Assembly: GCA_965224195.1 (NCBI GenBank)
Contig: OZ245040.1
Location: 512,001 to 576,000, forward strand
Direction: 5' to 3'
Length of the DNA: 64,000 nucleotides
Origin: Nitrosopumilus sp.
Lineage (GTDB): Archaea; Thermoproteota; Nitrososphaeria; Nitrososphaerales; Nitrosopumilaceae
The position numbers and the translations under genes were made by a program. The notes beneath the pieces are model-generated. The model saw nothing but the letters and a program-made list of their open reading frames with translations, was not told where the DNA came from and did not search any database. Positions 1 to 64,000 of this stretch are shown here, in pieces. Numbering within the stretch: the stretch's first letter is position 1; every line of letters starts with the position of its first letter.

Positions 1-161
1 ATCTACAATCAAATTTCCTTCTTCCATATTTTCGTTTGTAATAATTAGATCATAATCTCTCTTTGCCAAATTAAATATCAATGGAATAACAACCCCATCT
101 CTTGATTTTTTTTATCATGTTTGTCATTTGATATATTTAATTAATATATCAGAAATGATTC

Positions 162-1313
162 ATGAAATCATTGTTATTTCAGCACATATTTCTTCAGACA
201 GAATTAGGTGGTCTGGTAATATTAACAATAATTATTGCAGTCATAACAAGTGTGATTTTTTATGCTGCTTCCCAAAGAAGCATATCTGCAATCAAAAAGA
301 AATTACAGCCCTTTAGTAACTTGGATCCAAAAATACAGTATGACGTATCACGAATTGAAACTGATTTGAAAACTGCATACGAAGATTTAACTTCTCTGAA
401 AACCAATTTACCACACACAAATGAAGTTACATCATTACAGGACAACATACAAAAGCTTTGCTTGGATTTTACATACTTGAAAGAAAACATAGATGAACAG
501 ATGAATAAATTCAAACTTGGAACTACTGAGGATTTACATAAGACAAAAGATGAGATGATAAAAAATGCGACACAGACAGTCACAGAGCATGCAAACAATC
601 TCTTACTTGAAAACAGTGTATCCAGAGAAGAATTCGAAAATCTTAAAGAAAGAATTGAAAAAATGGTGGGAGTAGATGAAATAACAGAGAGAATGGAAGT
701 ATTACAGTTATTATTTGATTCATCACAGATTAAGACATTAAATTGGCAGTGTAAGTTAATTCGATTGTTAAATGGAGGATTGGCACCAGATGCCGAAGAA
801 GATATTATTATTTCTGAAGGTATTCCAAAATCAAGTTGTGATAAATTCTTAAAAAAACTAACAGATGTTGGAATTACAGAAAACAAAAAAATATCAGCAT
901 TTTATTTATTACCTGAGTATGAATGGATTTATAGCTATGTTGATAATCCTGATTGGTTACAAAAAAAACTAGATGGTACAATCAAAAAAGAAAATGAATA
1001 TCAAGAATATGTGAAAAATAACTTGAATTTAATAGAAGACGGATTATTACTTGAAAAATCAGAGTATGTGTTAGCAACAGGAAAAATTGATTTTGTTTGT
1101 AGAGATAAAAACGGCTTGGCAGTTGGCTTGGAATTAAAATATCCAATAGCTACAACCACTGTGAAACGACAGATATTAGGATACAAAAATGACTATGAAC
1201 AAAAATCAGGCAGAATAGATTCTAGATTTATTGTTGTCGCACCTAAAATTCCAGACAAACTAAAGGAACTACTTGATATAGATAATATTGAATATAGAGA
1301 GATTGACTTTTAA
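162..1313 (+). CDS. Membrane-anchored coiled-coil protein with C-terminal NucS-like PD-(D/E)xK endonuclease domain
   Basis: N-terminal TM (GGLVILTIIIAVITSVIFYAA), coiled coil, then ENEYQEYV..EYVLATGKIDFVCRDKNGLAVGLELK..QILGY, the pattern of the NucS/DUF91 C-terminal domain. Confidence 0.7.
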   Translation: MKSLLFQHIFLQTELGGLVILTIIIAVITSVIFYAASQRSISAIKKKLQPFSNLDPKIQYDVSRIETDLKTAYEDLTSLKTNLPHTNEVTSLQDNIQKLCLDFTYLKENIDEQMNKFKLGTTEDLHKTKDEMIKNATQTVTEHANNLLLENSVSREEFENLKERIEKMVGVDEITERMEVLQLLFDSSQIKTLNWQCKLIRLLNGGLAPDAEEDIIISEGIPKSSCDKFLKKLTDVGITENKKISAFYLLPEYEWIYSYVDNPDWLQKKLDGTIKKENEYQEYVKNNLNLIEDGLLLEKSEYVLATGKIDFVCRDKNGLAVGLELKYPIATTTVKRQILGYKNDYEQKSGRIDSRFIVVAPKIPDKLKELLDIDNIEYREIDF

Positions 1314-1351
1314 TAAATTTAACTAGAAAAAGTTTGCAAATTAGAAAATTT

Positions 1352-1579
1352 ATTCAGTTTATTTTCAAAAATTCTTTCAGAGTTAATCCTGATTATTTTA
1401 TTATGGAACATAGTGCACCTCTTGCTATTTCTTTGTGATTTGGAACAGTTATTCTTCTGTGAGGATTAATCTTTATTTCTCAATATTATGTGACTGCCTG
1501 TTTGATGATCAACATCATATCCCTTTTTGTGCAATATCTTGAGTAACTCTCTTGCCGAAATAATAGGCAGTTTAGACAG
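1352..1579 (-). pseudogene. hicA: HicA toxin pseudogene
   Basis: Manual translation LSKLPIISARELLKILHKKGYDVDHQTGSHIILRNKD*, then after a frameshift NPHRRITVPNHKEIARGALCSIIK*SGLT; GSH motif present; 3' end approximate. Confidence 0.75.
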
Positions 1580-1783
1580 GTACCTCTACAGTTTCTTCAT
1601 CAATGGAGAACGGAATTGGTTCACCATGTTTTTTAGACTTGCGATATATCCTGAAATAGCATCCTTGATGTTAGTTATTGCTAATTCTCTTGCATCTCCT
1701 TGAGATATATATCCAGGCAATTCTAGAACCTCTGATACAAACATCCCATCTTCGTCTTGTTTTATGAATATTCTAAACTTCAT
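1572..1783 (-). pseudogene. hicB: HicB antitoxin, frameshifted near the C-terminus
   Basis: MKFRIFIKQDEDGMFVSEVLELPGYISQGDARELAITNIKDAI; the typical tail KHGEPIPFSIDEETVEVPV* lies in another frame. Confidence 0.75.
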
Positions 1784-1862
1784 GTGATTTGTTAGATACA
1801 TTTAGTATAAAAATTTGAACCATGTGAAATAGTTACAAGTTTCATAAAATATGATTTATAAT

Positions 1863-2777
1863 TTAAATCTCTAGTTTAAACATGACTTTCTTAAATTCTG
1901 CAAATAATTCGCTTAATGTAGGAGTAAAATAAATACCATCAAGACCATTTTTGTGTCCCATTAGCTTTTCTGCAATGTTGTAGTTTACTGAATTATCTAG
2001 TTTTAGAATCGTATTGAATCTTTTTCTAAACCCATGATCAACTTGTACATTATAACGATGATTTTGTTTCTGTCTGATAATGTTACTTTTTAATATTGAT
2101 CTGTATATTACAGATCTAACCCCATTCCATCCAAGCTGCTTTTGAATTGTTTTATCAATTCCAAATATCGGAGTATTATTGCAAAATATTTCTCCTTTTT
2201 GTTTACGTAAATTGTGATATTTGTCAAGAATTGTGGATGCCTGTGGTGTTAGAAATGACCAATATTCGTCTACATCTTCAGCATAAAGCAATACGGCATA
2301 ACTATTGCAAGGCATTTTTTTCATATGTCTAATTGATAAATTATGATCAAAGATTCCTACTCTTGCACCTGTAGATGCAAGAAAATGAATTAATGTCTTG
2401 TTTCTAATGTTCTTCTCCGTATATAATATGTCACGAATTTCATTTGTAGTGTATGATCTCAAGTTTGGGGTTTTTTGTTTTTGCGGAAACATCTTGTATA
2501 TTTTGTTCCAATTAAGATAGATTTCATTCATAATACAAAAATGTTTGATTCCTTGAAACTTTGATGGTATTGAATTAGAATTTGTTGTTTGTTTTAGTTG
2601 TATTAAATAATTTTCTAACTCATGTTGCAATTCTGATGTAGAATAAAGTAATAGTAAATCAACAGAATTTATTTTCATAAATTTAATGAACTGTTTTAGA
2701 TGTGAATTATAATTTTTTGCAGTGTATTTTGATTTGATAGATTCTTCAAATAATATGAGGCTTCTTTGATTTAACAC
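1863..2777 (-). CDS. Tyrosine recombinase/integrase
   Basis: Catalytic set intact: STGAR, HGFRKRF, LMGH, GIY. Confidence 0.9.
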   Translation of the reverse strand: MLNQRSLILFEESIKSKYTAKNYNSHLKQFIKFMKINSVDLLLLYSTSELQHELENYLIQLKQTTNSNSIPSKFQGIKHFCIMNEIYLNWNKIYKMFPQKQKTPNLRSYTTNEIRDILYTEKNIRNKTLIHFLASTGARVGIFDHNLSIRHMKKMPCNSYAVLLYAEDVDEYWSFLTPQASTILDKYHNLRKQKGEIFCNNTPIFGIDKTIQKQLGWNGVRSVIYRSILKSNIIRQKQNHRYNVQVDHGFRKRFNTILKLDNSVNYNIAEKLMGHKNGLDGIYFTPTLSELFAEFKKVMFKLEI

Positions 2778-2890
2778 TATATAACATTCTTGTAAAGTTT
2801 GTATTTTTGCATAAATGTTTCATAAAATAGATTATCATATTTTTATTTAAAATGTTACTAAAGAATCATATTTTTTATTTCTACTGCAAG

Positions 2891-3130
2891 TTATTTTACA
2901 AGTCCATTATTGTAATCTTTTTCAAATTCATTTCTATCAATGCTTACATCTGTAAGAATTTGTAATTGCAAACCGATTTTTAAGATTTTATTTCCAGCTG
3001 GAACTGTTGTAAAAACATTGTTCTGTCTTAACGTAACATGGCTTCCTTTTCTGCTGGTTATCAAAAATTCTTTTTTGATCAAATATTTTATCATGATATT
3101 GCCAGAAATTCTTGGAATTCTATTCGTCAC
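2891..3130 (-). CDS. hicA: HicA family toxin
   Basis: IPRISG..RKGSHVTLR..TTVP..LKIGLQLQIL; overlaps upstream hicB. Confidence 0.85.
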   Translation of the reverse strand: MTNRIPRISGNIMIKYLIKKEFLITSRKGSHVTLRQNNVFTTVPAGNKILKIGLQLQILTDVSIDRNEFEKDYNNGLVK

Positions 3131-3341
3131 GTTTTTGAATAATCAACAAATTAAAATCATCTGTATTTCCAATCTCTTCTGATGCAAGATCTACGACTTC
3201 TTTCATGTTCTCCATTACTTCTCCATATGTTTCTCCTTGTGAATTAGCATGTAATTCATCACACCTTCCAATAAATCCTCCATCAATTTTATCTGGAGTT
3301 ATGATAACAGTGTATGTTTTTTTCTGTATTGTAGAACTCAT
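3120..3341 (-). CDS. hicB: HicB family antitoxin
   Basis: YTVIITPDKIDGGFIGRCDEL..SQGETYGEVMENMKEVV. Confidence 0.85.
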   Translation of the reverse strand: MSSTIQKKTYTVIITPDKIDGGFIGRCDELHANSQGETYGEVMENMKEVVDLASEEIGNTDDFNLLIIQKRDE

Positions 3342-4686
3342 GATATGATATCATTGTAAAAAGTATTAAAAGTATTCTAAATTTTATGGATAAAATAATA
3401 TGTACAGATAAGATTACACTATTTTCAATTGCATCAATTCTGCCAAAGATTGATTCAATTTTGAAGACGATGCGTTTTTGCTCGTTGAGGGGAGGTAGAT
3501 GAATCTGAAAATTACGAAATTTGATTAAATTTACTCTTGGTCTAGTTGTTCCTTGGGTATGTTCATTAAATTGCTTGATAACTATGTTTGAATTTATCAT
3601 ATATGTTAGAAATTTTTTTAAAACAAACTCATCACCCACTCTTATCCTAATTATATCTGCAACAATTATGCCTGCCTTTAAAGAAGAAGGAACAATACAT
3701 GCTTTTCCTACTGGAAATCCTAATTTTGTTACTACAATATCATTTTGATGAAAATTATGTCTTTTCAATTTTTGAGCTTTTTCTTTTGTAACGCATATGA
3801 TATTTTTATTAATAAAATAATTTCGTTTAACATTTTGTAATCTAATCAAAGGAATTCCATCATTTACATATTCAGATGATTTGAGATTCGAACCAAAAGG
3901 TCCATCTACAATATCCTGTTTAGGGTTATGGGCCATATCTTTTATTCTAACACATATCCACCCATTTGGAAGATTATCTTTCTCAAAGACTAATTTTTCT
4001 TTGGAGTTTTTGTGTATCTTTTTCAAAAGAATCTCAGCTGGTTCATCATTTGGATCTTGTGGTACAAGGTCACCTTCAAAAGCTACTTTTAGAACAGATT
4101 GTTTCTGTTGCTTCAACAATATCTTAACCGCATCTAGCTTGGTTTGTCCTGCATCAATCTGGGAGAAGATTGATTCAATCTTGGAGACGATGTGGTGCTG
4201 TTCGTTTAGTGGCGGGAGTGGAATTGTAAATATTGAGATTTTTTTGAAACTAATACGAGGATGTTGGACTCCAGTCATATTTGCATTTGCATATGTGACA
4301 AAACAATTGGTTGCAAAAAATAACGCAATAAATCTATTTGATAGAAAAGAGTTTTTTTTAAAAACTAGAATATCTGTTGAACATACTCCGTTAAAATTAG
4401 GGACACATACTTTGTTAAGATATGGACGTAGTCTTCCATACAAAATATCCCCTGATCTGAATATTGTTTTTGTACTTGTAAGATTTTTTGATTCTCCTTT
4501 TCTAATAATCTTTCCAGTATTACTTTCAATGTGCTCTAGACCAATGAATGTTTTATTTTTATTTGTAATCGGATCAAATCTGTCTTTTGATGGATCAATA
4601 GTAAATCCAATTTTTGTTCTAATCCATCCCTTTGGAAGATTCTCTTTCTCAAAAACTGATTCTTTTTTGATCAATGATTCACTCAT
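3289..4686 (-). CDS. hsdS: Type I restriction-modification specificity subunit (C-terminal helix appears replaced)
   Basis: Two TRDs each starting LP(K/N)GW and ending PPLNEQ..IV.KIESIF; central linker KQSVLKVAFEGDLVPQDPNDEPA; probable start 4686 by ATGA coupling to the upstream ORF. Confidence 0.9.
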   Translation of the reverse strand: MSESLIKKESVFEKENLPKGWIRTKIGFTIDPSKDRFDPITNKNKTFIGLEHIESNTGKIIRKGESKNLTSTKTIFRSGDILYGRLRPYLNKVCVPNFNGVCSTDILVFKKNSFLSNRFIALFFATNCFVTYANANMTGVQHPRISFKKISIFTIPLPPLNEQHHIVSKIESIFSQIDAGQTKLDAVKILLKQQKQSVLKVAFEGDLVPQDPNDEPAEILLKKIHKNSKEKLVFEKDNLPNGWICVRIKDMAHNPKQDIVDGPFGSNLKSSEYVNDGIPLIRLQNVKRNYFINKNIICVTKEKAQKLKRHNFHQNDIVVTKLGFPVGKACIVPSSLKAGIIVADIIRIRVGDEFVLKKFLTYMINSNIVIKQFNEHTQGTTRPRVNLIKFRNFQIHLPPLNEQKRIVFKIESIFGRIDAIENSVILSVHIILSIKFRILLILFTMISYHEFYNTEKNIHCYHNSR

Positions 4687-4892
4687 TCTTTTTTTGAAAT
4701 TTTTGTCTTGTCCCAAACTTGAATTTGTCCGCCGTAAATTTTATCATCATATACTATTGATGGAATCTGTGCATAGAATCCTTCTCGACCAGAACTAAAC
4801 GTCTTTGCAGGCAATGGCACTTCGTATTCTTTTCCATCTGGTATTTTTATTATAACAAATACAAATTCTGGCTTTTCTTCGGACATCGACAT
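4683..4892 (-). CDS. Small hypothetical protein translationally coupled to hsdS
   Basis: 69-aa ORF whose stop overlaps the hsdS ATG (ATGA). Confidence 0.6.
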   Translation of the reverse strand: MSMSEEKPEFVFVIIKIPDGKEYEVPLPAKTFSSGREGFYAQIPSIVYDDKIYGGQIQVWDKTKISKKE

Positions 4893-4983
4893 GGTATTAT
4901 AACATTTACAAATAAATGTTTGATTTTAGGAGATAATTTTAAAGAAAAACAGTAATTAAAAACAACCATTATGAAAAAATACA

Positions 4984-6462
4984 ATGTCAAATGAGGCACC
5001 AGTTATAGTTCAAAAACTGTGGAATTTCTGCAATGTGCTTAGAGATGATGGCGTATCATATGGTGATTATGTTCAGCAGTTAACCAATTTACTATTTCTA
5101 AAAATGGCAGATGAGCAGACAAAGCCACCATACAAGAAAAAATCAATAATTCCAAAAAAATATGATTGGCAAACTTTAATTGGTAAAACGGGAGATGGTT
5201 TAGAAACTCACTACAGAAATGTCTTAGAAAATTTATCTAAAGAAAAAGAATTGTTGGGAGTAATCTTTAGAAAATCTCAAAACAAAATACAGGATCCTGC
5301 AAAACTAGAGCGCTTAATCAAGCTAATTGATGGAGATTCAAAAGACTCGATTCTTTGGAATGGGATGAATATTGATGTCAAAGGGGAAATCTATGAGGGG
5401 TTGTTAGAAAAGAATGCAGAGGATGTAAAAAGTGGTGCTGGCCAATACTTTACGCCACGTGCATTAATTGATGCAATGGTTGATGTGATGCAGCCAAAAC
5501 CCAAAGAAACAATCGGAGATCCAGCTTGTGGTACTGGTGGATTTTTTCTCTCTGCATACAAGTACATTACAGATAATTTTAATTTGGATCCTGATCAGAA
5601 AAAGTTTCTAAAAATCAAGACCTTCAAGGGATGGGATATTGTAACTGAAGTTGTAAGATTATGTGCAATGAGCATGTATTTACACGGAATAGGCGAAAAG
5701 GCAAGTCAAATCGTATCAGGCGATTCACTAATTTCTGATTCTGGAGATAGGTTTGACATAATAATGACAAATCCCCCATTTGGAAAAAAATCCAGTACAA
5801 TAATATTTTCAGAATCAGGCAGGGCAGAACGTGAAACTCTATCTTATGAAAGAGATGATTTCTGGGCAAGCACCTCAAACAAACAGCTAAATTTTCTACA
5901 ACACACAAAGACAATTCTCAAAGTAAATGGCAAATGTGCCATTGTACTGCCAGACAATGTGCTTTTTGAAGGGGGTGCAGGCGAGACCGTAAGAAAGAAG
6001 ATGTTGGAGATGATGGACTGCCATACTCTGCTAAGGCTGCCAACTGGAATATTTTATGCAGGCGGAGTAAAGGCAAACGTGCTGTTCTTTGACAAAAAAC
6101 CTGCAAGAACAGATGGAAAAGCATGGACACAAAAACTATGGATTTATGATTTTAGAACAAACCAACACTTTACATTAAAAGAGAATCAATTATCAAGAAA
6201 TAATCTAGATGACTTTGTGAAATGTTACAATGCAAAAAATATCCCAAAGCGAAAAGAATCAAAAAATTTCAAATCTTTTTCATATGATGAACTCATTAAA
6301 AGAGACAAGGTATCTTTAGATATTTTTTGGTTAAAAGATGATTCAATTGAAGATGTTGATAATTTACCTCCACCTGAAGAAATATCCAAAGAAATCAAAA
6401 ATAACCTTACATCTGCCCTTAATTCCATAGATGAATTAATTATCAATCTTGGAAGAAATTAG
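4984..6462 (+). CDS. hsdM: Type I restriction-modification N6-adenine methyltransferase
   Basis: GQYFTPR, DPACGTGGF (motif I), TNPPFG (motif IV). Confidence 0.95.
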   Translation: MSNEAPVIVQKLWNFCNVLRDDGVSYGDYVQQLTNLLFLKMADEQTKPPYKKKSIIPKKYDWQTLIGKTGDGLETHYRNVLENLSKEKELLGVIFRKSQNKIQDPAKLERLIKLIDGDSKDSILWNGMNIDVKGEIYEGLLEKNAEDVKSGAGQYFTPRALIDAMVDVMQPKPKETIGDPACGTGGFFLSAYKYITDNFNLDPDQKKFLKIKTFKGWDIVTEVVRLCAMSMYLHGIGEKASQIVSGDSLISDSGDRFDIIMTNPPFGKKSSTIIFSESGRAERETLSYERDDFWASTSNKQLNFLQHTKTILKVNGKCAIVLPDNVLFEGGAGETVRKKMLEMMDCHTLLRLPTGIFYAGGVKANVLFFDKKPARTDGKAWTQKLWIYDFRTNQHFTLKENQLSRNNLDDFVKCYNAKNIPKRKESKNFKSFSYDELIKRDKVSLDIFWLKDDSIEDVDNLPPPEEISKEIKNNLTSALNSIDELIINLGRN

Positions 6463-6866
6463 CAAGTATTATAATTATAAAAAATTATTTTTTGCCTAAT
6501 TCAAAACTTTTACGTACAAAACATCTTTAAATAAATATGGTAAATTTTTAATATATTTTTACACTGTTCCAGTTTATCCAGTCTTCAAAGAATCGTAGAT
6601 TTGCCCTTCTTCTGCTTTGAGATATTCTGTTATGATCTGATCGCCTGTTCTCTGATATTTTTTTGTGCAAAATGCATCAAAGTTTTTGATTACAGCTGCA
6701 AGTTTCTCTGCGTTGCAAGTGTCTTTGTCTGTATTTTTCTTCAAAACCCGACTGGTTTCTGACTTTTCCTAAAATAGTAGATATTTTATCTACATCTACT
6801 AAAAAAGGCTATAAACCTATTCAAAATAGTCGGTTTATTGATATAGTCGATTTATCTAATTTCTGT

Positions 6867-7106
6867 ATGGCAACAGCTTATGTTTTAATAAACTGTGAAC
6901 TAGGTTCTGAAGAAGCTATTATCCAGCAATTAAAGGGCTTAGAAGGTGTAAAAGAAGTTCATGGAACTTTTGGTGCATATGATATTTTGGCCAAAATCGA
7001 ATCTGACACTGTTGAAAAACTTAGAGAAACAATTACCTGGAAAATCAGGAAAATTGAAAAGATTCGTTCAACTCTTACCTTGATGGGTATTGAAGGTCAA
7101 ACATAA
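6867..7106 (+). CDS. Lrp/AsnC ligand-binding (RAM) domain protein
   Basis: AYVLIN..GVKEVHGTFGAYDILAKIE..IRKIEKIRSTLTL. Confidence 0.9.
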   Translation: MATAYVLINCELGSEEAIIQQLKGLEGVKEVHGTFGAYDILAKIESDTVEKLRETITWKIRKIEKIRSTLTLMGIEGQT

Positions 7107-7124
7107 ACACCCTTTTTTCTTATT

Positions 7125-7694
7125 ATGATTTTGCATTTTATTTTTGTGATACCTGAAGAAGATCGTGAAAAACGACAATTCGAATTTGAATATGTTAAAA
7201 AAATGAGCAAATTTTTTCAGGTTTGGTTAAAAGAAAAATTTGGCCAAGATTATGAAATCCAATGTGATGAAATGATTACATCTCCTAGAAGCATTCTTCA
7301 ACGTCTTGATACACACACGTTAGTACGAGATCATCATCAACGAGGTGATGATATTTACCATTTCTATCTAACTCATTTCAAACCTTGGTGGACTGATTGT
7401 ACTTGTGATGGATACCATGCTGAAAATTTTGGAATGGCATTTTGGCAATCTCCAAAAGAATCTAATGATACTTTATTCCTTGCAGAAAAAAATTGTACTA
7501 CTGTTTCACATGAACTGGTTCATGAAATGTTAAGAATTGCTGGACATAAAAAATTCATTCAGGATGTACATGATGTATGGACTAAACATCTTTTTGAACA
7601 GTTAGAATTTGAACAATATGGTGAAGATTTTAAAAAAACTGAAGGCAAGCCCATGTTTTTAGCAATGGATACTTCACAATTTAATTCAAAATAA
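7125..7694 (+). CDS. Conserved hypothetical protein with HExxH zinc-binding motif
   Basis: 189-aa ORF with SHELVHE. Confidence 0.7.
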   Translation: MILHFIFVIPEEDREKRQFEFEYVKKMSKFFQVWLKEKFGQDYEIQCDEMITSPRSILQRLDTHTLVRDHHQRGDDIYHFYLTHFKPWWTDCTCDGYHAENFGMAFWQSPKESNDTLFLAEKNCTTVSHELVHEMLRIAGHKKFIQDVHDVWTKHLFEQLEFEQYGEDFKKTEGKPMFLAMDTSQFNSK

Positions 7695-7705
7695 AATATT
7701 TACAA

Positions 7706-8338
7706 TTAACATTTAGTAACTGAATAAATGTTATTTTCAAAATTTGCTGTTTTGAAATCTAATTTGTTTTCTGGATCATTGTTTCTTGATTTGCTTAATG
7801 TTTCAAGTTCTACAAGAGCATCTCCTCTAAAACCTACTGAAGAACCATAAATTCCATCAGTTAACATGGTGCCGTGATCTCCTTTTTTAATATCATTTAC
7901 CATATCATAAAATCTAGTTGTTTCTTTTTTGTTTACTGGGTTTCCTGTTGCTTTGTTAAATGCAACTGCTATGTACATTCCATTGTTTTTTACTGCGACA
8001 GGAATTTTGTGATTTTTATCTGAAGCACCTGGAATTGTATCGTTGACTATAACTTCACATTTATGATACATGCTTGACACGTATGCAAAAAATCTGTATT
8101 GGGCATATTTTCCTGCAGAATCTTCTTCACATCCAACAAAAACTTTATGCAATAATTCTAAAGCATCATCATTCATACTTTGTAATCTGTCATCTATTCT
8201 TCCTCTTTCAAGAAGTTCTGATTTGCATTCTTTTGCAACTAAAACTAAAATGAAATCTGGTAAATTGTAATTTTTGAGTGCTGCAACAAATGCACCTGCT
8301 TGTGACATGCCAAATTTTGGAAATCCTTTATTGACCAT
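7706..8338 (-). CDS. Hypothetical protein
   Basis: 210-aa ORF with core-like composition. Confidence 0.7.
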   Translation of the reverse strand: MVNKGFPKFGMSQAGAFVAALKNYNLPDFILVLVAKECKSELLERGRIDDRLQSMNDDALELLHKVFVGCEEDSAGKYAQYRFFAYVSSMYHKCEVIVNDTIPGASDKNHKIPVAVKNNGMYIAVAFNKATGNPVNKKETTRFYDMVNDIKKGDHGTMLTDGIYGSSVGFRGDALVELETLSKSRNNDPENKLDFKTANFENNIYSVTKC

Positions 8339-8493
8339 AATTATACCTCAATTTAGAAAATTTACTACTCCCCAACACTGTATTAAAAAGCAGTATTTGG
8401 CTTATAATTGTTAAGAATTTAGATGCCTACTGAAAGAATTTTTTGAATTTTCCAATTGTAAATATTAAATTTGGGATTAATTTATCGCATTTT

Positions 8494-10761
8494 GTGGAAA
8501 CTGACACTACTGCAGAACTTGTTTCTAATGTTTATTTGAAATTAAAAAATAATATTGTAAAATATAGAAATCTAGTAGGAAGACCATTAACACTTTCTGA
8601 AAAAATCTTATCTGGACATCTAAATGAAATTGATGATACTATTTTTACCGGAGGAAAAAATTATGTCTTTTTAAAACCTGATAGAGTTGCATTACAAGAT
8701 GTTACAGGACAAATGGTAATGCTTCAATTTATGCAAGCAGGATTAAAACAAACAGCTGTACCAACAACTGTACACTGTGATCATCTCATTAGAGCAGAAG
8801 TTCAAGGCGATATTGATATGAAAGTTTCACTTGATGAAAATAGTGAAGTTTTCAAATTTTTACAATCTGCATCTGCAAAGTATGGATGTGGTTTTTGGAA
8901 ACCTGGTGCAGGTATTATTCATCAAGTAGTTCTTGAAAATTATGCATTCCCTGGTGGATTGATGATTGGTACTGATTCCCATACTCCAAATGCAGGTGGC
9001 CTTGGGATGATTGCAATAGGTGTTGGTGGATTAGATGCTGCAGAAACTATGGCTGGAATGCCTTGGGAATTACTTTATCCTAAAAAAATTGGTGTAAAAT
9101 TAACTGGAGAACTTAGTGGATGGACTGCTCCTAAAGATATTATCTTAAAAGTTGCCGATGAGTTAACTGTCTCTGGTGGTACAAATGCTATTGTAGAATA
9201 TTTTGGACCTGGAACAAAATCTATCAGTTGTACAGGCAAAGCTACCATTACTAACATGGGTGCCGAACTTGGTGCTACTTGTTCTGTATTCCCATATGAT
9301 GAAAGAATGGAAACTTATCTCAAATATACAAACAGAGAAGGCATTGCTCAATTAGCAAATCAAAATAAAGAATCTCTTGTTGCAGATATTGAAGTAGAAT
9401 CGAATCCGGAAAAATTCTTTGATAGAGTAATTGAAATTAATCTTTCAACACTAGAGCCACACATTGTCGGTCCTCACACCCCTGATTTGGCAAGAACTAT
9501 AACGGAATTATCTGATGATGTAAAATCTAAAGACTATACTGATCCAATCTCTGTTGCACTAATTGGTAGTTGTACAAATTCTTCTTATGAGGATATGTCT
9601 CGAGCAGCAAGTTTAGCTGAACAAGCAAAAGCCAAAGGAATCAAATCAAAGATTCCTCTATTGGTAACTCCTGGTTCTGAACAAATTCGTGGTACTATAG
9701 AACGAGATGGACAAATGGCTTCTCTTTTAGATATCGGTGCAACTGTTTTAGCAAATGCATGTGGTCCATGTATTGGCCAATGGAATAGACCAGAACTTGA
9801 AAAGGATCAACAAAATACTATTGTTACAACATTTAACAGAAATTTCCCAGGGCGAAATGATGGTAAGAGAAGTACTCTGAACTTTATTGGTAGTCCTGAA
9901 ATGATCATTGCTTTAGCATTAGGTGGTAGACTTTCATTTAATCCATTGAAGGATGATCTAATTGCATCTGATGGAACAAAGTTCAAACTTGAACCACCTA
10001 AACCTGCACCAGAAATTCCTGAAGAAGGTTTTATGAGGCCTGAAGGAATTTTTATTGCACCTCCTAGTAATTCTGATGATGTTGAAGTAGTCATTGATCC
10101 TAACAGTAAAAGATTACAGCGTTTAGAACCATTTTTAAAATGGGACGGTAAAGATTTTGAAAATATTCCAATCATGGTAAAGGCTAAAGGCAAATGCACT
10201 ACTGATCATATTTCCCCTGCAGGAGCTTGGCTTTCTTTAAGAGGACATTTGGATAATCTTAGTGATAACATGCTTTTGGGAGCAGTTAATGCTTTTAATG
10301 ATCAAGTTGGACAAGGTAAGAATGTTCTAAATAATAATCAAGAATCATTTTCACAAATTGCTAGACAATACAAAGAAAAACAGATGAGATGGGTAATTGT
10401 TGCTGATAATAATTATGGTGAAGGAAGTAGTAGAGAACATGCTGCAATGACTCCTCGCTTTTTGGGATGTGCAGCAGTAATTACAAAAAGTTTAGCAAGA
10501 ATTCACGAAACAAATCTGAAAAAACAGGGTGTCTTGGCATTGACATTTAGTAATTCAGATGATTACGAAAAAATTCTTGAAGATGATAAAATCAGTTTAC
10601 TTGAATTAAATGAATTAGCTCCGGACAAACAAGTTAGATGTGTTATTTCTCATTCTGATGGAGAGAAAGATGAAATTCTTTTAAATCATTCATACAATAA
10701 ATCACAAATTGAATGGTTCAAGTCTGGCTCAGCACTAAATGTATTGAGAAATAACCAATAG
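8494..10761 (+). CDS. acnA: Aconitate hydratase
   Basis: VHCDHLI, GIIHQ, GTDSHT, IGSCTNSSYED, CGPCIGQW, TTDHISPAG, GSSREHAA; start probably GTG 8494 (ORF open from 8443). Confidence 0.95.
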   Translation: METDTTAELVSNVYLKLKNNIVKYRNLVGRPLTLSEKILSGHLNEIDDTIFTGGKNYVFLKPDRVALQDVTGQMVMLQFMQAGLKQTAVPTTVHCDHLIRAEVQGDIDMKVSLDENSEVFKFLQSASAKYGCGFWKPGAGIIHQVVLENYAFPGGLMIGTDSHTPNAGGLGMIAIGVGGLDAAETMAGMPWELLYPKKIGVKLTGELSGWTAPKDIILKVADELTVSGGTNAIVEYFGPGTKSISCTGKATITNMGAELGATCSVFPYDERMETYLKYTNREGIAQLANQNKESLVADIEVESNPEKFFDRVIEINLSTLEPHIVGPHTPDLARTITELSDDVKSKDYTDPISVALIGSCTNSSYEDMSRAASLAEQAKAKGIKSKIPLLVTPGSEQIRGTIERDGQMASLLDIGATVLANACGPCIGQWNRPELEKDQQNTIVTTFNRNFPGRNDGKRSTLNFIGSPEMIIALALGGRLSFNPLKDDLIASDGTKFKLEPPKPAPEIPEEGFMRPEGIFIAPPSNSDDVEVVIDPNSKRLQRLEPFLKWDGKDFENIPIMVKAKGKCTTDHISPAGAWLSLRGHLDNLSDNMLLGAVNAFNDQVGQGKNVLNNNQESFSQIARQYKEKQMRWVIVADNNYGEGSSREHAAMTPRFLGCAAVITKSLARIHETNLKKQGVLALTFSNSDDYEKILEDDKISLLELNELAPDKQVRCVISHSDGEKDEILLNHSYNKSQIEWFKSGSALNVLRNNQ

Positions 10762-10774
10762 AATTTTTTTAAAG

Positions 10775-10848
10775 TGGGCCCGATCGGATTTGAACCGACG
10801 ATCGATGGTTTTGGAGACCATCGCCCTACCAGGCTAGGCTACGAACCC
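10775..10848 (-). tRNA. tRNA-Trp(CCA), no intron
   Basis: GGGTTCG TA GCCTAGCCTGGTAGGGC GATGGT CTCCAAA ACCATC..GTCGGTTCAAATCCGAT CGGGCCC A folds as a cloverleaf with anticodon CCA. Confidence 0.95.
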
Positions 10849-10897
10849 ACAAGAACCGAAATATTTTGCTTGAATTTTAACTATTACTAAGATTTAT

Positions 10898-11458
10898 TTG
10901 CAAATTGGCAGTATTTGCAGTAAAATGGTAAAACCAATTTACATTGTATTAGGTGCAATTCCAGTTATTGCTGCTCTTTTACTTTCAACTCCGCTATTAC
11001 TAAAAAATGAAATTCCTACGTCAGCTGCTAATTACACCGATAATGTTGAAATTGAATACACTAAACATCAGCTAAAAAAAATCTCTTATGGCGTAACTGA
11101 ACGTGTTGGGGCACAAAAAACTGAAATCCTTTACATCAAAAATAATGGTGACATAAAATATTCAGTAACTGAACAAGGATATCTAAGACCTGATGTTAGC
11201 TCAAAACTAGATGAAGACAAACTAAATAAAATTAAAGCACTCATTAAAGAAACTGGTTTTATTTCCATTCCTTCTGAGTCTTTTGAGATAATGGAAAATG
11301 CAACTGAATACCAAAAATCAAATGTCAAAGTTACACTAAACGGTCGTGTAAATCAGATTCATTGGCCACAACAAAATGTAACTGAAGATTTTATTCCGCC
11401 AATAATTACTATGGTTGAATCTGAATTGGATTTGATTATGTCTGAATTTAGTGAATAG
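10898..11458 (+). CDS. Membrane-anchored or secreted hypothetical protein
   Basis: Hydrophobic N-terminus (IYIVLGAIPVIAALLLS); true start probably ATG 10925. Confidence 0.7.
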   Translation: MQIGSICSKMVKPIYIVLGAIPVIAALLLSTPLLLKNEIPTSAANYTDNVEIEYTKHQLKKISYGVTERVGAQKTEILYIKNNGDIKYSVTEQGYLRPDVSSKLDEDKLNKIKALIKETGFISIPSESFEIMENATEYQKSNVKVTLNGRVNQIHWPQQNVTEDFIPPIITMVESELDLIMSEFSE

Positions 11459-11488
11459 ATACAAATAGTCTTTAGGAAAAATTAACGC

Positions 11489-12457
11489 ATGCTTCCCTTA
11501 TCTGGTGAACGACTTGATGCTAAAGGAATAGTTTCAGACAAGATAAATTCTATTGATACTTTACGTGGTTCCTCCACTGTTAAACGTGGGTTTGCTCACA
11601 TGCTCAAAAATGGAGTTGTAATGGATGTTACAACTGTTGAACAAGCTCAAATTGCTGAAGAGGCAGGAGCAGTATCTGTTATGGTATTAGATAAACTTCC
11701 ATCTGAAGTTAGGAAAGCTGGTGGTGTTGCACGAACTGCAAGCATTAGAATTATTGAAGAAATTATGGACTCTGTAACAATTCCTGTAATGGCTAAATGT
11801 AGAATTGGTCATGTCAATGAAGCACTAGTTTTACAAGAAACTGATGTAGATATGATTGATGAATCTGAAGTTTTGACACCTGCAGATGAACTTCGTCATA
11901 TCTGGAAATGGGACTTTACTACTCCAGTAGTTAATGGTGCAAGATCTTTGGCAGAAGCATTAAGGAGAATTGAAGAGGGTGCATCCATGATTAGAACAAA
12001 AGGAGAACCTGGAACCGGAAATGTTGCAGAAGCTATCAAACATATTAAAAAAGTAAATGATGAACTGAGAACCATCAAATCAATTTATGATTCTGGGGAT
12101 AATCAAGAATTAGTTAGAATGGCAAGAGAATTCAAAGTATCTTATGATATTGTTGAACAAACTGCAAAACTTGGAAGGTTACCTGTTGTTAATTTTGCTG
12201 CAGGTGGAATCGCAACACCTGCTGATGCCGCATATTTGATGTCTTTAGGCTGTGATGGTATCTTTGTTGGTTCTGGAATTTTTAATTCTGATGATGCAAA
12301 AGAAAGAGCAAGAGCCATAGTTTTAGCTACTACTTTTTGGAATGAATCAAACAAAGTCAAAGAAGCACAAAAAATGATTGATGAAAGACAATCTATGATA
12401 GGATTAGATGTGAACACTTTAGAATTACGTATGCAAGATCGTGGTGGCTCAGCATGA
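11489..12457 (+). CDS. pdxS: Pyridoxal 5'-phosphate synthase lyase subunit
   Basis: [52 protein letters not shown]. Confidence 0.97.
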
Positions 12458-13071
12458 GTCTTACTGTTGGTGTATTATCCATTCAAGGGGATGTTCAAGA
12501 AAATATGTTGTCAGCTAAATCTGCAATTGATGAATTAGGACTAGATGGGAATGTTGTTGATGTAAGAACCCCTGAAGAAATCTTTCAGTTAGATGGTTTA
12601 ATTATTCCTGGTGGAGAAAGCACTACAATTGGCCAATTATCTCTAGTAAACGGTTCTCTAAATGTACTAAAAGAAAAAATTCAGAGTGGCATGCCTGTTC
12701 TTGGAATTTGTGCAGGAATGATTATGTTATCAAACACTGCAAATGATAAAATAGTTGGTAAAACTGATCAGCTGCTTTTAGATATTTTGGATATTAAATT
12801 GGAGAGAAATTCATTTGGAAGACAAAAAGAATCTTTTGAATCTGACATTTCCATGGATTCTATTAACATTCCAAAATTTAATGGAGTATTCATCAGAGCA
12901 CCATCTGTATCTGATGTAGGATCTGGTGTAGAAGTTTTATCCAAATTCAATGAACGAATAGTTGCAGTCAAAAAAGGAAATGTGATCGGCACTGCTTTTC
13001 ATCCTGAATTAACTGAAGATACCGCATTGCACAAATATTTCATTAATCTTGTGAACACATCAAAAAATTAA
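12454..13071 (+). CDS. pdxT: Pyridoxal 5'-phosphate synthase glutaminase subunit
   Basis: [37 protein letters not shown]; ATGA-coupled to pdxS. Confidence 0.97.
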
Positions 13072-13131
13072 TCCATAATAAGATGAATGCTGAGCAATTC
13101 TTTTTAACTATAGTTTAGTCCAGCTTTTAAA

Positions 13132-14002
13132 ATGAACAAAAATTTTATTTTCTTTGCTATTTTAGCCTCAATTTTGATCGATAGTTCTTTTGGACTATTT
13201 TCAATTGAAAATTCGTTTGCAGATGATGATAATCTATCTGTAAGCAGAAAAGACTCTAAAAGCATATCAAAAACAATTGGACAAGTTAGAAAAAGAAAGA
13301 GAAAAAGCTGAGGAACGAAAACAAAAACTAGAAGAAAAACAAGAGAAACAAAAACAAAAAGCTGAGGAACGAAAACAAAAACTAGAAGAAAAGAAAGAAA
13401 AATTAGATTTAGATAGAAAAAAACTTGAAGAAAAATTATCCAAGAAAATTAACAAGTATGAAGAAAAATTAAAAGAAATTAAAGCAAAATATCAAAATAA
13501 AATTGAATCTGGTTTTACAGGAGATGTTGAAAAATTTTCTGCTAAAACTGCAAAACTAGAAGATAAAATTGCTAAAAAAAAATCTGATGAAATTCGTAAA
13601 AAATTATTAGAAAAACAAGAAAAATTAGATTCTAGAACTCAAAAAATCCTTGATAAAATTAGCAATGATGATTACTTAGGTGATAAAATTCCCTCTTCAA
13701 ATTCATTTGAAACATACGAATTAACATTTGATTCAGTAACTATTACTGGAATTCATGATAAAACTCAATTATCTACACTTGGAGGTTTTATGATTTTTAA
13801 TACATTTGACAAAGGTAAATCTAATCTAAAATTGGAATTAGAAGAATGTAGTATTACAGTAGATGGTATACCTTTCAACTGTGGATTTGGAAAAGCTAGA
13901 ACAACTTCATCAGGTGATTCTGGCTCAAAATATTCTTTGGTGGTCCCTAGCATTTTTAGATGTTTAACTGATCCCAAAACTAACCATTTAGACAGCATTT
14001 GA
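13132..14002 (+). pseudogene. Secreted Lys/Glu-rich coiled-coil protein, frameshifted and probably 3'-truncated
   Basis: Signal peptide MNKNFIFFAILASIL..SFADDD from 13132 is out of frame with the 13277-14002 ORF; tail changes character after about 13940. Confidence 0.6.
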
Positions 14003-14104
14003 TGATCATCTGGATCTATGAATAATGACATTCCAAACCAAGTTATGCAATTCTAGGAAATAACAAATAGGCAGTGGAGCATGATGAAACCTCATCCTCC
14101 AAAC

Positions 14105-14252
14105 CCTGCAAGCCTATTACAATTTCACTAAAAAACATGGTGCATTAAAGGGCAAGATACCAGCAGAACAAGCCATGATACAAGTCGATGGTAAGAACAA
14201 ATGGATTACATTCATTCAAAATGCTAGTCTTTACAAGGAAAATTCAATTTAG
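14105..14252 (+). mobile_element. C-terminal remnant of a DDE (IS6/integrase-like) transposase
   Basis: LQAYYNFTKKHGALKGKIPAEQAMIQVDGKNKWITFIQNASL matches the YN..R.H..L.G.TPAE end of DDE integrases. Confidence 0.6.
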
Positions 14253-14341
14253 AGAAAATTCATATTTTGTGTCTAGCTGACGATAACCCGACAGAACCTA
14301 CAGTAGCTAGTCTTAAATAATGAATTTAGGGCTAATTTGTC

Positions 14342-14467
14342 GTGGATGAGGAAATCAGACAAATCAGAATGGCCGAAAACAAAGACCAATTCCTAAAAGA
14401 AACTTTAGAAATAATCAACGAAGACTCGGATCTTTATGAGGCCTTTGCTAAAGAAAAATTTGATTGA
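14342..14467 (+). CDS. Small acidic peptide, possible Doc antitoxin
   Basis: 41 aa ending ..LEIINEDSDLYEAFAKEKFD; convergent with and abutting the Doc gene. Confidence 0.35.
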   Translation: MDEEIRQIRMAENKDQFLKETLEIINEDSDLYEAFAKEKFD

Positions 14468-14887
14468 TTATTTTTCAATGACCTTTTTCATCAAGTATTT
14501 TTCAATGTCGGGGTAAATCGAAAGATCCCCCTCTGGTTTGTATGCTGTTTTTTCCAACAATTGAAAGTATTCTTGTTTTTCTTGTTTGTTTGCAAATTTT
14601 AGATTGAATCCATTTTTTTATAAAAAGTATTTGGTAACTGCTGAAGCTGTTGCCTTGTTTCCGTTTTTGAATGGTTGGCCCCATACAATACCAGATAGTA
14701 ATGTGGCAGCTTTTTTTATGATTCTGGTTCTCGGATCAGGAATAGAAGTAAATTCATTTACATTTCTAAAGGTTTCATAAAATATTTCAGTATCATCTAA
14801 ACCAAACGGTTCGTTTCTATGAGTGGTAATGTGCTTGTTTAATTCTACAATATTTTCAATTACATCACCCGTAAAGATATCGGGCAT
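14468..14887 (-). pseudogene. Fic/Doc family toxin with internal stop
   Basis: GQPFKNGNKATA Doc-like motif; in-frame TAA at 14618-14620, frame continues KNGFNLKF..EKYLMKKVIEK* to 14468. Confidence 0.7.
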
Positions 14888-15018
14888 ACAAAAACTTGTG
14901 ATTAATTAGTTTTATGTGTTGTTGGATTTTCACCATTTTTGATATTTGTATTGCTGGATAACCATACTAAAAATGTAATTTGTAAACTTCATCTCGCCGT
15001 TTTCCTTGTTCTTCTTTT

Positions 15019-15530
15019 TGTTCTGTCAAACAAATAATTTCTAACTAATGATCAATATTATTTCACAAGAATAGCTTTGGATCTCATATTCTGATTATTT
15101 TCATGGTTAACTGGAGTCAATACAATGAAAAACTAGTCAGAAGAGGTGAAGATCATCATGTCATTTGATGTCATTGAGAACTGGCATAAAGAACTGGAGG
15201 TCATGAATCACAACAAAAGAGGTAGAAAGTCCAGGCTATCCTGATTCATTCATGAAATTATTGGGTTATGCGAGAATCTATTTTGGATTACCATTCAGAC
15301 AAACAGAAAGGAATGATTCGTGCATATTGTAATAGAATTCCAGCAGTTCCGGATTTTACACCAGTCCACAAGAGAATAAACAAGCTTGACATCAAAATTG
15401 ATAATTCCATTGGAGATAACAACGAAATCATTTTAGCAATTGACAGTACAGGAATCAAGGTTGCAAACAGAGGCGAATGGATGCGACAGAAATGGCACAT
15501 GAGGAGAGGGATTCTTGAAAATTCATGTTT
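15019..15530 (+). mobile_element. Truncated, frameshifted IS5-family (ISH1-like) element
   Basis: Near-identical to 61130-61630 (ATGGTTAACTGG.., IDSTGIKVANRGEW); 3' half absent. Confidence 0.85.
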
Positions 15531-15940
15531 GGGAATTTGTAAATGTATCAGAAGATGATATTGAGATCGTATTTGATAATGATGGGGAAAAAATCTTAAT
15601 TGTAACAGAGCAATTTAATGTACCATCTGGACAATCTGAAATATTTACAAAACAGATCAAACCTACACAATTAGGAATTAGTTATTTTAAAGTTATAATT
15701 CCATATGTTTCAGATTCTCAATTTAGTTTAGTTATTGATGAGGATAAAACTATTCCAACTGAACAATACTGGGAAGAGAATCCAAGTGAAGCCCCTTGGA
15801 ATAACGAACCAGAGCCTATACCTTGTACTAACCAATGGTGTGAGCCAGAACCTCAATTGCCTGGAACAACCAACTCTACTAGTACAACAAGAGATGTTAC
15901 AAAAGAAGACTTGGATGATTCTATCAAAAGTACAACTTAG
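15530..15940 (+). pseudogene. Fragment of a probable secreted protein joined to the IS remnant
   Basis: Ig-like strands followed by a Pro/Thr-rich linker; N-terminus replaced by IS sequence. Confidence 0.4.
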
Positions 15941-15980
15941 AAAATATAGTTTAATATAACCATGTTCTAGAATTTACATT

Positions 15981-16118
15981 ATGCAAGAAATAATCAATCG
16001 CGAAGACAAGATGCGAAATATCTTTGAAACCGCACAAAAGATGAAAAATGGTACAATAAAACCAGCTAAAATCTACAATAGTATTGATGAGTTTGCAAAA
16101 AAATTAAAAAACGAGTGA
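15981..16118 (+). CDS. Small putative antitoxin
   Basis: 45 aa MQEIINRED..KIYNSIDEFAKKLKNE resembles RelB/DinJ-type C-terminal peptides; 7 bp upstream of a RelE-like ORF. Confidence 0.45.
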   Translation: MQEIINREDKMRNIFETAQKMKNGTIKPAKIYNSIDEFAKKLKNE

Positions 16119-16125
16119 TTCCAAA

Positions 16126-16395
16126 ATGTGGAAAATCATTGTCGCAAATGAATCAGATGATGATTTCCTAAATGATTTAAACAACACAACACTTGAAGAA
16201 ATTATAACACATTTCAAGGAAGTAATTAATGTATTTTCAAATCTGCATTCCTCAGTTTATTGTACCAGTGGAATTTTCCCAGTTGAGTCATATGATGCAA
16301 CAAATGAAAAACTTTCCATACGTTATCATGTAGATAATGATGAAGAAGCAATGCGTATCATTACTGTAGATTTTACAGCCACCTTAATTGGATAA
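16126..16395 (+). CDS. Possible RelE/ParE-fold protein
   Basis: 89 aa, MWKII.. start and ..IRYHVDNDEEAMRIITV end fit RelE topology. Confidence 0.4.
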   Translation: MWKIIVANESDDDFLNDLNNTTLEEIITHFKEVINVFSNLHSSVYCTSGIFPVESYDATNEKLSIRYHVDNDEEAMRIITVDFTATLIG

Positions 16396-16530
16396 AACTT
16401 TAAACCTAAAAACATATCATCTAAAACTATGACAAAACAATGGACGGCAAACCAAATAAATTATGCAAACTCGGTTATTGATAATTTTTTGGCAGGTAAA
16501 ATAAAAACAACACCAAATAAGTGAATGTGA

Positions 16531-17013
16531 TTACGATCTGTTTTGTATATGTGATATCGTCATAGATTCTTTATGAAATGATTGTGAATATCTGATATGA
16601 AAACCTTGAACGTTTTGTGACCATATGCGTATTCTTTCTTCTTCATCAGATGTAGCATCATAGAAATCACTGATCAACCAGTCAAGTAATTTTCCAATAT
16701 ATTTTAATTCAGAATTTTTATAATACCATGGTTGGGATTCTGCCAATTTATCTGCCAATAATTTTAATCTTAAACTATTATCTTTAAAATAAGATGCTAA
16801 AGATAATTCAATCTCATAAATCTCTTCTTCATTATCTTTGTCACAATCTGTTAATATCCTCTTAAGATCCATGCAAAGTATTTTTGCTTCACTAATCATT
16901 ACATCTCTCTCTTTTTTGATATTATAGAACTTGAACATTAATTGAAGTGTAGATATAGCAATCATACACACAATTGCAATAACAGATAATGATAATTGCT
17001 CTTCTGCACTCAT
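16531..17013 (-). CDS. Hypothetical protein with N-terminal TM helix
   Basis: 160-aa ORF. Confidence 0.6.
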   Translation of the reverse strand: MSAEEQLSLSVIAIVCMIAISTLQLMFKFYNIKKERDVMISEAKILCMDLKRILTDCDKDNEEEIYEIELSLASYFKDNSLRLKLLADKLAESQPWYYKNSELKYIGKLLDWLISDFYDATSDEEERIRIWSQNVQGFHIRYSQSFHKESMTISHIQNRS

Positions 17014-17053
17014 GATTAATATTAGAATTTACTAAGTAAAAACTTTATCATCA

Positions 17054-17596
17054 TCACATACACCAAGATAAGTAATTTTTAATCAAACTAATCCATTGCT
17101 CAAAAGTTAATGCACGTGAACTATAAAGACGTCCTGCATGATTCACTTTGAATTTTGTTATAATATCATCGTCATTTATTTTATTAATCTTAAACACTGG
17201 TTCAAAATAAGAGCATTTTTTCATCATTTTTGGATATTCTTTATCATCTGTTGCACATTCATCCTCACCTACAATAAAATCATTAAATTCTCTTTTTCTA
17301 TATCTCTCAGAAAAACGGAATCTTGGTTGATATATTTTATTGACCTTCTTTTTTAGAAGTTTGTTTGTAAATTCTTGAATTTCTTTTTTACTCAAATACT
17401 TTGGTTCAAATACATATTTTTGAGGATGTAGTAAATCTACAAGATATTTTAACAATGTATTTCTATTAGTCATTCCAGTAATTATTAAAAATCCTTTTTT
17501 ACTAAAACACACATTATGATGTAAACTTAGAACTTCTGACTCTGTCTCTCTTTGTGCATCAAACTGACATGGAATGCACAAGATGGTGTTACTCAA
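17054..17596 (-). CDS. Hypothetical protein
   Basis: 180-aa ORF with N-terminal CxxC. Confidence 0.6.
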   Translation of the reverse strand: MSNTILCIPCQFDAQRETESEVLSLHHNVCFSKKGFLIITGMTNRNTLLKYLVDLLHPQKYVFEPKYLSKKEIQEFTNKLLKKKVNKIYQPRFRFSERYRKREFNDFIVGEDECATDDKEYPKMMKKCSYFEPVFKINKINDDDIITKFKVNHAGRLYSSRALTFEQWISLIKNYLSWCM

Positions 17597-17851
17597 TACA
17601 TCATAAAGAGTGCTTGTCTATCTACTACAAATGATGATGGTGGTAAAACAAAGGGCAAAATAGCACTAGATGGTGATTGTACAATCACATACCTTTGATG
17701 TGGCTGATGACAAACTTTGCAAGGTTAGTATCCGTGCATTAGATGCTTTTGATTGCATTAGATAATGGCCCACCTGTATCAATGGTTGTTATGCAACTCC
17801 ACTGAGCATAAAATAACATTAATTAGTCGGGGGGGGGGGCAGAATAAATTA

Positions 17852-20800
17852 GTGAGACTCGTTTTAATGCTAACCATTTTTGCAGTATCTGTCATGTCAT
17901 TGCATGGCGTTGCAGTGGCAGATGATAATCATGTCCAAAATATTTCCGTAGAGCGCAGCAGCGCCAATGTCACCATTGCAGTCTTGAGCTGGGACACACA
18001 AGAGGACATAGAGTGGTACAACATAAAGTACAAGTGCAGCGGCGATGAGAAAGAAAACTTGAGGGTGCCAGGCAACCAGTCCTCATACACATTTGATGTA
18101 TATGCTGACCAATCATGCAAAATTAACATCAGATCAATTAGTGATAGTGGCGAGAAATCAGACAATGTTAAGATAATCTTGGCAAGTGGAGAACCAACAG
18201 GTGAGATAGTAGAGAGTGTCAAGAACTTCAACAATCGTAGTAATAATGTACCTGCTGACAGTACCCTGCCAACATTAGAGTCAGCCGCACTAAATGAGGA
18301 GACCGGAGTTTTGGCAATAACTTTTGATGAGATAATTGCAAACGAGGGCTTTGACTTGTCTACTGCTGACTATACAGACAGATCTTTCTCAGTATCTAAC
18401 AGAGACACGTCTCCGTCAGGTGTAGCATTCAACCCAGACGGAACAAAGATGTTTGTTGTGGGTACCAGCAGTGGTGCCATCCATGAGTACACGCTGTCTT
18501 CTCCCTTTGACATGTCTAACCCCTCCTTTGTACGTCTTTTCTCAGTATCTTCAAACTACCCGCTTCCAACAGATGTGGCATTTAGCACAGACGGAACAAA
18601 GATGTTTGTTGTAGATTTTCAAAGTGAGAATGTTTACGAGTACACATTATCTTCTCCCTTTAACTTATCTGACCCCACCTTTATACGGGACTTTTCAGTA
18701 TCTTCACAGGACACATCTCCGTCAGGTGTGGCATTCAACTCAGACGGAACAAAGATGTTTGTTGTAGGTACTGACAATGGGAATATCAACGAGTACACGC
18801 TGTCTTCCCCATTTAACATATCTAACTCCTCTTTTGTACGCCTTTTCTCAGTATCTTCACAGGAAAGGTCTCCACAAGATGTAACATTCAACCCATCTGG
18901 AACAAAGATGTTTGTTATAGGTAATAGTAATGGTAATGTCAATGAGTACGCATTAACTGCCCCATTTAACATATCTGATCCCTCCCATACAGGCACTTTC
19001 GACGTATCTTCACAGGACACATCTCCAACAGGTGTAGCATTTAACCCTGCTGGAACAAAGATGTTTGCTGTAGGTATTGGCAGTGACAGTGTCCACGAGT
19101 ACACATTAACCACTCCAGTTGATCTATCCCTACTATTCATCAGTGAGTCAGGAAATACCAATGATATTTCACTGACTGGTGCCAGAATTACAACTGTCGG
19201 CAACAGCACCTCCATAGAAATCAAGCTGGCTGAATCTCAAAGACAGTCAGTCATTGCATTGACTACCCCAGAACTGGACATATTATCTGCTGCAGTATCT
19301 GATGTTTCAGGCAATCAAATAGGTGCATCACCAAACAATGCCATTGCAGTAACTAACAGTGTAGTGCCGCCGCCATCACTTGATGCGCCAACTAACCTTT
19401 CAGTCAATGTCATAAACGGCACAGCCGCTGAAATCACTTGGACTGCACCTACAATACCTGCCAATTCATTTTATGATATTAATTCCGTATCCTATCTCGT
19501 GAATGTCACTGATGTTGCTGCTAGCACCACCGTACTGTATACCATATCTGACGGCACCACTACCACACATACGGCAACAGGCCTGATACTTGACAAATCT
19601 TATCAGGTAACCGTAGAGGCAAAAGCCTTGTTGTCAGATTTAACCGCTATATCCTCCCAACCTACCGCAGCTGTATCCTTTGATATGCCGACACCTCCGT
19701 CACCTGATGCGCCAACTAACCTTTTAGTCAATGTCATAAACGGCACAGCCGCTGAAATCACTTGGACTGCACCTACAGTGGATGCCAATGAGTATTATAC
19801 CATTGATGATGTGGCTTATCAAGTGACTGTCATTAGTTCTGACGGTTCTGAACTCGGCGACACTGTAGATGACACCTCATATATGGTAACAGGCCTGACA
19901 CCGGGTGAGTCATACAATGTACATGTAGTTGCATATGCTGCCGTTGGATCAAAATATACTGTGGAATCATCTCCGGTATCTGCCTCCTTTAATATGCTTG
20001 CAGTAGTAAATGATGGTGCAGGCACACCGCCATCACCATCTGCTGATAATACCCCGCCAACATTAGAGTCAGCAACACTAGATGAGGGAACCGGAGTTCT
20101 GGCAATAACTTTTGATGAGATAATAGCAAACGAGGGCTTTGACGTATCCACTGCCGCCTATACAGACAACTCTTTCTCAGTATCTAACAAGGACCCGGAA
20201 CCAGAAAGCGTAACATTCAATCCTACTGGAACAAAGATGTTTGTTGTAGATTTTCAAAGTGAAAAGATCTACGAGTACACATTATCTTCTCCCTTTGACG
20301 TATCTATTGCCTCCTATACACGCAATTTCTCAGTAGGTTCACAGGACACGCATCCAAAAGATGTAACATTCAACCCTACTGGAACAAAGATGTTTGTTGC
20401 AGGTTATCAAAATGAAAAGATCTACGAGTATACATTAACTACTCCCTTTAACTTATCCACTGCCTCCTATACACACAATTTCTCAATATCTTCACAGGAC
20501 ACGGATCCAACAGGTGTAGCATTCAACCCTACTGGAACAAAGATGTTTGTTTTAGGTTATCAAAGTACGAATGTCTACGAGTACGAATTATCTTCTCCCT
20601 TTGACATATCCTCCTCCTCCTATACACACCATTTCTCAGTAGGTTCACAGGACACGCATCCAAAAGATGTAACATTCAACCCTACTGGAACAAAGATGTT
20701 TGTTGTAGATTCTCAAAGTGAGAAGATCTACGAGTACGAATTATCTTCTCCCTTTGACGTATCCTCCTCCGACTATAAACGCAATTTCTCAGTATCTGAC

Positions 20801-22918
20801 GAGGAATCATTTCCAACAGGTGTAGCATTCAACCCTACTGGAACAAAGATGTTTGTTGTAGGTACCAGCAGTAACAGTATCCACGAGTACACATTAACCA
20901 CTCCAGTTGACCTATCCAAACTGTTCATCAGTGAGTCAGCAAGTGCCAATGATATTTCACTGACTGGTGCCAGCATTGAAACTGTCGGCAACAATGCTTC
21001 AATATCAATTGAGCTGACTGCACCCCAAAGGGAATCAGTCATTGCATTGGCTGTCCCGGAACTGGACATATTATCTGCTGCGGTATCTGATGTTTCAGGT
21101 AATCAAATAGTTCCAGTAGCAGACAATGCCATTGCAGTAACTAACAGTGTAGCACCACCATCACTTGCTGCGCCAACTGACCTTTCAGTGGCAGTACAGG
21201 GCACCACAGCTACTATCACCTGGACTGCACCTGCAATACCTGCCAATCCATTCTATGATATTAGTAACGTATCCTATCTCGTGAATGTCACTGATACTGC
21301 TGCTGGCACCACCGTACCGTATACCATATCTGACGGCACCACTACGCATACGACGCACCTGTTATTGAGCAAATCTTATCAGGTAACCGTAGAGGCAAAA
21401 GCCTTGTTGTCAGATTTAACCGCTATATCCTCCCAACCTACCGCAGCTGTATCCTTTGATATGCCGACACCTCCGTCATCTGATGCTCCAACTAACCTTT
21501 TAGTCAATGTCATAAACGGCACAGCCGCTGAAATCACTTGGACTGCACCTACAGTGGATGCCAATGAGTATTATACCATTGATGATGTGGCTTATCAAGT
21601 GACTGTCATTAGTTCTGACGGTTCTGAACTCGGCGACACTGTAGATGACACCTCATATACAGTAGCAGACCTGATACCAGGTGAGTCATACAATGTACAT
21701 GTATATGTAGTGATCTTTGGACCAGGCTATTTTGTGGAATCATCTCCAGTATCTGCCTCCTTTAATATGCCTGCAGCAGTAGTAGATGGTGGTGCAGATG
21801 CAGCAGCAGATGCCCAAGCAGCAGCAGACAAAGCAGCACTCTCTAATAAACTCGAAATTAAAGTGACACGATCTACTGGTGTGATAAATGTTGAGATGAT
21901 AGTTAACCATCCTGATGCTGACAACTATAAACTTGATTTACAATGTCACAACTATAAAGGTGCAATTCCACCTCAACTCTTTACTGGTAAAAAGGCCTCT
22001 GTAATGCCTGCCGACAATATTATATCTGCACAGTTTGATACTGAGCGTTTAATGGGTAAAAATTGTTTAGCCAAGTTGAAAATCTTTGATGTTGCTGACA
22101 ATATACTACTTGATAAACAGAAAGGTGTTAGTATCGGGGCTCACAAGCCATCTGATGTGACTAACTTGGTGGCAACAGACAAGTCAACCTCATTTGGCGC
22201 ACAGGCCTATCTGCATTTTGGACCATCATTGGATCCTGGTTCCAAGGACAAACTTGATGGATATCACATGGATGAGTATACTATCAAGACAAGTTGTACT
22301 GATGTATTAGACGCTAGCATCTCTAAGGGTAATGTACCTGATACCGTGTTGCAGTCTAGTGCGATTATTCAATTCAACAACCTCCCAAGTTTTGCCACAA
22401 TAATCTCAGACTTGCCACTTGATGCTAATTGTACATTTAGTGTCACTGGCAAGAACTGGAATGCAAATCAAAAGGACAAGCAGTGGAGCAATCCTGTAAC
22501 TACTACATTACAGACACCTTTAACTTTGCCTGGTAAAGTATTATACAGTTACACTAATGATCTAATACCACAACTGCCTGCTCAAAAAAACATACCAATT
22601 ACTGAAACACCAAATGATATACAATTAACTGCTGCAATGGATGGCAGTGATGCAATCGAGGTGTCATGGCATCCAATATCCAGTGATGTATTTTCTTATA
22701 ATCTGGAATGGAATGATCCAACTGAGGGTTCATCCGGATTCATACCTTTTGGTACGAAGAACTTTGTAAATGGTGATAGATCAACATCACACATGATTAA
22801 AGACGTTATTCCTGGATATACGTATACTATTGCACTCACTCTATACTATGGTACAGATGCCGATATTGAATTTGTACATCGCGTTACTATTATTGAATAT
22901 ACAGTAGCAAATACATAA
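17852..22918 (+). CDS. Large secreted/surface protein with two beta-propeller modules and multiple FN3-like domains
   Basis: Signal peptide (VRLVLMLTIFAVSVMSLHGVAVADD); about 49-aa blades P.GV.FN..GTKMFV.....I.EY.L..PFD; APTNL..ITWTAP FN3 units; ORF open from 17765, start GTG 17852 or ATG 17867. Confidence 0.85.
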   Translation: MRLVLMLTIFAVSVMSLHGVAVADDNHVQNISVERSSANVTIAVLSWDTQEDIEWYNIKYKCSGDEKENLRVPGNQSSYTFDVYADQSCKINIRSISDSGEKSDNVKIILASGEPTGEIVESVKNFNNRSNNVPADSTLPTLESAALNEETGVLAITFDEIIANEGFDLSTADYTDRSFSVSNRDTSPSGVAFNPDGTKMFVVGTSSGAIHEYTLSSPFDMSNPSFVRLFSVSSNYPLPTDVAFSTDGTKMFVVDFQSENVYEYTLSSPFNLSDPTFIRDFSVSSQDTSPSGVAFNSDGTKMFVVGTDNGNINEYTLSSPFNISNSSFVRLFSVSSQERSPQDVTFNPSGTKMFVIGNSNGNVNEYALTAPFNISDPSHTGTFDVSSQDTSPTGVAFNPAGTKMFAVGIGSDSVHEYTLTTPVDLSLLFISESGNTNDISLTGARITTVGNSTSIEIKLAESQRQSVIALTTPELDILSAAVSDVSGNQIGASPNNAIAVTNSVVPPPSLDAPTNLSVNVINGTAAEITWTAPTIPANSFYDINSVSYLVNVTDVAASTTVLYTISDGTTTTHTATGLILDKSYQVTVEAKALLSDLTAISSQPTAAVSFDMPTPPSPDAPTNLLVNVINGTAAEITWTAPTVDANEYYTIDDVAYQVTVISSDGSELGDTVDDTSYMVTGLTPGESYNVHVVAYAAVGSKYTVESSPVSASFNMLAVVNDGAGTPPSPSADNTPPTLESATLDEGTGVLAITFDEIIANEGFDVSTAAYTDNSFSVSNKDPEPESVTFNPTGTKMFVVDFQSEKIYEYTLSSPFDVSIASYTRNFSVGSQDTHPKDVTFNPTGTKMFVAGYQNEKIYEYTLTTPFNLSTASYTHNFSISSQDTDPTGVAFNPTGTKMFVLGYQSTNVYEYELSSPFDISSSSYTHHFSVGSQDTHPKDVTFNPTGTKMFVVDSQSEKIYEYELSSPFDVSSSDYKRNFSVSDEESFPTGVAFNPTGTKMFVVGTSSNSIHEYTLTTPVDLSKLFISESASANDISLTGASIETVGNNASISIELTAPQRESVIALAVPELDILSAAVSDVSGNQIVPVADNAIAVTNSVAPPSLAAPTDLSVAVQGTTATITWTAPAIPANPFYDISNVSYLVNVTDTAAGTTVPYTISDGTTTHTTHLLLSKSYQVTVEAKALLSDLTAISSQPTAAVSFDMPTPPSSDAPTNLLVNVINGTAAEITWTAPTVDANEYYTIDDVAYQVTVISSDGSELGDTVDDTSYTVADLIPGESYNVHVYVVIFGPGYFVESSPVSASFNMPAAVVDGGADAAADAQAAADKAALSNKLEIKVTRSTGVINVEMIVNHPDADNYKLDLQCHNYKGAIPPQLFTGKKASVMPADNIISAQFDTERLMGKNCLAKLKIFDVADNILLDKQKGVSIGAHKPSDVTNLVATDKSTSFGAQAYLHFGPSLDPGSKDKLDGYHMDEYTIKTSCTDVLDASISKGNVPDTVLQSSAIIQFNNLPSFATIISDLPLDANCTFSVTGKNWNANQKDKQWSNPVTTTLQTPLTLPGKVLYSYTNDLIPQLPAQKNIPITETPNDIQLTAAMDGSDAIEVSWHPISSDVFSYNLEWNDPTEGSSGFIPFGTKNFVNGDRSTSHMIKDVIPGYTYTIALTLYYGTDADIEFVHRVTIIEYTVANT
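19594..21659 (+). repeat. Intragenic direct repeat: 19594-19883 vs 21370-21659 (290 bp, 2 mismatches seen), part of a larger ~1.78-kb module duplication
   Basis: Direct comparison of the two copies, offset 1776 bp. Confidence 0.9.
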
Positions 22919-22923
22919 TCTTT

Positions 22924-23154
22924 ATGAAATGTGAAAGTAAGGATAATGGACGGAGTTACTATGGCGTGGTGACCCGCAGCTTTTCCTTTGATGATTTAGA
23001 GTATACATTTGATATTGTAAACATGAAGCAAGACGGCGGTATATGTGTTGCCAAGGTGCATTATGTCAGCAGTGATGATAATAGTCTAGTGTCTGAGCTT
23101 AAAAGCAGTAATACGATAAGTATTGCTGTGGGCAACGCACGAACTGTTATCTGA
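22924..23154 (+). CDS. Small protein or fragment resembling a Cys-linked module of the upstream surface protein
   Basis: 76 aa, C..FD...G.C.AK pattern shared with the surface protein. Confidence 0.35.
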   Translation: MKCESKDNGRSYYGVVTRSFSFDDLEYTFDIVNMKQDGGICVAKVHYVSSDDNSLVSELKSSNTISIAVGNARTVI

Positions 23155-23354
23155 TAGTTGAAGGCCTGGAACTATACATCATACTCCCTGCAATGGTATG
23201 ATGATGTATGTCCAATCCAAGATGTATAGAATGTAGCAATCAGGCAACAAACAGCAGTTGATGGGAATCAGCCACTCTAATTGAAAACCCAAAAATTATT
23301 TTTCTGTCAATCCATTGATTACAGTTTATACCTTATAATCAAAATTAATAATAC

Positions 23355-23516
23355 ATGAGTATGGAACTGGCAAAGTCAATGCTGATTTTTGTCCTAGTTG
23401 GCATTATCTTTGGGTTTGCAATATTTTACGCAATAGAGTCATCAGTTGAATGCAGTGTTGTAGATATCAGTACAGGTATGATAGATGGTATGGTAGATGG
23501 TAGGGTGTTGAACTGA
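23355..23516 (+). CDS. Small single-TM protein
   Basis: MSMELAKSMLIFVLVGIIFGFAIFYAIESS.. Confidence 0.35.
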   Translation: MSMELAKSMLIFVLVGIIFGFAIFYAIESSVECSVVDISTGMIDGMVDGRVLN

Positions 23517-23829
23517 TCTGACAAAACCCGATGGGAGCATTATGTTTGATTTGAAATTTTTAAATTAGTGAACTTGGTAGAAACACAATAAACGAATATT
23601 GTTAGGTTATCTACGTTTAAACTAATTTGGTTTTTTGTAATTTTTTAATAATAAATCAAGTTCAATCGCGGTATTTTTAATACGAGTTAATTCTGCACCA
23701 TATTTTCCCAATTCAGCTTTCATTTCCTGGTGTCTTTGAATATTCTTGAATATGATATTATTTTCAATATTATGGATATCAACAACATCATTGTTGAAAA
23801 GAGTTATCATCATGTTGAATTTTCCCATA

Positions 23830-24242
23830 TTATCTCTTATTTTCTCAAATCCAAAGTTTAAGCTAAATTTCTTCTTGCAGTCTAGACGTTTAAAGATTCT
23901 AACCTTGCCATTCTTGTTCTTTCTAAATCCCTCTTTTCTTAATCTGCCTGAATCACAATACTTGTATAATTGTAACTTTGAGCGTTCCATGATTCGGAAT
24001 GTGTTATCTCTGCGACATTTGTTGTTCTTGATAATCTCTCAAACTATCTTGATATGTTTACAATCGGATTTTCTGCATAAATGATCTTTACATTCACATT
24101 TTAACCCATTTCCAGTCTTAGATACAATGTAGAATTTAGTTGGATCAGATTGTGATTTTACGGTAAATTTATTCGATTCAAATTGTGAACAATGACCTTT
24201 AGTCTCCATCATAGATTGAGCTCTTTGCTTTCTTGCGTTCAT
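23830..24242 (-). mobile_element. N-terminal remnant of a SWIM/Zn-ribbon-containing DDE transposase
   Basis: SWIM CECKDH..CKHI, then a degenerate IS1-like Zn ribbon (YCDS.R.RK.G.RKNK.G..RIF..LDCKKKFS.NFGF), interrupted by a stop and truncated. Confidence 0.65.
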
Positions 24243-24418
24243 AAAAACACCTCAAAAATTATAAAGTGGCAGAAAGAATAATGCTCAGTTCGTAACAAGT
24301 TCATCATAGGCTCTGCCAAGCCTTTGATTTTCTTTTTCATCATTGCACAATTCATACTAATAGTATTTACTTTTAGTAATATTAACCTTATTATTATAGT
24401 AACTACTAAAGGTAAATA

Positions 24419-24538
24419 ATGGTAGTGATAAAACGAGATGTATGTAGATGTAACAAATGTAAAAATGAATGGATTCCAAGAGGTAAAGATTTACCTATAT
24501 GCTGTGGAAAATGCAAATCACCCTATTGGAATCGATAA
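24419..24538 (+). CDS. 39-aa Zn-ribbon protein (below ORF-track cutoff)
   Basis: MVVIKRDVCRCNKCKNEWIPRGKDLPICCGKCKSPYWNR, i.e. CxxC..W.PR...P..CxxCxSPYWN. Confidence 0.7.
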   Translation: MVVIKRDVCRCNKCKNEWIPRGKDLPICCGKCKSPYWNR

Positions 24539-24942
24539 TAAAACGATCAAATTTTCTTACCAATTACACTCAAAATCTCATACCTCTGCTTCTAAAAATG
24601 TATTAACGGATAACAACGTGATTAAATTGGTGTATAAAATGAGCTCAAAAATCCTAGAATCCTAATAGAGTTTCCATCTGTTGACTGTACAGAACGTGGA
24701 TTTGAAACCCTTTGTTCATCCCAGCGTAGTTTCGACTATATGGGAAAGGATAGATACGAAATAACTCAAATTCAATTGAATGCATTAGATATACAGGGAA
24801 TACCATACAAAATTATTCCTTAATTTTTTTTATGATTTAAAATGTCTATTAATAAATACACTGTTCAAATGACAATTAGTTTTGTGAGAACAAAAAATTT
24901 TCAAAATACCAAACCTGGATTTACTTTTCACAAAACAATAGA

Positions 24943-26010
24943 AGATGAGTTGTGCAATTAGTCCAATTTGAGTATAATCTCAACATTTTCTAATCATAAG
25001 ATCCAAAGCTAAGACTGAATTATTTTCAATTCATGTTTAATTGCACAAACTGGCAAAAAAACCAAAACAATTCCTGCCAATAACAGGACTAACTGTTCCA
25101 CAGTTTGATTCCCTATACAAGGAAATAAAGAAAAATTGCAAAACTGCAGAACAAAAGGGATTGTCCAAAAATAGAGAAAGAGACATTGGTGCAGGACACA
25201 AGTTTGACTTGTCCTTCAAAGACAGAATTCTAATGTTTTTCATGTACTACAGAATGTACACAACATATGACATGCCAGGGATGATATTTGATTTGGACAA
25301 ACCAAACGTAATGAGAAACATCAGATGTTTGGAGCCTGCAGTGAAGCAGTCCATTATAATTGCTGCCAAAAAATATGCAGATTCAAAAGAGATTAACGGC
25401 ATGCAGGAATTGCAGGAATTCTTTCCGGAATTAGTTGCAATCACTGATGGCACAGAACAGCCCATCCCAAGACCAAAAAACAAAAAGAAAAGAAGGACGC
25501 ACCATTCAGGCAAAAAGAAAAAACATGCAGTACAAAATCAAATCGCCATAAATCCTGATGGGATAACAATCCACAAATCTGCACATTCGCCTGGCAGTCA
25601 TCATGATTACAGAATTTACAAATCAAAGCATCCAACATTATCTGAAGAGTTGTTGCAGTTTTATGATCTTGGATATTTGGGGATGGAAAAAGACTTTCCA
25701 GAACAGGCAAGTGTTTTGCCATATAAGAAAAAGAAAGGAAAAAAATTGACTGTTACTCAAAAGGAGTGGAACAAGATGCAGTCAAAAATTAGAATAAAAG
25801 TTGAACATGTTATTGCACAAATCAAGCAATTTCGGATAAATCGCGATGTGTTTAGAAACAAATTATGCAGATATGATGTGATAAGTGAAATTGTTTGTGG
25901 GACTGTCAGTTTCAAGATTAAATGGAAAGAAGAATTCATTGCAATTCCATAAAATTAAAAATTAAATGATAGAAAAGTTAGATTTTTGTTTGTAATTACG
26001 CAACTCATCT
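24943..26010 (+). mobile_element. IS5-family element (HTH_Tnp_4 + DDE_Tnp_4 type)
   Basis: 18-bp TIRs AGATGAGTTGTGCAATTA / TAATTACGCAACTCATCT (2 mismatches); AGA on both flanks. Confidence 0.9.
25041..25952 (+). CDS. IS5-family DDE transposase
   Basis: TDGTEQPIPRP, YDLGYLG, RIKVEHVIAQIKQF. Confidence 0.9.
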   Translation: MHKLAKKPKQFLPITGLTVPQFDSLYKEIKKNCKTAEQKGLSKNRERDIGAGHKFDLSFKDRILMFFMYYRMYTTYDMPGMIFDLDKPNVMRNIRCLEPAVKQSIIIAAKKYADSKEINGMQELQEFFPELVAITDGTEQPIPRPKNKKKRRTHHSGKKKKHAVQNQIAINPDGITIHKSAHSPGSHHDYRIYKSKHPTLSEELLQFYDLGYLGMEKDFPEQASVLPYKKKKGKKLTVTQKEWNKMQSKIRIKVEHVIAQIKQFRINRDVFRNKLCRYDVISEIVCGTVSFKIKWKEEFIAIP

Positions 26011-26587
26011 AGAAATTCTAGTAAAAACAAAGGGTGTTAAAATTCAAGAAGTACCTTATACTTTTACAGACAGACAACAAGGAGACAGCAAACTTGGAGT
26101 ATCTACTGTTCTAGACTATTGCAAATCAGTCTGGAAATTATACAAGTATGGACGAAGCGTAAGAAGAGAAGAGAGTCGTACATCGGTTCGATTTCTCTCA
26201 AAGGCTGCACGATTCTTTACAGTTGGCGCATCAGGTTTAGCAGTAAACTATCTTGCATCAATGGTGTTTTCTCTAAGTGCGGATATGTGGTATATTCATG
26301 CAACCGTAATGGGAATAATGTTTTCAATTACAAGCAATTTCATTCTAAACAAGTATTGGACGTTTGAGGAGAGAGATTTTGGATTAAGAAGAACGCTTGT
26401 ACAGTACGGTAAGTTTACAGGATTTATCTCAATTGGCGCACTAGTTCAGCTTGGAATGGTGTATTACCTAGTTGATCAAAACGGCATATCATACCCATTA
26501 TCACTTGTTCTGGCAGTAAGTATTGCAGCATTTAGTAACTTTATGCTAAACAAGAGATGGACGTTTAAAGAAAAGGTCTGGAGTTAG
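26011..26587 (+). pseudogene. C-terminal part of a GT2 (Dol-P-mannose synthase-like) + GtrA fusion, N-terminus lost at the IS
   Basis: Frame open from the IS end: EILVKTKGVKIQEVPYTFTDRQQGDSKL..RFFTVGASGLAVN..NFILNKYWTF..NFMLNKRWTF. Confidence 0.8.
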
Positions 26588-26911
26588 TTATCTTACGTAA
26601 TCGTCTTCTAGACGTTTAATGTCAGTCTCTTGGAACAATTCAAAAGATATTTCTAAAATTCTCATATCAGTAATAGCCTCTAATCTGTGAACTGCCTCTT
26701 TTGGAATAGATATCTCATCACCTGTTTGAATTTTTTTCTTGTCTTGTAATATCGCATATACTTCACCGTTTAGGACATACCATTTTTCAGATCTATGCTC
26801 GTAAAATTGCAAGCTGGTTCTATTTCCTGCAAGTATTGTAATTACCTTGATAGTTGTGGTTTCATTGTCAGTTAGCTGCTCAAAAAAACCCCAAGGCTTG
26901 TTAACTTTCAT
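26588..26911 (-). CDS. Cupin, mannose-6-phosphate isomerase type II C-terminal-like
   Basis: KPWG, SLQFYEHRSEKW, VHRL, ILEIS, DIKRLEDDY. Confidence 0.85.
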   Translation of the reverse strand: MKVNKPWGFFEQLTDNETTTIKVITILAGNRTSLQFYEHRSEKWYVLNGEVYAILQDKKKIQTGDEISIPKEAVHRLEAITDMRILEISFELFQETDIKRLEDDYVR

Positions 26912-26982
26912 TAGTTATGCTGATTTATATCAACATTATAACTCCATTGAAATTCAGAGTTTCTTTTGGATTTTATAAAATA

Positions 26983-28000
26983 TTATTGACATGCTGCTGC
27001 TGCCTGTAATTGGACTGTTTTTGTTGAAAAATCAGAATAAGTATTGCTCATAATGATATAGTATGTTCCAGAGTTTAATGTTCTATCAAAAACATCTGCT
27101 TCTACTTTTCCACTCTGATAATATACCTGAAAGTCTTGGTCATTTTCATATTTTCTAAAATCATCATCAACAATATACACCATAATGTTATCACCTAACG
27201 CAGCACTTGCAAGGAATCCACCCTGAAGATTTGCAATGCATGGCAAAGTAAATAGAATGTAATAATATGATCCTGGATTTACTTTGTATGTCGAATCGAT
27301 AAAAGTTTCACCAGACAAGGACAGATTCAAGTCATCTGCACTAAACAGTTCATTTAGAACAGAATCTAATGCATTAGATACGGTCTTGGTTGCAGTGACA
27401 ACTTTGTTAATTGGCTTGTTCTTTTGAATTTCTGAATTTATTTTATTTTTTATTTCATTATAGATTGAAATTTCTTTTGATGACTCAAAAGGTATTGGAA
27501 TGCTAATGCCAAACAGTTTGAAGTAGGCTGTGCCCTTTACCTTTAATTCCATCATTCCGTTTGCACTAACTATGGAGTTTATTGCAGGAGACATGCTATG
27601 TTTTTGAATATTTTGAAAAGATACAATCTCTTTTGCCTGTCCCGGATTTACAGTAACATTGACATTGCTATTTCCCCTTTCCTACAGAAATTCCGTTAAT
27701 CAAAATATCATATGACAAGTCAGGAATATACACTGGAAGAAAACCGTTGTTTGTCAATTCAAAAATCAGATTTAAATTTACTCCGTCAATTAACTCAAAT
27801 GCCGCACCAAGCCAGTCCCCACTCGGTGTGGATAATCCCAACTTTAGAAGAGTAGACCATGAAATGCTTGTCCAGTCTATGTTGTAAAATTTCACATCAT
27901 GTAAACTGACTGAGAGTTGGGTGTAAGAATATGCAAACAGGCCTCCAATAATTAGGAGAATTAGAACAATTACTATGCCTATGATTGCTCCTTTTCCCAT
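26983..28000 (-). pseudogene. LEA_2/WHy-domain membrane protein split by a frameshift
   Basis: 27668-28000 (TM, ..NNGFLPVYIPDLSYDILING) continues as SNVNVTVNPGQ into 26983-27594. Confidence 0.6.
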
Positions 28001-28038
28001 GTTTTGAGAATTATTGTATGAATTTAAGCATATTGGAG

Positions 28039-29253
28039 TTAATCAAAAAACGTAGATGGAATTATTGCAGCCACATATTCTTGTTTATAGCCTTTCATTC
28101 CATCTAAGACTTCGATTCGTTTTGTATGGTCTTCTTTGCCAAATGCTATTACATAATAAGGATAATACACTACATCTATTGAATTGATTTTGCAATCATC
28201 CCAGTATCTGCTAAATGCAGTTTCAATACTTGCAGGAGATATTTCTGGAGTTATTGTTTTCTCTTTTGAATCAAATGGAATCACTTGATGTTTTTCCATA
28301 ATACTTTGAAATGCAGAAGGATCTGAAGGATACTGCCATACTCTGTTATATGTTGCAGGTCTAGGATTAGTTTGTACCAACACTCCCTTACCCAGTAAAC
28401 TATTCACAATTTTCCCTATTTTACCAGCACTCCATCCTAATGCAGATAACATTCTTTTTTCAAATTCACCACTATCTGCAACATATCGTAGTAATTGTAT
28501 TTCCTCTTCGTCAAGTTCACTAAGATAAGACATTTGATAGTCTACACCGTCTGAATCCAGATCAACTAGTGCACCAGTTATTGCATCAACTCCTGCTCTA
28601 CTGGTAATAGTATGAATTGATTCTTCAGTTGACCTCCAACCTGTTTTTTCTTGCTTTCTAACTTTTGCAGATAATTCTACATCATAATATGGATAGAGGA
28701 ATTTTTTTACACCTACAACTTTTTCAAAAATCTTACCTTTACCCATAAATCCCCCTTTGGCTCTGTTATCAATTATTTCATTAGCATATTGTGTTACATG
28801 TTCAAGTGAAACAATTGGAGTAACCATATGCTTTGTAGTTTGTTTTGATTCCTCCATAACATCCCCTGTATCCATTAGTTGCATTTTACCAAGAAATGAT
28901 GCGATTTTCTCTCCGTCCCACAATTCAAGATTGTTGTATTGATTGGCAGTACTTAGTGCACCTGGAGTAAAATCACTTGTAGTGGCAAGTATTGCTCTGT
29001 CTGCAGATAAATCTTGTTGAATTTGAATTAGTTTCATTATGATATCTTTGTCAATATTGGTTTTGTAGGATTTTGCCTCAATTATTACAGTAGATGTATG
29101 AAGCGGTGCTTTGAATTCTGCAAGTACATCGATTTGATGAGTAGTTCCTGACTTTCCTTCCATCTTGATGTCATGAGTTACACGATATCCGTTTTTTTCA
29201 AATAATTCTGCAATTTTTAACTCAAAACCAGTACCTTTCTTTAAAGCAAACAT
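28039..29253 (-). CDS. Mrr-like (type IV) restriction endonuclease domain protein
   Basis: KGTGFELKIAELF..GKSG..HQIDVLA..IIEAKSY..AILATTSDFT..LELWDG; wHTH-like segment downstream. Confidence 0.8.
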   Translation of the reverse strand: MFALKKGTGFELKIAELFEKNGYRVTHDIKMEGKSGTTHQIDVLAEFKAPLHTSTVIIEAKSYKTNIDKDIIMKLIQIQQDLSADRAILATTSDFTPGALSTANQYNNLELWDGEKIASFLGKMQLMDTGDVMEESKQTTKHMVTPIVSLEHVTQYANEIIDNRAKGGFMGKGKIFEKVVGVKKFLYPYYDVELSAKVRKQEKTGWRSTEESIHTITSRAGVDAITGALVDLDSDGVDYQMSYLSELDEEEIQLLRYVADSGEFEKRMLSALGWSAGKIGKIVNSLLGKGVLVQTNPRPATYNRVWQYPSDPSAFQSIMEKHQVIPFDSKEKTITPEISPASIETAFSRYWDDCKINSIDVVYYPYYVIAFGKEDHTKRIEVLDGMKGYKQEYVAAIIPSTFFD

Positions 29254-29432
29254 TCTACGATTATTTCTCTATTTTTGTGAACTTAAGCATATTGGAAAAC
29301 AAAATATGTTGCAAATAGATTCTAGAGGGGTTAACGAGTTTATTGGTAATCAGTAAAAATAGAATGCCCTCCTCTTAGGTTCAAAAAGTTGGTTAGTACC
29401 TAAATCATAACAGATGTTTGTTTGTTGGGAAA

Positions 29433-30444
29433 TTACTCTTTGAATGCAATATTTCCAAATTTTCTTTTGTAATCAATATACAAATCTTGAAGGGCATTTA
29501 GAATGTATATCAATTCCAATAGATCTGAAATAATAAATTCCATATGACGACGTAATGGAGAATGTTTTGTATTTTCATTTTGTAGAATTTCTGAACATGT
29601 ATCAAATTCTTTTGGTGTTAAATTGTAATGTAAGTTAACAATTTTAATCAAATTAAAATTTTCATTGGGTAAATTACGAATGTATTCCTCAAGTTTAATC
29701 AATATGTCGGTTTCTTCTTGAAATTTTTCCATGTGCGGAAATCTCTTTGCATGATCCAGTTCATTTACAAAATAATCATAACCGAGATCATTTAGTTTTC
29801 TGAAGTATTCAAATTTGATTTGAGAGAAATGATGAATTAATTCTTCTGTATCTTTTTTGAGGAATTTTTTAATGTAATTTATGTTATTTTTTTCCAAGAG
29901 GTATTTTTAGTTGAAAATAATTCATAACGTTTTGACATATCACTCATATTAAGACGCAGAAAAATTGAATCTAAAATATGGATAATTGCATCATGTATAG
30001 AATTTCAATAATGTGCGGATTTTTGAATAAGCACTACTTCATCTTTAATAAATTTCGCAGGAATTCCTTTTTTTATTAGTCTCTAACTTCAAGGCATTTC
30101 TTTTCAAATGTATTTTTTGTAAATTCAATTTTCTCAGTACCAAAAATCATAATTCCTTCTTCAGAGTCTTTTTCTAAAAAAGGAATTTTTTCAAGATCTA
30201 GTGCTTGTGCATAATCATATTCTTGATTTACTGATGCAGATGTTCGGGAATTGTTAGTTATCAAGGCCACAACATAATCTGATAAATCAATTTCTCTTGT
30301 GAGTTTATCGCTGATTTGAGTTCCTAATTCTTTCTTTTCTTCATAAACAAATGCTTCGTTGATCAAATCATTTTGTTCTAAAACATCTTTGAGTGTTTTA
30401 GCTAATTCATAATCTTCCGATGAATGACTGATGAATATTTTCAT
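29433..30444 (-). pseudogene. TIR-domain protein, disrupted (TIR 30076-30444 plus downstream fragment 29433-29897)
   Basis: MKIFISHSSED..IDLSDYVVALITNNSRTSASVNQEY is a TIR_2 signature with the catalytic Glu; stops and shifts lie between the two ORFs. Confidence 0.7.
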
Positions 30445-30600
30445 ACTCCAAAATTATGTTGTAACTGCTTTAACAGTTATTCAAAAATCAACATGATTCA
30501 TCGATCATTTCTGGTATTTAAATCAGGTATGCCTACCTCCTAAATTCCCCACGGGGGCCAAGTAGGAAATGGATTATATCATCTCAGAAAATTTTGAATT

Positions 30601-30690
30601 ATGGTACGTAAACACCACGTAGCTATAGGAACTGTACTTGCAATAGCAGGTATAGCATATGCTGTCATATCTGACATCATAACCTTATAG
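30601..30690 (+). CDS. 29-aa hydrophobic peptide
   Basis: MVRKHHVAIGTVLAIAGIAYAVISDIITL; flanked by structured GC-richer sequence. Confidence 0.5.
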   Translation: MVRKHHVAIGTVLAIAGIAYAVISDIITL

Positions 30691-30738
30691 CGAAAATGTT
30701 ACGTCGTCCCCTAGACACAGCGGAGTTCTGATACGTAG

Positions 30739-30856
30739 GCAGACTTCGTATTGTTAATGTGTGCAGGGGAGACACCCTTTTCAAATTTAATCATATTGCA
30801 GACTTCGTATTGTTAATGTGTGCAGGGGAGACACCCTTTTCAAATTTAATCATATT
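30739..30856 (+). repeat. Perfect 59-bp tandem duplication
   Basis: GCAGACTTCGTATTGTTAATGTGTGCAGGGGAGACACCCTTTTCAAATTTAATCATATT at 30739 and 30798. Confidence 0.95.
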
Positions 30857-31024
30857 ACATACTTCGATGAAAGCGGAATTGAATTAATGATTTTACCATC
30901 AGGAATATTTTTCAATTCTTTAAACCATATTCTCTTATCATCTGCATTCAAATTTACTCGTCTCTCAATAGTTTGACTTATCAAAAATTCTACAATAACC
31001 AATCTAGCATAATGATTTTACAAA

Positions 31025-31393
31025 TTATTTTCTAGAATCAACACCACTGATAATTGAGTCCAATTTCTCAAAGGTGTCAGGATTTTCTTTTACATATCCA
31101 ACTACATATGAAACACCAAGTTTAGCTAAAAGCAAAACGGCCATACTTTTTCCATCATCAAAAAGTAGTTTTCGTCTAACCAATTTACAGGCTATTGATT
31201 CAAAGCTGTCTTTAACTCTATAATAGGAGGAAATTCTTTTCCAGTTTATCTTACTTCGAACTATTTGGATACTGGTGTAGCCGCTTGGCCCAATTATTCT
31301 CTCATTATATATTTGAAGTAAAATAGCAATTTCATACGGCTTTAAATCCAATCTACTGTATAATTGTACAGTAATCATTATATAAGTATACAT
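31025..31393 (-). CDS. Hypothetical protein, possible winged helix
   Basis: 122-aa ORF ending LVRRKLL..G..V..L.KLGV. Confidence 0.55.
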   Translation of the reverse strand: MYTYIMITVQLYSRLDLKPYEIAILLQIYNERIIGPSGYTSIQIVRSKINWKRISSYYRVKDSFESIACKLVRRKLLFDDGKSMAVLLLAKLGVSYVVGYVKENPDTFEKLDSIISGVDSRK

Positions 31394-32029
31394 GTAATTA
31401 AGAATGAAATGAAGTCACGTACAAGCATCGTTGATGCATTGCATATAGTATTGCAAGTTTTGAAATCAGGAGAACCATTTACACTAAACAAACTAGCAAG
31501 AGAATCAGACCTAAACTTTAGAACTGTAAAAAAAATAATAGATGTTTTGCAGTCCAGTCACAATTCATTTTCTGGAAAACAACTTGAAGTATCAGATTTA
31601 GAGAGCACCACAATAATTCAACTAAAAGAGAAAACAGGATTGTTATTGTTTCCAGAAACTATACAGAATTTAATCATCAAGACAAACCACTATCCCGTGG
31701 CATCAAGGGATGAGGAAATTCTAGTATATTTGTTTTTGAAAAAAGCAACAGATATAGAAAATGCAGTGAGTCTTCCAGAAGGTAAGATGATTGAAGAATT
31801 AGTAGATGCAAAATATGTTGATAAAGTAGGAAACAGGTTCTATCTTACAGGAGATGGCAGATACATTGCAAAAGGTGCACTAGGATTATACCCAGAGTTG
31901 CAAAGCGTATCAGAAGAAATGCCAAAAGAAAATCATGTAGAATTAACACATCTCCCCATGATTACATTTGCCACTCCTCCAAATACAATTATGATTAAAA
32001 GAAAACTTGAAGTGATGAGGTGCGTTTAA
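31364..32029 (+). CDS. Tandem winged-helix DNA-binding protein
   Basis: FTLNKLARESDLNFRTVKKII (HTH) and ELVDAKYVDKVGNRFYLTGDG (wing); start probably ATG 31409. Confidence 0.65.
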   Translation: MYSNHYISIHVIKNEMKSRTSIVDALHIVLQVLKSGEPFTLNKLARESDLNFRTVKKIIDVLQSSHNSFSGKQLEVSDLESTTIIQLKEKTGLLLFPETIQNLIIKTNHYPVASRDEEILVYLFLKKATDIENAVSLPEGKMIEELVDAKYVDKVGNRFYLTGDGRYIAKGALGLYPELQSVSEEMPKENHVELTHLPMITFATPPNTIMIKRKLEVMRCV

Positions 32030-32514
32030 TGAAAGAAATAATGATAGAATGTAATAACTATTTTGGAGACATGTCAGAAGAAAGGTGTAGAACTATAGAA
32101 AAATTTGTTGAAGAGAAAATTAAGGATCATTGTGAATTAAAAAAAGTGTCAGTGAAAGAAACACGAATTCAGGATAATCTTATTCAACCAACATTATCGA
32201 TACGATATGAAACAGGAGAAGCACAACCTCTAATTGAGCTAATAGACCAATCATTAGTTGAGATTGGAATTACCGCAATCAAGACAGTTGTTTCAAAAAT
32301 AGTATCAAGAGCAGTTGAAGGGGCACTAGTAGGTGGGGGTACAGGACTTGTAGCAGGAAAAGGAAGCAATCCAACAGCAGCCACATTGATTGGGGCCTTG
32401 ATAGGAGGATGGATTGGCAGTACCATAGAGAAAAGAATTATTGAATATATTGCAACAAAGAATTCAGGAACTTGGCTTTTTGAGGAAATCAAGGTATCAG
32501 GAGGCAAGAAATGA
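32020..32514 (+). CDS. Hypothetical protein with glycine-zipper TM segment
   Basis: GALVGGGTGLVAG..LIGALIGGWIG. Confidence 0.6.
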   Translation: MRLMKEIMIECNNYFGDMSEERCRTIEKFVEEKIKDHCELKKVSVKETRIQDNLIQPTLSIRYETGEAQPLIELIDQSLVEIGITAIKTVVSKIVSRAVEGALVGGGTGLVAGKGSNPTAATLIGALIGGWIGSTIEKRIIEYIATKNSGTWLFEEIKVSGGKK

Positions 32515-32804
32515 CATTTACAATAAAACAACTAGAAAATGACCCAGAATGGAAGCGCTCACTAGGCGAGAAAATAAACAAAGTCCATTTTCGTAAAGGA
32601 GATCAGCATGCAGAATGTGATAGTACTACAGGCATTTGCAAAATACATGAGGACAAGACAGATCCTCACGAATCAATATCATCACTGCTAAAGCACATAG
32701 CTGAAAGCGATGGAGGCAAAGTTGTGTTAGGAGTAGTTGTTGCAGGAATACTAGATCAGGTGTTTACTGGTGGGACAATACGAAAGTCACTTTTGAAAAT
32801 CTAA
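32511..32804 (+). CDS. Small hypothetical protein
   Basis: ATGA-coupled; His/Cys cluster and hydrophobic C-terminus. Confidence 0.6.
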   Translation: MTFTIKQLENDPEWKRSLGEKINKVHFRKGDQHAECDSTTGICKIHEDKTDPHESISSLLKHIAESDGGKVVLGVVVAGILDQVFTGGTIRKSLLKI

Positions 32805-32893
32805 GACTATTTTGATTGGAAGAAGAAAATTAGAGAAGGAAAACAAATTGTTCTAAAAAATAAAATGATGGCAGTGTTGTTTTCAAGGACATG

Positions 32894-33651
32894 TTAGTAA
32901 CTTCCGGCTAGACTTATTCCTTTACAATTCTTAAAATTTTCTCGCTCTTCTGATGTAACATCATCAAAAATGCCAATTTTGCCTTTTACTACTTTAAATT
33001 CTCCTTTATCTTCTATCCATGTATCCAGTATTATTCCTATTAATTTTCCATGGTGTCCCAATAATACAGGCATTCTCTTTGATTCCGTGCAATCTGATTC
33101 AAGTCATTTTCAGTAAGTACAATTTTTTTACCATCTTTTTCAAATGGTTGTGTTCCAGTAATAGTTACAGTGATTTCTTCATTAGTGGGTTTGTTAACCA
33201 ACATCTCCCAAAAATCTTTTTCTGTACTGTAATAGAAGTATTCTTTGTCATTTCTTAATGTATTTTGTTTGATAATATCTTTCATAGAATCTAAAGATTT
33301 TACAATTGTTTGTTCGTCAGTACTTGTTAATTCAAATACAAGACTGGTGTTTTGATTATGAAAACTTAATGCTAAATGCGGGTAATTTTTTTTAGACATT
33401 TTTTCAGCTAATTTTTTAGAAAATGTATCAAAAACTTTAGAGAGTAAAAAATTCACAACAGAATCAATCAATGGTCCTCCTAAGAGGGTAAAAGAAGCGA
33501 ATAAAGCAGGATCACCAGATTCCGCGGCCCATCTTGCATATTGTTTTTCTTTCACATCAAATTCAGTGTTAAGAATAGATTCTATTTCTAATTGATCTTC
33601 TTTATTCCAATATTCTGTAGCTATTTCTGCTGAAAAATTTATCCCATCCAT
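32894..33651 (-). pseudogene. Hypothetical protein with frameshifted C-terminal domain resembling phage prohead protease
   Basis: Shifted frame continues MPVLLGHHGKLIGIILDTWIEDKGEFKVVKGKIGIF..CKGISLAGSY*. Confidence 0.5.
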
Positions 33652-33771
33652 ACCATTATTAATTTACGTCCCAATTAAAATTTAGGTGACTTTTCCAAAT
33701 TATTAGATTTTTTCCCACTCATTATTTCATAAAATAAGAACCATTTTATTTATTTGAATCATTGAAAACCT

Positions 33772-34308
33772 ATGACACAATCTGATTTTTTATTAGAACT
33801 AAAAGATCAGTTTGAAAGATACATCCATCTAAAAGAACGATTAGATAATAAAGCAAACAACATGATTGCTATGTCTGGCACTATTGCAGTAATCTTTATG
33901 GGTTTTGGAGCATTCCTTTTTTCAGATATAATATTTACTAAAAATTATTTTTTACCAATAATCACCATTTTGGTTTTTATGTCTGAAGTAATACTGACAT
34001 TTTTTACAATAAAATTTGCTCTGGATTCATACAAATTAAGAACGTATAATCACCCTATTTCATTTAAAGCATTTTATGAAAAAGATTCTTTGGAAGAATC
34101 GGTTGTGCAGCAATTTAGAGATGCAGACAGTTCAGAAATAAATGAACATTTTATAAAAGAATATTTGGAATCAATTAAAAGCTATGAAGAACAAAACGAT
34201 CATCAAACACGTGGCATAAATAAAGCACAAATTTGCTTTGTGGGTTCGATCGTGATGATCTCTGTCTTTGCTTTTTTCATCATTTTATCAAAATTCTTTT
34301 CAACATGA
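33772..34308 (+). CDS. Membrane protein with 3 predicted TM helices (Pycsar-effector-like pattern)
   Basis: RLDNKANNMIAMSG followed by two TMs, a soluble loop and a C-terminal TM. Confidence 0.6.
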   Translation: MTQSDFLLELKDQFERYIHLKERLDNKANNMIAMSGTIAVIFMGFGAFLFSDIIFTKNYFLPIITILVFMSEVILTFFTIKFALDSYKLRTYNHPISFKAFYEKDSLEESVVQQFRDADSSEINEHFIKEYLESIKSYEEQNDHQTRGINKAQICFVGSIVMISVFAFFIILSKFFST

Positions 34309-34524
34309 CCTAGACTTTATTTACTTTAGAATCGTATTAAATTTGATAATTAATTGACAGAAGATAGTTCAAAAAAGAAACCACTTCCTACAACTGGTGC
34401 AACGATAAAAGAATCATCATTGAGAGCAGCAGGAGATGGAAAAAAAGATGAAAAACCTAAAAAATCATCTTAATTATTTTTTATTTTTTCTAAAGTTTTT
34501 GAGATGTTAGGCTGAACGTCTTTG

Positions 34525-34692
34525 CTAATCTTCTCTTTCTAAACTCTTACAATTACATGGAATTCCATTGGATGTTTTACCATGACACTTGTGTTTTAAT
34601 TCTGAACCATTTTCAATTTCTTCAGATTTTATATGGTCATGTAATTCATGACCACATTTACAAATGTATGGAGTAGAATTATCCTCAATCAT
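34525..34692 (-). CDS. 55-aa Cys/His zinc-finger protein
   Basis: CKCGHELHDH..KCHG..PCNCKS. Confidence 0.5.
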   Translation of the reverse strand: MIEDNSTPYICKCGHELHDHIKSEEIENGSELKHKCHGKTSNGIPCNCKSLERED

Positions 34693-34761
34693 ACCATCAA
34701 ACAAGATGTATATAGTAAATTAAGATTTTTTATTCTTTGTTAGACTCTTATTTTAATTTCT

Positions 34762-36030
34762 CTAAATCAAACAAATTAGAATAATCTTTTTTTCTAATGC
34801 ATCTACATATTCACTTAGTTGATCTTTTAATTTTCCAAATTCAGTATACATTTTTTCCATTGATATTCGTATCTTTTCTGAATCATCAAAATTATTTTTG
34901 AAATAAAGTATTGGTGTTTGTAATGTGTTCCATGCATTTCTATATTGGGTTTCAATTTCAGGCGTAAAAATTTCCAATATATCGTCATATTCTACATCCA
35001 TTTCTAAAAATTGTTTTTGAGCTTTTTCATAATAGCCTGTTTGAAACTTTTTTCGATCATCATCAGAATACATCTGATCTTTAATGTCTCTGAATTTTTG
35101 TTGAGTCAATATGCCCCCAAGTTCATAGTCAATTTGTCGTAAACCAAATAAAATCATTTTTGAGTATTTTTTACGTTTATGTTCACGCGTTTTGATTTGC
35201 TCGTTATTTATTTTCTGTTGTTGATTGGATATTTTGTGTATATTTCTAATAACTCCTGATAATCTATTTTGTTGATCATATGAAAAAATAAAAATAATAA
35301 TTGTTATGGTTACCCCAATTCCAACTTGAAACATTGTAAAAAGCAGATCAGGTAATTTCTCATAATTCATATTAAATGTACGTAAATCAAATTCCATATA
35401 CCTTGCATCTACATCAATTCCTTCAAGAATCACATCCCGTCTATTTTTTTCACTGTTTATAAAATCAGTATAAACAAAATTTTTTGCATAAACACATTCA
35501 TCATCACAATCAAATTTTTTTGAATCAAAGGACATCTTAAATTTTAAATCAGGAATTAAGACGCCCACAGTTTGATCTTTACCAAATAGATGAACGGTAA
35601 ATTCACTATTTGGTATTATCTCAGTATTAAACTTACAGGTTTTGGTCAATTCCACATAATCAACTTCACTGTATTCAGAAAATTTTACAGGTTTCCCATC
35701 ATGCCAAGTTAATCCTTGTCCTCTATTATCACTTAATTCCAAATGTAGGTCATCACTGCAATTATTATCGCTGTTTTGAAATCCTTTTGAATTCGAATCT
35801 AACCGTATACCATTACCTTCAACATAAAATTTACTGGTAAATTTCATTTTATTTTCAATAAAATTTAGATCAATTGTGGCCGAATCAATTTTTGTTACAT
35901 TTCCCATATAATATATTGAAAGCCCTAATTCTTCTTCTTGTACGCGTATATCCTCAAAGTAAAGATAAAATAAAAACAAGGATACTAGGATCACTATAGA
36001 TATTATTGATACAATTATTGTTTTGGTCAA
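34762..36030 (-). CDS. Membrane protein (2 TMs flanking an extracytoplasmic domain, helical C-terminus)
   Basis: 422-aa ORF. Confidence 0.65.
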   Translation of the reverse strand: MTKTIIVSIISIVILVSLFLFYLYFEDIRVQEEELGLSIYYMGNVTKIDSATIDLNFIENKMKFTSKFYVEGNGIRLDSNSKGFQNSDNNCSDDLHLELSDNRGQGLTWHDGKPVKFSEYSEVDYVELTKTCKFNTEIIPNSEFTVHLFGKDQTVGVLIPDLKFKMSFDSKKFDCDDECVYAKNFVYTDFINSEKNRRDVILEGIDVDARYMEFDLRTFNMNYEKLPDLLFTMFQVGIGVTITIIIFIFSYDQQNRLSGVIRNIHKISNQQQKINNEQIKTREHKRKKYSKMILFGLRQIDYELGGILTQQKFRDIKDQMYSDDDRKKFQTGYYEKAQKQFLEMDVEYDDILEIFTPEIETQYRNAWNTLQTPILYFKNNFDDSEKIRISMEKMYTEFGKLKDQLSEYVDALEKKIILICLI

Positions 36031-36224
36031 ATCTAGTTTATCTGAAACAAATTCAAAATCAGCCTCAAGGGTATTTTCTTAATTTTCACTCATGTTGAAA
36101 TTATGAATATCGTATTTTTTACTCTTTGTAGAAACGCAGTTTTTCCAGTTAAAATCAAAGAGATTTAGTGCAAAATATGTCTCCTAAATTTTAAGAAATT
36201 GGCGGAGTTAATGCAAAATCTAAA

Positions 36225-36509
36225 TTAAAAAATGTAAACATAACTGGCTGATCCCCCTCCACCTGTATCTCCTTTCATGCCTTTATCTAGAAAATATTCT
36301 TCAATGTCTCGTCCATCTTTTTCGCTATTTGTAGACCAATCCTTCCAATGTTGGACATCTTTACCATCACTATCATGTTGATCTTTTCGAACTTTGGGGG
36401 TATCTGAAATGCCTGCAGTCCATATGGAATAATCTACTTTTTCTGAGTCGTTTACTCTACTTTCAATTTCAGAAATTATTTGAGATTTATCCATAATTAT
36501 CGTGATCAT
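36225..36509 (-). CDS. Small protein, possible permuted GIY-YIG-like fold
   Basis: WTAGISDTPKVRKDQH..DIEEYFLDKG..GGG..YVYIF. Confidence 0.6.
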   Translation of the reverse strand: MITIIMDKSQIISEIESRVNDSEKVDYSIWTAGISDTPKVRKDQHDSDGKDVQHWKDWSTNSEKDGRDIEEYFLDKGMKGDTGGGGSASYVYIF

Positions 36510-36658
36510 GACCTTTACTTAGGAAAATCATTTTCACATATTTTTCATTCAAATTAGTGCAAAATCTATGCGGCTAACTATATCCCCCCCCATTGCAGCA
36601 TGCTCCCAGTTGAATTTGAACCAAAAGGAGTTAATTTGATAAATTTAATATAGCATTA

Positions 36659-37876
36659 TCAAAAAACAATTTTTTCAACCCTTTTTGCAACATCCTGTAA
36701 ATTTTTCTCAGATGTTTTTGAATACCAATTCTTTACAACATCAAAACTGCGCCATCCAAAGGAATCAGCAATTTCTTCATTTGTCAATCCTGAATCTTTT
36801 AGTTGTTGGACTAGAGTATGCCTAAGCATATGGTCAGGTCTCTTCATTATGTATTCTCTAGTTTGTGGGGTTACTAGATGTGAAATTTTAGAATGGTAGT
36901 GTTTTAGATTTTTTGACATTTATTTTTGAATCTTAAATGATTCATGTTTGTTTGAAGTAACTGAATTTTTGTCTGTAAACCAAAGATACAGTGAATCAGG
37001 AGAGACAATACGCCACTGAAGAAGGATCTTTCTCAGATCTTCTGGAAGATACTTTAGTTTCCATTCTCCGTCTTCTCCGAGATGAATATGACCTCGAGGA
37101 TCTTTGGTTTCGTGTTGTTCTAGTTTGAAGAGTTTTGCATCAAAATAGATCCCATCCCAAATCATTGTAGATATTGCACTGCTTCTTGCTCCTGTACACA
37201 ATGCAATTCTCCACCAGACATATAGTGCAAAGTTTCCATCAGATAAAATTAGATCACTGATCTTTCTTGTTACATCTGAAGTGAAATGAACTCCGGCATA
37301 CGGGGCATAACGGTCATGGGACGATGACAGACCATATATTTTTCCCATTCTATTTGCAAAAAAGATATTGTGTGCAGCAAGTAAATTCTTGAAAGTCACC
37401 CTATAACACTGAGTTCCTTTTGATGGAGAATGCCGTCTAAAATCAGCGGCAAAAGAAATCCAGAACTTTATTGCATTGTCCTTTGAATCTAGAACATTTG
37501 ATGGGTTCTCAAACATGAAATTAAAAATAAATTTTGCATAAGAAATGTATCTGGAAATTGTTTTGAATTTTAGGCCTCGTGCAAGGCAACCATCAATCCA
37601 TTGTTTTATCTCGGGGATCTGGACAAAACTGTCTCGAGTTATGGTGTTAAAGTGATATTTTTGGATTTGGTCTTGTGATTTGTCTAGTCTTTTCGAATCA
37701 GTCAGATGAATCATTTTCATCTTTGACATTTCTACAAGATATCGTCGTGTTTGTCTCTCTGTTCTGTTAATTGATTCTGCAATATCTTTTGTTCTAATTG
37801 TTCCATCTTGAATCATATCTTTAATTTGAAACATCAATTCTATCCTGTCATCTTTGAGTGAGAGTCTTTTTTTCAT
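36659..37876 (-). pseudogene. HTH-tyrosine integrase split by one in-frame stop
   Basis: CTGAR in ORF 36920-37876; HMLRH, FGW and catalytic Y (NWY) in ORF 36659-36919; TAA 36920-36922 directly followed by in-frame ATG. Confidence 0.85.
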
Positions 37877-37889
37877 TATGAACTCTCCA

Positions 37890-38231
37890 AACGTTTTAAA
37901 CAGTTCAAAAATTCAAAAGTTAACGTAAAACAAAAAAACAAGACACTCCTTTTCACGCGTGAAATAAACTGGTAATTTGTGAGTGAATTTGTTAAATGAA
38001 CTACTTTGAACTCGTTTTAAACACATATGAACTGATTTTGCACGCACAGAGAAAATTTTGAACAGATTTTCGTGCGTGCAAATGAACTGTTCAAAAAAAA
38101 GTTCAGAAATATTTTGAACAAGTGAACTGATGAACTGATAAGCTGTTTTACTCGTGCAAGACAGTTCAAACAATTATGTCCGACATTATGTCCGGTTGGA
38201 GGGGTTGATTTAGGAGTATTATGTCCGGTTG
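37890..38231. repeat. Non-coding repeat/palindrome cluster upstream of the integrase
   Basis: TTTCACGCGTGAAA (37951-37964); TTTGCACGCAC/GTGCGTGCAAA (38037-38082); many TGAAC/GTTCA; ATTATGTCCG at 38173, 38185, 38218. Confidence 0.8.
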
Positions 38232-38295
38232 TACAAGAATATTTAATGTATCATTAATCGACAATTCTTAATATTGGATTAGAGCAGGCTCATCG

Positions 38296-40965
38296 TTGGA
38301 TAAAAAAGAGATTCTAAAAGAATTTTCAGCAGATCCTGAAAAATACTATAATGTCAAATTATTCCAAGAACAAGGATTTGTTAGAAAAGCATGTACCAAA
38401 TGTGGTAGATTCTTTTGGACTCTAAATGCTGATAGAAATTTGTGTCCAGATGATGGATTGGATACCTATTCGTTCATTGGTGAGCCCCCAACTAATAAGA
38501 GATTTGATTATACTCAAGCATGGAAAGAAGTTGAAGAGTTTTTTGTAAAAAATAATCACACGTCAATTTCTAGATATCCAGTAGTTTGTAGATGGCGAGA
38601 TGACTTGTTTTTTACAGTTGCATCAATTGTTGATTTTCAAAGAGTGATGGGAAGTAAAGTAGTCTTTGAGTTTCCCGCAAATCCTCTAGTAGTTCCACAA
38701 ACTTGTTTGCGTTTCAAAGATTTAGAAAACGTTGGAGTAACTGGAAGACACTTTTCAAGTTTCTGCATGATTGGACAACACAGTGTTCCAGATTTAGGCG
38801 GATATTGGAAAGACGAGTGTGTTGATTTGGATTTTAGATTGTTAACTAATCAATTTGGAATTAAAAAAGAAGAAGTTGTATTTGTAGAAGATGTTTGGGA
38901 AGGTAGTGGCTCTTTTGGTCCATCACTAGAATATTTTGTCAGAGGATTGGAATTAGGAAATGCAGTATTTACTGAATTCCAAGGGGAATTAGGACAACAT
39001 ACTACACTTGATCAGCGAGTAATTGACATGGGTGCAGGGTTGGAGAGATTTGCATGGATTACCAATGGAACACCTACTGCATATGACTGCTGTTTTGGTC
39101 CTGTTAATGAAAAATTATTTGAAAAGATTGGAATTGATTCTGATTCTGATGTTTTAAAAAAATACTTTACAGAAATTGCAAAAGAGATTGATCATTTCGA
39201 TGATCTGAATGAAGTAAGACATCTTGCAGTGAAAAATGCCGGAATTACAGAGGATCAACTAAACAAAATGATCACACCGCTTGAAGGAATCTATCTAATT
39301 GCAGACCATTTACGAACTCTAATCTTTGCAATTACAGATGGCGCATTACCAAGTAATGTTGGTGGAGGGTATAATCTTAGAATGATGTTACGAAGAATTA
39401 ATGGAACGATTAACAGATTAAATCTAAAATTAGACATTGATGATTTGATTGATACTCATATTGACTATCTCAAAGATACCTATCCAAAACTTGATGAGAA
39501 AAGAGAAGATGTCAAAATAATTCTCAAGCTAGAATCTGCAAGATATGAAGATTCCAAAGTCCACATGAAGAAAAAGGCAGAAAAGATTCGTGAAAAAGGA
39601 GTGCCATCAGTGGATGAATTGATTACTCTATACGAATCAGATGGTATTACACCTGAATATCTCAAAGAAGTTGATGCGATTTCTGAAATCCCATCACAAT
39701 TTTACTCTAAACTATCTGATTTGCACCAGTCTGAAAAGAAAAAGGCAATCACGGAACTTCCACTAGAAGAGTTACCTGAAACTGAGACTCTATTTTACAA
39801 AGACGACCCAATGGAGTTTGAGGCCAAAGTAATCAAGGTCTTTGATGATCAAGTCGTACTAGATAAAACTTCATTTTATGCAAGAGGTGGAGGACAAGAA
39901 CCAGACTTAGGAACCATTGCAGGATTTAATGTGGTTAATGCAGATAAACATGCAAACATTATTGTTCACAATCTAGAAGGCGGGGTTCCAAAAGAAGGCG
40001 ATACTGTATCTTGTAAGGTAGATGAAATACGTCGTGCAAACATTACAAAAAACCACACCAGTACTCACATCATCAATGCATCATCAAGAGGAGTGTTAGG
40101 TTCTTGGATTTGGCAACACTCTGCGTTTAAAGACCATGATCATGCCAGACTAGACATTACACACCATTCATCATTAACTGATGAACAAGTAAAACAGATT
40201 GAAGATGCAGCTAATCAAATGGTAAAAGAGGATTATCCAGTAAACATTGATTATTACGATAGAGGAACTGCAGAACAAAAGTATGGTTTTAGAATTTATC
40301 AGGGCGGCGTAGTTCCAGTAAAGTCAGTTAGAATTGTATCAATTGAGAATAAAGATATTGAAGCATGTGGGGGTACACATGTAAAGAAGACGGGAGATAT
40401 TGAGTTAATCAAAATTACAAAGACTAAACGAATTCAAGACGGAGTAGTTCGTATAGAATTTGTCTCAGGACCAACAGCTTTTCAATATGTAAAAGACCAA
40501 GAAGAAAAATCAAAGAAACAGGTTGTAGATGATATTGCTAAAGAAAAATTAGATAAACAACGCGAAGAAAATAAAGATAAAGCAAGAAAGCAGATTCCTA
40601 TTTTGCTAGAAAAGATTCTTGGTGGCCAATCAGGAGAACTAGATGAGATTACAATTAAAAATAAAATCTGCTTTACTTCCAGTCCAAACTATGATGATTA
40701 TTTCCATCAAAACTTTGGTAAGAAATTAGTTGCCAAAGATGGTACAGCTGCATTTTGTGGAATTTTTGAAGCAGGACCAACTGTTAGAATTATGGTGTAT
40801 GCCGGAGTAAATTCAGGCGTAAATGCGGGTGAAATAGCCAAGGAAATAGCCTCAATTTTAGGCGGTTCTGGTGGCGGTGATGCTAAATTTGCTCAAGGGG
40901 GAGGAAAGGACACATCTAAAAAAGAGCAGGCAATAATCAAAGCAAAATCAATGATTTTAGGATGA
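38296..40965 (+). CDS. alaS: Alanyl-tRNA synthetase
   Basis: RYPVVCRWRDD, VGVTGRH, IDMGAGLER, FYARGGGQEPD, HTSTH, EACGGTH, GGSGGG..FAQGGG. Confidence 0.98.
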   Translation: MDKKEILKEFSADPEKYYNVKLFQEQGFVRKACTKCGRFFWTLNADRNLCPDDGLDTYSFIGEPPTNKRFDYTQAWKEVEEFFVKNNHTSISRYPVVCRWRDDLFFTVASIVDFQRVMGSKVVFEFPANPLVVPQTCLRFKDLENVGVTGRHFSSFCMIGQHSVPDLGGYWKDECVDLDFRLLTNQFGIKKEEVVFVEDVWEGSGSFGPSLEYFVRGLELGNAVFTEFQGELGQHTTLDQRVIDMGAGLERFAWITNGTPTAYDCCFGPVNEKLFEKIGIDSDSDVLKKYFTEIAKEIDHFDDLNEVRHLAVKNAGITEDQLNKMITPLEGIYLIADHLRTLIFAITDGALPSNVGGGYNLRMMLRRINGTINRLNLKLDIDDLIDTHIDYLKDTYPKLDEKREDVKIILKLESARYEDSKVHMKKKAEKIREKGVPSVDELITLYESDGITPEYLKEVDAISEIPSQFYSKLSDLHQSEKKKAITELPLEELPETETLFYKDDPMEFEAKVIKVFDDQVVLDKTSFYARGGGQEPDLGTIAGFNVVNADKHANIIVHNLEGGVPKEGDTVSCKVDEIRRANITKNHTSTHIINASSRGVLGSWIWQHSAFKDHDHARLDITHHSSLTDEQVKQIEDAANQMVKEDYPVNIDYYDRGTAEQKYGFRIYQGGVVPVKSVRIVSIENKDIEACGGTHVKKTGDIELIKITKTKRIQDGVVRIEFVSGPTAFQYVKDQEEKSKKQVVDDIAKEKLDKQREENKDKARKQIPILLEKILGGQSGELDEITIKNKICFTSSPNYDDYFHQNFGKKLVAKDGTAAFCGIFEAGPTVRIMVYAGVNSGVNAGEIAKEIASILGGSGGGDAKFAQGGGKDTSKKEQAIIKAKSMILG

Positions 40966-40969
40966 TATT

Positions 40970-43837
40970 ATGACGATTAACTGGAATGAAATAGAAACTA
41001 AATGGCGAAACAAATGGATTGAATCAAAAAACTTTGAGACAAACCCAAATGAGAAACCAAAAAAATTTATCACAGTAGCTTATCCGTATCCAAACTCTCC
41101 ACAACACATTGGACATGGCAGAACATACACGCTAGCTGATGTTCACGCAAGGTATTATCGAATGCAAGGGTATAACGTATTGTTCCCAATGGGATTTCAT
41201 TATACTGGAACTCCTGTGTTAGGTATGGCCAAAAGAATTCAAGCTGGAGAAAAAGAAATTCTTGATGGATTGAGAAATGTATATCATGTTTCAGAAGAGG
41301 ATATCAAAACATTTGTTGAACCAATAAAGATTGCAGATTATTTCCATGAAGAAATAAAATCTGGAATGATAGAGATGGGTTATTCCATTGATTGGAGACG
41401 AGAATTCACTACTATAGTTCCAGGTTATCAGAAATTTATCGAGTGGCAAATTACCACACTGAAAGAAAATGGTAAAATCATTCAGGGTAGTCATCCAGTG
41501 GGATGGTGTCCTAAAGATCAAAATCCTGTATCACAGCACGATACAATGGGGGATGTTGAACCCAAAATTGATGATAAAAATTTCCTAGTCAAATTCAAGT
41601 TTGGTGAATTTATTTTCCCAGTTACAACGTTACGACCTGAAACAGTTTTTGGTGTAACTAATTTGTGGGTCAATCCAAATGTAATATATAAAAAAGTTAC
41701 AGTTGATAATGAAACATGGATAGTTGCTGAGCAATGTGCAAAGAAAATAGAATTCTTTGAAAAAGAGGTCAAAGTAATTGGCGATATACCAAGTAGTGAG
41801 GTTATTGGAAAATATGCTACAAATCACAATGGAGTAGAGATTCCAATTTTAGAGGCAGAGTTTGTAGAGCCTGGAATGGGTACAGGATTAGTAATGTCAG
41901 TGCCAGCTCACGCTCCAAAAGATTACCAGGCATTAATGGATCTCAAGGCCAAAAATCATGAATTAGCATCCAAAATCGAGCCTATTCCAATTATTGTAAC
42001 TCCAGGATATGATGTATACCCTGCAAAACAAATTTGTGAAAAATTAGGAGTTGCAAACCAAACAGATGAGAAATTAGAAGAGGCAACAAAAGAGTTGTAT
42101 CTCAAAGAATTCACAGATGGAAAGTTAAATGAAAAATGTGATCAATTCAACAATGAAAAAGTTCAGTTTGGACGAGACAAGGTACGAGCATGGTTAGAAG
42201 AAAAGAACATCCTAGAAAAATTCCCAGTACTTGAGAATGCACCAGTGCATTGTAGATGTGGTGCAGAATGTGTTGTTAAAATATTGAACAATCAATGGTT
42301 TTTGAATTACGGAGATGAAGAATGGAAAGAACTTGCTCGCAATTGTTTTGATGAGATGAACATTCTACCAAGTAACCTCAGAACAGAATTCAAAGAAGTA
42401 ATTGATTGGTTGCACGAGCGAGCATGTGCAAGACAACAAGGATTGGGAACAAAGTTACCATGGGATAAAGATTGGATTGTAGAGTCACTTTCAGATAGTG
42501 TGATTTACATGGCATACTATACAATTTCACGATTTGTTAATGATGGAACTATAACACCTGAAAATTTAACTCGAGAATTATTTGATTATATTTTATTAGA
42601 TAAAGGAGATTTGTCTCTAGCTGTTAGTACATCCAATCTTACAGAGGATGTGATCAATACATTGAAAAAAGAATTCCAATATTTCTATCCAGTTGATTCA
42701 AGACATTCAGGTAGAGATTTGGTACAGAATCATCTATCATTTTTTGTTCTTAATCATGTTGCAATATTTGAGAAAAAATTATGGCCACAAGAAATTGTAG
42801 TTAATGGTAGTGTCATGATGGATGGTGCTAAAATGAGTAAGAGTATGGGAAATATCATTCCATTGCGTACTGCAATCAGAGACCATGGTGCAGATCCAAT
42901 TAGACTAGCAATAATTTCATCAGCTGAGTTACTTCAAGATGCTGATTTTAACATGGAATCAGTATATGGTATTCAAAACAAGCTAGAATCATTACTAGAA
43001 GAGTGCTCTAGGCTCAAAAATGAACCAATTTCAGAGTTACAAGCAGAAGATAGATGGATTTTATCAAAAACTCAGAGCGTGATTGGTACAGTTACTGAAT
43101 CCCTTGAAAAGATGAGATTAAGGGAGGGATTGCATGAGATTTTGTTTTCATTTGAATCAGATTTGAGTTGGTACAACAAACGAGTTGAAGCTAAAGGTAG
43201 AGAAGATGTTTCAGGAATATTGTATAAAATAAATTCTGCTCGAGTTGCAATGTTGTCTCCATTTGCACCACACATAGCTGAGGAAATGTGGGAGAAGCTT
43301 GGAAATGATAGCCAAGTATCAAAATCAGTATGGCCTGTACATTCTAAAGATGAGATTGATGCTACTGCAATTCAATCAGAGAATTTACTCAAATCAACTA
43401 TTGCCGATATTGCAAACATTCTCAAAGTTACAAAGATTATTCCGAAAAAAATTGTAATCTATGTAAACTCTGATGAATTCAAATCCAAAGTGTATCGAAA
43501 AATACTAGGAATTATGGTAGGGGGTCAAAACAACATGGGAGTTGTAATGAAGGAATTAATTGCAGATCCTGAGACTACAGAGGCTAAAAAAAATCCAGAC
43601 TATATCCAAAAAGTAATCAAGGATTTGCATTCAGAGTCTGAAGAAATTAAAACTATGAAATTAGAATCTGATTCGTTTGATGAAAAAAAATTCCTATCAT
43701 CAGAATTATCCAGTATTGGAAAGAAAGAGTTTGGAGTTGATATTACGGTATATTCTGAATCAGATGATAACATCTATGATCCTAAAGGAAAAGCAAGACA
43801 TGCTCGACCGTTTAAACCTGCAATACTAATTGAATAG
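40970..43837 (+). CDS. leuS: Leucyl-tRNA synthetase (archaeal type)
   Basis: YPYPNSPQHIGH, TTLRPET, GTGLVMSVPAHAP, KMSKSMGN. Confidence 0.98.
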   Translation: MTINWNEIETKWRNKWIESKNFETNPNEKPKKFITVAYPYPNSPQHIGHGRTYTLADVHARYYRMQGYNVLFPMGFHYTGTPVLGMAKRIQAGEKEILDGLRNVYHVSEEDIKTFVEPIKIADYFHEEIKSGMIEMGYSIDWRREFTTIVPGYQKFIEWQITTLKENGKIIQGSHPVGWCPKDQNPVSQHDTMGDVEPKIDDKNFLVKFKFGEFIFPVTTLRPETVFGVTNLWVNPNVIYKKVTVDNETWIVAEQCAKKIEFFEKEVKVIGDIPSSEVIGKYATNHNGVEIPILEAEFVEPGMGTGLVMSVPAHAPKDYQALMDLKAKNHELASKIEPIPIIVTPGYDVYPAKQICEKLGVANQTDEKLEEATKELYLKEFTDGKLNEKCDQFNNEKVQFGRDKVRAWLEEKNILEKFPVLENAPVHCRCGAECVVKILNNQWFLNYGDEEWKELARNCFDEMNILPSNLRTEFKEVIDWLHERACARQQGLGTKLPWDKDWIVESLSDSVIYMAYYTISRFVNDGTITPENLTRELFDYILLDKGDLSLAVSTSNLTEDVINTLKKEFQYFYPVDSRHSGRDLVQNHLSFFVLNHVAIFEKKLWPQEIVVNGSVMMDGAKMSKSMGNIIPLRTAIRDHGADPIRLAIISSAELLQDADFNMESVYGIQNKLESLLEECSRLKNEPISELQAEDRWILSKTQSVIGTVTESLEKMRLREGLHEILFSFESDLSWYNKRVEAKGREDVSGILYKINSARVAMLSPFAPHIAEEMWEKLGNDSQVSKSVWPVHSKDEIDATAIQSENLLKSTIADIANILKVTKIIPKKIVIYVNSDEFKSKVYRKILGIMVGGQNNMGVVMKELIADPETTEAKKNPDYIQKVIKDLHSESEEIKTMKLESDSFDEKKFLSSELSSIGKKEFGVDITVYSESDDNIYDPKGKARHARPFKPAILIE

Positions 43838-43896
43838 AAAGTAGTTTTTATTCGGAAAATAATACATAAAAACAACAATTCAGGCTCAAATATGGA

Positions 43897-44342
43897 TTAT
43901 TTTCTTTCATTAATTTCAAATGATTTTGGAATGTTGCCCTCTACAACGACATAACGAACCTGTTTGTTTTCAATCAATTTTTTAACTTTATTTTCATTTG
44001 TGGATAATCTTGTCCCTAAAGATTTTACTTCTATAAAATCAACAGAATTATCTTTTATTCCAAGCAAATCTAATGAGGCTTGTTTTGATACACTTGAGAT
44101 AATTGCAAGCTGTTCGTATTCATTTAGAAGTTTAAAAGTCCCTAGGATTTCGTTTAATTCTCCCGTACTTCGCTTCTGCCTAATGTTTTAGTCTTTTTTT
44201 GAATTTCCCCATGTTCTTCTACAACTGATTTCATATCACCATCATGTTTTTGTCTGAGTTTGATTATCATTATTGCAAGTATTCCTAGAGTAATTGTAAC
44301 AATTATTGCCCAAACAAGGACTAGAGTAAATTCATGTTCCAT
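43897..44342 (-). pseudogene. TM-anchored Holliday-junction-resolvase-like endonuclease, frameshifted
   Basis: After ..SEVR the shifted frame reads GELNEILG..LDLLGIKDNSVDFIEVKSLGTRLSTNENKVKKLIENKQVRY. Confidence 0.7.
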
Positions 44343-44443
44343 GAAATACTATAAAATCTGTAATACTTAGGTTTTAAATTAAATTTTTAAATTTTATTTA
44401 TGTTGACTGATAACAAATAAATCTTCAATGTACTTGAATCATA

Positions 44444-45286
44444 TTAGTTATCAAGCAAATTTTGTAAAGATTGGATGTTTTGTTTTTTTAATTCTTGTTT
44501 TGATTTAAGTGAAGATACAAGATGATCATATGATTTTATACCTCCTTTAAAATTTGAAAAGAAATTATCCATAAAAAGAGAATCAGTTTTGTGCTGTAGT
44601 AATTTTTCATATATGGGATTATGTTTTTTCAACGTAGAAATTGTTCTTTTGAGTGCAGTTTCAAAGATAAATTTGCTTTCTCCATTATCCCAACCACTTA
44701 ATTTCATCCATTTAATGTAAAGATCTTCAAAAATCCAAATTACATCTTCTTCAAGTTCTTTTATAGAATAGTTTTTATCTAATTTTGATAGAATTACAAT
44801 AGGATCTTTTTTCTCAATTTCGATAGTTTCTTGTACTAACAAATTCTGATCAAAACAAGGAACATTTTCTAAACTACAGCAATCCGAAAGGGCAATATCA
44901 CCTGTAATGATGCCCGCATCAGATTCAATTTTTGCTATTGCTAACAGTATAGAGTCTGGGAAATGTAGTCCTTTACTAGAATATTTTTTTTCTAGTAAAA
45001 CCGCATCAGATTTTGCTGTACTTGTCGTGGTATAATCATGAATTCTATCACCAAAAGCTTCTGTAAGGCGCTTTATCATGATGTTTTTTGTAAATCCTGG
45101 CCATCTACCTGTTGATGGTTTTTTTGGTTTGAAAAGTTCTGCAAATACCTCATTACATACAGCAATTTGACATTTTTTACCTTTAAGAAATTCTTGAATC
45201 TGCTTTTTCTTCTGGGGCTCATTAAGGGCCTGAATTACAGCATTTGTGTCAATTATAAAAAATAAATTTGTAGAATTAGAGGACAT
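44444..45286 (-). CDS. PIN-domain protein with helical C-terminal extension
   Basis: IIDTNAVI, VFAEL, LHFPDSILLAIA, IITGDIAL. Confidence 0.85.
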   Translation of the reverse strand: MSSNSTNLFFIIDTNAVIQALNEPQKKKQIQEFLKGKKCQIAVCNEVFAELFKPKKPSTGRWPGFTKNIMIKRLTEAFGDRIHDYTTTSTAKSDAVLLEKKYSSKGLHFPDSILLAIAKIESDAGIITGDIALSDCCSLENVPCFDQNLLVQETIEIEKKDPIVILSKLDKNYSIKELEEDVIWIFEDLYIKWMKLSGWDNGESKFIFETALKRTISTLKKHNPIYEKLLQHKTDSLFMDNFFSNFKGGIKSYDHLVSSLKSKQELKKQNIQSLQNLLDN

Positions 45287-45452
45287 AATTAATCCGCCTC
45301 AATTTTAGCAAAAGCATAGATTTTGAAATTTCATTAGAAAATAATCTAATTTGTCTATCCATAGGATACACCTTTTTAGTAATCTAATAGGCTTTTTCAA
45401 TTTTTTATTAATTTCTTAATATGTATGATATTCCAAAATTAAATGACATCAT

Positions 45453-46133
45453 TTGAGAATTAGTGAAATTTTTGAATCAGTTCAAGGTGAAGGAACCAAT
45501 GCTGGAAAAGAATCTATTTTCATCCGTACTGCTTTATGTAATTTAAAATGCTCTTGGTGTGATACAAAGTACACTTGGGATTGGGATAATTTTGATTATA
45601 ATTCTGAAGTTCACGACATGACAATAGATGAAATCATACAAAAATTAAAAAACTTTACTGCAAAAAATATTGTAATTACTGGAGGTGAGCCTTTGATTCA
45701 ACAAGATGAATTGATATTATTGTTATCGTCATTACCAAAAAAATTCTTTATAGAGATTGAAACAAATGGAACAATTCTTCCTTTAGATAGACTAATTCCA
45801 TTAATTGATCAGTGGAATGTTTCGCCAAAAACATCAAATTCCAATAATCTTATTGAACAATGCGAAATAGGAAACTGTTATAAATTTTTTAAAAATCATA
45901 CAAAAACCTTTTTTAAATTTGTTGTAGAGTCTGAATCAGATATTTTAGAAATATCAAATATTATAGAAAAATATGAACTGGATAAATCTAAAATTCTTCT
46001 AATGCCTCAGGCTTTGACAAAAAATGATTTAATTTCAAAAGAATCCTTAATTCAAACTTTATGTAAAAAAAATAATTTTAGATATTCATCTAGACTACAC
46101 GTTATGAGATGGGGAAATGTTAGAGGACGTTAA
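45453..46133 (+). CDS. queE: 7-carboxy-7-deazaguanine synthase (radical SAM)
   Basis: ISEIFESVQGEG, FIRTALCNLKCSWCDT, ITGGEP, IETNGT, NVSPK, RLH. Confidence 0.95.
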   Translation: MRISEIFESVQGEGTNAGKESIFIRTALCNLKCSWCDTKYTWDWDNFDYNSEVHDMTIDEIIQKLKNFTAKNIVITGGEPLIQQDELILLLSSLPKKFFIEIETNGTILPLDRLIPLIDQWNVSPKTSNSNNLIEQCEIGNCYKFFKNHTKTFFKFVVESESDILEISNIIEKYELDKSKILLMPQALTKNDLISKESLIQTLCKKNNFRYSSRLHVMRWGNVRGR

Positions 46134-46487
46134 TTATTTTGTAACTGAGCAATACGATGAACTTCCTTCAAAGAATTTTACGCTTGAAAGAGGTATTTTC
46201 CCCTCTAGATTCTCAAAAATCCATGCTGCAATATTTTCGGATGTGGGAAAATCAAACATTTTATCTAAATCATTATGATCTAATTGACCGATAACATTCC
46301 AACAGGTCTTTTTCATTTCAGAAAAATCAAGAAGCATATTTTCTTGATATGTATTTCCTTTTGGAACCACCCCTTCTACTTCAACAACTATTTTCGAAGT
46401 ATGTCCGTGTGGCTGCCCACATTTTGGATGTCCCTTTAAGGTATGTGCAAAATCAATTTCAAATTCTACACCTAGCTTTGTTTTCAT
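46134..46487 (-). CDS. queD: 6-carboxy-5,6,7,8-tetrahydropterin synthase
   Basis: AH.L..HPKCGQPHGH, LDH, PTSENIA. Confidence 0.95.
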   Translation of the reverse strand: MKTKLGVEFEIDFAHTLKGHPKCGQPHGHTSKIVVEVEGVVPKGNTYQENMLLDFSEMKKTCWNVIGQLDHNDLDKMFDFPTSENIAAWIFENLEGKIPLSSVKFFEGSSSYCSVTK

Positions 46488-46564
46488 AACATCACGGATT
46501 ATTCTAATCTATTTAGTAGTTTATTTACAGAAAAACTATTCAATGAAAATGATTATTTTAGATT

Positions 46565-47329
46565 ATGAAAATGAGTTCATGTAAAACATGTCCTTGTCCT
46601 TGTGGTTGTAAAGCATCATCTAGTACACTTGAAGAAATAGAGAAAGTGTTCGGGTGGAGGGGGAAGATAACTCAATCATATTGTAAAAAATGTAGGGGAA
46701 AACACAAACAAAATCAACCAAGTGAAACAATATCTCCAATTTATGAATTTATTCTTAAAGGAATTAATTTTGATTATCAAAATACTAGAGAATATTATTC
46801 AAAACTTCCCAAATATGATGAAATGGGACATCATCTTACTCATGAAATGAAAAATAAATTAACAAAAAAATATCTGCTTGATAAAAATAATGAATTTATA
46901 GAACATTTCTTAAAATTACTTGAGAAACCAGAAGCTAATATTGAAGAAAAATTATTTTTAAAATTCTTTAAAATGTATAATTTTCATACTAAAAAACCAG
47001 ATCATGAAAGTTTTTTTAATTTTATAATTTCATTAGGATCTAAAGAGATTGATCCTGAACAAGAATTAACTCCAAAAATGCAAACTTATGTAATTTTAAA
47101 AATTCATACAGTGATTACTAGTACATATATGAAAATTCTATCTGTAAAATTGAAAAATTCATCTGCATTCATTATTAGTTTTGTCAATGATATGAATCAA
47201 GATTTTATTAAAAATACTACTCAAATTCATATTTTAGATCGTGATATGATTAAATTTTTATTAAAAAACGAATTAATTTTGGAACCTCTGACTTTTTTAG
47301 AGATAAATCTACTTTTGGAAGTGTTTTAG
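46565..47329 (+). CDS. Hypothetical protein with N-terminal Cys cluster (Zn finger)
   Basis: CKTCPCPCGC..FGWR..QSYCKKCR. Confidence 0.6.
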   Translation: MKMSSCKTCPCPCGCKASSSTLEEIEKVFGWRGKITQSYCKKCRGKHKQNQPSETISPIYEFILKGINFDYQNTREYYSKLPKYDEMGHHLTHEMKNKLTKKYLLDKNNEFIEHFLKLLEKPEANIEEKLFLKFFKMYNFHTKKPDHESFFNFIISLGSKEIDPEQELTPKMQTYVILKIHTVITSTYMKILSVKLKNSSAFIISFVNDMNQDFIKNTTQIHILDRDMIKFLLKNELILEPLTFLEINLLLEVF

Positions 47330-47491
47330 ATGATATCTGATATTTTTCTAATTAAAATACCAAACGGTGTATAGTTACATTAAATGAAATATTCATTTAT
47401 TTGATTTATTTCCAATGAAATTTTAGTCAAGAAATATATTTTATTTTTTGATACATAATGGTTAATTCCTTCAAATAACCTATTCAAATAA

Positions 47492-49783
47492 TTGTCAAAA
47501 AATAATGAAATAAGACACCTTGATATTAAAAAATTTACGAACGATTGGAATTCTGGAATGAGTTTTGTTGATTTATCTATAAAATATAATTTGGATTATA
47601 CTGGAAAAGCCAAAAGAATTGGGGAAAAATTAGGCTTGAAAAAACAAAAAAACCTAGACTTTTTTGAACGATTTCTCACAAACCCCAAAAAAACGGATAA
47701 ATTTATCTCAATGTATAATGACGACTCCATCAAAGTTAGAGAAATAACTAAACATTTTGATTTTACAGATAATGGGTATGTTTCAAAATTAGCAAAAAGA
47801 ATTGGAATTCCTGTAAGAGCAGGAGGATATGCAAGTCAAGGTAAATTTGATAAATCTGGGAATGAATTTTCCAAAATGTGGAATGAAAATATAGATAGTC
47901 AAGCAATAATGGAAAAATTGAATATAAGTAATGCCTCTTTACATACTTGGAGAGTTAAACTAGGCTTAAAACCTAGAACTCAAGGAAGAATTTTTCCTAA
48001 CGCAATTAAAAATAAAATTGAATTATTGTTACTAGAAAATTCAGGCGCATTAACATCTAAAGAACTAAAAAAATTACTAAATAAGGATATTCTCAATTTA
48101 ACAGATGCGTGCAAATCAATGAAATTTCAAAGACTGTCTTTGACTTTACATATAACTGGAAGGCGTTCTCGTCAGCCTACGGATTATTTTGGTGACAATA
48201 CTGGTCAAACTATAATATTTTTGAATAACATGTATGATAGTTTAATTCTCAAACTATCAAAAATATTGAGGGAAGGTAATATGTATAAAAATAATTTACT
48301 AAAAAAAGCAGTTTACAAATTCATGATTTCTCGTCTTGCAGAAAATGATATTAAAATTAAAAATAGAGAATCTCAACTTTTTCAAATTCTGTATAACAAA
48401 GAAAAACAAAATGAACTTGAATCTTTTATAAAAGTACAATTGAATAAATATTCAATTAAACAAAAACCCATAAAATCAATTTCAGAAATTAAATCAAATG
48501 ATCCTCTAGTTGATCAAATTATTGAAAATAAGCCAAAATCAATATTTTATGGACGTAAATTTGAATCAGAATTCATATTAAATGAACTAGATTCAGCCTA
48601 TCCAGATCAACAAAAAATACTTGTCCAAGAAATTTTTACACCTTTTAACTTTATTTGTACCTCTTTGAATGATGGATATTTTAATTTAAAAATTACTTCA
48701 AATGAATCATTTTTAATAAGATTCATGCTTCACCAACTGATCAATTCAACTACTCTTAACATATTTCACAGTAAATTAAATGGAAAAAAAGGAATAATAA
48801 TTAATTTTGAATTTATATCCGAATCAGTTCTTAAAACAATCCCTGAAAATATTCAGATTTTTAATAAAAATGATTTATTTTCATTATTAAATTCAGTTGA
48901 ATTTTTACCAATTAAACCCAATTCATTTGCAAAAATTATGTTTGGGGAAAACAAAGATGAGATTGTTTTTTGTAATGATGTTGATTTTAAAACAAATATT
49001 GCAGCAATCAGTGATTCAAATAAAAAAATAGACAATGTTTCGATAAAATTTTTGAAGCATATTAAATTACCAAAAGAAATTTCATTTTCAGATTATTTTA
49101 ATTTCATCAAAAAATTAGACAGAATATCTGTTAATGAAAATATTTCTTCCATGGATGAATGTATTGTAGATGTAACATCAATTAACACTGGATATTGGCC
49201 TATGATTGACTCTAAAGTGGATTCTAACCATACAAAAATTTTACTTCTTCATAATTCTTCTGATCAACGTATTGGTTATGATAACTATACTACTAGTACC
49301 GGATTTTTACGAAATGCTCTAATCAAATGTAATTGTTTATCATGGATTTCTCAAGAAAATCCTATTTTGTGTAAACATTCTGTTGCATTGTTATTTCACA
49401 TGTGGAAAGGAAACATTGCAAAATTTGATTGGCACATTGAAAGGAAAACAGTTGAAGACTTTTTAGATTATGTATCTTTCTTGATAAATTATTCGATTAA
49501 AATAGAGAATTTTTGGTTTCAAAAAATTGATCATGCAAAGGCAAATTGGGATTTAATTCATCATGCAATTTGTAATCTTATTGATGGTAAAATTTTCAAA
49601 ACCCCAAATTATGAGGAATCAGAAAAATCTGAATTGGAAAATTTAATGTTTGAATACAAAAATGAAAATAATAATTTGTTTAATTCTATGACTGAAATAC
49701 ATGCTGATCAAAGAAAAATGATCCGACAATCTTTGGATTATCAATTTAAAGAAAAAATGGAAGAATTAAAAAAATCATCATAA
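47492..49783 (+). CDS. Multidomain protein: tandem HTHs, degenerate REase-like domain, C-terminal SWIM zinc finger
   Basis: Three HTH-like repeats ending (K/R)(L/I)G(L/I); SWIM CNC..LCKHSVALL. Confidence 0.65.
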   Translation: MSKNNEIRHLDIKKFTNDWNSGMSFVDLSIKYNLDYTGKAKRIGEKLGLKKQKNLDFFERFLTNPKKTDKFISMYNDDSIKVREITKHFDFTDNGYVSKLAKRIGIPVRAGGYASQGKFDKSGNEFSKMWNENIDSQAIMEKLNISNASLHTWRVKLGLKPRTQGRIFPNAIKNKIELLLLENSGALTSKELKKLLNKDILNLTDACKSMKFQRLSLTLHITGRRSRQPTDYFGDNTGQTIIFLNNMYDSLILKLSKILREGNMYKNNLLKKAVYKFMISRLAENDIKIKNRESQLFQILYNKEKQNELESFIKVQLNKYSIKQKPIKSISEIKSNDPLVDQIIENKPKSIFYGRKFESEFILNELDSAYPDQQKILVQEIFTPFNFICTSLNDGYFNLKITSNESFLIRFMLHQLINSTTLNIFHSKLNGKKGIIINFEFISESVLKTIPENIQIFNKNDLFSLLNSVEFLPIKPNSFAKIMFGENKDEIVFCNDVDFKTNIAAISDSNKKIDNVSIKFLKHIKLPKEISFSDYFNFIKKLDRISVNENISSMDECIVDVTSINTGYWPMIDSKVDSNHTKILLLHNSSDQRIGYDNYTTSTGFLRNALIKCNCLSWISQENPILCKHSVALLFHMWKGNIAKFDWHIERKTVEDFLDYVSFLINYSIKIENFWFQKIDHAKANWDLIHHAICNLIDGKIFKTPNYEESEKSELENLMFEYKNENNNLFNSMTEIHADQRKMIRQSLDYQFKEKMEELKKSS

Positions 49784-49806
49784 TCGGTAATTACACAAAA
49801 GGTTTT

Positions 49807-52323
49807 ATGCATCTAATTCATAATTTCATATCTATGCCGGTTGAAAAATACGGTTTAAAGTTAATTCCCTTTAAATCTCAAGGTTCAGAATCTGGAAAAT
49901 ATCCATTTGTTCCCTCTGAATCATTTAATAATTTAATATCTGAAATTCAAGAAATTCGTGAAGATAAAGACGCTGGCTCTATCATCTTTAGAGGCCCCCA
50001 AGGTAGTGGTAAAACTGCTACTAGGAATGGAATTTTAAATAATTTTTTACAACAAACCGATGTTGGAATAATTACCGTTAATCTTTCTTCACTTGAATTA
50101 AGAGATTTGACATGGTCAATAGCAAATAATGCCAAAAAACAGAATTTAATTGATGATAAATTTCTTAAAGAAATAGATTATGTTGAAGGGCAAAATATTG
50201 AAAGGCCCAGGTTATTAGAAATAATCATTTCAATTATAGAAAAAATTTTGTCAGTAAAGGAATTTGGTATTTTAATTATTGATGAATTTGATATTATTTC
50301 TCAACCTACTTTTCATGATACAGATAATCAAACAACTTTTCTTCAAAATATTACAAATTTTTTAAATTTGATCAGTGAATCTAAAATGGTACAAAAAAAA
50401 TCGTTTTGCACAATTCTTGCACAAACTGATAAAAGTTCTGAGGATTTTATAACATATGTCTCTAATAGACATAAACCACTTGCTTCTAGATTAAAACGTA
50501 GTGTTGATATAGAATATAATTTGGATGAAACAAAACAAATCATCTTGAACAGATTAGAATCTGAACAAATAGATGGATTTGTAAAACCTGATGGAAATGA
50601 ATTTTTTCCCTTAGATGAAAAAATAATAGAATTTCTTTTTATTGAAATTAATCAATTGACACTAAAGAAAAAAATGACTGCATTTAGAGATGTGGAACAA
50701 ATTTTACATAATTCAATTGTAAAATCTTTGGAAAAAAATTTACCAAAAGTGGATATTAATATTGTTATGGAGATCTTTAATCAGGAAAAAACAAAACTAT
50801 TTGAAATTAAACGAGAAGAACTTCGAATTAACAAAGAAACAATTATTGAGCTTGATAAATTACTCCTTGACAAGGATCACTCTGCAGCAAATAACTTGTA
50901 TCTTGATGGTATTAAAGATGGAATGACTGTTTGGGAATCACAATTATACAAAACTGTTGACTCTAATGGTGCAAGATCAAGATTAATTCCAGATAATGGG
51001 CACAGTTTATTCATTAATAGTATCAGGTTAGATCTTCAATCTAGTTCAAAACATCACAAGTCAATTTTGTGGTATGATGTTTCTAAATTTGAAAACAAAG
51101 AATTCACTGATAAGGATTTTAAAGAAATTAATTTATTTTTAGATGAAAACAAAGATGAAAGAAATGGATGCCAATTTTCAATTTTAACTATATTTTCAGA
51201 TACCCTATTAACAGATGAAATAAAATTAAAAAATGATCAAATTACTTCTATGGATGAAATCTTTATCTGTAACAATATTGTAAAAAAAGCAATCATTGGA
51301 ATAGCAATTTCTAACTCAGCAACTAAGGATGTATCGAATCCTTCAGATGATCGTGAGCAATTTAAGCCTAATTGGAATACACATCTACATAGTGTATGTA
51401 CTGATAAATTAGGAGAAACTCTTCACGATCTTGATAAAGAATTTTCAGATAAAAATAAAGTTCTTGTTCAAATTCTCTTTACAAAATCTGCTATTGGGGA
51501 AACATTCCAAAAAAAGGTTGATCTAAAAAACTTGGCAAGAGGAATTTCTAATTTGAATATTCAAGAAAACAATGTTAATGAAATCATACTATTAGGATTT
51601 TGTAATGAAGAACTACAACCTACCATTCCACGAAATCTGGTTTCACTTAAAAATTTAATCGAATTAGGAAAAACAAGTGATGAAATTTTAACATTTTTCT
51701 CTAAACCTTTTACATTTGGAGCTGCAAAATTATTAAATATTATTGATGATAATGGGAAATTAGTTAATTTTGAGAATCTAAAAAAGGAAATCGAGGATGA
51801 TTTAATTCAAAAAATGAAAGATGTTTTACCCGAGGATACTACAACTTTATCAGTTAATCAAACAATAATTAAATTACTTGTAGACGCATTTGAAAAAATC
51901 GATGAAATAACTAATTATTTAAAAAAAATAATTGTGTTGAGCTATATTCGTGAACAATCTGAAAAATCTTTGGAAGATTTATCTGTAGATTCAACATTCT
52001 CTGAATCTGGTGCTTCCACCACTGAATCTGGTGCTTCCACCACTGAATCTGGTGCTTCCACCACTGAATCTGGTGCTTCCACCACTGAATCTGGTGCTGC
52101 TGATGTTCGCGATACCGCTGTAAATAATGAAAAATCTGAAGAAATAACTCTCGACATGCTTCTAGATGTATGTAATGATGTTCTAAAGGATGGTAAATTA
52201 ACACTCAATGAATTACGCAAAAGAATTAGTATGAAACCACGTTTTGAAGACGAGACTAAATGGGTTACAAAAATTTATGCTTTAATTCGTAGTAGTAAAA
52301 TATCTCTCAGTAAAGGAAATTAA
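49807..52323 (+). CDS. P-loop AAA-type ATPase (DpdH-like position)
   Basis: Walker A GPQGSGKT, Walker B ILIIDEFD, Arg-finger-like LASRL; start possibly ATG 49834. Confidence 0.85.
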   Translation: MHLIHNFISMPVEKYGLKLIPFKSQGSESGKYPFVPSESFNNLISEIQEIREDKDAGSIIFRGPQGSGKTATRNGILNNFLQQTDVGIITVNLSSLELRDLTWSIANNAKKQNLIDDKFLKEIDYVEGQNIERPRLLEIIISIIEKILSVKEFGILIIDEFDIISQPTFHDTDNQTTFLQNITNFLNLISESKMVQKKSFCTILAQTDKSSEDFITYVSNRHKPLASRLKRSVDIEYNLDETKQIILNRLESEQIDGFVKPDGNEFFPLDEKIIEFLFIEINQLTLKKKMTAFRDVEQILHNSIVKSLEKNLPKVDINIVMEIFNQEKTKLFEIKREELRINKETIIELDKLLLDKDHSAANNLYLDGIKDGMTVWESQLYKTVDSNGARSRLIPDNGHSLFINSIRLDLQSSSKHHKSILWYDVSKFENKEFTDKDFKEINLFLDENKDERNGCQFSILTIFSDTLLTDEIKLKNDQITSMDEIFICNNIVKKAIIGIAISNSATKDVSNPSDDREQFKPNWNTHLHSVCTDKLGETLHDLDKEFSDKNKVLVQILFTKSAIGETFQKKVDLKNLARGISNLNIQENNVNEIILLGFCNEELQPTIPRNLVSLKNLIELGKTSDEILTFFSKPFTFGAAKLLNIIDDNGKLVNFENLKKEIEDDLIQKMKDVLPEDTTTLSVNQTIIKLLVDAFEKIDEITNYLKKIIVLSYIREQSEKSLEDLSVDSTFSESGASTTESGASTTESGASTTESGASTTESGAADVRDTAVNNEKSEEITLDMLLDVCNDVLKDGKLTLNELRKRISMKPRFEDETKWVTKIYALIRSSKISLSKGN
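52001..52098 (+). repeat. Perfect 21-bp in-frame tandem repeat (4.7 copies, ESGASTT)
   Basis: CTGAATCTGGTGCTTCCACCA at 52001, 52022, 52043, 52064 and a partial copy at 52085. Confidence 0.95.
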
Positions 52324-52324
52324 A

Positions 52325-53323
52325 ATGCAACTTAATAAAAAAATTATCAAAGCTCCAGCTGTAGATAATCTTAATATTCTTAAAAAAATTATTAAAAGTC
52401 TAGAGTATACCCCTATCCCATTTAGTTATATTGATGAAAGGAATCTTGAATCGCTAGAAAATAAGAAAAAAATTTCTCACCAAGTCCATGAAAGTATTAA
52501 TGAATGGAAAGATAGTCAAGAGATTTCTCATGCAAAAGGATTTTTACAATCTATTGTTTCATTATTAAGATCATTGAATATTATTTCAAATGTAAAAATT
52601 AAAAAAGAATTTTTAGATACACCACTTGGTTTTTCTGGACCAATGCTTAATACATTTTTAACAAAAAGTATTGATGCAGTTATGTTGACAAAAATTGGAT
52701 ATAGTCTTTTAGATTTATTGGAAAAAAATGATATTCAATCTAGAAATACATATGATAATATATTATTCTGGAGATTTTTACATAGTAACATAACACATAA
52801 CTTTCAACGACTTTTTGAAAATTCTGATACTTATACAAAAGGAATTGAAAAAACACTAGAGAAATTTGAAACAGATACTCGTACAAGAGGTATTTTCTTA
52901 AGTTGGATAAATTATTTTGATTTAAAAGGAATTGATGAGACTCATAGTAATTCAATTATTTTGAGCAAAAAAAAAGTTATTAAAAAAATTATTTCATCCA
53001 CTATACTTGAATTAAACACTTTAAAAATTGACATATATTCAATTGAAATACTTTCAAACCATCTTTCTCAACAACTTGATTTGTCTAATACTATCTGTGA
53101 CTTCTTATCTATTTTTGAGATTATTTTAAAACACACAAACTTATCAGATGAACAAAAGAAATCTATATCTGGAACAACATCCTCAAGAATCAGTTCACAC
53201 TTGCCAAATTTTCCTAAAATAAACATGTTAAAAATTCATAGTAGTATACCTATGGATCAAATTTTAGAAAATACTACAGACTCTGAATTTAATTCAGTAT
53301 TGAATTTTGGTGATAATGAGTGA
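52325..53323 (+). CDS. Hypothetical protein, probably multi-winged-helix
   Basis: SLLRSLNII..LTKIG and FLSWINYFDL segments; coupled to both neighbours. Confidence 0.65.
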   Translation: MQLNKKIIKAPAVDNLNILKKIIKSLEYTPIPFSYIDERNLESLENKKKISHQVHESINEWKDSQEISHAKGFLQSIVSLLRSLNIISNVKIKKEFLDTPLGFSGPMLNTFLTKSIDAVMLTKIGYSLLDLLEKNDIQSRNTYDNILFWRFLHSNITHNFQRLFENSDTYTKGIEKTLEKFETDTRTRGIFLSWINYFDLKGIDETHSNSIILSKKKVIKKIISSTILELNTLKIDIYSIEILSNHLSQQLDLSNTICDFLSIFEIILKHTNLSDEQKKSISGTTSSRISSHLPNFPKINMLKIHSSIPMDQILENTTDSEFNSVLNFGDNE

Positions 53324-56010
53324 ATCCCAAGGATATTGTAAAAGATGAAATTTATCGTATAGAAAATTCATTAATTCAACAAAAAATATTTCTTGATAAC
53401 AACAATCAACCAATGTTTATCACGAATGTGCAGATTGCGAAAGGAACTGGATTATCTGAAACAGAAGTCATAGATGTCATAACAGAATTAGCCCAAAATG
53501 AGAAAAATGAATTTATTATTTTTGATAATACTCTCGGTATTTCGGCAGATGAAAATATTCAGTTTTTTGTTAGAACAAGAATATATCATATAATATGGAC
53601 ATTGTATAGATCTGCCAGTAGAACCAGGAGTAATCCGCCTAAATTTAATATTGGTGATTATCAATATTTACGACATGTTAAACGTCGTCCAAAACAATCT
53701 GAAAATTTAGAAGATGTATTTAATGATGAGGAAATCAAAAAGAATTTTGACTATCCAAAAAATGACTTGTTCAATAAGGTTATTGCCCATATTAAAATAA
53801 ATACTAATTTCAAAAAAATTAGTAACTTTCAAAAAAAATCAACTGTTAAAATATTAAAAAATCTTGAATTAAGAAAAAAGCCAAGAGGTATTGTCTTGGT
53901 TGCTGGCACAGGTGCTGGTAAATCATTTGCATACCAATTTCCACTCTTACTTTGGATACTAAATAAAAAATTTAAAAAATTTGATGAATTCCGTAAAGGA
54001 TACATTAAGGAATCTGATTTACATGTTAATTGTACTGGATTACTGATTTTTCCAAGAAACGCTTTAGCACAAGATCAATTTGAATCCATATCCTATCTAA
54101 TTGATATTATTAATGAAGAAATTTGCAAATTCCCTGATGCAGTAGGAAGAAAATTCCTTACAATTAAAAAACCACTTCCTGACTTTCATAGTAATATTAG
54201 TGGTGATTTGAAAAACAAATATGGAAATAACTCTGAAAAAGGTTATCCTGATTTAATTATCACTCATCCCAAATCATTAGAACGTAGACTTATCAATCCA
54301 GATTGTAGTTTTGTGTATAAACAAGGAATAGATTGTGTATTATATGATGAAGTACACTTATGGGATGGAATAGAAGGGGCAGAAATTGCTTCATTAAATG
54401 CACGATTACAAAATTTATTCCAAGAAAAGTCAAATCCGCCGTTATTTGTTGGTATGTCTGCAACAATTGATCAACCTGAATGGCATTGCCAAAAATTATT
54501 TTCTTTGTTGACTGAAAAGAAACCTGAATCCATAATACAAGGAGACGATGATGATACAGTGCCTTTTTCAATTGAACATCATTTAATTCTTAAACCTAGA
54601 AGTGGTCGACCCCCAATAGGTGTTGCAATAGATACAACATCATGCTTGATACATAATCGTAGAAATGGATTATCATTATCACATGATGATGATAATTTCC
54701 CCTCACACATAGATCGAGAAAATAAAGACAAAAGTCTCACTTTTATAGATTCTTTAAATCAAACTGCAAAATTTGCTAACAAATTAAATAATTTTGAATA
54801 TTTTTGGGATGGTCATGCTCAAATAGCACGAACTTCAGGTTCCCAAAGACCATACAGATCATATCTTTATCACTATAGACCCGAGCAACGTCCACCTAAA
54901 GGAGTTCCAAACAATAAATGGACCGCCAATCATGATTGTAATGACTGTGTAAATCGAACTAGTCCAGAAATTTTTACATGTCCAAGTTATGCTCGCGGTG
55001 AATGTTGGTATTATTCTTCAGATGATGCAAATCAATTTGCAAATACCCCTTATGGAAATTGGAAACAATTAGTTCGAGGAGACAGACTAACAGTTCCAAG
55101 AGACAATATTCGTTCAATACGAGTTTCAAGTTTAGAAAACAAAAAAATTAAAAATAAATATGATTATTTTTTGTTTAAAGATAACATATGGATACCTGAT
55201 GGTAAAGTTCCTGCTTCTGTAGATATGGTTTCTGATATTGATAATATCGTGTCAACTTCCACTCTAGAAGTAGGGGTTGACTTCAAAAAGATCAAAGAAA
55301 TTATACAAGTTGGAGACATTCGATCTCCTTCATCATATAAACAAAAAGCTGGTAGAGGAGCTCGTGAAGGAAATAGTGAGGATGGGTTATTTGTAATGAC
55401 TGTTATTAATGACTCTTCCTTAGCATATTATCATTTTAAACACTTTAGTAGATTAGTGAAATCTAGTCTAGATCCACTAAAACTTGAAACAACAAATCCC
55501 AATATCATAAGATCTAATTGCTTCTTTTCAATTTTTGATTTTATGGCATTAAATAAAATTAATTTATTTAAAATTGTACGTTTAGAGGCTACAGAAATAG
55601 ATTTGGAATATGAAAAAGCAATAAAATTACTTGATGATTCTAAATTGGAAAAATATGTTGCAAGATTTCTTGCTAAATTTAACAAATCAGAAAGTAGTAT
55701 TATCCAAAAAACCATTAAAGATGTACGAGATTTTCTAGAAATACTATCAACAAAAAGAGAAGTAATTATTAATGATGTGAAAATACAACATACTCTACAC
55801 GAATGGTTGATACAATCTGTTAATAGTCTAAATACTCTACAAGAAGTTAAAAAACAATTAGGTATTGATACACTTCAAAAACAAGAAGATGCAATAGGCG
55901 ATATCACAAAGTATATGGATGAGTTAGAAACATCCTATCAAAAACAATTTCCTGATGATGATTTAATTACAAAAAAATTACATGAATTGAGGAGAGAGAT
56001 ATTTGAGTAA
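53320..56010 (+). CDS. SF2 DEAH helicase (DpdJ-N / DrmA-like)
   Basis: Q motif NFQ, AGTGAGKS, FPRNALAQDQ, DEVH, GMSATI, STSTLEVGVD, QKAGRGAR. Confidence 0.9.
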   Translation: MNPKDIVKDEIYRIENSLIQQKIFLDNNNQPMFITNVQIAKGTGLSETEVIDVITELAQNEKNEFIIFDNTLGISADENIQFFVRTRIYHIIWTLYRSASRTRSNPPKFNIGDYQYLRHVKRRPKQSENLEDVFNDEEIKKNFDYPKNDLFNKVIAHIKINTNFKKISNFQKKSTVKILKNLELRKKPRGIVLVAGTGAGKSFAYQFPLLLWILNKKFKKFDEFRKGYIKESDLHVNCTGLLIFPRNALAQDQFESISYLIDIINEEICKFPDAVGRKFLTIKKPLPDFHSNISGDLKNKYGNNSEKGYPDLIITHPKSLERRLINPDCSFVYKQGIDCVLYDEVHLWDGIEGAEIASLNARLQNLFQEKSNPPLFVGMSATIDQPEWHCQKLFSLLTEKKPESIIQGDDDDTVPFSIEHHLILKPRSGRPPIGVAIDTTSCLIHNRRNGLSLSHDDDNFPSHIDRENKDKSLTFIDSLNQTAKFANKLNNFEYFWDGHAQIARTSGSQRPYRSYLYHYRPEQRPPKGVPNNKWTANHDCNDCVNRTSPEIFTCPSYARGECWYYSSDDANQFANTPYGNWKQLVRGDRLTVPRDNIRSIRVSSLENKKIKNKYDYFLFKDNIWIPDGKVPASVDMVSDIDNIVSTSTLEVGVDFKKIKEIIQVGDIRSPSSYKQKAGRGAREGNSEDGLFVMTVINDSSLAYYHFKHFSRLVKSSLDPLKLETTNPNIIRSNCFFSIFDFMALNKINLFKIVRLEATEIDLEYEKAIKLLDDSKLEKYVARFLAKFNKSESSIIQKTIKDVRDFLEILSTKREVIINDVKIQHTLHEWLIQSVNSLNTLQEVKKQLGIDTLQKQEDAIGDITKYMDELETSYQKQFPDDDLITKKLHELRREIFE

Positions 56011-58237
56011 AATAGATGAAATAGAAAAAATTCTAGAAAATAGGTTAAAAGAAGTAGAATTTAAAAAAAGCAACTTGATTGTTAATCCATTCACTAATCT
56101 TAAAAACTCCTTAAAAGAATTTGAAGAAAGTAAAAAAATTTCTAATAAAAGTGGGATTGATATTTTCAGATTGGAATTATATTTATCTGAATTATATGAA
56201 GACTTGAACAATAGAAAGGGAAATCAAAAATCCGATGAAACATCGTTTAATGTCTTCACAAAATTACCACTAAAACCTTATGCCAAATCATCCATCGGTT
56301 CTACGGTTACGTTATCTAGAGGGACAAATTATTCTGAGGAGGTATTGCCATCAAAAACTATTTTTACACAACTTTTACCGGGTCAAGTAACACATAGGTG
56401 GGATTTCCATTCACAATGGAGAGTTCCATGTGGAAAATATTCTGAAGATTTTATTAGTCATCTTAAAGGAATTCATAAAATATCTTCAACTCCATTTATC
56501 CAACATGAAGGTAAAAATGTCCACACATTAGAAAAAATAAATGTTATGACGTTACAAGGGGTTACCAATAACTCATATGTAGATGAGAATGGTGAAGAAC
56601 AGAAAAGACAAGGAGGAATTCCTGTTTGTCCAGAATGTTTGTCAATAAATATTTCTGGGGGCAGAGTGGCAGAACAGTGTATTCATGTAAGAGATGGTAA
56701 CAGTAATCCTATAGGACGTTCCTCATTATATGCATCTCCAATTTTAGAAAATATTGAAATTAGTGGTGAGAGAGAAATATCAAAACCAAATCATTTCTCT
56801 TTCCCGTTAAATGAAATATTTGAAAAAATAGAGTTTTTAGAAAATTGTCAAATCATTACTGTTGCTACAGGTTTTAGTAGAGAAATAGGAGGTGTCTCGA
56901 TACAAGTTCAATATGATCCATATATCGGATATAAGACAGATACAAACGGATTATTATTTGTAGTAAAAGAGATTCCAGGTGATTTTGTTAAACAAGTATT
57001 AAATGATGATTTTCTTGTGAGGGATGTCATAATAGATATTCTACAAGATAAAATTCTTCATATTTTAAATAATTCGAATAAGAGTTCTTTTGAATTAGAA
57101 GTATGGCTTTCTGGACTAATCAAAGCGTTAAGACTTGATTCAATTTCGACCACCTTTGATTATTTGAACACACTTAATCAATTACATTCTGCTTCATTTG
57201 ATGATGATTTTTTAAGTTGTGTTCAAACTGAATTAAGTTATTATGAATACGAACAATTTGGCATAGATCCAACAAGAATTGCAGTAATGTCTAACGAAAT
57301 AAAAAATATCAGTATTTCAGAAGATGATTTAAAATTAAAAATTAAAAGATTGCTTAAAAATTCATTAACTTACTTAATACATCAAACAGGATTGGTTACA
57401 TCAGGTTCAACTGATCAAGATATTGGATTTATATATCCAAAAGAAAATACAAACGAAATTTTACTTTTTGATGATATGTCTGGTGGAAATGGTGCTTCAA
57501 AATTAATTAATGATTATTTGGTTGGTGTAAGCTCTTCATATTCTCCAAAGCATGGAGCACGACCCAAATATTTTCAAGAAACATTTTTTGAATTATTACA
57601 GCCATGTCCACAAGGTACTGCTGATAGAAGTTTTTTCCAAGATTTGGTTAAAATCTTTACAAATTTTTCTAACAATAATTTAATTAGTAAAAAATTTGAA
57701 GAAATTCAAGAACAACAAAATGCTTCACAAAATGAATTTGCGCAAATAAAAACTTCTGGTATTCAAAATATGTTTCCTCATTCAATTGGTAAAAGAGGAT
57801 TAATACAAAATGGAATAACAAACACAACAGAAAGTAAGAAAATTCAAGAAATTGCAAACATCTGTATCCACGGTTGTTTTGAATGTGGTCTTTTAAAGGG
57901 GAATTATTCTGGAATAAAAGGTCCTAAACTTGAGAAATTTTATGTTAGTAAATATTTACTTGATAAATACTTCAAATTTGTTACACAAAAAATTCGAATT
58001 GATATTGATACCAATACATCTGAAATAGAAAAAATTTTCAAAGAACACAAAATGATAATTATTTCACAAAAAATTGGAAATGCTAACAACATCTATCAAG
58101 TGATGTCAAAAATGAATTCATTAATTGGTGAAGAATTCGATAAAAAATTGGTGAAATTTTCAGGACTGTGGTTTGATTGTCCAATTTCAAATTCTCCAGA
58201 GGTTGAATTATCTATTTTATTGAGCGTGATTAAATGA
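56003..58237 (+). CDS. DUF1998/MrfA-like Zn-binding helicase partner (DpdJ-C / DrmB-like)
   Basis: EILLFDDMSGGNGAS followed by PC..ICIHGCFEC; internal CPEC; GAGGAG upstream of the TTG start. Confidence 0.75.
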   Translation: MSKIDEIEKILENRLKEVEFKKSNLIVNPFTNLKNSLKEFEESKKISNKSGIDIFRLELYLSELYEDLNNRKGNQKSDETSFNVFTKLPLKPYAKSSIGSTVTLSRGTNYSEEVLPSKTIFTQLLPGQVTHRWDFHSQWRVPCGKYSEDFISHLKGIHKISSTPFIQHEGKNVHTLEKINVMTLQGVTNNSYVDENGEEQKRQGGIPVCPECLSINISGGRVAEQCIHVRDGNSNPIGRSSLYASPILENIEISGEREISKPNHFSFPLNEIFEKIEFLENCQIITVATGFSREIGGVSIQVQYDPYIGYKTDTNGLLFVVKEIPGDFVKQVLNDDFLVRDVIIDILQDKILHILNNSNKSSFELEVWLSGLIKALRLDSISTTFDYLNTLNQLHSASFDDDFLSCVQTELSYYEYEQFGIDPTRIAVMSNEIKNISISEDDLKLKIKRLLKNSLTYLIHQTGLVTSGSTDQDIGFIYPKENTNEILLFDDMSGGNGASKLINDYLVGVSSSYSPKHGARPKYFQETFFELLQPCPQGTADRSFFQDLVKIFTNFSNNNLISKKFEEIQEQQNASQNEFAQIKTSGIQNMFPHSIGKRGLIQNGITNTTESKKIQEIANICIHGCFECGLLKGNYSGIKGPKLEKFYVSKYLLDKYFKFVTQKIRIDIDTNTSEIEKIFKEHKMIIISQKIGNANNIYQVMSKMNSLIGEEFDKKLVKFSGLWFDCPISNSPEVELSILLSVIK

Positions 58238-58788
58238 CACATGTTGATGAACTAAATTATGCAATGGTGGATTTTGATATATTAGCTTCAGAATTAATAA
58301 AATCTATTTTTAATAAAAATGATGATAATGAAGTTATAATAATTTCACCGTGGATGGTAGATTATGCATTACCAATGACCTGGCCCTCTTTTAGTAGTAA
58401 TTTTATTAATATTACAGATATGCAAACAACAAGTGATATTCTAAGATTACTATTGCAGAATGGTGTTTTAGTAACGATCATGTCACATTCAACTGCACAA
58501 TTAGAAAAAGATGGATGGGGTAATGTTGCTATTAGAAATGCAGTAGATTTTTCTAATAAAATAAAAGATGATGGTGGAAAAATAATTCATAATCAAATAA
58601 ATCACGGTAAGCTAACATATACTAGTGAACATGCATTAGCTGGTTCTGGTAATTATACAAATAAGGGTAGGAATCCAATATTGCAAAATAACATAGGTGA
58701 ATTAATTGTTAAAAGTAAAGATGAAAAAAGTCATGGATTAAAACATAGATGGGCTTTAGATAGACTCAAAGAAGGAAAATCCATATAA
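58234..58788 (+). CDS. PLD-family nuclease (DpdK / DrmC-like)
   Basis: IIISPWMVD, NHGKLTY..ALAGSGNYTNKG..N..E; ATGA-coupled. Confidence 0.85.
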   Translation: MTHVDELNYAMVDFDILASELIKSIFNKNDDNEVIIISPWMVDYALPMTWPSFSSNFINITDMQTTSDILRLLLQNGVLVTIMSHSTAQLEKDGWGNVAIRNAVDFSNKIKDDGGKIIHNQINHGKLTYTSEHALAGSGNYTNKGRNPILQNNIGELIVKSKDEKSHGLKHRWALDRLKEGKSI

Positions 58789-60051
58789 TTATTTCCCAAA
58801 ATAATACAAACCTAATTTTCTATCAATAGAGTTACACCATGTAGCCAATCCCAATAATAACAAAACATCTTCTTTGTCTTTCATTGAATATTTTTTTGAT
58901 TTTTTCAAATGAATTACAATATCCTCAAAGTTTTGAGGAGTATTTGACAATAGTTTTAACATGTACTTGTATTCTGGAATTTTTTCTTTTAATTTTTTAT
59001 TCAACTTTGTTTTAGCTGATCTTTTCTCCAATGATTTTAAGAACTCTTTACCTTCATTACTAAGATAGATAACACCATCACGTTTAGTTGTAAATTTTAA
59101 CAATTCTCCTAATTTTGTATAACTGCCATTTTCTGTTTCATATCTGGAGTGTAGTAGATTTTTTATGGCCATTCCATCTTTAACTGATTCTAGGAATTTG
59201 GGGAATTTTGTAACTGATATTTGAGGAGGTGTGAAATTACCTGTTACAGGACTTGCTTTTTTGTATTCACTGTTTTTTTTAGCGCCTTCTTCTGCTGCAC
59301 TAAATCCCTTATTTGAAATAATGAATGTAAAAGTACCTCGTCCTCTGTATGATAAATCCACTCTCAGAGGTAAATCATCACTTAAACCTAGTTTGACTTC
59401 TCCGCACTGAGTAACCATTTCAGTGACTGTTTTCAAATAATCCAATATGGTCCAAGTTTTCACATCTTTTTTTGGTATTTTATTTTTAAAAGACTCAAAC
59501 ACTTGACCTGAAAGATCTATTGTTTTGTGATAAGAAAATCCACCTTCTTCAGAACCTACAACAAATTTCCCATCCTCGATTCCAAAGAATATCTCTCTAG
59601 ACACTGATGATGCTTCATTAATTATCTCCAAGAATTCTTTGGATGGAATTGTGATTTCAGCATCATAATCTAAATTATTTGGTTCGGGTAGGTTGAATTC
59701 TTCATCCTCCAACCATTCTAATTCATAACGTGTTTTTTCATTATTTATAAAATTTAATGCAATGTTTTTTTTCCGAATATCAAGATTCAGTTTTTTTTCT
59801 TTTTTAATTTTTGTAATTACTTGTTTGAGCTTACCAATTTCAGCCTCTCTTGAAAATTTTTCAGAATCCCAGTTAAATCCATTAAAAAAGGTAGGTGATA
59901 ATTTAATATCCACATAACAAAAATCGTGAGGATCTATACTTCTAATCCTTACTCCGTTTTTACTAATATCAAATCTGGCTACATCTGTAAATCTTGTAAT
60001 GCCACGAAAAATGGCTTTGAATAATGCTAAATCCTCTATTCTTAATTCCAT
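58789..60051 (-). CDS. Divergent PCNA sliding clamp fused to a C-terminal putative winged-helix domain
   Basis: aa 1-247: FKAIF..VRIRSIDPHDFCYVDIKL, LPEPNNLDYDAEITIPSKEFLEII, LDYLK, LGLSDDLPLRVDL..GTFTFII; about 150 further aa with YLSNEGKEF wing. Confidence 0.85.
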   Translation of the reverse strand: MELRIEDLALFKAIFRGITRFTDVARFDISKNGVRIRSIDPHDFCYVDIKLSPTFFNGFNWDSEKFSREAEIGKLKQVITKIKKEKKLNLDIRKKNIALNFINNEKTRYELEWLEDEEFNLPEPNNLDYDAEITIPSKEFLEIINEASSVSREIFFGIEDGKFVVGSEEGGFSYHKTIDLSGQVFESFKNKIPKKDVKTWTILDYLKTVTEMVTQCGEVKLGLSDDLPLRVDLSYRGRGTFTFIISNKGFSAAEEGAKKNSEYKKASPVTGNFTPPQISVTKFPKFLESVKDGMAIKNLLHSRYETENGSYTKLGELLKFTTKRDGVIYLSNEGKEFLKSLEKRSAKTKLNKKLKEKIPEYKYMLKLLSNTPQNFEDIVIHLKKSKKYSMKDKEDVLLLLGLATWCNSIDRKLGLYYFGK

Positions 60052-61101
60052 TTATTTTCTACCAAATAATATGTTTGAAATACTATTGTATTTTTTCTTT
60101 AATTTAGCGTATTTCCATAAATAATCTAGAGAAGATGTTTTGTAAATTTCATTTAGATATTCCTCATATGCTTCTTGTCCTTTTTTGATTAGTTTTTTTG
60201 CTATTTTTATTTCATTTTTCATTACATGATCATTATGAATTGCTCTTGCTTTCCAGTCATCCCACAATGCATCTTGATTCATCCTACAAATTGGACAATC
60301 ACATTCTTGGAGTAATTTCATATCTTTTCTTTTTAATGAAACACCACCTCCAAATTTGGCGGTGTTATTCCCAACATATCTCTCAGCCGTACCTGGCAAT
60401 ACAATTTGACCAAATGCTGCTTTTCTTCTATATCCTGATGAATCTGTACTTTCTATTCCTAAATAATATCCTAAATGCAATGAAATTGGCGATGAACCTA
60501 AACCCATAATGTGAACATTGTAATCAGTATTTTTTTTTACACTTTCTACAGTATATGATAACATATCAATCAAATTTTTATTTGGTTGTCTATCTCCAAA
60601 AAATCCCGTATAGTTTGTAAATTCAGGATTAACAATACTTCCGACTGCCAAATAATCTGAATCTCCATATTTTTGAATCCATTTCAAATTTTTCATTAAT
60701 GATTTTTTATTCCAAGCATGAATTGAAGGGACTAGTTTTCCATCCAAATTTGTAGATGATTGCCAATATCGAATATTTTTTGCAGTGTCCTTCCATCTTT
60801 TTTGCATTGTTACCGCAGACATTCCATTTTTGAATGGATAGTCAAATGGAATTGTTTTATCAGGTTCTAATGTCTCTTGAATATCGATAATTTTTTCTAA
60901 ATCTAATTCCATATCTTGCATGTTTGCAGTATATGCGCCATTATCCAAAAATAATTCGCCCACCCTGTATGGTAGTTTTGGTTCATCTTTTCTGTAATAA
61001 TTAATAGCAGAATCCATGACGAAGTCTTTTCTGCGATCTGTTTTTACTGGGGCCTGTGGTTGCTCACCCATCCATAATAAGATCTCCTCCGTTCTGGACA
61101 T
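60052..61101 (-). CDS. TGT-family guanine transglycosylase (DpdA-like, no PUA domain)
   Basis: FLDNGAY, IPFDYP, VHIMGLG, STDSSGY, Zn motif CDCPIC..AIHN; 349 aa, catalytic barrel only. Confidence 0.88.
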   Translation of the reverse strand: MSRTEEILLWMGEQPQAPVKTDRRKDFVMDSAINYYRKDEPKLPYRVGELFLDNGAYTANMQDMELDLEKIIDIQETLEPDKTIPFDYPFKNGMSAVTMQKRWKDTAKNIRYWQSSTNLDGKLVPSIHAWNKKSLMKNLKWIQKYGDSDYLAVGSIVNPEFTNYTGFFGDRQPNKNLIDMLSYTVESVKKNTDYNVHIMGLGSSPISLHLGYYLGIESTDSSGYRRKAAFGQIVLPGTAERYVGNNTAKFGGGVSLKRKDMKLLQECDCPICRMNQDALWDDWKARAIHNDHVMKNEIKIAKKLIKKGQEAYEEYLNEIYKTSSLDYLWKYAKLKKKYNSISNILFGRK

Positions 61102-61129
61102 ACCAAAAAGGTATGAGTATCAGTATTTT

Positions 61130-62126
61130 TACTTTGTCGAACAAATAACAATCTGATCAACTTTATTTCATAACAATAGCTTTGGATCTCACATTCTGAC
61201 CATTCTCATGGTTAACTGGAATCAATACAATGAGAAACTAGTCAGAAGAGGCGAGATCATAATGTCATTTGATGCTATTGATAACTGGCATAAAGAATTA
61301 GAGGTCATGAATCACAACAAAAGAGGTAGAAAGTTTGACTATCCTGATTCATTCATGAAATTATTGGGTTATGCCAGAGTATATTTTGGATTACCATTCA
61401 GACAAACAGAAGGAATGATACGTGCATATTGTAATAGAATTCCAGCAGTTCCTGATTTCACATCAATCCACAAGAGAATAAACAAGCTTGACATCAAAAT
61501 TGATGATTCCATTGGAGATAATAATGAAATCATTTTAGCAATTGACAGCACAGGAATCAAGGTTGCAAACAGGGGCGAATGGATGAGACAGAAATGGCAC
61601 ATGAGGAGAGGGTTTCTAAAAATCCATGTTGGTGCCGATGCCAGAACCAAGAAAATAGTTTCACTCAAAATAACAGATGATTCATCCCATGATGCTGCAC
61701 ATCTGCCAGAACTGGTACAGCAGGCATCACAGAAAGGAAAGGAAATGTAATCAAGGTTCTAGCTGATGGCGCATATGATTCAGAAAATAATTTCTCATAT
61801 CTATATCACAATACAAATGCACTGCCTGCAATCAAAGTTAGAAAGACATCATCCATCAAAACAAAATGTTATCCGAGAAAGAAATCAGTCTTGGCTCAAA
61901 TGTATAATTTGGATTTGTGGAAGCGCAGCGTCAGCTATGGGGACAGGTGGATTGCAGAGTGTGTGTTTTCAACATTCAAAAGGATGCTTGGTGAGTATGT
62001 CATGGCTCACAAAAGAAAATACATGATAAAGGAATTGGAATTAAAAGTCGAGCTGTACAATCTGCTTGCAGGTGCTTGAGGGAATGAAATTAGAAACTAG
62101 TTAGAAATGATTTGTTCGACAGAGTA
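61130..62126 (+). mobile_element. IS5-family (ISH1-like) insertion sequence
   Basis: 17-bp TIRs TACT(T/C)TGTCGAACAAAT; 8-bp target duplication AGTATTTT at 61122-61129 and 62127-62134. Confidence 0.93.
61208..62079 (+). pseudogene. IS5 transposase, frameshifted by a short duplication near 61735
   Basis: IDSTGIK..KIH, then in another frame VLADGAYDS..RWIAECVFSTFKR. Confidence 0.85.
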
Positions 62127-62215
62127 AGTATTTTAACTTGAGGAAAATTCTCCATCATGTAATCATGTAAAATTTATTTTAAATTTTGATAAAATGTCAT
62201 TATCAAACAATGTAC

Positions 62216-62963
62216 TTAGGCCTCTTTTTGAGATTTTTGATTATCATATAGTTTATAGCTATAATCTAGAATGAATTTTCTGGGCTCTCTAAATGGGCCT
62301 CTAAATTTTACATCAATCACCTCTTTTTCTTCTTTTGTACTAGCACTCATTTCTAACACTCCATTTGCAAACCAAAGAAAATACTCTTCATCGTTTTTTT
62401 CCATGGTTCCTCTTCTCAAAAGATATAATGATTGAATTTTTCTTCTTTGTTCAAACCCCATATTATGGCGTAAGTATTGTGTTGCAATTTGAAAATCAGT
62501 AAATGCTAAAAAGTCAGATATTGCATCGTATGTTACTCGGATGCCATTACAACCTTTCTTTTCCAATTCACTCAATGCATTTTCATATTTTTTGTTAATT
62601 TCATGTGGATCGTATGAATTAGCATAGTGTAAATTGGATTCTTTCAATTTTTTGTTCCATGATTCTTTTTCAGAATCTAGAGAATAACAATCCACAAAAA
62701 TGATGTTATCAAAATTTATATTATTTTCTAAAATCTTTGTATTATTAGGATCCTCATTCTTCATTCGCTTCAGCTCTTCTTCCAACATGTCTTTGATTTC
62801 CCCAGCTGGTCGAGTAAATGTAAAATAAATTGCTCCTGATCCGTAGGATAATCCAGATAAAATAAATCTTAAAAGAATTTTCCAAGGCCGTGTTGTTTCA
62901 TCTGCTAAAATGATTATTGGAAAATAAATTTCCTTATCTTTCTTTGATAATTCTTGATTGATT
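62216..62963 (-). pseudogene. RecA/KaiC-fold ATPase-like domain protein, 5' part cut off by an IS
   Basis: Frame open up to the IS end: ..GAIYFTFTRP..IIFVDCYS..IRVTYDAISDF..FANGVLEM; no Walker A visible. Confidence 0.6.
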
Positions 62964-64000
62964 AGACCTCTTGCATAATTAGAAACAAAATACTATCTTT
63001 CATTCTTGACAGATTCTAATTTTATGGAATTGCCATGAATTCTTCTCCCCATTTTATCTTGAAATTAATAATTCCACAAACAATGTCACTTGTTCCATCA
63101 TATCTGCACAATCTATTCCTAAATGTTTCTGAATTGATTCTAAATTTCTTTATCCTGCTAATTGCATGTTCTACTTTTATTCTGATTTTACTTTGTAACT
63201 TGTTCCAATCCTTTTGAGATGCGGCCAACTCTTTTCCTTTTTTTCTCTTGTATGGTAAGATGCTAGTTTGTTTTGGGAAATCTTTCTCAACACCCAAATA
63301 TCCAAGATCATAAAAGACCATTAAATCTTCAGATAGAGCAGGATATTTTATTTTCAGTATTGCGTAATCGTTTCTTCGTCCAGGGGAGTGTGGAGGTTTG
63401 TGAATAATCTCACCATTCAGGTTAATCGTAATTTGATTTTTGATTGTATGTCTTTTCTTTTTGCCTGAATAGTGAGTTTTTCTCTTCTTCTTATTTTTTG
63501 GTCTTGGGATGGGCTGTTCTGTTCCATCAGTAATTGCAATCAGTTCAGGAAAGAATTCCTGCAGTTGCTGTATGTCGTTAATCTTTTTTGAATCAGCATA
63601 CAGTTTGACAGGAATTGGAATTACACATTTCACTGCAGACTCTATTTTTGCAATGTCTCTACACACTGTTGATGAATCAACTCTAAACAGATATTCCAGT
63701 AAATCATAGCTTGTATAGCAACGATAGTAAATTAGCAGCATCAGAATCCTATCCCTTGCTGAAAGTTTGAATGGTCTTCCAGCTCCAATGTTTCTTTTTC
63801 TGTCTCTTTTTGAGAGTCTTTTTCTCTCTGTAATCTTGTATTGTTTCTGTATCTCTTTTGTCAAAAAATCAAACTGTGTTGCAGTTATTCCTGTAAATCT
63901 CAAGAATTGTTTTGGTTTTCTTGCTAGTTTTGTATAATTTAGCATGAAATGAAATGGTTTGTACTTAGCTTTGGATCTTGCTGTGAATGAATTTGGATTG
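62964..64000 (-). mobile_element. IS5-family element related to the 24943-26010 copy (other end outside the window)
   Basis: End AGACCTCTTGCATAATTA resembles the TIR of the other copy. Confidence 0.85.
63022..63945 (-). CDS. IS5-family DDE transposase, apparently intact
   Basis: TDGTEQPIPRP, HYSGKKKRHT, YDLGYLG, RIKVEHAISRIKKF. Confidence 0.92.
   Translation of the reverse strand: MLNYTKLARKPKQFLRFTGITATQFDFLTKEIQKQYKITERKRLSKRDRKRNIGAGRPFKLSARDRILMLLIYYRCYTSYDLLEYLFRVDSSTVCRDIAKIESAVKCVIPIPVKLYADSKKINDIQQLQEFFPELIAITDGTEQPIPRPKNKKKRKTHYSGKKKRHTIKNQITINLNGEIIHKPPHSPGRRNDYAILKIKYPALSEDLMVFYDLGYLGVEKDFPKQTSILPYKRKKGKELAASQKDWNKLQSKIRIKVEHAISRIKKFRINSETFRNRLCRYDGTSDIVCGIINFKIKWGEEFMAIP

What the first reader, a model, noticed from the sequence alone, without database searches (positions are those of the whole stretch)
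44444..61101. Candidate archaeal 7-deazaguanine DNA-modification defence island with a dedicated sliding clamp
Seen: one intact island holds queE, queD, a coupled operon (AAA ATPase, unknown, DEAH helicase, DUF1998-like, PLD) and, convergently, a TGT-family gene abutting a PCNA-fusion gene. Known: bacterial Dpd islands combine que genes, the TGT paralog DpdA and DpdH/J/K-type effectors, and need DpdB (DndB-like), with DpdC in many cases. Seen: no dpdB- or dpdC-like gene in the window, and the PCNA fusion sits in the partner position. Inference: a restriction-modification-like system where the TGT marks self DNA with a deazaguanine, assisted by its own clamp, and the helicase/PLD complex attacks unmarked DNA. 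I do not know of a described system with this composition.
Basis: partly seen in the sequence, partly recalled or inferred. Interest (0 to 1): 0.95.

Follow-up and report, generated by a model that had tools for sequence, protein, structure and literature searches.

The report
Archaeal deazaguanine DNA-marking defence with own clamp
A marine ammonia-oxidising-type archaeon carries a mobile 11-gene island that most likely swaps guanine in its own DNA for a 7-deazaguanine base, using an enzyme paired with a private sliding-clamp protein, and attacks unmarked foreign DNA with a helicase-nuclease set; no paper found in the searches made describes this pairing.

Summary
All the genes named are intact ORFs at the stated coordinates.

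The island's core is 45453-61101: queE, queD, two unknown genes, AAA+ ATPase, unknown 332-aa, DpdJ-like DEAH helicase, DUF1998/MZB protein and PLD nuclease. Convergent to these lie the PCNA-fusion gene and a TGT-like gene.

- **Accessory and mobile.** The TGT-like gene was found in 0 of 24 same-genus genomes. queD and queE are extra copies. An IS5 element flanks the island.
- **Conserved pairing.** In 89 related loci from at least six archaeal lineages, a PCNA-like gene directly follows the TGT gene in 63 of the 77 loci with enough sequence to tell.
- **Conserved effector operon.** The helicase/MZB/PLD operon accompanies the pair in 25 loci, mostly as one colinear seven-gene operon. A HerA/NurA set replaces it in 24 loci and the two never co-occur.
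- **Closest studied relative.** This is the DpdA of Sulfolobus virus STSV2, whose DNA carries dCDG (PMC10516641).
- **Missing Dpd parts.** No DpdB or DpdC was found in the island.

Predicted TGT-clamp binding got only weak support, and the chemistry is untested.

Earlier AI notes of this scan reported the same TGT-PCNA pair in an Asgard genome. My searches found no paper on it.

Verdict: a real, conserved new variant of Dpd-type restriction-modification.

The parts
45453..46133 (+). queE (7-carboxy-7-deazaguanine synthase), an island-borne extra copy
   Evidence: Radical_SAM 6.9e-14 and QueE NCBIfam models 4.6e-34 to 2.5e-16, all below their cut-offs. A second, 35%-identical queE lies at G000:C1:117289, next to queC. 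It is 79% identical to the copy in the G041 island.
46134..46487 (-). queD (6-carboxytetrahydropterin synthase), an island-borne extra copy
   Evidence: PTPS 5.4e-22 and TIGR03367 QueD 2e-21. A second PTPS gene lies at C1:1962246. It is 85% identical in G041.
46565..47329 (+). 254-aa unknown protein with a Cys-rich N-terminus, conserved with the island
   Evidence: No Pfam, NCBIfam or PADLOC hit. A 63%-identical homologue sits at the same position in G041.
47492..49783 (+). 763-aa unknown protein with a weak SWIM zinc finger near the C-terminus, conserved with the island
   Evidence: SWIM 0.0057, below cut-off. A 57%-identical homologue sits at the same position in G041. It was not found in G042, the genome of L018.
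49807..52323 (+). 838-aa AAA+ ATPase with a C-terminal HTH-like region; first gene of the effector operon
   Evidence: AAA_22 4.3e-7. Walker A G66/G68/K69 are nearly invariant, and D159 and E160 are invariant, in 17 homologues. Profile against the PDB: RFC3 0.0016, TnsC 0.0018, ORC4 0.0043, and an HTH regulator at profile positions 735-796 at 0.0023. Homologues occur in 25 loci.
52325..53323 (+). 332-aa unknown protein, conserved operon member
   Evidence: No family hit and no PDB hit with the profile. 23 homologues always lie between the AAA gene and the helicase gene. Atlas gave leads only: unnamed clusters at 0.91 and FokI recognition domains at 0.88.
53320..56010 (+). 896-aa DEAH-box helicase, DpdJ/DrmA-like
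   Evidence: DEAD 2.7e-10. PADLOC DpdJ 1.8e-31, SngC 7.7e-20, BrxHI 5e-17, DrmA 1.1e-9. NCBIfam DpdJ 1.9e-29 at 102 bits against a cut-off of 800.
56003..58237 (+). 744-aa Zn-binding DUF1998/MZB-family protein (DrmB-like position)
   Evidence: 11 of 14 family members hit PF09369 MZB, best 5.5e-7; the window copy gives no hit. Seven invariant Cys (C209, C212, C226, C535, C621, C625, C628). The nearest Atlas cluster scores 0.92, with MZB in 35% of its members.
58234..58788 (+). 184-aa PLD-family (HKD) nuclease, DpdK/DrmC-like
   Evidence: PADLOC DpdK 1.6e-4. H124, K126, S138 and N140 are invariant in 12 of 12 homologues. Profile against the PDB: PLD4 2.8e-4, BfiI 0.0061.
58789..60051 (-). 420-aa fusion of a PCNA-like clamp and a helical/winged-helix domain; partner of the TGT-like enzyme
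   Evidence: PCNA_N 1.5e-6 and PCNA_C 2e-5. Model pLDDT 79.6: PCNA fold at 1-245, low-confidence linker at 249-277, helical domain with a beta-hairpin at 280-418. Foldseek: S. solfataricus PCNA 2ix2_B, E 1.2e-19, TMt 0.87. It is 24% identical to the genome's own 248-aa PCNA. A PCNA-like gene is adjacent to the TGT in 63 of 77 loci.
60052..61101 (-). 349-aa TGT-superfamily enzyme without tRNA-binding domains; candidate DNA 7-deazaguanine transglycosylase (DpdA-like)
   Evidence: Pfam TGT 7.5e-15, with no DpdA model hit. Model pLDDT 81.2, and Foldseek gives arcTGT 1j2b_A at 6.7e-9, TMq 0.63. D53, D220, C267, C269, C272 and H289 are invariant in 20 of 20 sequences. It is 29% identical to STSV2_15, E 1e-21.
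61129..62127 (+). IS5-family element inserted in the TATA-like box upstream of the TGT gene (flank, not part of the system)
   Evidence: 18-nt inverted repeats at 61129-61146 and 62110-62127, and IS5 transposase in two ORFs (NF033579 3.3e-45). An 8-bp duplication (AAAATACT). The rebuilt empty site matches the L016, L025 and L032 upstream regions.

Best explanation
This is a mobile, Dpd-like restriction-modification island of archaea.

Modification side (inferred): island-borne QueD and QueE boost the supply of 7-carboxy-7-deazaguanine, which host QueC may convert to preQ0. The 349-aa TGT-like enzyme exchanges guanine in double-stranded DNA for that base. It works with the product of the gene that abuts it without a gap, a PCNA-like clamp fused to a winged-helix-type domain. 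The clamp would hold or guide the enzyme on DNA, the role that the ParB-like ATPase DpdB plays for bacterial DpdA.

Restriction side (inferred): the AAA+ ATPase, the 332-aa protein, the DpdJ/DrmA-like helicase, the DUF1998/MZB protein and the PLD nuclease form a DISARM/DpdJK-like complex that degrades DNA lacking the mark.

Shown here: gene content, conservation, tight pairing, mobility, folds and catalytic motifs.
Not shown: substrate, base identity, binding and restriction.
For: 1. Conserved pairing. A PCNA-like ORF starts within a few bases of the TGT stop in 63 of the 77 loci that have at least 300 bp downstream. The commonest gaps are 0, -4 and +2 nt. The 89 loci collapse to 74 clusters at 95% TGT identity.
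2. Conserved operon. AAA/u332/helicase/MZB/PLD markers occur in 25 of 89 loci. In 21 of these they follow TGT-PCNA on the same strand as one operon, and 4 plus the window are convergent.
3. Modularity typical of defence. HerA/NurA sets replace the helicase set in 24 loci and the two never co-occur. A well-supported clade of six close TGTs (SH-aLRT 98) holds 3 helicase-type and 2 HerA/NurA-type loci (quick tree).
4. Accessory and mobile. The TGT was found in 0 of 24 same-genus genomes. GC is 0.25-0.30 in the island against 0.33-0.36 in the flanks. There are IS5 and DDE_Tnp_4 flanks, an integrase lies beside L033's operon, and the island sits beside leuS in two genomes in opposite orientation.
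5. Not housekeeping. The genome has a canonical tgtA, PCNA, queC and a second queE and PTPS elsewhere.
6. Enzyme features. TGT fold, both catalytic Asp positions and the Zn site invariant (aligned to arcTGT), and no PUA or C-terminal tRNA-binding domains (349 aa).
7. Link to modified DNA. The only homologues in the phage collection are the STSV1, STSV2 and STSV4 genes. STSV2_15 sits beside ArcS2. STSV2 DNA holds dCDG at 149 per 10^6 nt (PMC10516641, passages read). Related cellular loci pair the same TGT with a DUF5591/ArcS2-like gene (20 of 89) and with QueC or QueT (10 of 89).
8. Effector homology. PADLOC DpdJ 1.8e-31, DrmA 1.1e-9, DpdK 1.6e-4; MZB in 11 of 14 relatives.
9. Predicted TGT/PCNA-fusion complex: weak support. 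Score 0.55 (runs 0.55, 0.53, 0.64) against 0.00 for the best of 3 controls. The mark was reached by 58 of 80 solved complexes and by 2 of 110 mismatched pairs. At 0.60 or under it was reached by only 7 of those 80 and by both mismatches that passed. The runs agree in at least 55% of contacts and the partner's pLDDT is at least 79. My own alignments were used, so the counts hold only roughly.
10. DpdB's closed model encircles a dsDNA-sized tunnel (PMC10164549, passages read), so a ring-shaped partner has a precedent.
Against: - No assay of any kind exists. DNA as substrate is inferred from context.
- The TGT matches no curated DpdA model in NCBIfam or PADLOC. It is only 29% identical to STSV2_15, over 58% of its length.
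- The helicase scores far below the DpdJ cut-off (102 against 800 bits).
- The window's own MZB-family copy does not hit the Pfam model.
- Complex prediction gave only weak support, a class the tool calls more often wrong than right unless the guess was likely beforehand.
- The island has queD and queE but no queC or folE, so the inserted base is unknown.
- An IS5 sits in the TATA-like box of the TGT-PCNA operon. If it silences modification while restriction stays active, a classical R-M logic would be self-toxic. Either expression persists or the logic differs.
- 14 of the 77 informative loci lack an adjacent PCNA-like gene by my criteria. 10 of those have a DUF5591 gene in the locus. The clamp is therefore common but not obligatory for this TGT family.
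Confidence: 0.55

Rival explanations
1. Reverse logic. The TGT-like enzyme on its clamp scans DNA and removes or exchanges 7-deazaguanines that archaeal viruses put in their DNA. The helicase/PLD set then attacks the marked or abasic invader DNA. This would be a defence against modified viruses, not a self-marking system.
For: Archaeal viruses carry DpdA-type genes and deazaguanine DNA (PMC6884629 and PMC10516641, passages read). A preprint title and abstract say DNA glycosylases act in antiviral defence (10.1101/2025.10.29.685425; search listing only). The IS5 insertion upstream of the TGT would not be self-toxic under this logic.
Against: The island carries its own extra queD and queE. Related loci carry QueC, QueT or ArcS2-like genes next to the TGT. 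These make or import the base and are not needed for its removal.
Confidence: 0.12
2. Protein deazaguanylation. As with Cap10 in type IV CBASS, the TGT-like enzyme attaches a 7-deazapurine to a protein, for instance the PCNA fusion or an effector subunit, to license or arm the system. It would not modify DNA.
For: A TGT-family enzyme that conjugates a nucleobase to a protein is described for Cap10 (10.1101/2025.04.06.647259; abstract in the search listing only). The TGT and the PCNA fusion are a tight conserved pair, with weak support for direct contact: 0.55 against 0.00 for the best control, with the counts given under the best explanation.
Against: No CD-NTase, Cap9 or any other CBASS hit appears among the island ORFs in PADLOC. 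The partners are DNA-handling proteins: clamp, helicase and nucleases. The nearest studied relative comes from a virus with modified DNA (PMC10516641).
Confidence: 0.1
3. A repair or replication accessory, or a second tRNA-modifying TGT, that merely lies next to an unrelated helicase/PLD defence operon.
For: In the window the two gene sets are convergent, not co-transcribed. The best NCBIfam hits of the TGT are tRNA enzymes: TgtA 1.7e-8, far below its cut-off.
Against: In 21 other loci the same genes form one co-directional operon. The TGT was found in 0 of 24 same-genus genomes. The genome keeps its canonical tgtA and PCNA. The TGT lacks tRNA-binding domains.
Confidence: 0.05

Closest known systems
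Bacterial Dpd system (dpdA-K of Salmonella Montevideo; PMC10164549, abstract and passages read)
   Same: A TGT-superfamily enzyme linked to deazaguanine biosynthesis genes, an obligatory-looking non-homologous partner encoded next door, and a multi-gene helicase/PLD restriction set with DpdJ- and DpdK-like members. It also sits on a roughly 16-20 kb genomic island.
   Different: The TGT matches no DpdA model. There is no ParB-like DpdB and no DUF328 DpdC in the island. The partner is a PCNA-like clamp fused to a winged-helix-type domain. The effector set has five genes, including an AAA+ ATPase and a 332-aa protein with no family. The hosts are archaea.
DISARM (DrmA helicase, DrmB DUF1998, DrmC PLD plus a methyltransferase); composition recalled, PADLOC models used
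   Same: The helicase + DUF1998/MZB + PLD trio in the same order.
   Different: No methyltransferase and no DrmD or DrmE among the island ORFs. The helicase is nearer to DpdJ (1.8e-31) than to DrmA (1.1e-9). The presumed mark is a base exchange, not a methylation.
DpdA + ArcS2 of Sulfolobus virus STSV2 (PMC10516641, passages read)
   Same: The closest sequence relative with any experimental link: 29% identity, pairwise E 1e-21, with shared family motifs. The TGT + DUF5591 pair recurs in 20 of the 89 related cellular loci. The virus DNA carries dCDG, the product of the QueD/QueE steps that this island encodes.
   Different: It is viral and presumably anti-restriction. It has no PCNA-like neighbour and no effector operon. 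The window's island has no DUF5591 gene.
BRC (BREX-related capture) systems with HerA/FtsK, GNAT and TGT (PMC12839542, passages read)
   Same: A published case of a TGT homologue recruited to a defence system without DpdB or DpdC, found in both archaea and bacteria.
   Different: BRC is defined by PglZ, BrxC-like DUF6079, a STAND NTPase, DUF4007 and HerA. None of these was hit in the island. PCNA is not mentioned in that paper (0 occurrences).

Membership tests
Bacterial Dpd system | DpdA: a TGT paralogue matching the curated DpdA model (NF041059, cut-off 200 bits) | tested here: not met
   No DpdA hit at E<=0.01 in NCBIfam or at E<=0.1 in PADLOC. Only TgtA 1.7e-8 and tgt_general 6.6e-6 were hit. 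More distant relatives of the family reach only 18-48 bits on NF041059.
Bacterial Dpd system | DpdB: a ParB/DndB-like ATPase next to dpdA | tested here: not met
   No such hit among the 12 ORFs of 44444-61101 and the two ORFs beyond the IS5 that were scanned. The only strong DndB-family gene of the genome is at C1:43215-44225, about 513 kb away.
Bacterial Dpd system | DpdC (DUF328) converting dPreQ0 to dADG | tested here: not met
   No DUF328 or DpdC hit for any island ORF in Pfam, NCBIfam or PADLOC. The rest of the genome was not searched for it.
Bacterial Dpd system | DpdJ helicase and DpdK PLD restriction components | tested here: inconclusive
   PADLOC DpdJ 1.8e-31 and NCBIfam DpdJ 102 bits against a cut-off of 800. 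DpdK 1.6e-4. These are homologous domains, not equivalogs.
Bacterial Dpd system | 7-deazaguanine deoxynucleosides in host DNA | not testable with these tools
   This needs LC-MS/MS of genomic DNA.
DpdA-type DNA transglycosylases in the broad sense (bDpdA, DpdA1-4) | TGT fold with the catalytic Asp pair and Zn site, and no tRNA-binding PUA or C-terminal domains | tested here: met
   Model pLDDT 81.2, and arcTGT and TGT top Foldseek hits. D53, D220, C267, C269, C272 and H289 are invariant and align to the arcTGT active-site and Zn stretches. The residue roles in arcTGT are recalled. The protein is 349 aa with a single Pfam domain.
DpdA-type DNA transglycosylases in the broad sense (bDpdA, DpdA1-4) | Guanine exchange on DNA | not testable with these tools
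   Only indirect evidence: homology to STSV2_15 and dCDG in STSV2 DNA (PMC10516641).
DISARM | DrmA helicase + DrmB DUF1998 + DrmC PLD | tested here: inconclusive
   DrmA 1.1e-9. MZB in 11 of 14 relatives but not in the window copy. The PLD motif is invariant. No DrmB or DrmC PADLOC hit.
DISARM | DrmMI or DrmMII DNA methyltransferase | tested here: not met
   No methyltransferase domain in any island ORF.
PCNA sliding clamps | Two-domain PCNA fold | tested here: met
   PCNA_N and PCNA_C above their Pfam cut-offs. Foldseek 2ix2_B, E 1.2e-19, TMt 0.87 over 249 columns.
PCNA sliding clamps | Ring (trimer) formation around DNA and PIP-type partner docking | not tested
No oligomer was modelled.
BRC (BREX-related capture) system | PglZ, BrxC-like DUF6079, STAND NTPase, DUF4007, HerA/FtsK | tested here: not met
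   None of these was hit by island ORFs. Large proteins of the related HerA/NurA loci also gave no Pfam hit.
Type IV CBASS (Cap9/Cap10) | CD-NTase with a QueC-like Cap9 and a TGT-like Cap10 | tested here: not met
   No CBASS model was hit by any island ORF in PADLOC.

The most novel reading that the evidence does not exclude
A PCNA-family sliding clamp has been captured by an immune system. A private clamp with its own winged-helix domain carries a base-exchange enzyme along DNA, so that guanines are replaced processively by a 7-deazaguanine. The base may be the carboxy form dCDG, because the island brings only QueD and QueE. The same clamp-enzyme cartridge plugs into at least two unrelated effector machines: helicase/MZB/PLD or HerA/NurA. 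This would be the first clamp-tethered epigenetic writer, and the first cellular archaeal deazaguanine restriction-modification system.
Probability: 0.35. Interest if true: 0.9.

Novelty: new variant of a known kind. Interest (0 to 1): 0.8.

Why it matters
7-Deazaguanine marking of DNA is established in bacteria (Dpd) and in viruses. No cellular archaeal system has been characterised, and how DpdA-type enzymes are brought to DNA is still open: the role of DpdB is unresolved (PMC10164549).

A conserved TGT/PCNA-like pair gives a directly testable answer, namely a clamp as the DNA-engaging partner. It would also extend the known uses of PCNA beyond replication and repair.

The interchangeable effector sets give a natural experiment on how one mark is read by different nucleases. 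The family occurs in ammonia-oxidising archaea, Bathyarchaeia, Asgard and other lineages, so it may shape virus-host dynamics in marine and sediment archaea. It may also confound nanopore or SMRT base-calling at G in their genomes.

Tried and rejected
- **The look-up of encoding contigs.** It was closed, so gene context came from the search for related loci instead.
- **Sequence searches of the PDB.** The single TGT and its profile gave only arcTGT (0.27 and 2.7e-4). The MZB-family profile gave chance-level hits only. The 332-aa profile gave nothing.
- **hhalign of the PCNA fusion against operon proteins.** Against the AAA+ profile there was no match. Against the 332-aa profile the match was weak: probability 31.6%, E 5e-4, PCNA-fusion 265-346 against u332 9-143. 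I do not claim a shared winged-helix domain on that basis.
- **Viral contigs.** There was one close but truncated hit and 10 distant hits at 23-29% identity, so there is no sign that this family is mainly viral.
- **BFVD fold search.** It gave many viral TGT/DpdA-like folds, led by a Sulfolobales rod-shaped virus at 1.7e-10. This does not discriminate between subfamilies.
- **Sequencing runs.** No RNA holder was listed, so nothing can be said on expression.
- **Tree.** The careful tree did not finish in the time limit. Only the quick tree is reported, with 15 near-duplicate loci dropped and TGT fragments under 300 aa left out.
- **Local HMMs for PIN280, QueE, QueD, u254 and u763.** They found nothing in the 89 loci. 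For most loci the 10-kb flank ends before those genes would appear, so this is not evidence of absence. In G041 they are present.
- **Literature.** DpdA+archaea+PCNA gave 0 papers. PCNA+tRNA-guanine transglycosylase+defense+archaea gave 1 paper, irrelevant. deazaguanine+PCNA gave 17 papers, of which 15 were listed; none was relevant by title or abstract. HerA+NurA+transglycosylase+defense gave 0. DUF5591 gave 2. Supplementary Data S1 of PMC10516641 and of PMC6884629 may list archaeal or viral DpdA homologues that bear on the subfamily assignment.

Full report
**What is in the window.** The region 44444-61101 holds twelve intact ORFs.
- The plus-strand run AAA+ ATPase (49807-52323), 332-aa protein, DEAH helicase, 744-aa protein and 184-aa protein is tightly packed. 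The junctions are +1, -4, -8 and -4 nt.
- The 184-aa gene ends at 58788. The PCNA-fusion gene (58789-60051, minus strand) ends against it.
- The TGT-like gene (60052-61101, minus strand) stops exactly where the PCNA-fusion gene starts.
- queE (45453-46133) and queD (46134-46487) abut convergently.

Family searches confirm the labels.
- queE and queD: Radical_SAM/QueE and PTPS/QueD.
- AAA ATPase: AAA_22.
- Helicase: DEAD/Helicase_C, PADLOC DpdJ 1.8e-31, DrmA 1.1e-9, and NCBIfam DpdJ 102 bits against a cut-off of 800.
- 184-aa protein: a weak DpdK hit at 1.6e-4.
- PCNA fusion: PCNA_N and PCNA_C. TGT-like gene: Pfam TGT at 7.5e-15.
- The TGT-like protein hits no DpdA model. No island ORF hits DpdB or DpdC.

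**The less obvious labels.** The 744-aa protein has no Pfam hit of its own. Of 14 aligned family members, 11 hit PF09369 (MZB, formerly DUF1998), best 5.5e-7. Seven Cys are invariant. The nearest Atlas cluster (0.92) carries MZB in 35% of its members. The 184-aa protein keeps H124, K126, S138 and N140 in 12 of 12 homologues, and its profile weakly hits PLD4, PLD3 and BfiI.

**The island is accessory and mobile.**
- The genome (2.07 Mb, 2 contigs) has a canonical tgtA, a 248-aa PCNA, queC, a second queE beside queC, and a second PTPS gene elsewhere. The island's copies are extras.
- The PCNA domain of the fusion is 24% identical to the housekeeping PCNA.
- The TGT-like protein was found in 0 of 24 same-genus genomes. 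In 16 same-order genomes there was one weak hit (1.2e-5) in a 534-aa frame.
- GC falls to 0.25-0.30 across the island, against 0.33-0.36 on the leuS side.
- A Nitrosopumilus MAG chromosome (G041, locus L016) has the same eleven genes, from queE through the TGT, at 45-87% protein identity. It lacks the PIN-like gene 44444-45286.
- In both genomes the island lies next to leuS, but in opposite orientation. The conserved core is therefore 45453-61101.

**Related loci.**
- A search of 5.8 billion proteins gave 172 relatives of the TGT. The named ones come from Nitrosopumilaceae, Conexivisphaerales, Nitrosocaldaceae, Verstraetearchaeota, Freyarchaeum and one WOR-3 bacterium.
- Scans with the alignment A1 fetched 9 genome loci: Nitrosopumilus, Bathyarchaeia, a Thaumarchaeote, Freyarchaeota, Nitrosothermus, Desulfurococcales, two Promethearchaeota and Methanomethylicia.
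- A metagenome scan kept 80 loci, the best of 128 relatives.
- I called ORFs in all 89 loci and built iterative local HMMs from the window's proteins and from Pfam-checked neighbours.
- Of the 77 loci with at least 300 bp after the TGT stop, 63 have a PCNA-like ORF starting within -120 to +150 nt of it on the same strand. The commonest gaps are 0, -4 and +2 nt.
- Complete PCNA-like products fall into two sizes: 237-260 aa (11) and 364-437 aa (40).
- Of the 14 loci without an adjacent clamp gene by these criteria, 10 carry a DUF5591 (ArcS2-like) gene.
- The 89 loci are 74 clusters at 95% TGT identity. The counts are not dereplicated.

**Alternative effector sets.**
- Markers of the AAA/332-aa/helicase/MZB/PLD set occur in 25 loci. 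In 21 of them the order is TGT, PCNA fusion, AAA, 332-aa, helicase, MZB, PLD on one strand. Ten reach the PLD gene and eleven are cut by the contig end. Four loci plus the window have the convergent layout.
- HerA and/or NurA markers occur in 24 loci and never together with the first set.
- The HerA/NurA loci take two forms. One is TGT, PCNA fusion, ~300-aa, ~1195-aa, NurA, HerA. The other is TGT, plain ~250-aa PCNA, DUF5591, HerA, ~1450-aa, NurA.
- The other 40 loci show neither set and are mostly short contigs.
- In a quick ML tree of 71 TGTs, a clade of six close sequences (SH-aLRT 98) mixes three helicase-type and two HerA/NurA-type loci.
- The TGT-clamp pair therefore behaves as a cartridge that is combined with different DNA-attacking modules, as is usual for modification modules in defence systems.
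- QueC or QueT lies in 10 of the 89 loci. A tyrosine integrase flanks one operon.

**The enzyme.**
- The AlphaFold model (pLDDT 81.2, pTM 0.81) is a TGT barrel. Its best PDB matches are arcTGT 1j2b_A (6.7e-9, TMq 0.63) and eukaryotic and bacterial TGTs.
- D53, D220 and the C267/C269/C272/H289 cluster are invariant in 20 of 20 sequences. They align with the active-site and Zn stretches of P. horikoshii arcTGT. The roles of those arcTGT residues are recalled, not tested.
- The protein has no PUA or other tRNA-binding extension.
- In 1.84 billion representatives the profile finds 495 proteins at E<=0.001 and only 40 at <=1e-30. Ten of the more distant ones are themselves orphans, far below both the TgtA and the DpdA cut-offs. 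This is a distinct small branch of the superfamily.
- In the phage collection only STSV1, STSV2 and STSV4 hold homologues. STSV2_15 is 29% identical over 204 residues (E 1e-21), shares the family's motifs, and sits beside STSV2_16, the DUF5591-only ArcS2.
- PMC10516641 (passages read) calls STSV2_15 a DpdA and reports dCDG in STSV2 DNA at 149 per 10^6 nt.

**The clamp partner.**
- The fusion model (pLDDT 79.6) has a PCNA fold at 1-245 (Foldseek 2ix2_B, 1.2e-19, TMt 0.87). A low-confidence linker spans 249-277, and a helical domain with a beta-hairpin spans 280-418.
- That C-terminal domain is conserved across 26 fusions.
- A complex prediction of fusion plus TGT gave weak support. The score was 0.55 (0.55, 0.53, 0.64) against 0.00 for the best of three controls.
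- The mark is reached by 58 of 80 solved complexes and 2 of 110 mismatches. At 0.60 or under it is reached by only 7 of the 80 and by both passing mismatches.
- Contact agreement was at least 55%, and the partner's pLDDT at least 79. My own alignments were used.
- This is compatible with binding but does not establish it.
- PMC10164549 (passages read) shows that bacterial DpdA needs the ParB-like ATPase DpdB, whose closed model encircles a dsDNA-sized tunnel. That makes a ring-shaped partner a reasonable functional analogue.
- The AAA+ ATPase profile weakly resembles RFC3, ORC4 and TnsC (about 2e-3). A clamp-loader-like role is a guess only.

**A complication.** An IS5-family element (18-nt inverted repeats at 61129-61146 and 62110-62127) lies 28 nt upstream of the TGT start, with an 8-bp duplication. 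Removing it restores a sequence that matches the upstream regions of L016, L025 and L032, including a conserved TATA-like box. The ORFs are intact, but transcription of the TGT-PCNA pair may be altered. Under strict R-M logic, loss of modification with restriction still active would be harmful. This is unexplained.

**Comparison with what is known.**
- The system works most like the bacterial Dpd restriction-modification system, and its effector trio resembles DISARM.
- It fails the membership tests for both. There is no DpdA-model match, no DpdB, no DpdC and no methyltransferase.
- It is also not the published BRC system, which pairs TGT with PglZ, BrxC-like proteins and HerA and does not mention PCNA.
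- My literature searches found no description of a TGT/PCNA-like pair.
- Earlier AI notes of this scan describe the same pair in an Asgard genome with a HerA/NurA set, and reached the same reading. I reproduced that context independently (L019).

**Verdict.** I rate this a new variant of a known kind: real, conserved, mobile and untested biochemically.

Noticed in passing
window 61129-62127: An IS5-family element (transposase in two ORFs, 61208-61750 and 61766-62026) is inserted with an 8-bp duplication into a conserved TATA-like box 21-28 nt upstream of the TGT start. The rebuilt empty site matches the relatives' upstream regions.
   Followed up: yes
window 52001-52098: A perfect 21-nt tandem repeat (4.7 copies, 100% matches) lies inside the AAA+ ATPase gene and encodes a seven-residue Ser/Thr/Gly-rich repeat near the C-terminus.
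   Followed up: partly
window 40970-43837 and L113:311-3157: The island lies next to leuS both in this genome and in G041, but in opposite orientation. This suggests a shared insertion hot spot or an inversion.
   Followed up: partly
window 44444-45286: A 280-aa ORF with a weak PIN-domain hit (0.0016, below cut-off) lies between leuS and queE. It is not conserved in the G041 island.
   Followed up: partly
window 62216-62788 and 63022-63945: A 190-aa ORF with no family hit, followed by a second transposase (DDE_Tnp_4 4.3e-24), lies beyond the IS5.
   Followed up: no
window about 18000-23000: GC rises to 0.42-0.44, against about 0.30-0.35 elsewhere in the window. Not examined.
   Followed up: no
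G000:C1:43215-44225 (L106): A strong DndB-family gene (5e-117) lies elsewhere in the genome, possibly part of a phosphorothioation system.
   Followed up: no
L019:12438-13547: In the Freyarchaeota locus the TGT-PCNA pair is followed by a nucleoside 2-deoxyribosyltransferase (2.2e-23) and QueC (1.6e-61). NurA and HerA precede the TGT.
   Followed up: partly
L053:5845-9432 and L075:6077-10435: Large conserved proteins (about 1195 and 1452 aa) of the HerA/NurA-type loci have no Pfam hit at all.
   Followed up: partly
L033:8473-9807: A tyrosine integrase with a zinc ribbon lies directly upstream of a colinear TGT-to-PLD operon. This fits carriage on an integrative element.
   Followed up: no

What the first reader, a model, noticed from the sequence alone, without database searches (positions are those of the whole stretch)
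58789..60051. PCNA paralog fused to a predicted double winged-helix domain
Seen: a full ~247-aa clamp fold, a low-complexity linker (SAAEEGAKKNSEYKKASP) and about 150 aa with wHTH-like patterns. Known: replicative archaeal PCNAs are stand-alone ~250-aa proteins. Inference: a repurposed clamp giving processivity or scanning and perhaps sequence specificity to the TGT, or forming mixed rings with host PCNA so that modification follows replication.
Basis: partly seen in the sequence, partly recalled or inferred. Interest (0 to 1): 0.9.

Follow-up and report, generated by a model that had tools for sequence, protein, structure and literature searches.

The report
Clamp-like partner of archaeal DNA transglycosylase
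This archaeal gene encodes a diverged copy of the DNA sliding clamp joined to a basic DNA-binding tail, and it always sits right after a guanine-swapping enzyme in a defence island, so it is probably that enzyme's DNA-handling partner rather than a replication protein.

Summary
The ORF at 58789-60051(-) encodes 420 aa: a confident PCNA fold (aa 1-247; Foldseek TM 0.89 to Sulfolobus PCNA2), a disordered linker (aa 249-278) and a basic helical C-terminal domain (net charge +13). The first half of that domain is a winged helix. The second half is HTH-like and has no significant structural match.

The genome also has a canonical PCNA. The fused clamps form their own long-branched clade (100/100 support) apart from 31 other PCNAs of the phylum.

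In 34 of 35 related loci a short TGT-family gene lies directly upstream on the same strand; the 35th has no room for one. The pair stays together when the downstream effector genes are inverted or replaced (DpdJ/DpdK-like, NurA-HerA, others). preQ0-pathway genes lie beside the pair in two lineages: QueD and QueE here, QueC in a Bathyarchaeia-type locus.

A TGT + clamp complex prediction gave weak support only (0.55; best control 0.00).

My reading is that this protein is the DNA-engaging accessory subunit of a Dpd-like 7-deazaguanine DNA writer, an analogue of bacterial DpdB that is not related to it. Ring formation, tail-to-pocket docking and the modified base itself are all untested. Six paper searches found no description of it. 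The scan has not noted it on other DNA.

The parts
58789..60051 (-). Whole ORF, 420 aa: PCNA-fold domain + linker + basic wH/HTH domain ('PCNA-wH')
   Evidence: ORF table. 51 full-length homologous clusters. AF2 model.
59311..60051 (-). aa 1-247, PCNA-fold clamp domain. Family-invariant motif RIRSIDPHDFCYVD (aa 35-48) and LPEP (aa 121-124) in the interdomain connector
   Evidence: Pfam PCNA_N and PCNA_C over their cut-offs. Foldseek TMt 0.89 to Sulfolobus PCNA2. Invariant columns.
59218..59310 (-). aa 248-278, disordered, variable linker
   Evidence: pLDDT below 50 for aa 249-278. Length-variable and gapped in alignment A1.
58792..59217 (-). aa 279-420, basic C-terminal domain (net charge +13): one winged helix followed by an HTH-like helical bundle. 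Ends ...WCxxIDRKxxLYYFGK
   Evidence: Model with pLDDT 86. Only weak wH-type fold hits. AAA_assoc_C sub-threshold in 24 of 25 members. Charge. Profile search finds about 40 fused representatives plus stand-alone relatives.
60052..61101 (-). Short TGT-family transglycosylase (349 aa), the constant upstream partner. Catalytic Asp53 and Asp220 and the Zn site C267/C269/C272/H289 are invariant
   Evidence: Pfam TGT 55.3 bits. Alignment A3. Directly upstream in 34 of 35 loci.
60055..60099 (-). Conserved C-terminal tail of the TGT (KKKYNSISNILFGRK; family consensus KLRKKYxRISxVLFG). Candidate clamp-docking peptide (inferred)
   Evidence: Tail conserved in 27 TGTs, with I341 and S342 invariant. The tail is replaced in the one TGT that lacks a clamp gene.
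49807..58788 (+). Convergent five-gene putative restriction operon: AAA+ ATPase (838 aa), 332-aa protein, DpdJ-like DEAD helicase (896 aa), 744-aa protein, DpdK-like PLD (184 aa)
   Evidence: Pfam, NCBIfam and PADLOC hits. Homologues follow the pair in 17 of 35 loci.
45453..46487 (.). Island-borne QueE-like (45453-46133, +) and QueD-like (46134-46487, -) preQ0-pathway genes
   Evidence: NCBIfam QueE 118 bits and QueD 76 bits, both below the equivalog cut-offs. They are the best-scoring copies in the genome. At DNA level they are found only in the island-bearing relative G304, out of 5 relatives.
61129..62127 (.). Insertion sequence of about 1 kb (DDE transposase), inserted about 28 nt upstream of the TGT start codon
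   Evidence: 18-nt terminal inverted repeats. At least 9 further near-full-length copies at 89-98% identity in the genome. DDE_Tnp_1_5.

Best explanation
PCNA-wH is the dedicated DNA-engaging accessory subunit of a DNA-targeting guanine transglycosylase (the 349-aa TGT encoded just upstream). Together the two proteins form the 'writer' cassette of an archaeal, Dpd-like 7-deazaguanine restriction-modification island.

Shown:
- It is a diverged PCNA-fold protein with a basic wH/HTH domain.
- It is not the housekeeping clamp.
- It is genetically inseparable from the TGT.
- preQ0-pathway genes and DpdJ/DpdK-like or other nuclease/helicase effectors accompany the pair.

Inferred:
- The clamp domain encircles or rides on dsDNA, and the wH domain adds DNA affinity or site choice.
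- The TGT is tethered to the clamp, most likely through its invariant C-terminal tail docking on the remodelled but invariant surface that corresponds to the PIP-peptide pocket of PCNA.
- The enzyme can therefore find and flip target guanines in chromosomal DNA.

Functionally it would replace bacterial DpdB, a ParB-like ATPase whose modelled closed dimer encircles a DNA-sized tunnel and which DpdA needs in order to insert preQ0.
For: 1) Fold: Pfam PCNA_N and PCNA_C over their cut-offs. AF2 plus Foldseek give TMt 0.89, E 4e-21 to Sulfolobus PCNA2.

2) Not housekeeping: all 4 genomes found with the fusion also hold a PCNA over the TIGR00590 cut-off. In the tree, 26 fusion clamps split from 31 other PCNAs at 100/100 support, with branch length 1.65 + 1.29.

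3) Synteny:
- A TGT is directly upstream on the same strand in 34 of 35 loci. L011 has only 20 nt upstream.
- The distance from the TGT stop codon to the start of the clamp match is 0-29 nt in the 27 loci measured and 0 nt in the window.
- The effector genes are convergent in the window, L003, L005 and L017, co-directional in 13 loci, and replaced by NurA+HerA or other genes in the L024/L027/L018 clade. The pair stays intact throughout.

4) Chemistry:
- The TGT keeps both catalytic Asp residues and the Zn site.
- At 349 aa it is much shorter than the housekeeping arcTGT frame of 512 aa.
- QueE- and QueD-like genes lie in this island.
- QueC (207-211 bits, over the 150.3 cut-off) lies divergently upstream of the TGT, with one 158-aa ORF between them, in L004 and L027.

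5) Tether:
- The TGT tail KLRKKYxRISxVLFG is conserved.
- Family-invariant clamp residues I39, F44, C45, Y46, P228, F241 and F243 and the LPEP connector align to conserved but different residues of housekeeping PCNA. That these positions line the PIP pocket is my recollection of human and yeast PCNA, not a result of any call.
- In the one genome with this TGT but no clamp (G246), the tail is replaced right after 'YAK'.
- Co-fold: weak support, score 0.55 (runs 0.56/0.55/0.53), best of 3 controls 0.00, partner pLDDT at least 80, runs agree in at least 57% of contacts. In the tool's calibration the mark was reached by 58 of 80 solved complexes and 2 of 110 mismatched pairs, but at 0.60 or under by only 7 of those 80 solved complexes and by both mismatches that passed.

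6) Precedent: passages of PMC10164549 say that DpdB's ATPase is required for DpdA activity and that its closed model encircles a positively charged tunnel about 20 A wide.
Against: - No biochemical or modification data exist for this system.
- The co-fold pass is in the weak band. The tool calls such a pass more often wrong than right unless the guess was likely beforehand, and it gave no interface.
- Ring formation was not tested.
- No clamp loader is evident in the cassette. The AAA+ gene that often follows is absent from the NurA/HerA-type loci.
- The four helices that would line the ring carry only about +2 net charge per monomer.
- The TGT tail lacks the canonical Gln and aromatic pair of a PIP box, and its Phe is Ser or Leu in some members (L021, L036, L015).
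- The TGT matches no DpdA model in NCBIfam or PADLOC.
- In the PDB it matches only arcTGT, at E 1.3e-4, so a DNA rather than an RNA target is inferred from context.
- QueD and QueE score below their equivalog cut-offs.
- The IS inserted 28 nt upstream of the TGT may have silenced the cassette in this strain.
Confidence: 0.6

Rival explanations
1. A loader-free adaptor that does not form a ring. The PCNA fold acts as a monomer or dimer, as in the herpesvirus processivity factors UL42 and UL44 (recalled, not from a call). It binds DNA through the basic wH domain and simply targets the TGT to particular sequences. There is no topological encirclement.
For: - No RFC-like loader is constant in the cassette.
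- The C-terminal domain carries +13 charge while the clamp domain is -4.
- The inner helices are only weakly basic.
- Synteny with the TGT fits this reading as well as it fits the ring model.
Against: - The full two-domain PCNA fold is retained at TM 0.89.
- The strands that correspond to the trimer-interface strands keep conserved residues (WxTxYxxxWL and SF in the A1 consensus). That these strands form the interface is recalled.
- The oligomeric state was not tested.
Confidence: 0.22
2. A replication-coupled writer. PCNA-wH enters mixed rings with the host PCNA, or uses its own C-terminal ...DRKxxLYYFGK end as a PIP-like peptide on host PCNA, so that the TGT modifies newly made DNA at the fork.
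For: - A host PCNA is present in all 4 genomes with the fusion.
- The C-terminal end is conserved: L415 and F418 are nearly invariant.
- Maintenance modification after replication is a logical need of any R-M system (inference).
Against: - The fused clamps are separated from all 31 sampled PCNAs by a branch of about 2.9 changes per site, which makes retention of a matching ring interface unlikely.
- The family is shared by Nitrososphaeria- and Bathyarchaeia-type records whose own PCNAs differ.
- The LYYF end is modelled as part of a helix of the folded domain (H411-418), not as a free tail.
Confidence: 0.08
3. It belongs to the sensing or restriction side. The wH domain reads modified versus unmodified DNA, and the clamp recruits the AAA+/helicase/nuclease effectors rather than the TGT.
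For: - In 13 co-directional loci the AAA+ gene follows immediately.
- wH domains serve as modification readers in type IV enzymes (title and abstract of PMC11037411 seen in the listing).
Against: - The clamp gene stays fused to the TGT gene's 3' end when the effector operon is inverted (window, L003, L005, L017) and when the effectors are replaced by NurA/HerA or others.
- hhalign finds no homology between the C-terminal domain and the 332-aa effector-side protein (probability 4.75%).
Confidence: 0.08
4. An ordinary extra replicative or repair PCNA (for example of proviral origin) that lies next to a tRNA-modifying TGT by chance.
For: Extra PCNA copies do occur. G304 and G034 each hold a further PCNA-like frame.
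Against: - 34 of 35 loci are adjacent.
- No match in viral contigs.
- Patchy distribution, 3 of 401 genomes of the class.
- The score is below every housekeeping cut-off.
- A housekeeping arcTGT already exists in the genome.
Confidence: 0.02

Closest known systems
Archaeal and eukaryotic PCNA sliding clamp (Pfam PF00705 + PF02747; e.g. Sulfolobus PCNA2, PDB 2ix2_B)
   Same: The same two-domain fold (TMt 0.89). It keeps universal PCNA residues (D40, P41, D48, F56, Y205, P228) and an interdomain connector.
   Different: - About 20% identity to solved PCNAs.
- Scores below every NCBIfam clamp cut-off.
- Forms a separate clade.
- Carries an extra linker and a 140-aa basic wH/HTH domain.
- Encoded in a defence island, always after a TGT.
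- The positions H42, D43, F44, C45, Y46, F55, E153 and F241 are invariant in this family but differ from housekeeping PCNA.
DpdB of the bacterial Dpd system (ParB-like ATPase partner of DpdA; PMC10164549)
   Same: Works alike (inferred): an obligatory, co-encoded partner of a DNA-guanine transglycosylase. For DpdB, a closed dimer encircling a DNA-sized positive tunnel was modelled (passages).
   Different: No homology: this is a PCNA fold, not a ParB fold. No NTPase motif or domain was detected in PCNA-wH, so the ATP dependence seen for DpdAB has no counterpart inside this protein.
DpdA and the Dpd 7-deazaguanine R-M island (Salmonella Montevideo type)
   Same: A short TGT-superfamily enzyme without tRNA-binding extensions, preQ0-pathway genes nearby, and a DpdJ-like helicase and DpdK-like PLD in the effector operon.
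   Different: - The TGT matches no DpdA model.
- No DpdB or DpdC homologue was seen among the island ORFs scanned.
- The helicase scores 102-107 bits against a cut-off of 800, and the function is split over several genes.
- The hosts are archaeal.
AAA_assoc_C (PF09821) and archaeal stand-alone proteins of about 250 aa with the same N-terminal domain
   Same: The C-terminal domain gives sub-threshold PF09821 hits in 24 of 25 members. It is homologous (E 9e-14 to 5e-4) to the N-terminal 150 aa of stand-alone proteins of 224-265 aa.
   Different: Those stand-alone proteins are core genes of two other families of the phylum (23 of 23 and 12 of 12 genomes). Their neighbours are unrelated and variable in the two loci scanned. 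They have no clamp and no TGT.

Membership tests
PCNA / sliding clamp superfamily | Two tandem PCNA domains detected by the curated Pfam models | tested here: met
   PF00705 at 28.4 bits (cut-off 20.3) and PF02747 at 25.2 bits (cut-off 23).
PCNA / sliding clamp superfamily | PCNA three-dimensional fold | tested here: met
   AF2 model, pLDDT about 85-92 over aa 1-245. Foldseek 2ix2_B at E 4e-21, TMt 0.89.
Housekeeping replicative PCNA (NCBIfam equivalogs, TIGR00590) | Score over the curated equivalog cut-off | tested here: not met
   Best score is 99.2 bits against a cut-off of 284. TIGR00590 gives 58-60 bits against 99.1. A separate gene in the same genome passes at 135.6 bits.
Housekeeping replicative PCNA | Groups with the host lineage's PCNA in a tree | tested here: not met
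   26 fusion clamps split from 31 PCNAs of the phylum at 100/100 support.
PCNA / sliding clamp superfamily | Closed homotrimeric (or heterotrimeric) ring around DNA | not tested
No oligomer prediction was run.
PCNA / sliding clamp superfamily | Partner binding through a PIP-type peptide in the pocket under the interdomain connector | tested here: inconclusive
   The aligned pocket positions are invariant within the family but differ from housekeeping PCNA. The TGT tail is conserved but is not a canonical PIP box. The co-fold gave weak support and no interface.
Winged helix-turn-helix DNA-binding domains | Three-helix bundle plus beta-hairpin wing, with a significant match to known wH structures | tested here: inconclusive
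   The model shows H-H-H plus a hairpin for aa 281-331, and a second helical unit without a wing. There are 0 fold matches at E<=0.001 in the PDB or BFVD; the weak top hits are wH proteins. The PDB profile search found nothing better than E 0.16.
AAA_assoc_C (PF09821) | Score over the Pfam gathering cut-off (27.6 bits) | tested here: not met
   The window protein scores 17.8-20 bits. 24 of 25 members match at E<=1, with a best E of 1.8e-5.
Dpd 7-deazaguanine R-M system | DpdA-family transglycosylase | tested here: not met
   The TGT superfamily is matched (PF01702, 55.3 bits), but no DpdA model matches in NCBIfam at E<=0.1 or in PADLOC at E<=0.01.
Dpd 7-deazaguanine R-M system | DpdB (ParB-like ATPase) partner | tested here: not met
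   No ParB or DpdB hit for any of the island ORFs scanned. PCNA-wH occupies that position.
Dpd 7-deazaguanine R-M system | DpdJ / DpdK effector proteins | tested here: inconclusive
   DpdJ scores 102-107 bits against a cut-off of 800. DpdK scores 15-19 bits against a cut-off of 100. These are partial, domain-level likenesses.
Dpd 7-deazaguanine R-M system | Linked preQ0 supply | tested here: met
   QueE- and QueD-like genes lie in the island. QueC, over its cut-off, lies divergently upstream of the TGT (one ORF between) in L004 and L027. The genome also has QueC elsewhere.
Dpd 7-deazaguanine R-M system | 7-deazaguanine nucleosides present in genomic DNA | not testable with these tools
   This needs LC-MS/MS of hydrolysed DNA.

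The most novel reading that the evidence does not exclude
A PCNA-fold ring has been taken out of replication and made the dedicated DNA-tracking subunit of an epigenetic writer. The clamp (self-loading, or loaded by the neighbouring AAA+ ATPase) slides on the chromosome. Its double wH/HTH domain reads the DNA. It holds a guanine transglycosylase by that enzyme's C-terminal peptide, so that 7-deazaguanine is written processively. As far as my six paper searches reach, no sliding clamp that belongs to a restriction-modification system is described. It would also be a convergent answer to the need that bacteria meet with the ParB-like DpdB.
Probability: 0.3. Interest if true: 0.85.

Novelty: new variant of a known kind. 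Interest (0 to 1): 0.7.

Why it matters
DNA-targeting TGT enzymes (DpdA) need a helper to work on double-stranded DNA, and how the bacterial helper DpdB acts is still open (PMC10164549, passages read). This archaeal family puts a clamp fold whose mechanics are well understood in the helper's place, which has three consequences.

- The hypothesis 'the helper is a DNA-encircling tether' becomes directly testable.
- It points to an unrecognised 7-deazaguanine R-M system in Nitrososphaeria, Bathyarchaeia and, by source labels, other archaeal lineages.
- It is a clean case of a replication protein recruited into host defence.

It also gives a name and a context to a conserved protein family that sources label 'hypothetical protein' or simply 'proliferating cell nuclear antigen', a label that would mislead replication-gene inventories.

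Tried and rejected
I used the search for related loci and the genome search instead.
- Viral origin: the viral-contig scan with A1 found no relative.
- TGT-clamp fusion proteins (Rosetta stone): the 'longer' search found none at E<=1e-5. The tool itself calls this weak evidence.
Rejected.
- Structural identification of the C-terminal domain:
  - Foldseek against the PDB and BFVD gave 0 matches at E<=0.001.
  - The PDB profile search gave nothing better than E 0.16.
  - The Atlas gave only leads at 0.89-0.92 (DUF7226, AAA_assoc_C, halobacterial double winged helix). DUF7226 was not among the 25 Pfam families listed for A2.
- Context of the stand-alone relatives of the C-terminal domain: the neighbours differ between the two loci scanned (thiolase/ChsH2-like genes in one, an XPB-type helicase and a TrmB-like regulator in the other). 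This gave no functional lead.
- AAA838 as a clamp loader: the only support is an RFC small-subunit hit at E 0.013 over the P-loop. Not taken as evidence.
- Expression: no RNA holder listed.
- Co-variation between the TGT tail and the clamp pocket: about 27 pairs are too few. The clamp invariants do not change where the tail Phe is Ser or Leu, so this says nothing either way.
- Complex prediction: the verdict was weak support. It is cited with its control and calibration counts in the For line. No interface was released, so tail-pocket docking remains an inference.
- Paper searches, none of which gave a paper linking a clamp to a DNA transglycosylase:
  - DpdA + PCNA: 1 unrelated paper.
  - DpdA + 7-deazaguanine + archaea: 25 papers. 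I read passages of PMC6884629.
  - transglycosylase + PCNA + deazaguanine: 2 papers. I read passages of one.
  - sliding clamp + deazaguanine: 19 papers, listing only.
  - Five-term search: 33 papers, listing only.
  - PCNA-like + restriction-modification: 5 papers. I read passages of PMC11529989.
  - Supplements were closed. Supplementary Data 1 of PMC6884629, which lists DpdA-encoding viruses, could not be seen and might list related TGTs.

Rows left out:
- A1 used 37 of the 51 clusters (the near-identical P0001-P0004, P0006, P0008-P0013, P0019, P0021, P0026 and P0027 were dropped).
- A2 used the window plus 24 of 26 full-length loci (L009 and L019 dropped as near-copies).
- A3 used the window plus 26 of 27 TGTs (L037 dropped).
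- The tree used 26 fusion rows (L019 is identical to L018) and 31 of 35 PCNA loci. L045, L058, L067 and L068 gave no phmmer hit to the window's clamp domain at E<=1e-3 and were dropped.
- A5 used 15 stand-alone hits. The short fragments and P0105, P0106 and P0110 were left out.
Full report
THE OBSERVATION

The ORF table gives a 420-aa frame at 58789..60051 on the minus strand. It starts with ATG directly after the stop codon of a 349-aa frame at 60052..61101, and it ends back to back with the convergent 184-aa frame at 58234..58788. The window is AT-rich (26-35% GC around the locus).

Pfam finds PCNA_N (aa 1-107) and PCNA_C (aa 126-245), both above their gathering scores. The NCBIfam sliding-clamp models match end to end but far below their cut-offs: the best is 99 bits against 284. 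Sequence search of the PDB returns only PCNAs, covering aa 1-248 and nothing beyond.

An AF2 model built on 37 family members has mean pLDDT 81.5. It shows the complete two-domain clamp fold for aa 1-245, a segment of pLDDT below 50 for aa 249-278, and a helical domain with one beta hairpin for aa 279-420. Foldseek places the model on Sulfolobus PCNA2 (2ix2_B, E 4e-21, TM 0.89 normalised by the target) and on hundreds of other PCNAs.

THE C-TERMINAL DOMAIN

Modelled alone on 25 sequences, the domain is confident (pLDDT 86, pTM 0.82).
- Residues 10-60 of the domain form three helices and a hairpin, which is a winged helix.
- The rest is two connecting helices, a second three-helix unit and a terminal helix, with no second wing predicted.

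No structural match reaches E 0.001 in the PDB or in BFVD. The weak top hits are almost all winged-helix DNA binders (Sso10a at E 0.08, the FokI recognition domain, PadR, MarR, QsrR). Pfam AAA_assoc_C matches 24 of 25 members below threshold. The domain's net charge is +13, against -4 for the clamp domain.

'Double winged helix' is thus a fair but unproven label. 'Basic wH plus HTH-like domain' is what the model shows.

A profile search of 1.84 billion representatives found 64 proteins.
- About 40 have the same fused architecture (roughly 400-467 aa, with the domain at the C-terminus).
- Some are fragments.
- About 15 are stand-alone proteins of 224-265 aa that carry the domain at the N-terminus.

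The stand-alone proteins are core genes of two other families of the phylum (23 of 23 and 12 of 12 genomes; 35 of 401 genomes in all). Their neighbours were unrelated and variable in the two loci scanned. The domain is therefore an older archaeal module that was joined to a clamp in this family.

NOT THE HOUSEKEEPING CLAMP

The genome (2.07 Mb, 99.85% complete) has a canonical PCNA at C1:232108-232839 that passes TIGR00590 at 135.6 bits. The fused copy scores 60 bits. The three other genomes found with the fusion each also hold a PCNA over the cut-off.

In a maximum-likelihood tree, 26 fusion clamp domains and 31 PCNAs sampled across the phylum separate at 100/100 support, with 1.65 + 1.29 changes per site between them. 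This is an old, fast-evolving family and not a recent duplicate of the host gene.

The family is rare and patchy. The C-terminal profile matched 3 of 401 genomes of the class, and 1 of 83 other genomes of the same genus. No viral contig encodes it. Named records are Nitrosopumilaceae, Nitrosopumilus sp., Nitrososphaeria and Bathyarchaeia MAGs.

THE CONSTANT PARTNER

I fetched 35 related loci and ran tblastn on them with the window's neighbouring proteins.
- A homologue of the 349-aa TGT lies directly upstream on the same strand in 34 of the 35 loci.
- The exception, L011, begins 20 nt before the clamp gene.
- In the 27 loci with a complete TGT, the distance from the TGT stop codon to the start of the clamp match is 0-29 nt.
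- The TGT is far better conserved (51-87% identity) than the clamp (28-79%).

The downstream genes vary.
- Homologues of the window's AAA+/helicase effector genes are found in 17 of 35 loci.
- They are convergent in the window, L003, L005 and L017, and co-directional in 13 loci.
- In the L024/L027/L026 group the pair is followed by a 300-aa protein, a 1,200-aa protein and, in L024 and L027, frames of about 400 and 560 aa that in L024 match NurA and HerA.
- In L018 it is followed by other genes with a weak BrxC/D-like hit.

The clamp gene therefore travels with the TGT and not with any particular effector set. This is the main reason to place it on the modification side.

The reverse test used the TGT profile on the same 401 genomes and found 4 carriers. 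Three of them have the clamp. In the fourth (G246), the TGT's C-terminus departs from the family consensus right after 'YAK'. No clamp gene follows, and broken methyltransferase-like frames lie next to it. This looks like a rearranged remnant. It is a single case.

WHAT THE ENZYME PROBABLY WRITES

- The TGT matches Pfam TGT at 55 bits and keeps two invariant Asp residues and a CxCxxC...H zinc site across 27 sequences.
- At 349 aa it lacks the long C-terminal extension of the housekeeping arcTGT, which is present elsewhere in the genome as a 512-aa frame scoring 260 bits.
- It matches no DpdA model in NCBIfam or PADLOC. In the PDB it matches only arcTGT, at E 1.3e-4. It is therefore a separate subfamily.

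Links to deazaguanine come from context.
- The island holds QueE-like (118 bits) and QueD-like (76 bits) genes at 45453-46487.
- These are the best-scoring copies in the genome.
- At DNA level they are shared only with the one island-bearing relative among the five searched, where they are contiguous with the effector genes.
- In the Bathyarchaeia-type loci L004 and L027, a QueC over its equivalog cut-off (207-211 bits) lies divergently upstream of the TGT, with one 158-aa ORF between them.

The effector operon has a DpdJ-like helicase (102-107 bits) and a weak DpdK-like PLD.

The system works like Dpd, but it fails the family tests for DpdA and DpdB.

HOW THE CLAMP MAY WORK

In Salmonella, DpdA inserts preQ0 into DNA only together with DpdB. 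DpdB is a ParB-like ATPase whose modelled closed dimer surrounds a positive tunnel about 20 A wide (passages of PMC10164549). PCNA-wH occupies DpdB's place in the archaeal cassette and offers the same geometry by an unrelated fold.

Two conserved features suggest the tether.
1) The TGT ends in an invariant-rich tail, KLRKKYxRISxVLFG.
2) The most conserved residues of the clamp domain form a family-specific set: I39, D40, P41, H42, D43, F44, C45, Y46, D48, F55, F56, the LPEP of the connector, P228, F241 and F243. They align with conserved but different residues of housekeeping PCNA. From my memory of human and yeast PCNA, not from any call, several of these positions line the PIP-peptide pocket.

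A co-fold of the two proteins with their alignments scored 0.55 (runs 0.56/0.55/0.53), against 0.00 for the best of three controls. Partner pLDDT was at least 80 and the runs agreed in at least 57% of contacts. The tool rates this as weak support: the mark was reached by 58 of 80 solved complexes and 2 of 110 mismatched pairs, but at 0.60 or under by only 7 of those solved complexes and by both mismatches that passed. It released no interface. Given the strong prior from synteny I count it as mild support for binding and as no evidence on the site.

Ring formation, loading and any sliding remain untested. No loader is constant in the cassette, and the inner helices are only weakly basic. A ring-less, wH-anchored adaptor is therefore a serious rival.

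STATE OF THIS COPY

An IS of about 1 kb, with 18-nt terminal inverted repeats and at least 9 further near-full-length copies at 89-98% identity in the genome, sits about 28 nt upstream of the TGT start codon. It separates the TGT from a 190-aa gene that lies close to the TGT in L017 and about 2.7 kb away on the opposite strand in L005. All frames of the cassette and of the effector operon are intact. Whether they are still transcribed is unknown.

NOVELTY

Six full-text searches found no paper that links a PCNA or sliding clamp to DpdA, to TGT-type DNA modification or to an R-M system. Sources label family members 'hypothetical protein' or 'proliferating cell nuclear antigen'. The earlier notes of this scan concern this same genome only.

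I rate it a new variant of a known kind, namely TGT-based DNA modification with a DNA-engaging helper. The helper is of a fold that none of those searches shows in this role.

VERDICT

- Observation: confirmed.
- Interpretation: partly supported.
- Best explanation: accessory subunit of a Dpd-like DNA transglycosylase writer, confidence 0.6. Confidence is about 0.85 for 'functional partner of the TGT' and about 0.4 for the specific clamp-and-tail mechanism.
- Interest: 0.7.

Noticed in passing
window 61129-62127: An IS of about 1 kb (DDE_Tnp_1_5 transposase, apparently split into 180-aa and shorter frames) with 18-nt inverted repeats, inserted about 28 nt upstream of the TGT start codon. At least 9 further near-full-length copies at 89-98% identity are scattered in the genome. 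A second, different IS (DDE_Tnp_4, 307 aa) lies at 63022-63945.
   Followed up: partly
window 45453-46487: QueE-like and QueD-like genes lie at the edge of the island, next to LeuRS. They are the best-scoring copies in the genome. At DNA level they are shared only with the island-bearing relative G304, not with G008, G100, G032 or G076. A second QueE-like frame lies near QueC at C1:117283-119585.
   Followed up: partly
window 62216-62788 (-): A 190-aa ORF with no Pfam, NCBIfam or PADLOC family. It is conserved near the TGT in L005 (51% identity) and L017 (62%).
   Followed up: no
window 46565-47329 (+) and 47492-49783 (+): A 254-aa ORF with no family hit lies between QueD and the effector genes. 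A 763-aa ORF with only a weak SWIM hit heads the effector side; it is conserved in L003, L005 and L017.
   Followed up: no
L078-L092 (G502, G409, G642 and others): Stand-alone proteins of about 250 aa whose N-terminal 150 aa are homologous to the clamp's C-terminal domain. They are present in every sampled genome of two families of the phylum (23 of 23 and 12 of 12). They have no Pfam family, and their neighbours differ between the two loci scanned. This is an uncharacterised core archaeal DNA-binding-like protein.
   Followed up: partly
L024 3312-10696; L027 4946-12303: An alternative effector module follows the TGT-clamp pair: a 300-aa protein and a 1,197-aa protein with no family, then NurA (47.6 bits) and HerA (103 bits).
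   Followed up: partly
L093 (G246:C30) 10387-14377: A TGT of this subfamily without the conserved tail and without a clamp gene. It overlaps a convergent 237-aa ORF by 6 nt and lies next to fragmented NPPY-type methyltransferase-like frames. It is probably a decayed island.
   Followed up: partly
G304:C1:1737052-1737795; G034:C17:30506-31246: Further PCNA-like frames (262 aa at 109.7 bits; 285 aa at 56.5 bits) exist besides the housekeeping and the fused copies in two island-bearing genomes. Their origin was not examined.
   Followed up: no
window 51911-52220 region of the 838-aa ORF: The AAA+ protein carries a tandem repeat, SGASTTE x4-5, near its C-terminus (visible in the translation).
   Followed up: no

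What the first reader, a model, noticed from the sequence alone, without database searches (positions are those of the whole stretch)
60052..61101. Short TGT paralog lacking tRNA-binding domains, with a possible clamp-binding tail
Seen: both catalytic Asp motifs (LDNGAY, TDSSGY) and CxCxxC..H, no C-terminal PUA/C2 extension, and a 0-bp gap to the PCNA gene. The tail KKKYNSISNILFGRK loosely resembles a terminal PIP-type peptide (basic run, hydrophobic residue, xx, hydrophobic/aromatic pair) but lacks the canonical Gln. Inference: a DNA-acting transglycosylase docked on the neighbouring clamp.
Basis: partly seen in the sequence, partly recalled or inferred. Interest (0 to 1): 0.8.

Follow-up and report, generated by a model that had tools for sequence, protein, structure and literature searches.

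The report
Archaeal DNA base-swapping enzyme with own clamp
This short extra copy of a guanine-swapping enzyme most likely writes a 7-deazaguanine mark into the archaeon's own DNA, working with a private sliding-clamp protein encoded next door, as the marking half of a restriction-modification-type defence system.

Summary
The 349-aa ORF at 60052-61101 (-) is a TGT-fold protein with the catalytic Asp residues and the CxCxxC..H zinc site. It has no PUA/C2 domains, and its stop codon abuts the ATG of a PCNA-like gene.

It is not the housekeeping arcTGT. The genome has a separate 509-aa arcTGT, and the ORF is 21% identical to it. An AU test rejects a clade of this family with arcTGT (p 0.0014). 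In the phage collection its only relatives are the DpdA-type genes of Sulfolobus viruses STSV1/2.

The neighbour is a second PCNA, joined by a linker to a winged-helix-like C-terminal domain. The gene pair recurs in Nitrososphaerota, Bathyarchaeia and Asgard contigs. It usually sits next to an AAA ATPase, a 330-aa protein, a DpdJ-like helicase, a 740-aa protein and a DpdK-like PLD, or next to QueC/QueT.

The tail core I-S-x-x-hydrophobic was present in 40 of 40 loci with the long clamp and 0 of 32 without it, but independent transitions are few. A complex prediction gave only weak support (0.53; best control 0.01), so binding is not shown.

Best reading: an archaeal Dpd-like system in which a PCNA-type clamp stands in for the ParB-like DpdB. 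This scan had already noted the same pair on Asgard DNA (e1-5514193). My literature searches found no paper that describes it.

The parts
60052..61101 (-). DpdA-like short TGT paralogue, 349 aa. Predicted DNA guanine/7-deazaguanine transglycosylase.
   Evidence: ORF. Pfam TGT 55.3 bits; NCBIfam arcTGT only 33.3 bits against a cut-off of 350. Model pLDDT 85 with a TGT fold. Trees and AU test.
60064..60090 (-). C-terminal tail motif Y338-N-S-I341-S342-N-I-L345-F346. Family consensus is Y-x-R-I-S-x-hydrophobic-L-F. Candidate clamp-docking peptide.
   Evidence: Codons read. I and S are invariant in 36 of 36 distinct long-clamp-type tails. The motif is present in 40 of 40 long-clamp loci and 0 of 32 others. 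The last 9 residues of the model have low confidence.
59311..60051 (-). PCNA-fold domain (residues 1-247) of the 420-aa partner protein. A second, divergent PCNA.
   Evidence: PCNA_N 28.4 bits and PCNA_C 25.2 bits, both over their cut-offs. Foldseek TM 0.89 and rmsd 2.4 A to S. solfataricus PCNA. 24% identical to the 248-aa housekeeping PCNA.
58792..59223 (-). C-terminal extension (residues 277-420) of the PCNA-like protein, after a disordered linker. Helical, winged-helix-like, probably DNA-binding.
   Evidence: Model: linker 250-276 has pLDDT below 50, followed by helices and a two-strand wing. Weak Pfam AAA_assoc_C match. Atlas neighbours are AAA_assoc_C, DUF7226 and double winged-helix clusters at 0.89-0.92. 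The extension is conserved across the 35-row alignment.
49807..58788 (+). Convergent five-gene module, the predicted restriction half: AAA ATPase (838 aa), 332-aa protein, DpdJ-like DEAD/DEAH helicase (896 aa), 744-aa protein, DpdK-like PLD (184 aa).
   Evidence: PADLOC DpdJ 1.8e-31 and DpdK 1.6e-4. AAA domains. The same five genes flank the TGT-PCNA pair in other archaea, convergent or collinear.
45453..46487 (.). Island copies of queE (45453-46133, +) and queD (46134-46487, -), which supply the 7-deazaguanine precursor.
   Evidence: Radical_SAM/Fer4_12 and PTPS domains. Both are second copies: another QueE (35% identical) lies next to QueC at C1:117-119.6 kb, and another QueD lies at C1:1.96 Mb.
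61122..62135 (.). IS element (DDE transposase) inserted 21-28 nt upstream of the TGT start codon.
   Evidence: DDE_Tnp_1_5. 18-nt terminal inverted repeats at 61129-61146 and 62110-62127, flanked by the direct repeat AGTATTTT.

Best explanation
The ORF encodes an archaeal DpdA-type DNA transglycosylase. It is the marking enzyme of a Dpd-like, 7-deazaguanine-based restriction-modification system carried on a low-GC island.

Inferred chemistry, by homology with TGT and DpdA:
- Asp220 attacks C1' of a target deoxyguanosine and forms a covalent enzyme-DNA intermediate.
- Asp53 acts as general acid/base.
- Asp87 and His128 read the base.
- The Cys3His site holds a structural zinc.
- Guanine is exchanged for a 7-deazaguanine base. 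This is most likely preQ0, made by the island's extra QueD/QueE together with the host's QueC. CDG is the alternative.

The enzyme works with the protein encoded immediately downstream, where the stop codon abuts the start codon. That protein is a dedicated second PCNA fused through a flexible linker to a winged-helix-like domain. It is proposed to hold the enzyme on duplex DNA and perhaps help choose sites. If so, it takes the place of DpdB, the ParB-like and probably ring-forming ATPase that bacterial DpdA needs.

The conserved tail Y-x-R-I-S-x-hydrophobic-L-F is the best candidate for the docking peptide.

The convergent operon (AAA ATPase, 332-aa protein, DpdJ-like helicase, 744-aa protein, DpdK-like PLD nuclease) is proposed to attack unmarked DNA.

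Shown here: fold, catalytic and zinc residues, paralogy, phylogenetic position, conserved gene neighbourhood, and co-occurrence of tail and clamp.

Inferred: the DNA substrate, the base inserted, binding to the clamp, the role of the tail, and the restriction function.
For: 1. Extra paralogues.
- The genome has a separate arcTGT (260 bits, 509 aa) and a separate PCNA (248 aa).
- The ORF is 21% identical to that arcTGT, and the clamp is 24% identical to that PCNA.

2. Not a tRNA TGT.
- NCBIfam arcTGT scores 33.3 bits against a cut-off of 350.
- arcTGT plus bacterial TGT form a 99* clade that excludes the family. The family (99*) groups at SH-aLRT 87 with phage-type DpdA (the L015-L020 clade) and the STSV2 DpdA.
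- The L018 member of that clade is related to the TGT-like genes of Queuovirinae-like phages and Mycobacterium phage Rosebush.
- The AU test rejects family plus arcTGT as one clade, p 0.0014.
- In the phage collection only STSV1/2 match: 5 of 5 records, 29% identity, E 3e-14. STSV-2 DNA carries dCDG, and its gene is called DpdA, in passages of 10.1101/2023.04.13.536721.
- Of 106 aligned relatives, 65 match a PADLOC DpdA model and 62 match the NCBIfam DpdA model.

3. Active site.
- D53, D87, H128 and D220 are invariant, and the Cys3His residues are at least 90% conserved, over 106 sequences.
- Passages of PMC10164549 say three Asp are invariant in TGT and DpdA, and that mutating two of them abolishes exchange.

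4. Context.
- Neighbours are a DpdJ-like helicase and a DpdK-like PLD.
- The island's queD and queE are second copies, and the host has QueC.
- In relatives, QueC and/or the QueT transporter lie beside the pair (L006, L008, L065, L070).

5. Conserved pair.
- A PCNA-like gene lies directly downstream (gap -66 to +152 nt) in 39 of 39 loci that have the strict tail motif and at least 300 nt of downstream sequence.
- Of the 42 long-clamp loci, 24 of which are 8 kb or longer, 22 carry the ATPase, 20 the 332-aa protein, 19 the helicase and 18 the 744-aa protein.
- Gene order is conserved.

6. Clamp.
- TM 0.89 to S. solfataricus PCNA. The C-terminal domain is winged-helix-like.

7. Tail.
- The relaxed motif occurs in 40 of 40 long-clamp loci and 0 of 32 others.

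8. Complex prediction of the two whole proteins: weak support.
- Score 0.53; best of 3 controls 0.01.
- The mark was reached by 58 of 80 solved complexes and 2 of 110 mismatched pairs. At 0.60 or under it was reached by only 7 of those 80, and by both mismatches that passed.
- The runs agree in at least 33% of contacts, and the partner's pLDDT is at least 78.
- My own alignments were used, so the calibration counts hold only roughly. No interface was given.
Against: - No assay exists. The DNA substrate, the base inserted and clamp binding are all inferred.
- The window protein matches no PADLOC DpdA model. It does not appear among NCBIfam DpdA hits at E<=0.01.
- Canonical bacterial DpdA could not be put in the tree. 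It was found in 0 of 301 genomes searched, and the control genomes did not ring either.
- Fold searches do not separate DpdA from tRNA TGTs. PDB TGT hits reach E about 1e-9 with TM about 0.6. The best viral hit is E 1.8e-11 with TM 0.54.
- The branch joining the family to phage and viral DpdA has only SH-aLRT 87, in a quick tree with long branches.
- No DpdB or DpdC homologue was found among the 11 island ORFs scanned. No ATPase sits in the marking pair, although bacterial DpdA needs DpdB's ATPase.
- A PCNA ring normally needs a loader, and none is encoded here.
- Tail and clamp co-occurrence involves about 3 changes on the tree. Only 1 independent pair sits on starred branches, so shared ancestry could explain it.
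- The complex score is in the band the tool calls 'more often wrong than right unless the guess was likely beforehand'.
- An IS sits 21-28 nt upstream of the start codon, so this particular copy may be poorly expressed.
Confidence: 0.7

Rival explanations
1. The TGT-PCNA pair belongs to an integrated mobile element or provirus. It modifies that element's own DNA during replication to evade host restriction, as phage and viral DpdA do. On this reading the PCNA serves replication, and the neighbouring helicase/PLD genes are unrelated cargo.
For: The region is low in GC, 26-31% at 44-60 kb against 43% at 18-22 kb. It is flanked by IS elements and lies beyond an integrase-like ORF. The only hits in the phage collection are viral DpdA genes, and the best BFVD fold hit is from a Sulfolobales virus. 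Archaeal viruses often carry PCNA genes, according to passages of PMC11529989.
Against: The scan of viral contigs found only 1 close fragment (L125, 50% identity over 101 residues) among 11 hits. The other 10 are 23-29% identical. The pair is linked to the same ATPase/helicase/PLD genes, in conserved order, across distant archaea. The PCNA always carries the extra winged-helix-like domain and sits directly after the TGT gene. Pfam scans of island ORFs showed no capsid, terminase or polymerase genes.
Confidence: 0.12
2. The protein is an effector, not a writer. It removes or exchanges bases in invading DNA, for example 7-deazaguanine-modified viral DNA, acting like a defence glycosylase while riding on the clamp.
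For: The TGT mechanism starts with base excision through a covalent intermediate (passages of PMC10164549). DNA glycosylases that target 7-deazaguanine phage DNA act in defence (passages of 10.1101/2025.10.29.685425). An NDT-like gene lies upstream at 62216-62788, and NDT-like genes lie near relatives.
Against: The family is repeatedly linked to genes that supply a 7-deazaguanine base: queD/queE here, and QueC and QueT beside relatives. That fits an enzyme which inserts the base. All the residues used for exchange are conserved. A separate nuclease-type module is already present.
Confidence: 0.07
3. It is a second RNA-acting TGT that modifies another tRNA position or another RNA, and its position next to a PCNA gene is coincidental.
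For: The best named sequence models are tRNA enzymes: arcTGT 1.7e-8 and PDB arcTGT 1iq8 at E 2.7e-4. Sources annotate relatives as queuine/archaeosine tRNA-ribosyltransferase.
Against: There are no PUA/C2 RNA-binding domains. Scores are far below the equivalog cut-offs. The family is excluded from the tRNA-TGT clade. The adjacency to the clamp gene is not coincidental, since it holds in 39 of 39 motif-bearing loci. The defence-type neighbours also argue against it.
Confidence: 0.04

Closest known systems
Bacterial Dpd restriction-modification system (DpdA/DpdB/DpdC plus DpdD-K; Salmonella Montevideo; DpdA structure 7UI4; PMC10164549, passages read)
   Same: Both have a short TGT-fold enzyme without RNA-binding domains and with the invariant Asp trio. 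Both are linked to preQ0-pathway genes and to a helicase/PLD restriction module, whose best matches here are DpdJ and DpdK. In both, the transglycosylase depends on a second, DNA-associated partner.
   Different: The window protein does not reach the DpdA models. There is no DpdB (ParB-like ATPase) and no DpdC. The partner is instead a PCNA-fold protein with a winged-helix-like domain. The DpdJ-like function is split over several genes. The system is archaeal.
Viral DpdA of Sulfolobus viruses STSV1/STSV2 (STSV2_15) with ArcS2 (STSV2_16); dCDG reported in STSV-2 DNA (10.1101/2023.04.13.536721, passages read)
   Same: These are the only relatives found in the phage collection (29% identity, E 3e-14). 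Both are short archaeal-type TGTs. The clamp-less and short-clamp branches of the window's family sit beside DUF5591 (ArcS2-type) genes, as in STSV2.
   Different: STSV2 DpdA is 291 aa, has no clamp partner and lacks the tail. The window's subtype has almost no DUF5591 neighbour (1 of 42 loci) and is chromosomal, with a restriction-type module.
Housekeeping archaeosine tRNA-guanine transglycosylase (arcTGT/TgtA; PDB 1iq8)
   Same: Same TIM-barrel fold, the same catalytic Asp residues and the same Cys3His zinc site.
   Different: 21% identity to the genome's own arcTGT. The C-terminal domains and PUA are missing, and the N-terminal 47 residues are different. The family is phylogenetically excluded from the arcTGT clade (AU p 0.0014).
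PIP-box clients of PCNA (consensus Q-x-x-[LIM]-x-x-[FY]-[FY], recalled); the host's own Fen1 ends in ..NLDQWF
   Same: The motif is a short peptide near the C-terminus, preceded by a basic run. It has a hydrophobic residue, two variable positions, then a hydrophobic pair.
   Different: There is no Gln; a conserved Tyr sits at that position. A Ser is invariant. The pair is aliphatic (V/I/A then L) followed by Phe, rather than two aromatics. Two to six residues follow the motif. The putative receptor is a dedicated PCNA paralogue.
HerA/FtsK-centred BREX-related system with a TGT component (PMC12839542, passages read)
   Same: A TGT homologue proposed to mark self DNA in a defence system that lacks DpdB and DpdC. 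HerA-type ATPases also accompany some members of the window's family (L008, L010, L065).
   Different: That system is described with PglZ, an ORC/Cdc6-like ATPase, a STAND NTPase and GNAT. The terms PCNA and sliding clamp do not occur in that paper's main text.

Membership tests
arcTGT / TgtA (TIGR00432) | Scores over the equivalog cut-off of 350 bits | tested here: not met
   33.3 bits. The genome's real arcTGT scores 260 bits on Pfam TGT, against 54-55 bits for this ORF.
arcTGT / TgtA (TIGR00432) | C-terminal RNA-binding domains (C1-C2-PUA) | tested here: not met
   349 aa with only the TGT domain. The host arcTGT is 509 aa.
arcTGT / TgtA (TIGR00432) | Falls inside the arcTGT clade | tested here: not met
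   A 99* branch separates arcTGT plus bTGT from the family. The AU test rejects a joint clade, p 0.0014.
TGT superfamily (PF01702) | TIM-barrel fold, catalytic Asp residues and Cys3His zinc site | tested here: met
   Pfam 55.3 bits against a cut-off of 26.3. Foldseek probability 1.0 to TGT structures. D53, D87, D220, C267, C269, C272 and H289 are conserved.
DpdA (bacterial, NF041059 / PADLOC DpdA) | Matches the DpdA models over cut-off | tested here: not met
   No PADLOC hit. Not listed among NCBIfam hits at E<=0.01. More distant relatives do match: 65 and 62 of 106, none shown to be over the 200-bit cut-off.
DpdA (functional class: DNA 7-deazaguanine transglycosylase) | Short TGT without RNA-binding domains, closest to validated DNA-acting enzymes | tested here: inconclusive
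   Groups with phage-type DpdA and STSV2 DpdA at SH-aLRT 87. Those are the only phage-collection hits. Canonical bDpdA and DpdA2-4 references are missing from the tree.
DpdA (functional class: DNA 7-deazaguanine transglycosylase) | Genomic linkage to 7-deazaguanine synthesis or transport genes and to restriction-type genes | tested here: met
   Island queD/queE. QueC/QueT beside relatives. DpdJ-like and DpdK-like neighbours.
DpdA (functional class: DNA 7-deazaguanine transglycosylase) | Exchanges guanine in DNA for preQ0 or a related base | not testable with these tools
   Needs a base-exchange assay or nucleoside mass spectrometry.
Dpd system | DpdB (ParB-like ATPase) and DpdC partners | tested here: not met
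   None of the 11 island ORFs scanned with PADLOC matches DpdB or DpdC.
PIP-box client of PCNA | Q-x-x-[LIM]-x-x-[FY]-[FY] (consensus recalled) | tested here: not met
   The tail reads Y-N-S-I-S-N-I-L-F. The family consensus is Y-x-R-I-S-x-(V/I/A)-L-F, with no Gln. The spacing hydrophobic-x-x-hydrophobic-hydrophobic is kept.
PIP-box client of PCNA | Binds the clamp through the peptide | tested here: inconclusive
   Whole-protein complex prediction gave weak support: 0.53 against a best control of 0.01, with no interface reported. The tail co-occurs with the long clamp in 40 of 40 loci against 0 of 32, but with few independent changes.
PCNA (the neighbour gene) | Two-domain PCNA fold | tested here: met
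   PCNA_N and PCNA_C are over their cut-offs. TM 0.89 to S. solfataricus PCNA. The score is below all NCBIfam sliding-clamp cut-offs (99 against 284 bits), so it is a divergent paralogue.

The most novel reading that the evidence does not exclude
Archaea have recruited a dedicated PCNA paralogue, fused to a double winged-helix DNA reader, as the DNA-tracking subunit of an epigenetic self-marking enzyme. It replaces, by non-homologous displacement, the ParB-type DpdB of bacterial Dpd systems (clamp for clamp). It recruits the DpdA-like transglycosylase through a private, Gln-less PIP-like peptide (Y-x-R-I-S-x-hydrophobic-L-F) that the replicative PCNA does not read. This would be the first sliding clamp devoted to immunity-related DNA modification. 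It would also show that clamp and peptide pairs can be insulated from the replisome.
Probability: 0.35. Interest if true: 0.85.

Novelty: new variant of a known kind. Interest (0 to 1): 0.68.

Why it matters
7-deazaguanine marks in DNA are known from bacteria (the Dpd system) and from phages and archaeal viruses. A cellular archaeal system has not been described in the papers I could search.

This locus, and about 40 related loci from Nitrososphaerota, Bathyarchaeia and Asgard archaea, point to such a system. Its accessory subunit is new: a private PCNA with a DNA-reading domain in place of the ParB-like ATPase DpdB.

If confirmed, it would bear on three questions:
- why DNA transglycosylases need a DNA-encircling helper;
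- whether a PCNA paralogue can work outside replication and repair;
- whether abundant marine ammonia oxidisers carry this marker for epigenetic self/non-self discrimination.

It also yields directly testable reagents: two small proteins and a 9-residue peptide.

Tried and rejected
**Canonical bacterial DpdA for the tree.** Searching NF041059 in 301 genomes of one bacterial class gave 0 matches, and the control genomes did not ring either. No bDpdA reference is therefore in the tree. The loci I first labelled 'bDpdA candidates' (L015-L020) score only about 19 bits on NF041059. The one member I searched with (L018) matched phage DpdA-type genes, so I relabelled the clade phage-type.

**Sequence search of PDB with the family profile.** Only arcTGT 1iq8 matched, at E 2.7e-4. 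This was not discriminating.

**Fold searches (PDB and BFVD).** They confirm the TGT fold but do not separate DNA-acting from tRNA-acting enzymes.

**PADLOC on the TGT-like and PCNA-like proteins.** No hit.

**Independent-pairs test of tail against clamp.** Only 1 pair lies on starred branches, so the test has no power.

**RNA evidence.** No RNA holder was listed, so nothing can be said about expression.

**Rejected readings.**
- Housekeeping arcTGT.
- The neighbour as the replicative PCNA.
- A canonical PIP box.

**Supplementary files.** They were not opened. The supplementary data lists of DpdA homologues in PMC6884629 and PMC10516641 might include archaeal cellular members that I could not see.

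**Literature searches behind 'not found in print'.** (listings). Passages were read.
Full report
**The observation**

One search lists an ORF at 60052..61101 on the minus strand. It is 349 aa long and contains LDNGAY (Asp53), TDSSGY (Asp220), CDCPIC (Cys267, 269, 272) and His289.

- Pfam finds one domain, TGT. It scores 55.3 bits against a cut-off of 26.3 and covers only profile columns 110-353. No PUA or other C-terminal domain is found.
- The gene's TAA (60054-60052) is followed directly by the ATG (60051-60049) of a 420-aa ORF that carries PCNA_N and PCNA_C.
- The tail reads KKKYNSISNILFGRK.
- The gene is real. 172 proteins match at E<=0.001 among 1206 candidates. The AlphaFold model built on a 32-row alignment has mean pLDDT 85 and pTM 0.84.

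**It is an extra paralogue, and so is the clamp**

- The same genome (2.07 Mb, 99.85% complete) has a second TGT match of 260 bits in a 512-aa open frame, translated as a 509-aa arcTGT. It also has a second PCNA of 248 aa.
- The window protein is 21% identical to that arcTGT over the catalytic core.
- The PCNA-like protein is 24% identical to the housekeeping PCNA.
- NCBIfam gives the window TGT 33.3 bits on the arcTGT equivalog (cut-off 350). It gives the clamp 99 bits on the best sliding-clamp model (cut-off 284).

**Where the enzyme sits in the TGT superfamily**

An exhaustive profile search found 519 representatives at E<=0.001. Only about eight clusters belong to the family proper (491 down to about 190 bits). 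After those comes a broad set of 340-400-aa proteins at 160 bits or less.

I aligned 106 sequences: the window protein plus full-length hits. Of these, 65 match a PADLOC DpdA model and 62 the NCBIfam DpdA model. Almost all also match arcTGT weakly.

In a 69-row maximum-likelihood tree (quick search, LG+C20):
- arcTGT and bacterial TGT form a 99* clade that excludes the family;
- the family itself is 99*;
- it joins, at SH-aLRT 87, a group holding the STSV2 viral DpdA and the L015-L020 clade.

A tblastn search with L018 showed that clade to be the phage DpdA type. It matched 230 phage records, including Escherichia and Pseudomonas siphophages and Mycobacterium phage Rosebush.

The AU test rejects a tree in which the family and arcTGT form one clade (delta lnL 72.3, p 0.0014).

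In the phage collection the window protein matches only five records. All are Sulfolobus viruses STSV1, STSV2 and STSV4 (29% identity, E 3e-14). The STSV2 gene (STSV2_15) lies next to STSV2_16. Passages of 10.1101/2023.04.13.536721 name these DpdA and ArcS2 and report dCDG in STSV-2 DNA.

Limits of this analysis:
- Canonical bacterial DpdA is not in my tree (0 of 301 genomes).
- The window protein itself matches no DpdA model.
- Fold searches do not discriminate. PDB TGTs reach E about 1e-9 and TM about 0.6. The best viral hit, from Sulfolobales Beppu rod-shaped virus 1, is E 1.8e-11.

**Active site**

Asp53, Asp87, His128 and Asp220 are invariant over the 106-sequence alignment. Cys267, Cys269, Cys272 and His289 are at least 90% conserved.

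Passages of PMC10164549 state that three active-site Asp are invariant in TGT and DpdA. They also state that Asp95Ala and Asp256Ala abolish exchange in Salmonella DpdA, and that a His and an Asp read the base.

The correspondence of residues is my inference from the alignment pattern, not from a structural superposition.

**The neighbourhood in this genome**

A five-gene operon on the plus strand converges on the pair:
- an 838-aa AAA ATPase;
- a 332-aa protein with no family match;
- an 896-aa DEAD/DEAH helicase, whose best matches are DpdJ (PADLOC 1.8e-31; NCBIfam 1.9e-29);
- a 744-aa protein with no family match;
- a 184-aa protein matching DpdK (1.6e-4).

Upstream lie queE (45453-46133) and queD (46134-46487). 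Both are second copies. Another QueE (35% identical) lies next to QueC at C1:117-119.6 kb, and another QueD at C1:1.96 Mb.

None of the 11 island ORFs scanned with PADLOC matches DpdB or DpdC.

The island is low in GC, 26-31%.

**The pair and the system are conserved across archaea**

In one-genome-per-species contigs, 10 archaeal loci encode relatives at 43-87% identity.
- Four have a full-length homologue of the 420-aa PCNA-like protein directly downstream: a Nitrosopumilus, a Bathyarchaeia, a Thaumarchaeota and a Freyarchaeota MAG.
- The Thaumarchaeota locus carries all five restriction-side genes, collinear with the pair.

A metagenome scan gave 80 more loci. I searched all 91 loci with local profiles.

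Result with the strict tail motif:
- 39 of 39 loci with the motif and at least 300 nt downstream have a PCNA-like gene right after the TGT gene (gap -66 to +152 nt).
- Of 37 loci without the strict motif, 14 have a clamp-like gene there and 23 have none. Ten of the 14 are short clamps of about 250 aa; four are long or odd.
- Nine loci were too short to judge.
- Six genes were truncated and were dropped.

Neighbours by clamp type:
- Of the 42 long-clamp loci (24 of them 8 kb or longer), 22 carry the ATPase, 20 the 332-aa protein, 19 the helicase, 18 the 744-aa protein and 6 the PLD.
- The short-clamp and clamp-less branches carry DUF5591 (ArcS2-type; 6 of 11 and 14 of 26) and HerA-type ATPases instead.

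QueC and/or the QueT transporter lie beside the pair in L006, L008, L065 and L070. Gene order is conserved, either convergent or collinear.

These links to 7-deazaguanine supply genes and to nuclease/helicase modules are the main reason to read the enzyme as a DNA writer in a restriction-modification-type system.

**The partner protein**

- Model: mean pLDDT 81.5.
- Residues 1-245 form a PCNA fold, with TM 0.89 and rmsd 2.4 A to S. solfataricus PCNA.
- Residues 250-276 form a disordered linker.
- Residues 280-420 form a helical domain with a two-strand wing.
- Pfam gives a weak AAA_assoc_C match.
- Atlas neighbours are AAA_assoc_C, DUF7226 and double winged-helix clusters at 0.89-0.92. These are leads only.
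- The 35-row family alignment has near-invariant family-specific motifs. One is LPEP at 121-124. By comparison with PCNA structures I take this to lie in the interdomain connecting loop, but that placement is inferred.

Passages of PMC10164549 report that bacterial DpdA needs DpdB. DpdB is a ParB-like ATPase whose modelled closed dimer encircles a 20-A tunnel fit for duplex DNA. A PCNA-type ring in the same genomic and functional slot therefore suggests a non-homologous replacement, clamp for clamp. What supplies energy or loading here is unknown.

**The tail**

Aligned on its core, the tail of long-clamp-type enzymes reads K-L-(R/K)-(K/R)-(K/R)-Y-x-R-I-S-x-(V/I/A)-L-F, followed by 0-6 more residues. 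Over 36 distinct tails:
- Ile and Ser are invariant;
- the next-but-two position is L, I or M in all 36;
- Phe follows in 28;
- Tyr at -3 occurs in 33.

The relaxed core I-S-x-x-hydrophobic occurs in 40 of 40 long-clamp loci. It occurs in 0 of 32 short-clamp or clamp-less loci. Short-clamp enzymes have their own conserved tails (K-Y-P/A/E-P-I/L types).

In the model the tail ends a long C-terminal helix, and the last nine residues have pLDDT 46.

Against a canonical PIP box (consensus recalled):
- the hydrophobic-x-x-hydrophobic-hydrophobic spacing is kept;
- there is no Gln;
- the invariant Ser is unusual;
- the pair is aliphatic.

The host's own Fen1 ends in ..NLDQWF.

On a tree built without the tail columns, motif and long clamp each change about three times, and together. 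Only one independent contrast lies on starred branches: the L082/L085/L087 clade, which has lost the tail motif; L082 and L087 have no clamp gene downstream and L085 only a weak, divergent clamp-like match. Shared descent therefore cannot be excluded as the cause.

The complex prediction of the two whole proteins gave weak support:
- score 0.53; best of three controls 0.01;
- the mark was reached by 58 of 80 solved complexes and 2 of 110 mismatched pairs;
- at 0.60 or under, it was reached by only 7 of those 80 and by both mismatches that passed;
- the runs agree in at least 33% of contacts, and the partner's pLDDT is at least 78;
- my own alignments were used, so the counts hold only roughly;
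- no interface was reported.

I rate 'the two proteins bind' as likely, and 'the tail is the docking peptide' as roughly even odds.

**Which base**

The island has queD and queE but no queC. The host has QueC, and relatives carry QueC and QueT beside the pair. DUF5591 (ArcS2-type) is nearly absent from the long-clamp subtype (1 of 42), and no DpdC is present.

preQ0 is therefore the most likely inserted base. CDG is the alternative, as reported for STSV-2.

**This copy**

An IS element lies 21-28 nt upstream of the TGT start codon. It has 18-nt inverted repeats at 61129-61146 and 62110-62127 and the target duplication AGTATTTT. Both ORFs are intact.

**Literature and earlier notes**

Six full-text searches found no paper that links a TGT/DpdA enzyme with a PCNA partner.
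- PMC12839542 describes a different TGT-containing, DpdB-less defence system. The terms PCNA and sliding clamp do not occur in its main text.
- 10.1101/2025.02.15.638363 lists PCNA and TGT as separate viral genes.
They may list archaeal DpdA homologues.

This scan had noted the same pair before on another genome. That was an Asgard operon with HerA, TGT-like, PCNA fusion, NDT and QueC (e1-5514193). It matches what I saw independently in locus L008.

**Verdict**

This is a new variant of a known kind: a Dpd-like 7-deazaguanine DNA-marking system of archaea with a dedicated PCNA-type partner. The DNA-writer reading is well supported by comparative evidence. Clamp docking through the tail is plausible but unproven.

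Noticed in passing
window 61122-62135: An IS element (DDE_Tnp_1_5) has 18-nt terminal inverted repeats and an 8-bp target duplication, AGTATTTT. It is inserted 21-28 nt upstream of the TGT start codon and may cut the pair off from its promoter. A second DDE_Tnp_4 transposase gene lies at 63022-63945.
   Followed up: partly
window 62216-62788 (-); L008 12438-12860; L050 3531-4715: A 190-aa ORF upstream of the pair has no Pfam or PADLOC hit here. Local iterative searches link it to an ORF in L050. A clear nucleoside 2-deoxyribosyltransferase (Pfam 2.2e-23) follows the pair in the Freyarchaeota locus L008. NDT-like hits occur in 6 loci, counting the window. The role is unknown; base salvage and glycosylase activity are possibilities.
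   Followed up: partly
L009, L010, L011, L012, L083-L086, L093, L118 and others: Sister branches of the family have a different kit. Either a short 250-aa clamp-like gene (weak Hus1/Rad9/PCNA matches) follows the TGT gene, or there is no clamp. These loci also carry a stand-alone DUF5591 (ArcS2-type) gene, a HerA-type ATPase and a protein of about 1170 aa. Each branch has its own conserved enzyme tail.
   Followed up: partly
window 45453-46487; G000:C1:117289-119585; G000:C1:1962246-1962650: The island's queE and queD are second copies. The housekeeping QueE and QueC sit together about 440 kb away, and another QueD lies at 1.96 Mb.
   Followed up: yes
window 47492-49783 (+): A 763-aa ORF heads the plus-strand operon. 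It has only a weak SWIM zinc-finger match (E 0.0057), and no homologue was found in the other 90 loci. It seems specific to this island.
   Followed up: partly
window 49807-52323 (+), near the C-terminus of the 838-aa ATPase: The translation shows four tandem copies of a 7-residue unit (ESGASTT) in an otherwise non-repetitive protein.
   Followed up: no
window 44444-45286 (-): A 280-aa ORF with a weak PIN-domain match (E 0.0016) lies at the island edge next to queE.
   Followed up: no
L140 1189-2208 (-) (G000:C1, near 658 kb): The host's Fen1 ends in a C-terminal PIP-type peptide (..NLDQWF). This gives a reference for what the replicative PCNA of this organism probably reads.
   Followed up: partly
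L141 497-1480 (+): An ORF next to RNase HII starts with five tandem copies of a 16-residue acidic unit, ahead of the rest of the protein.
   Followed up: no
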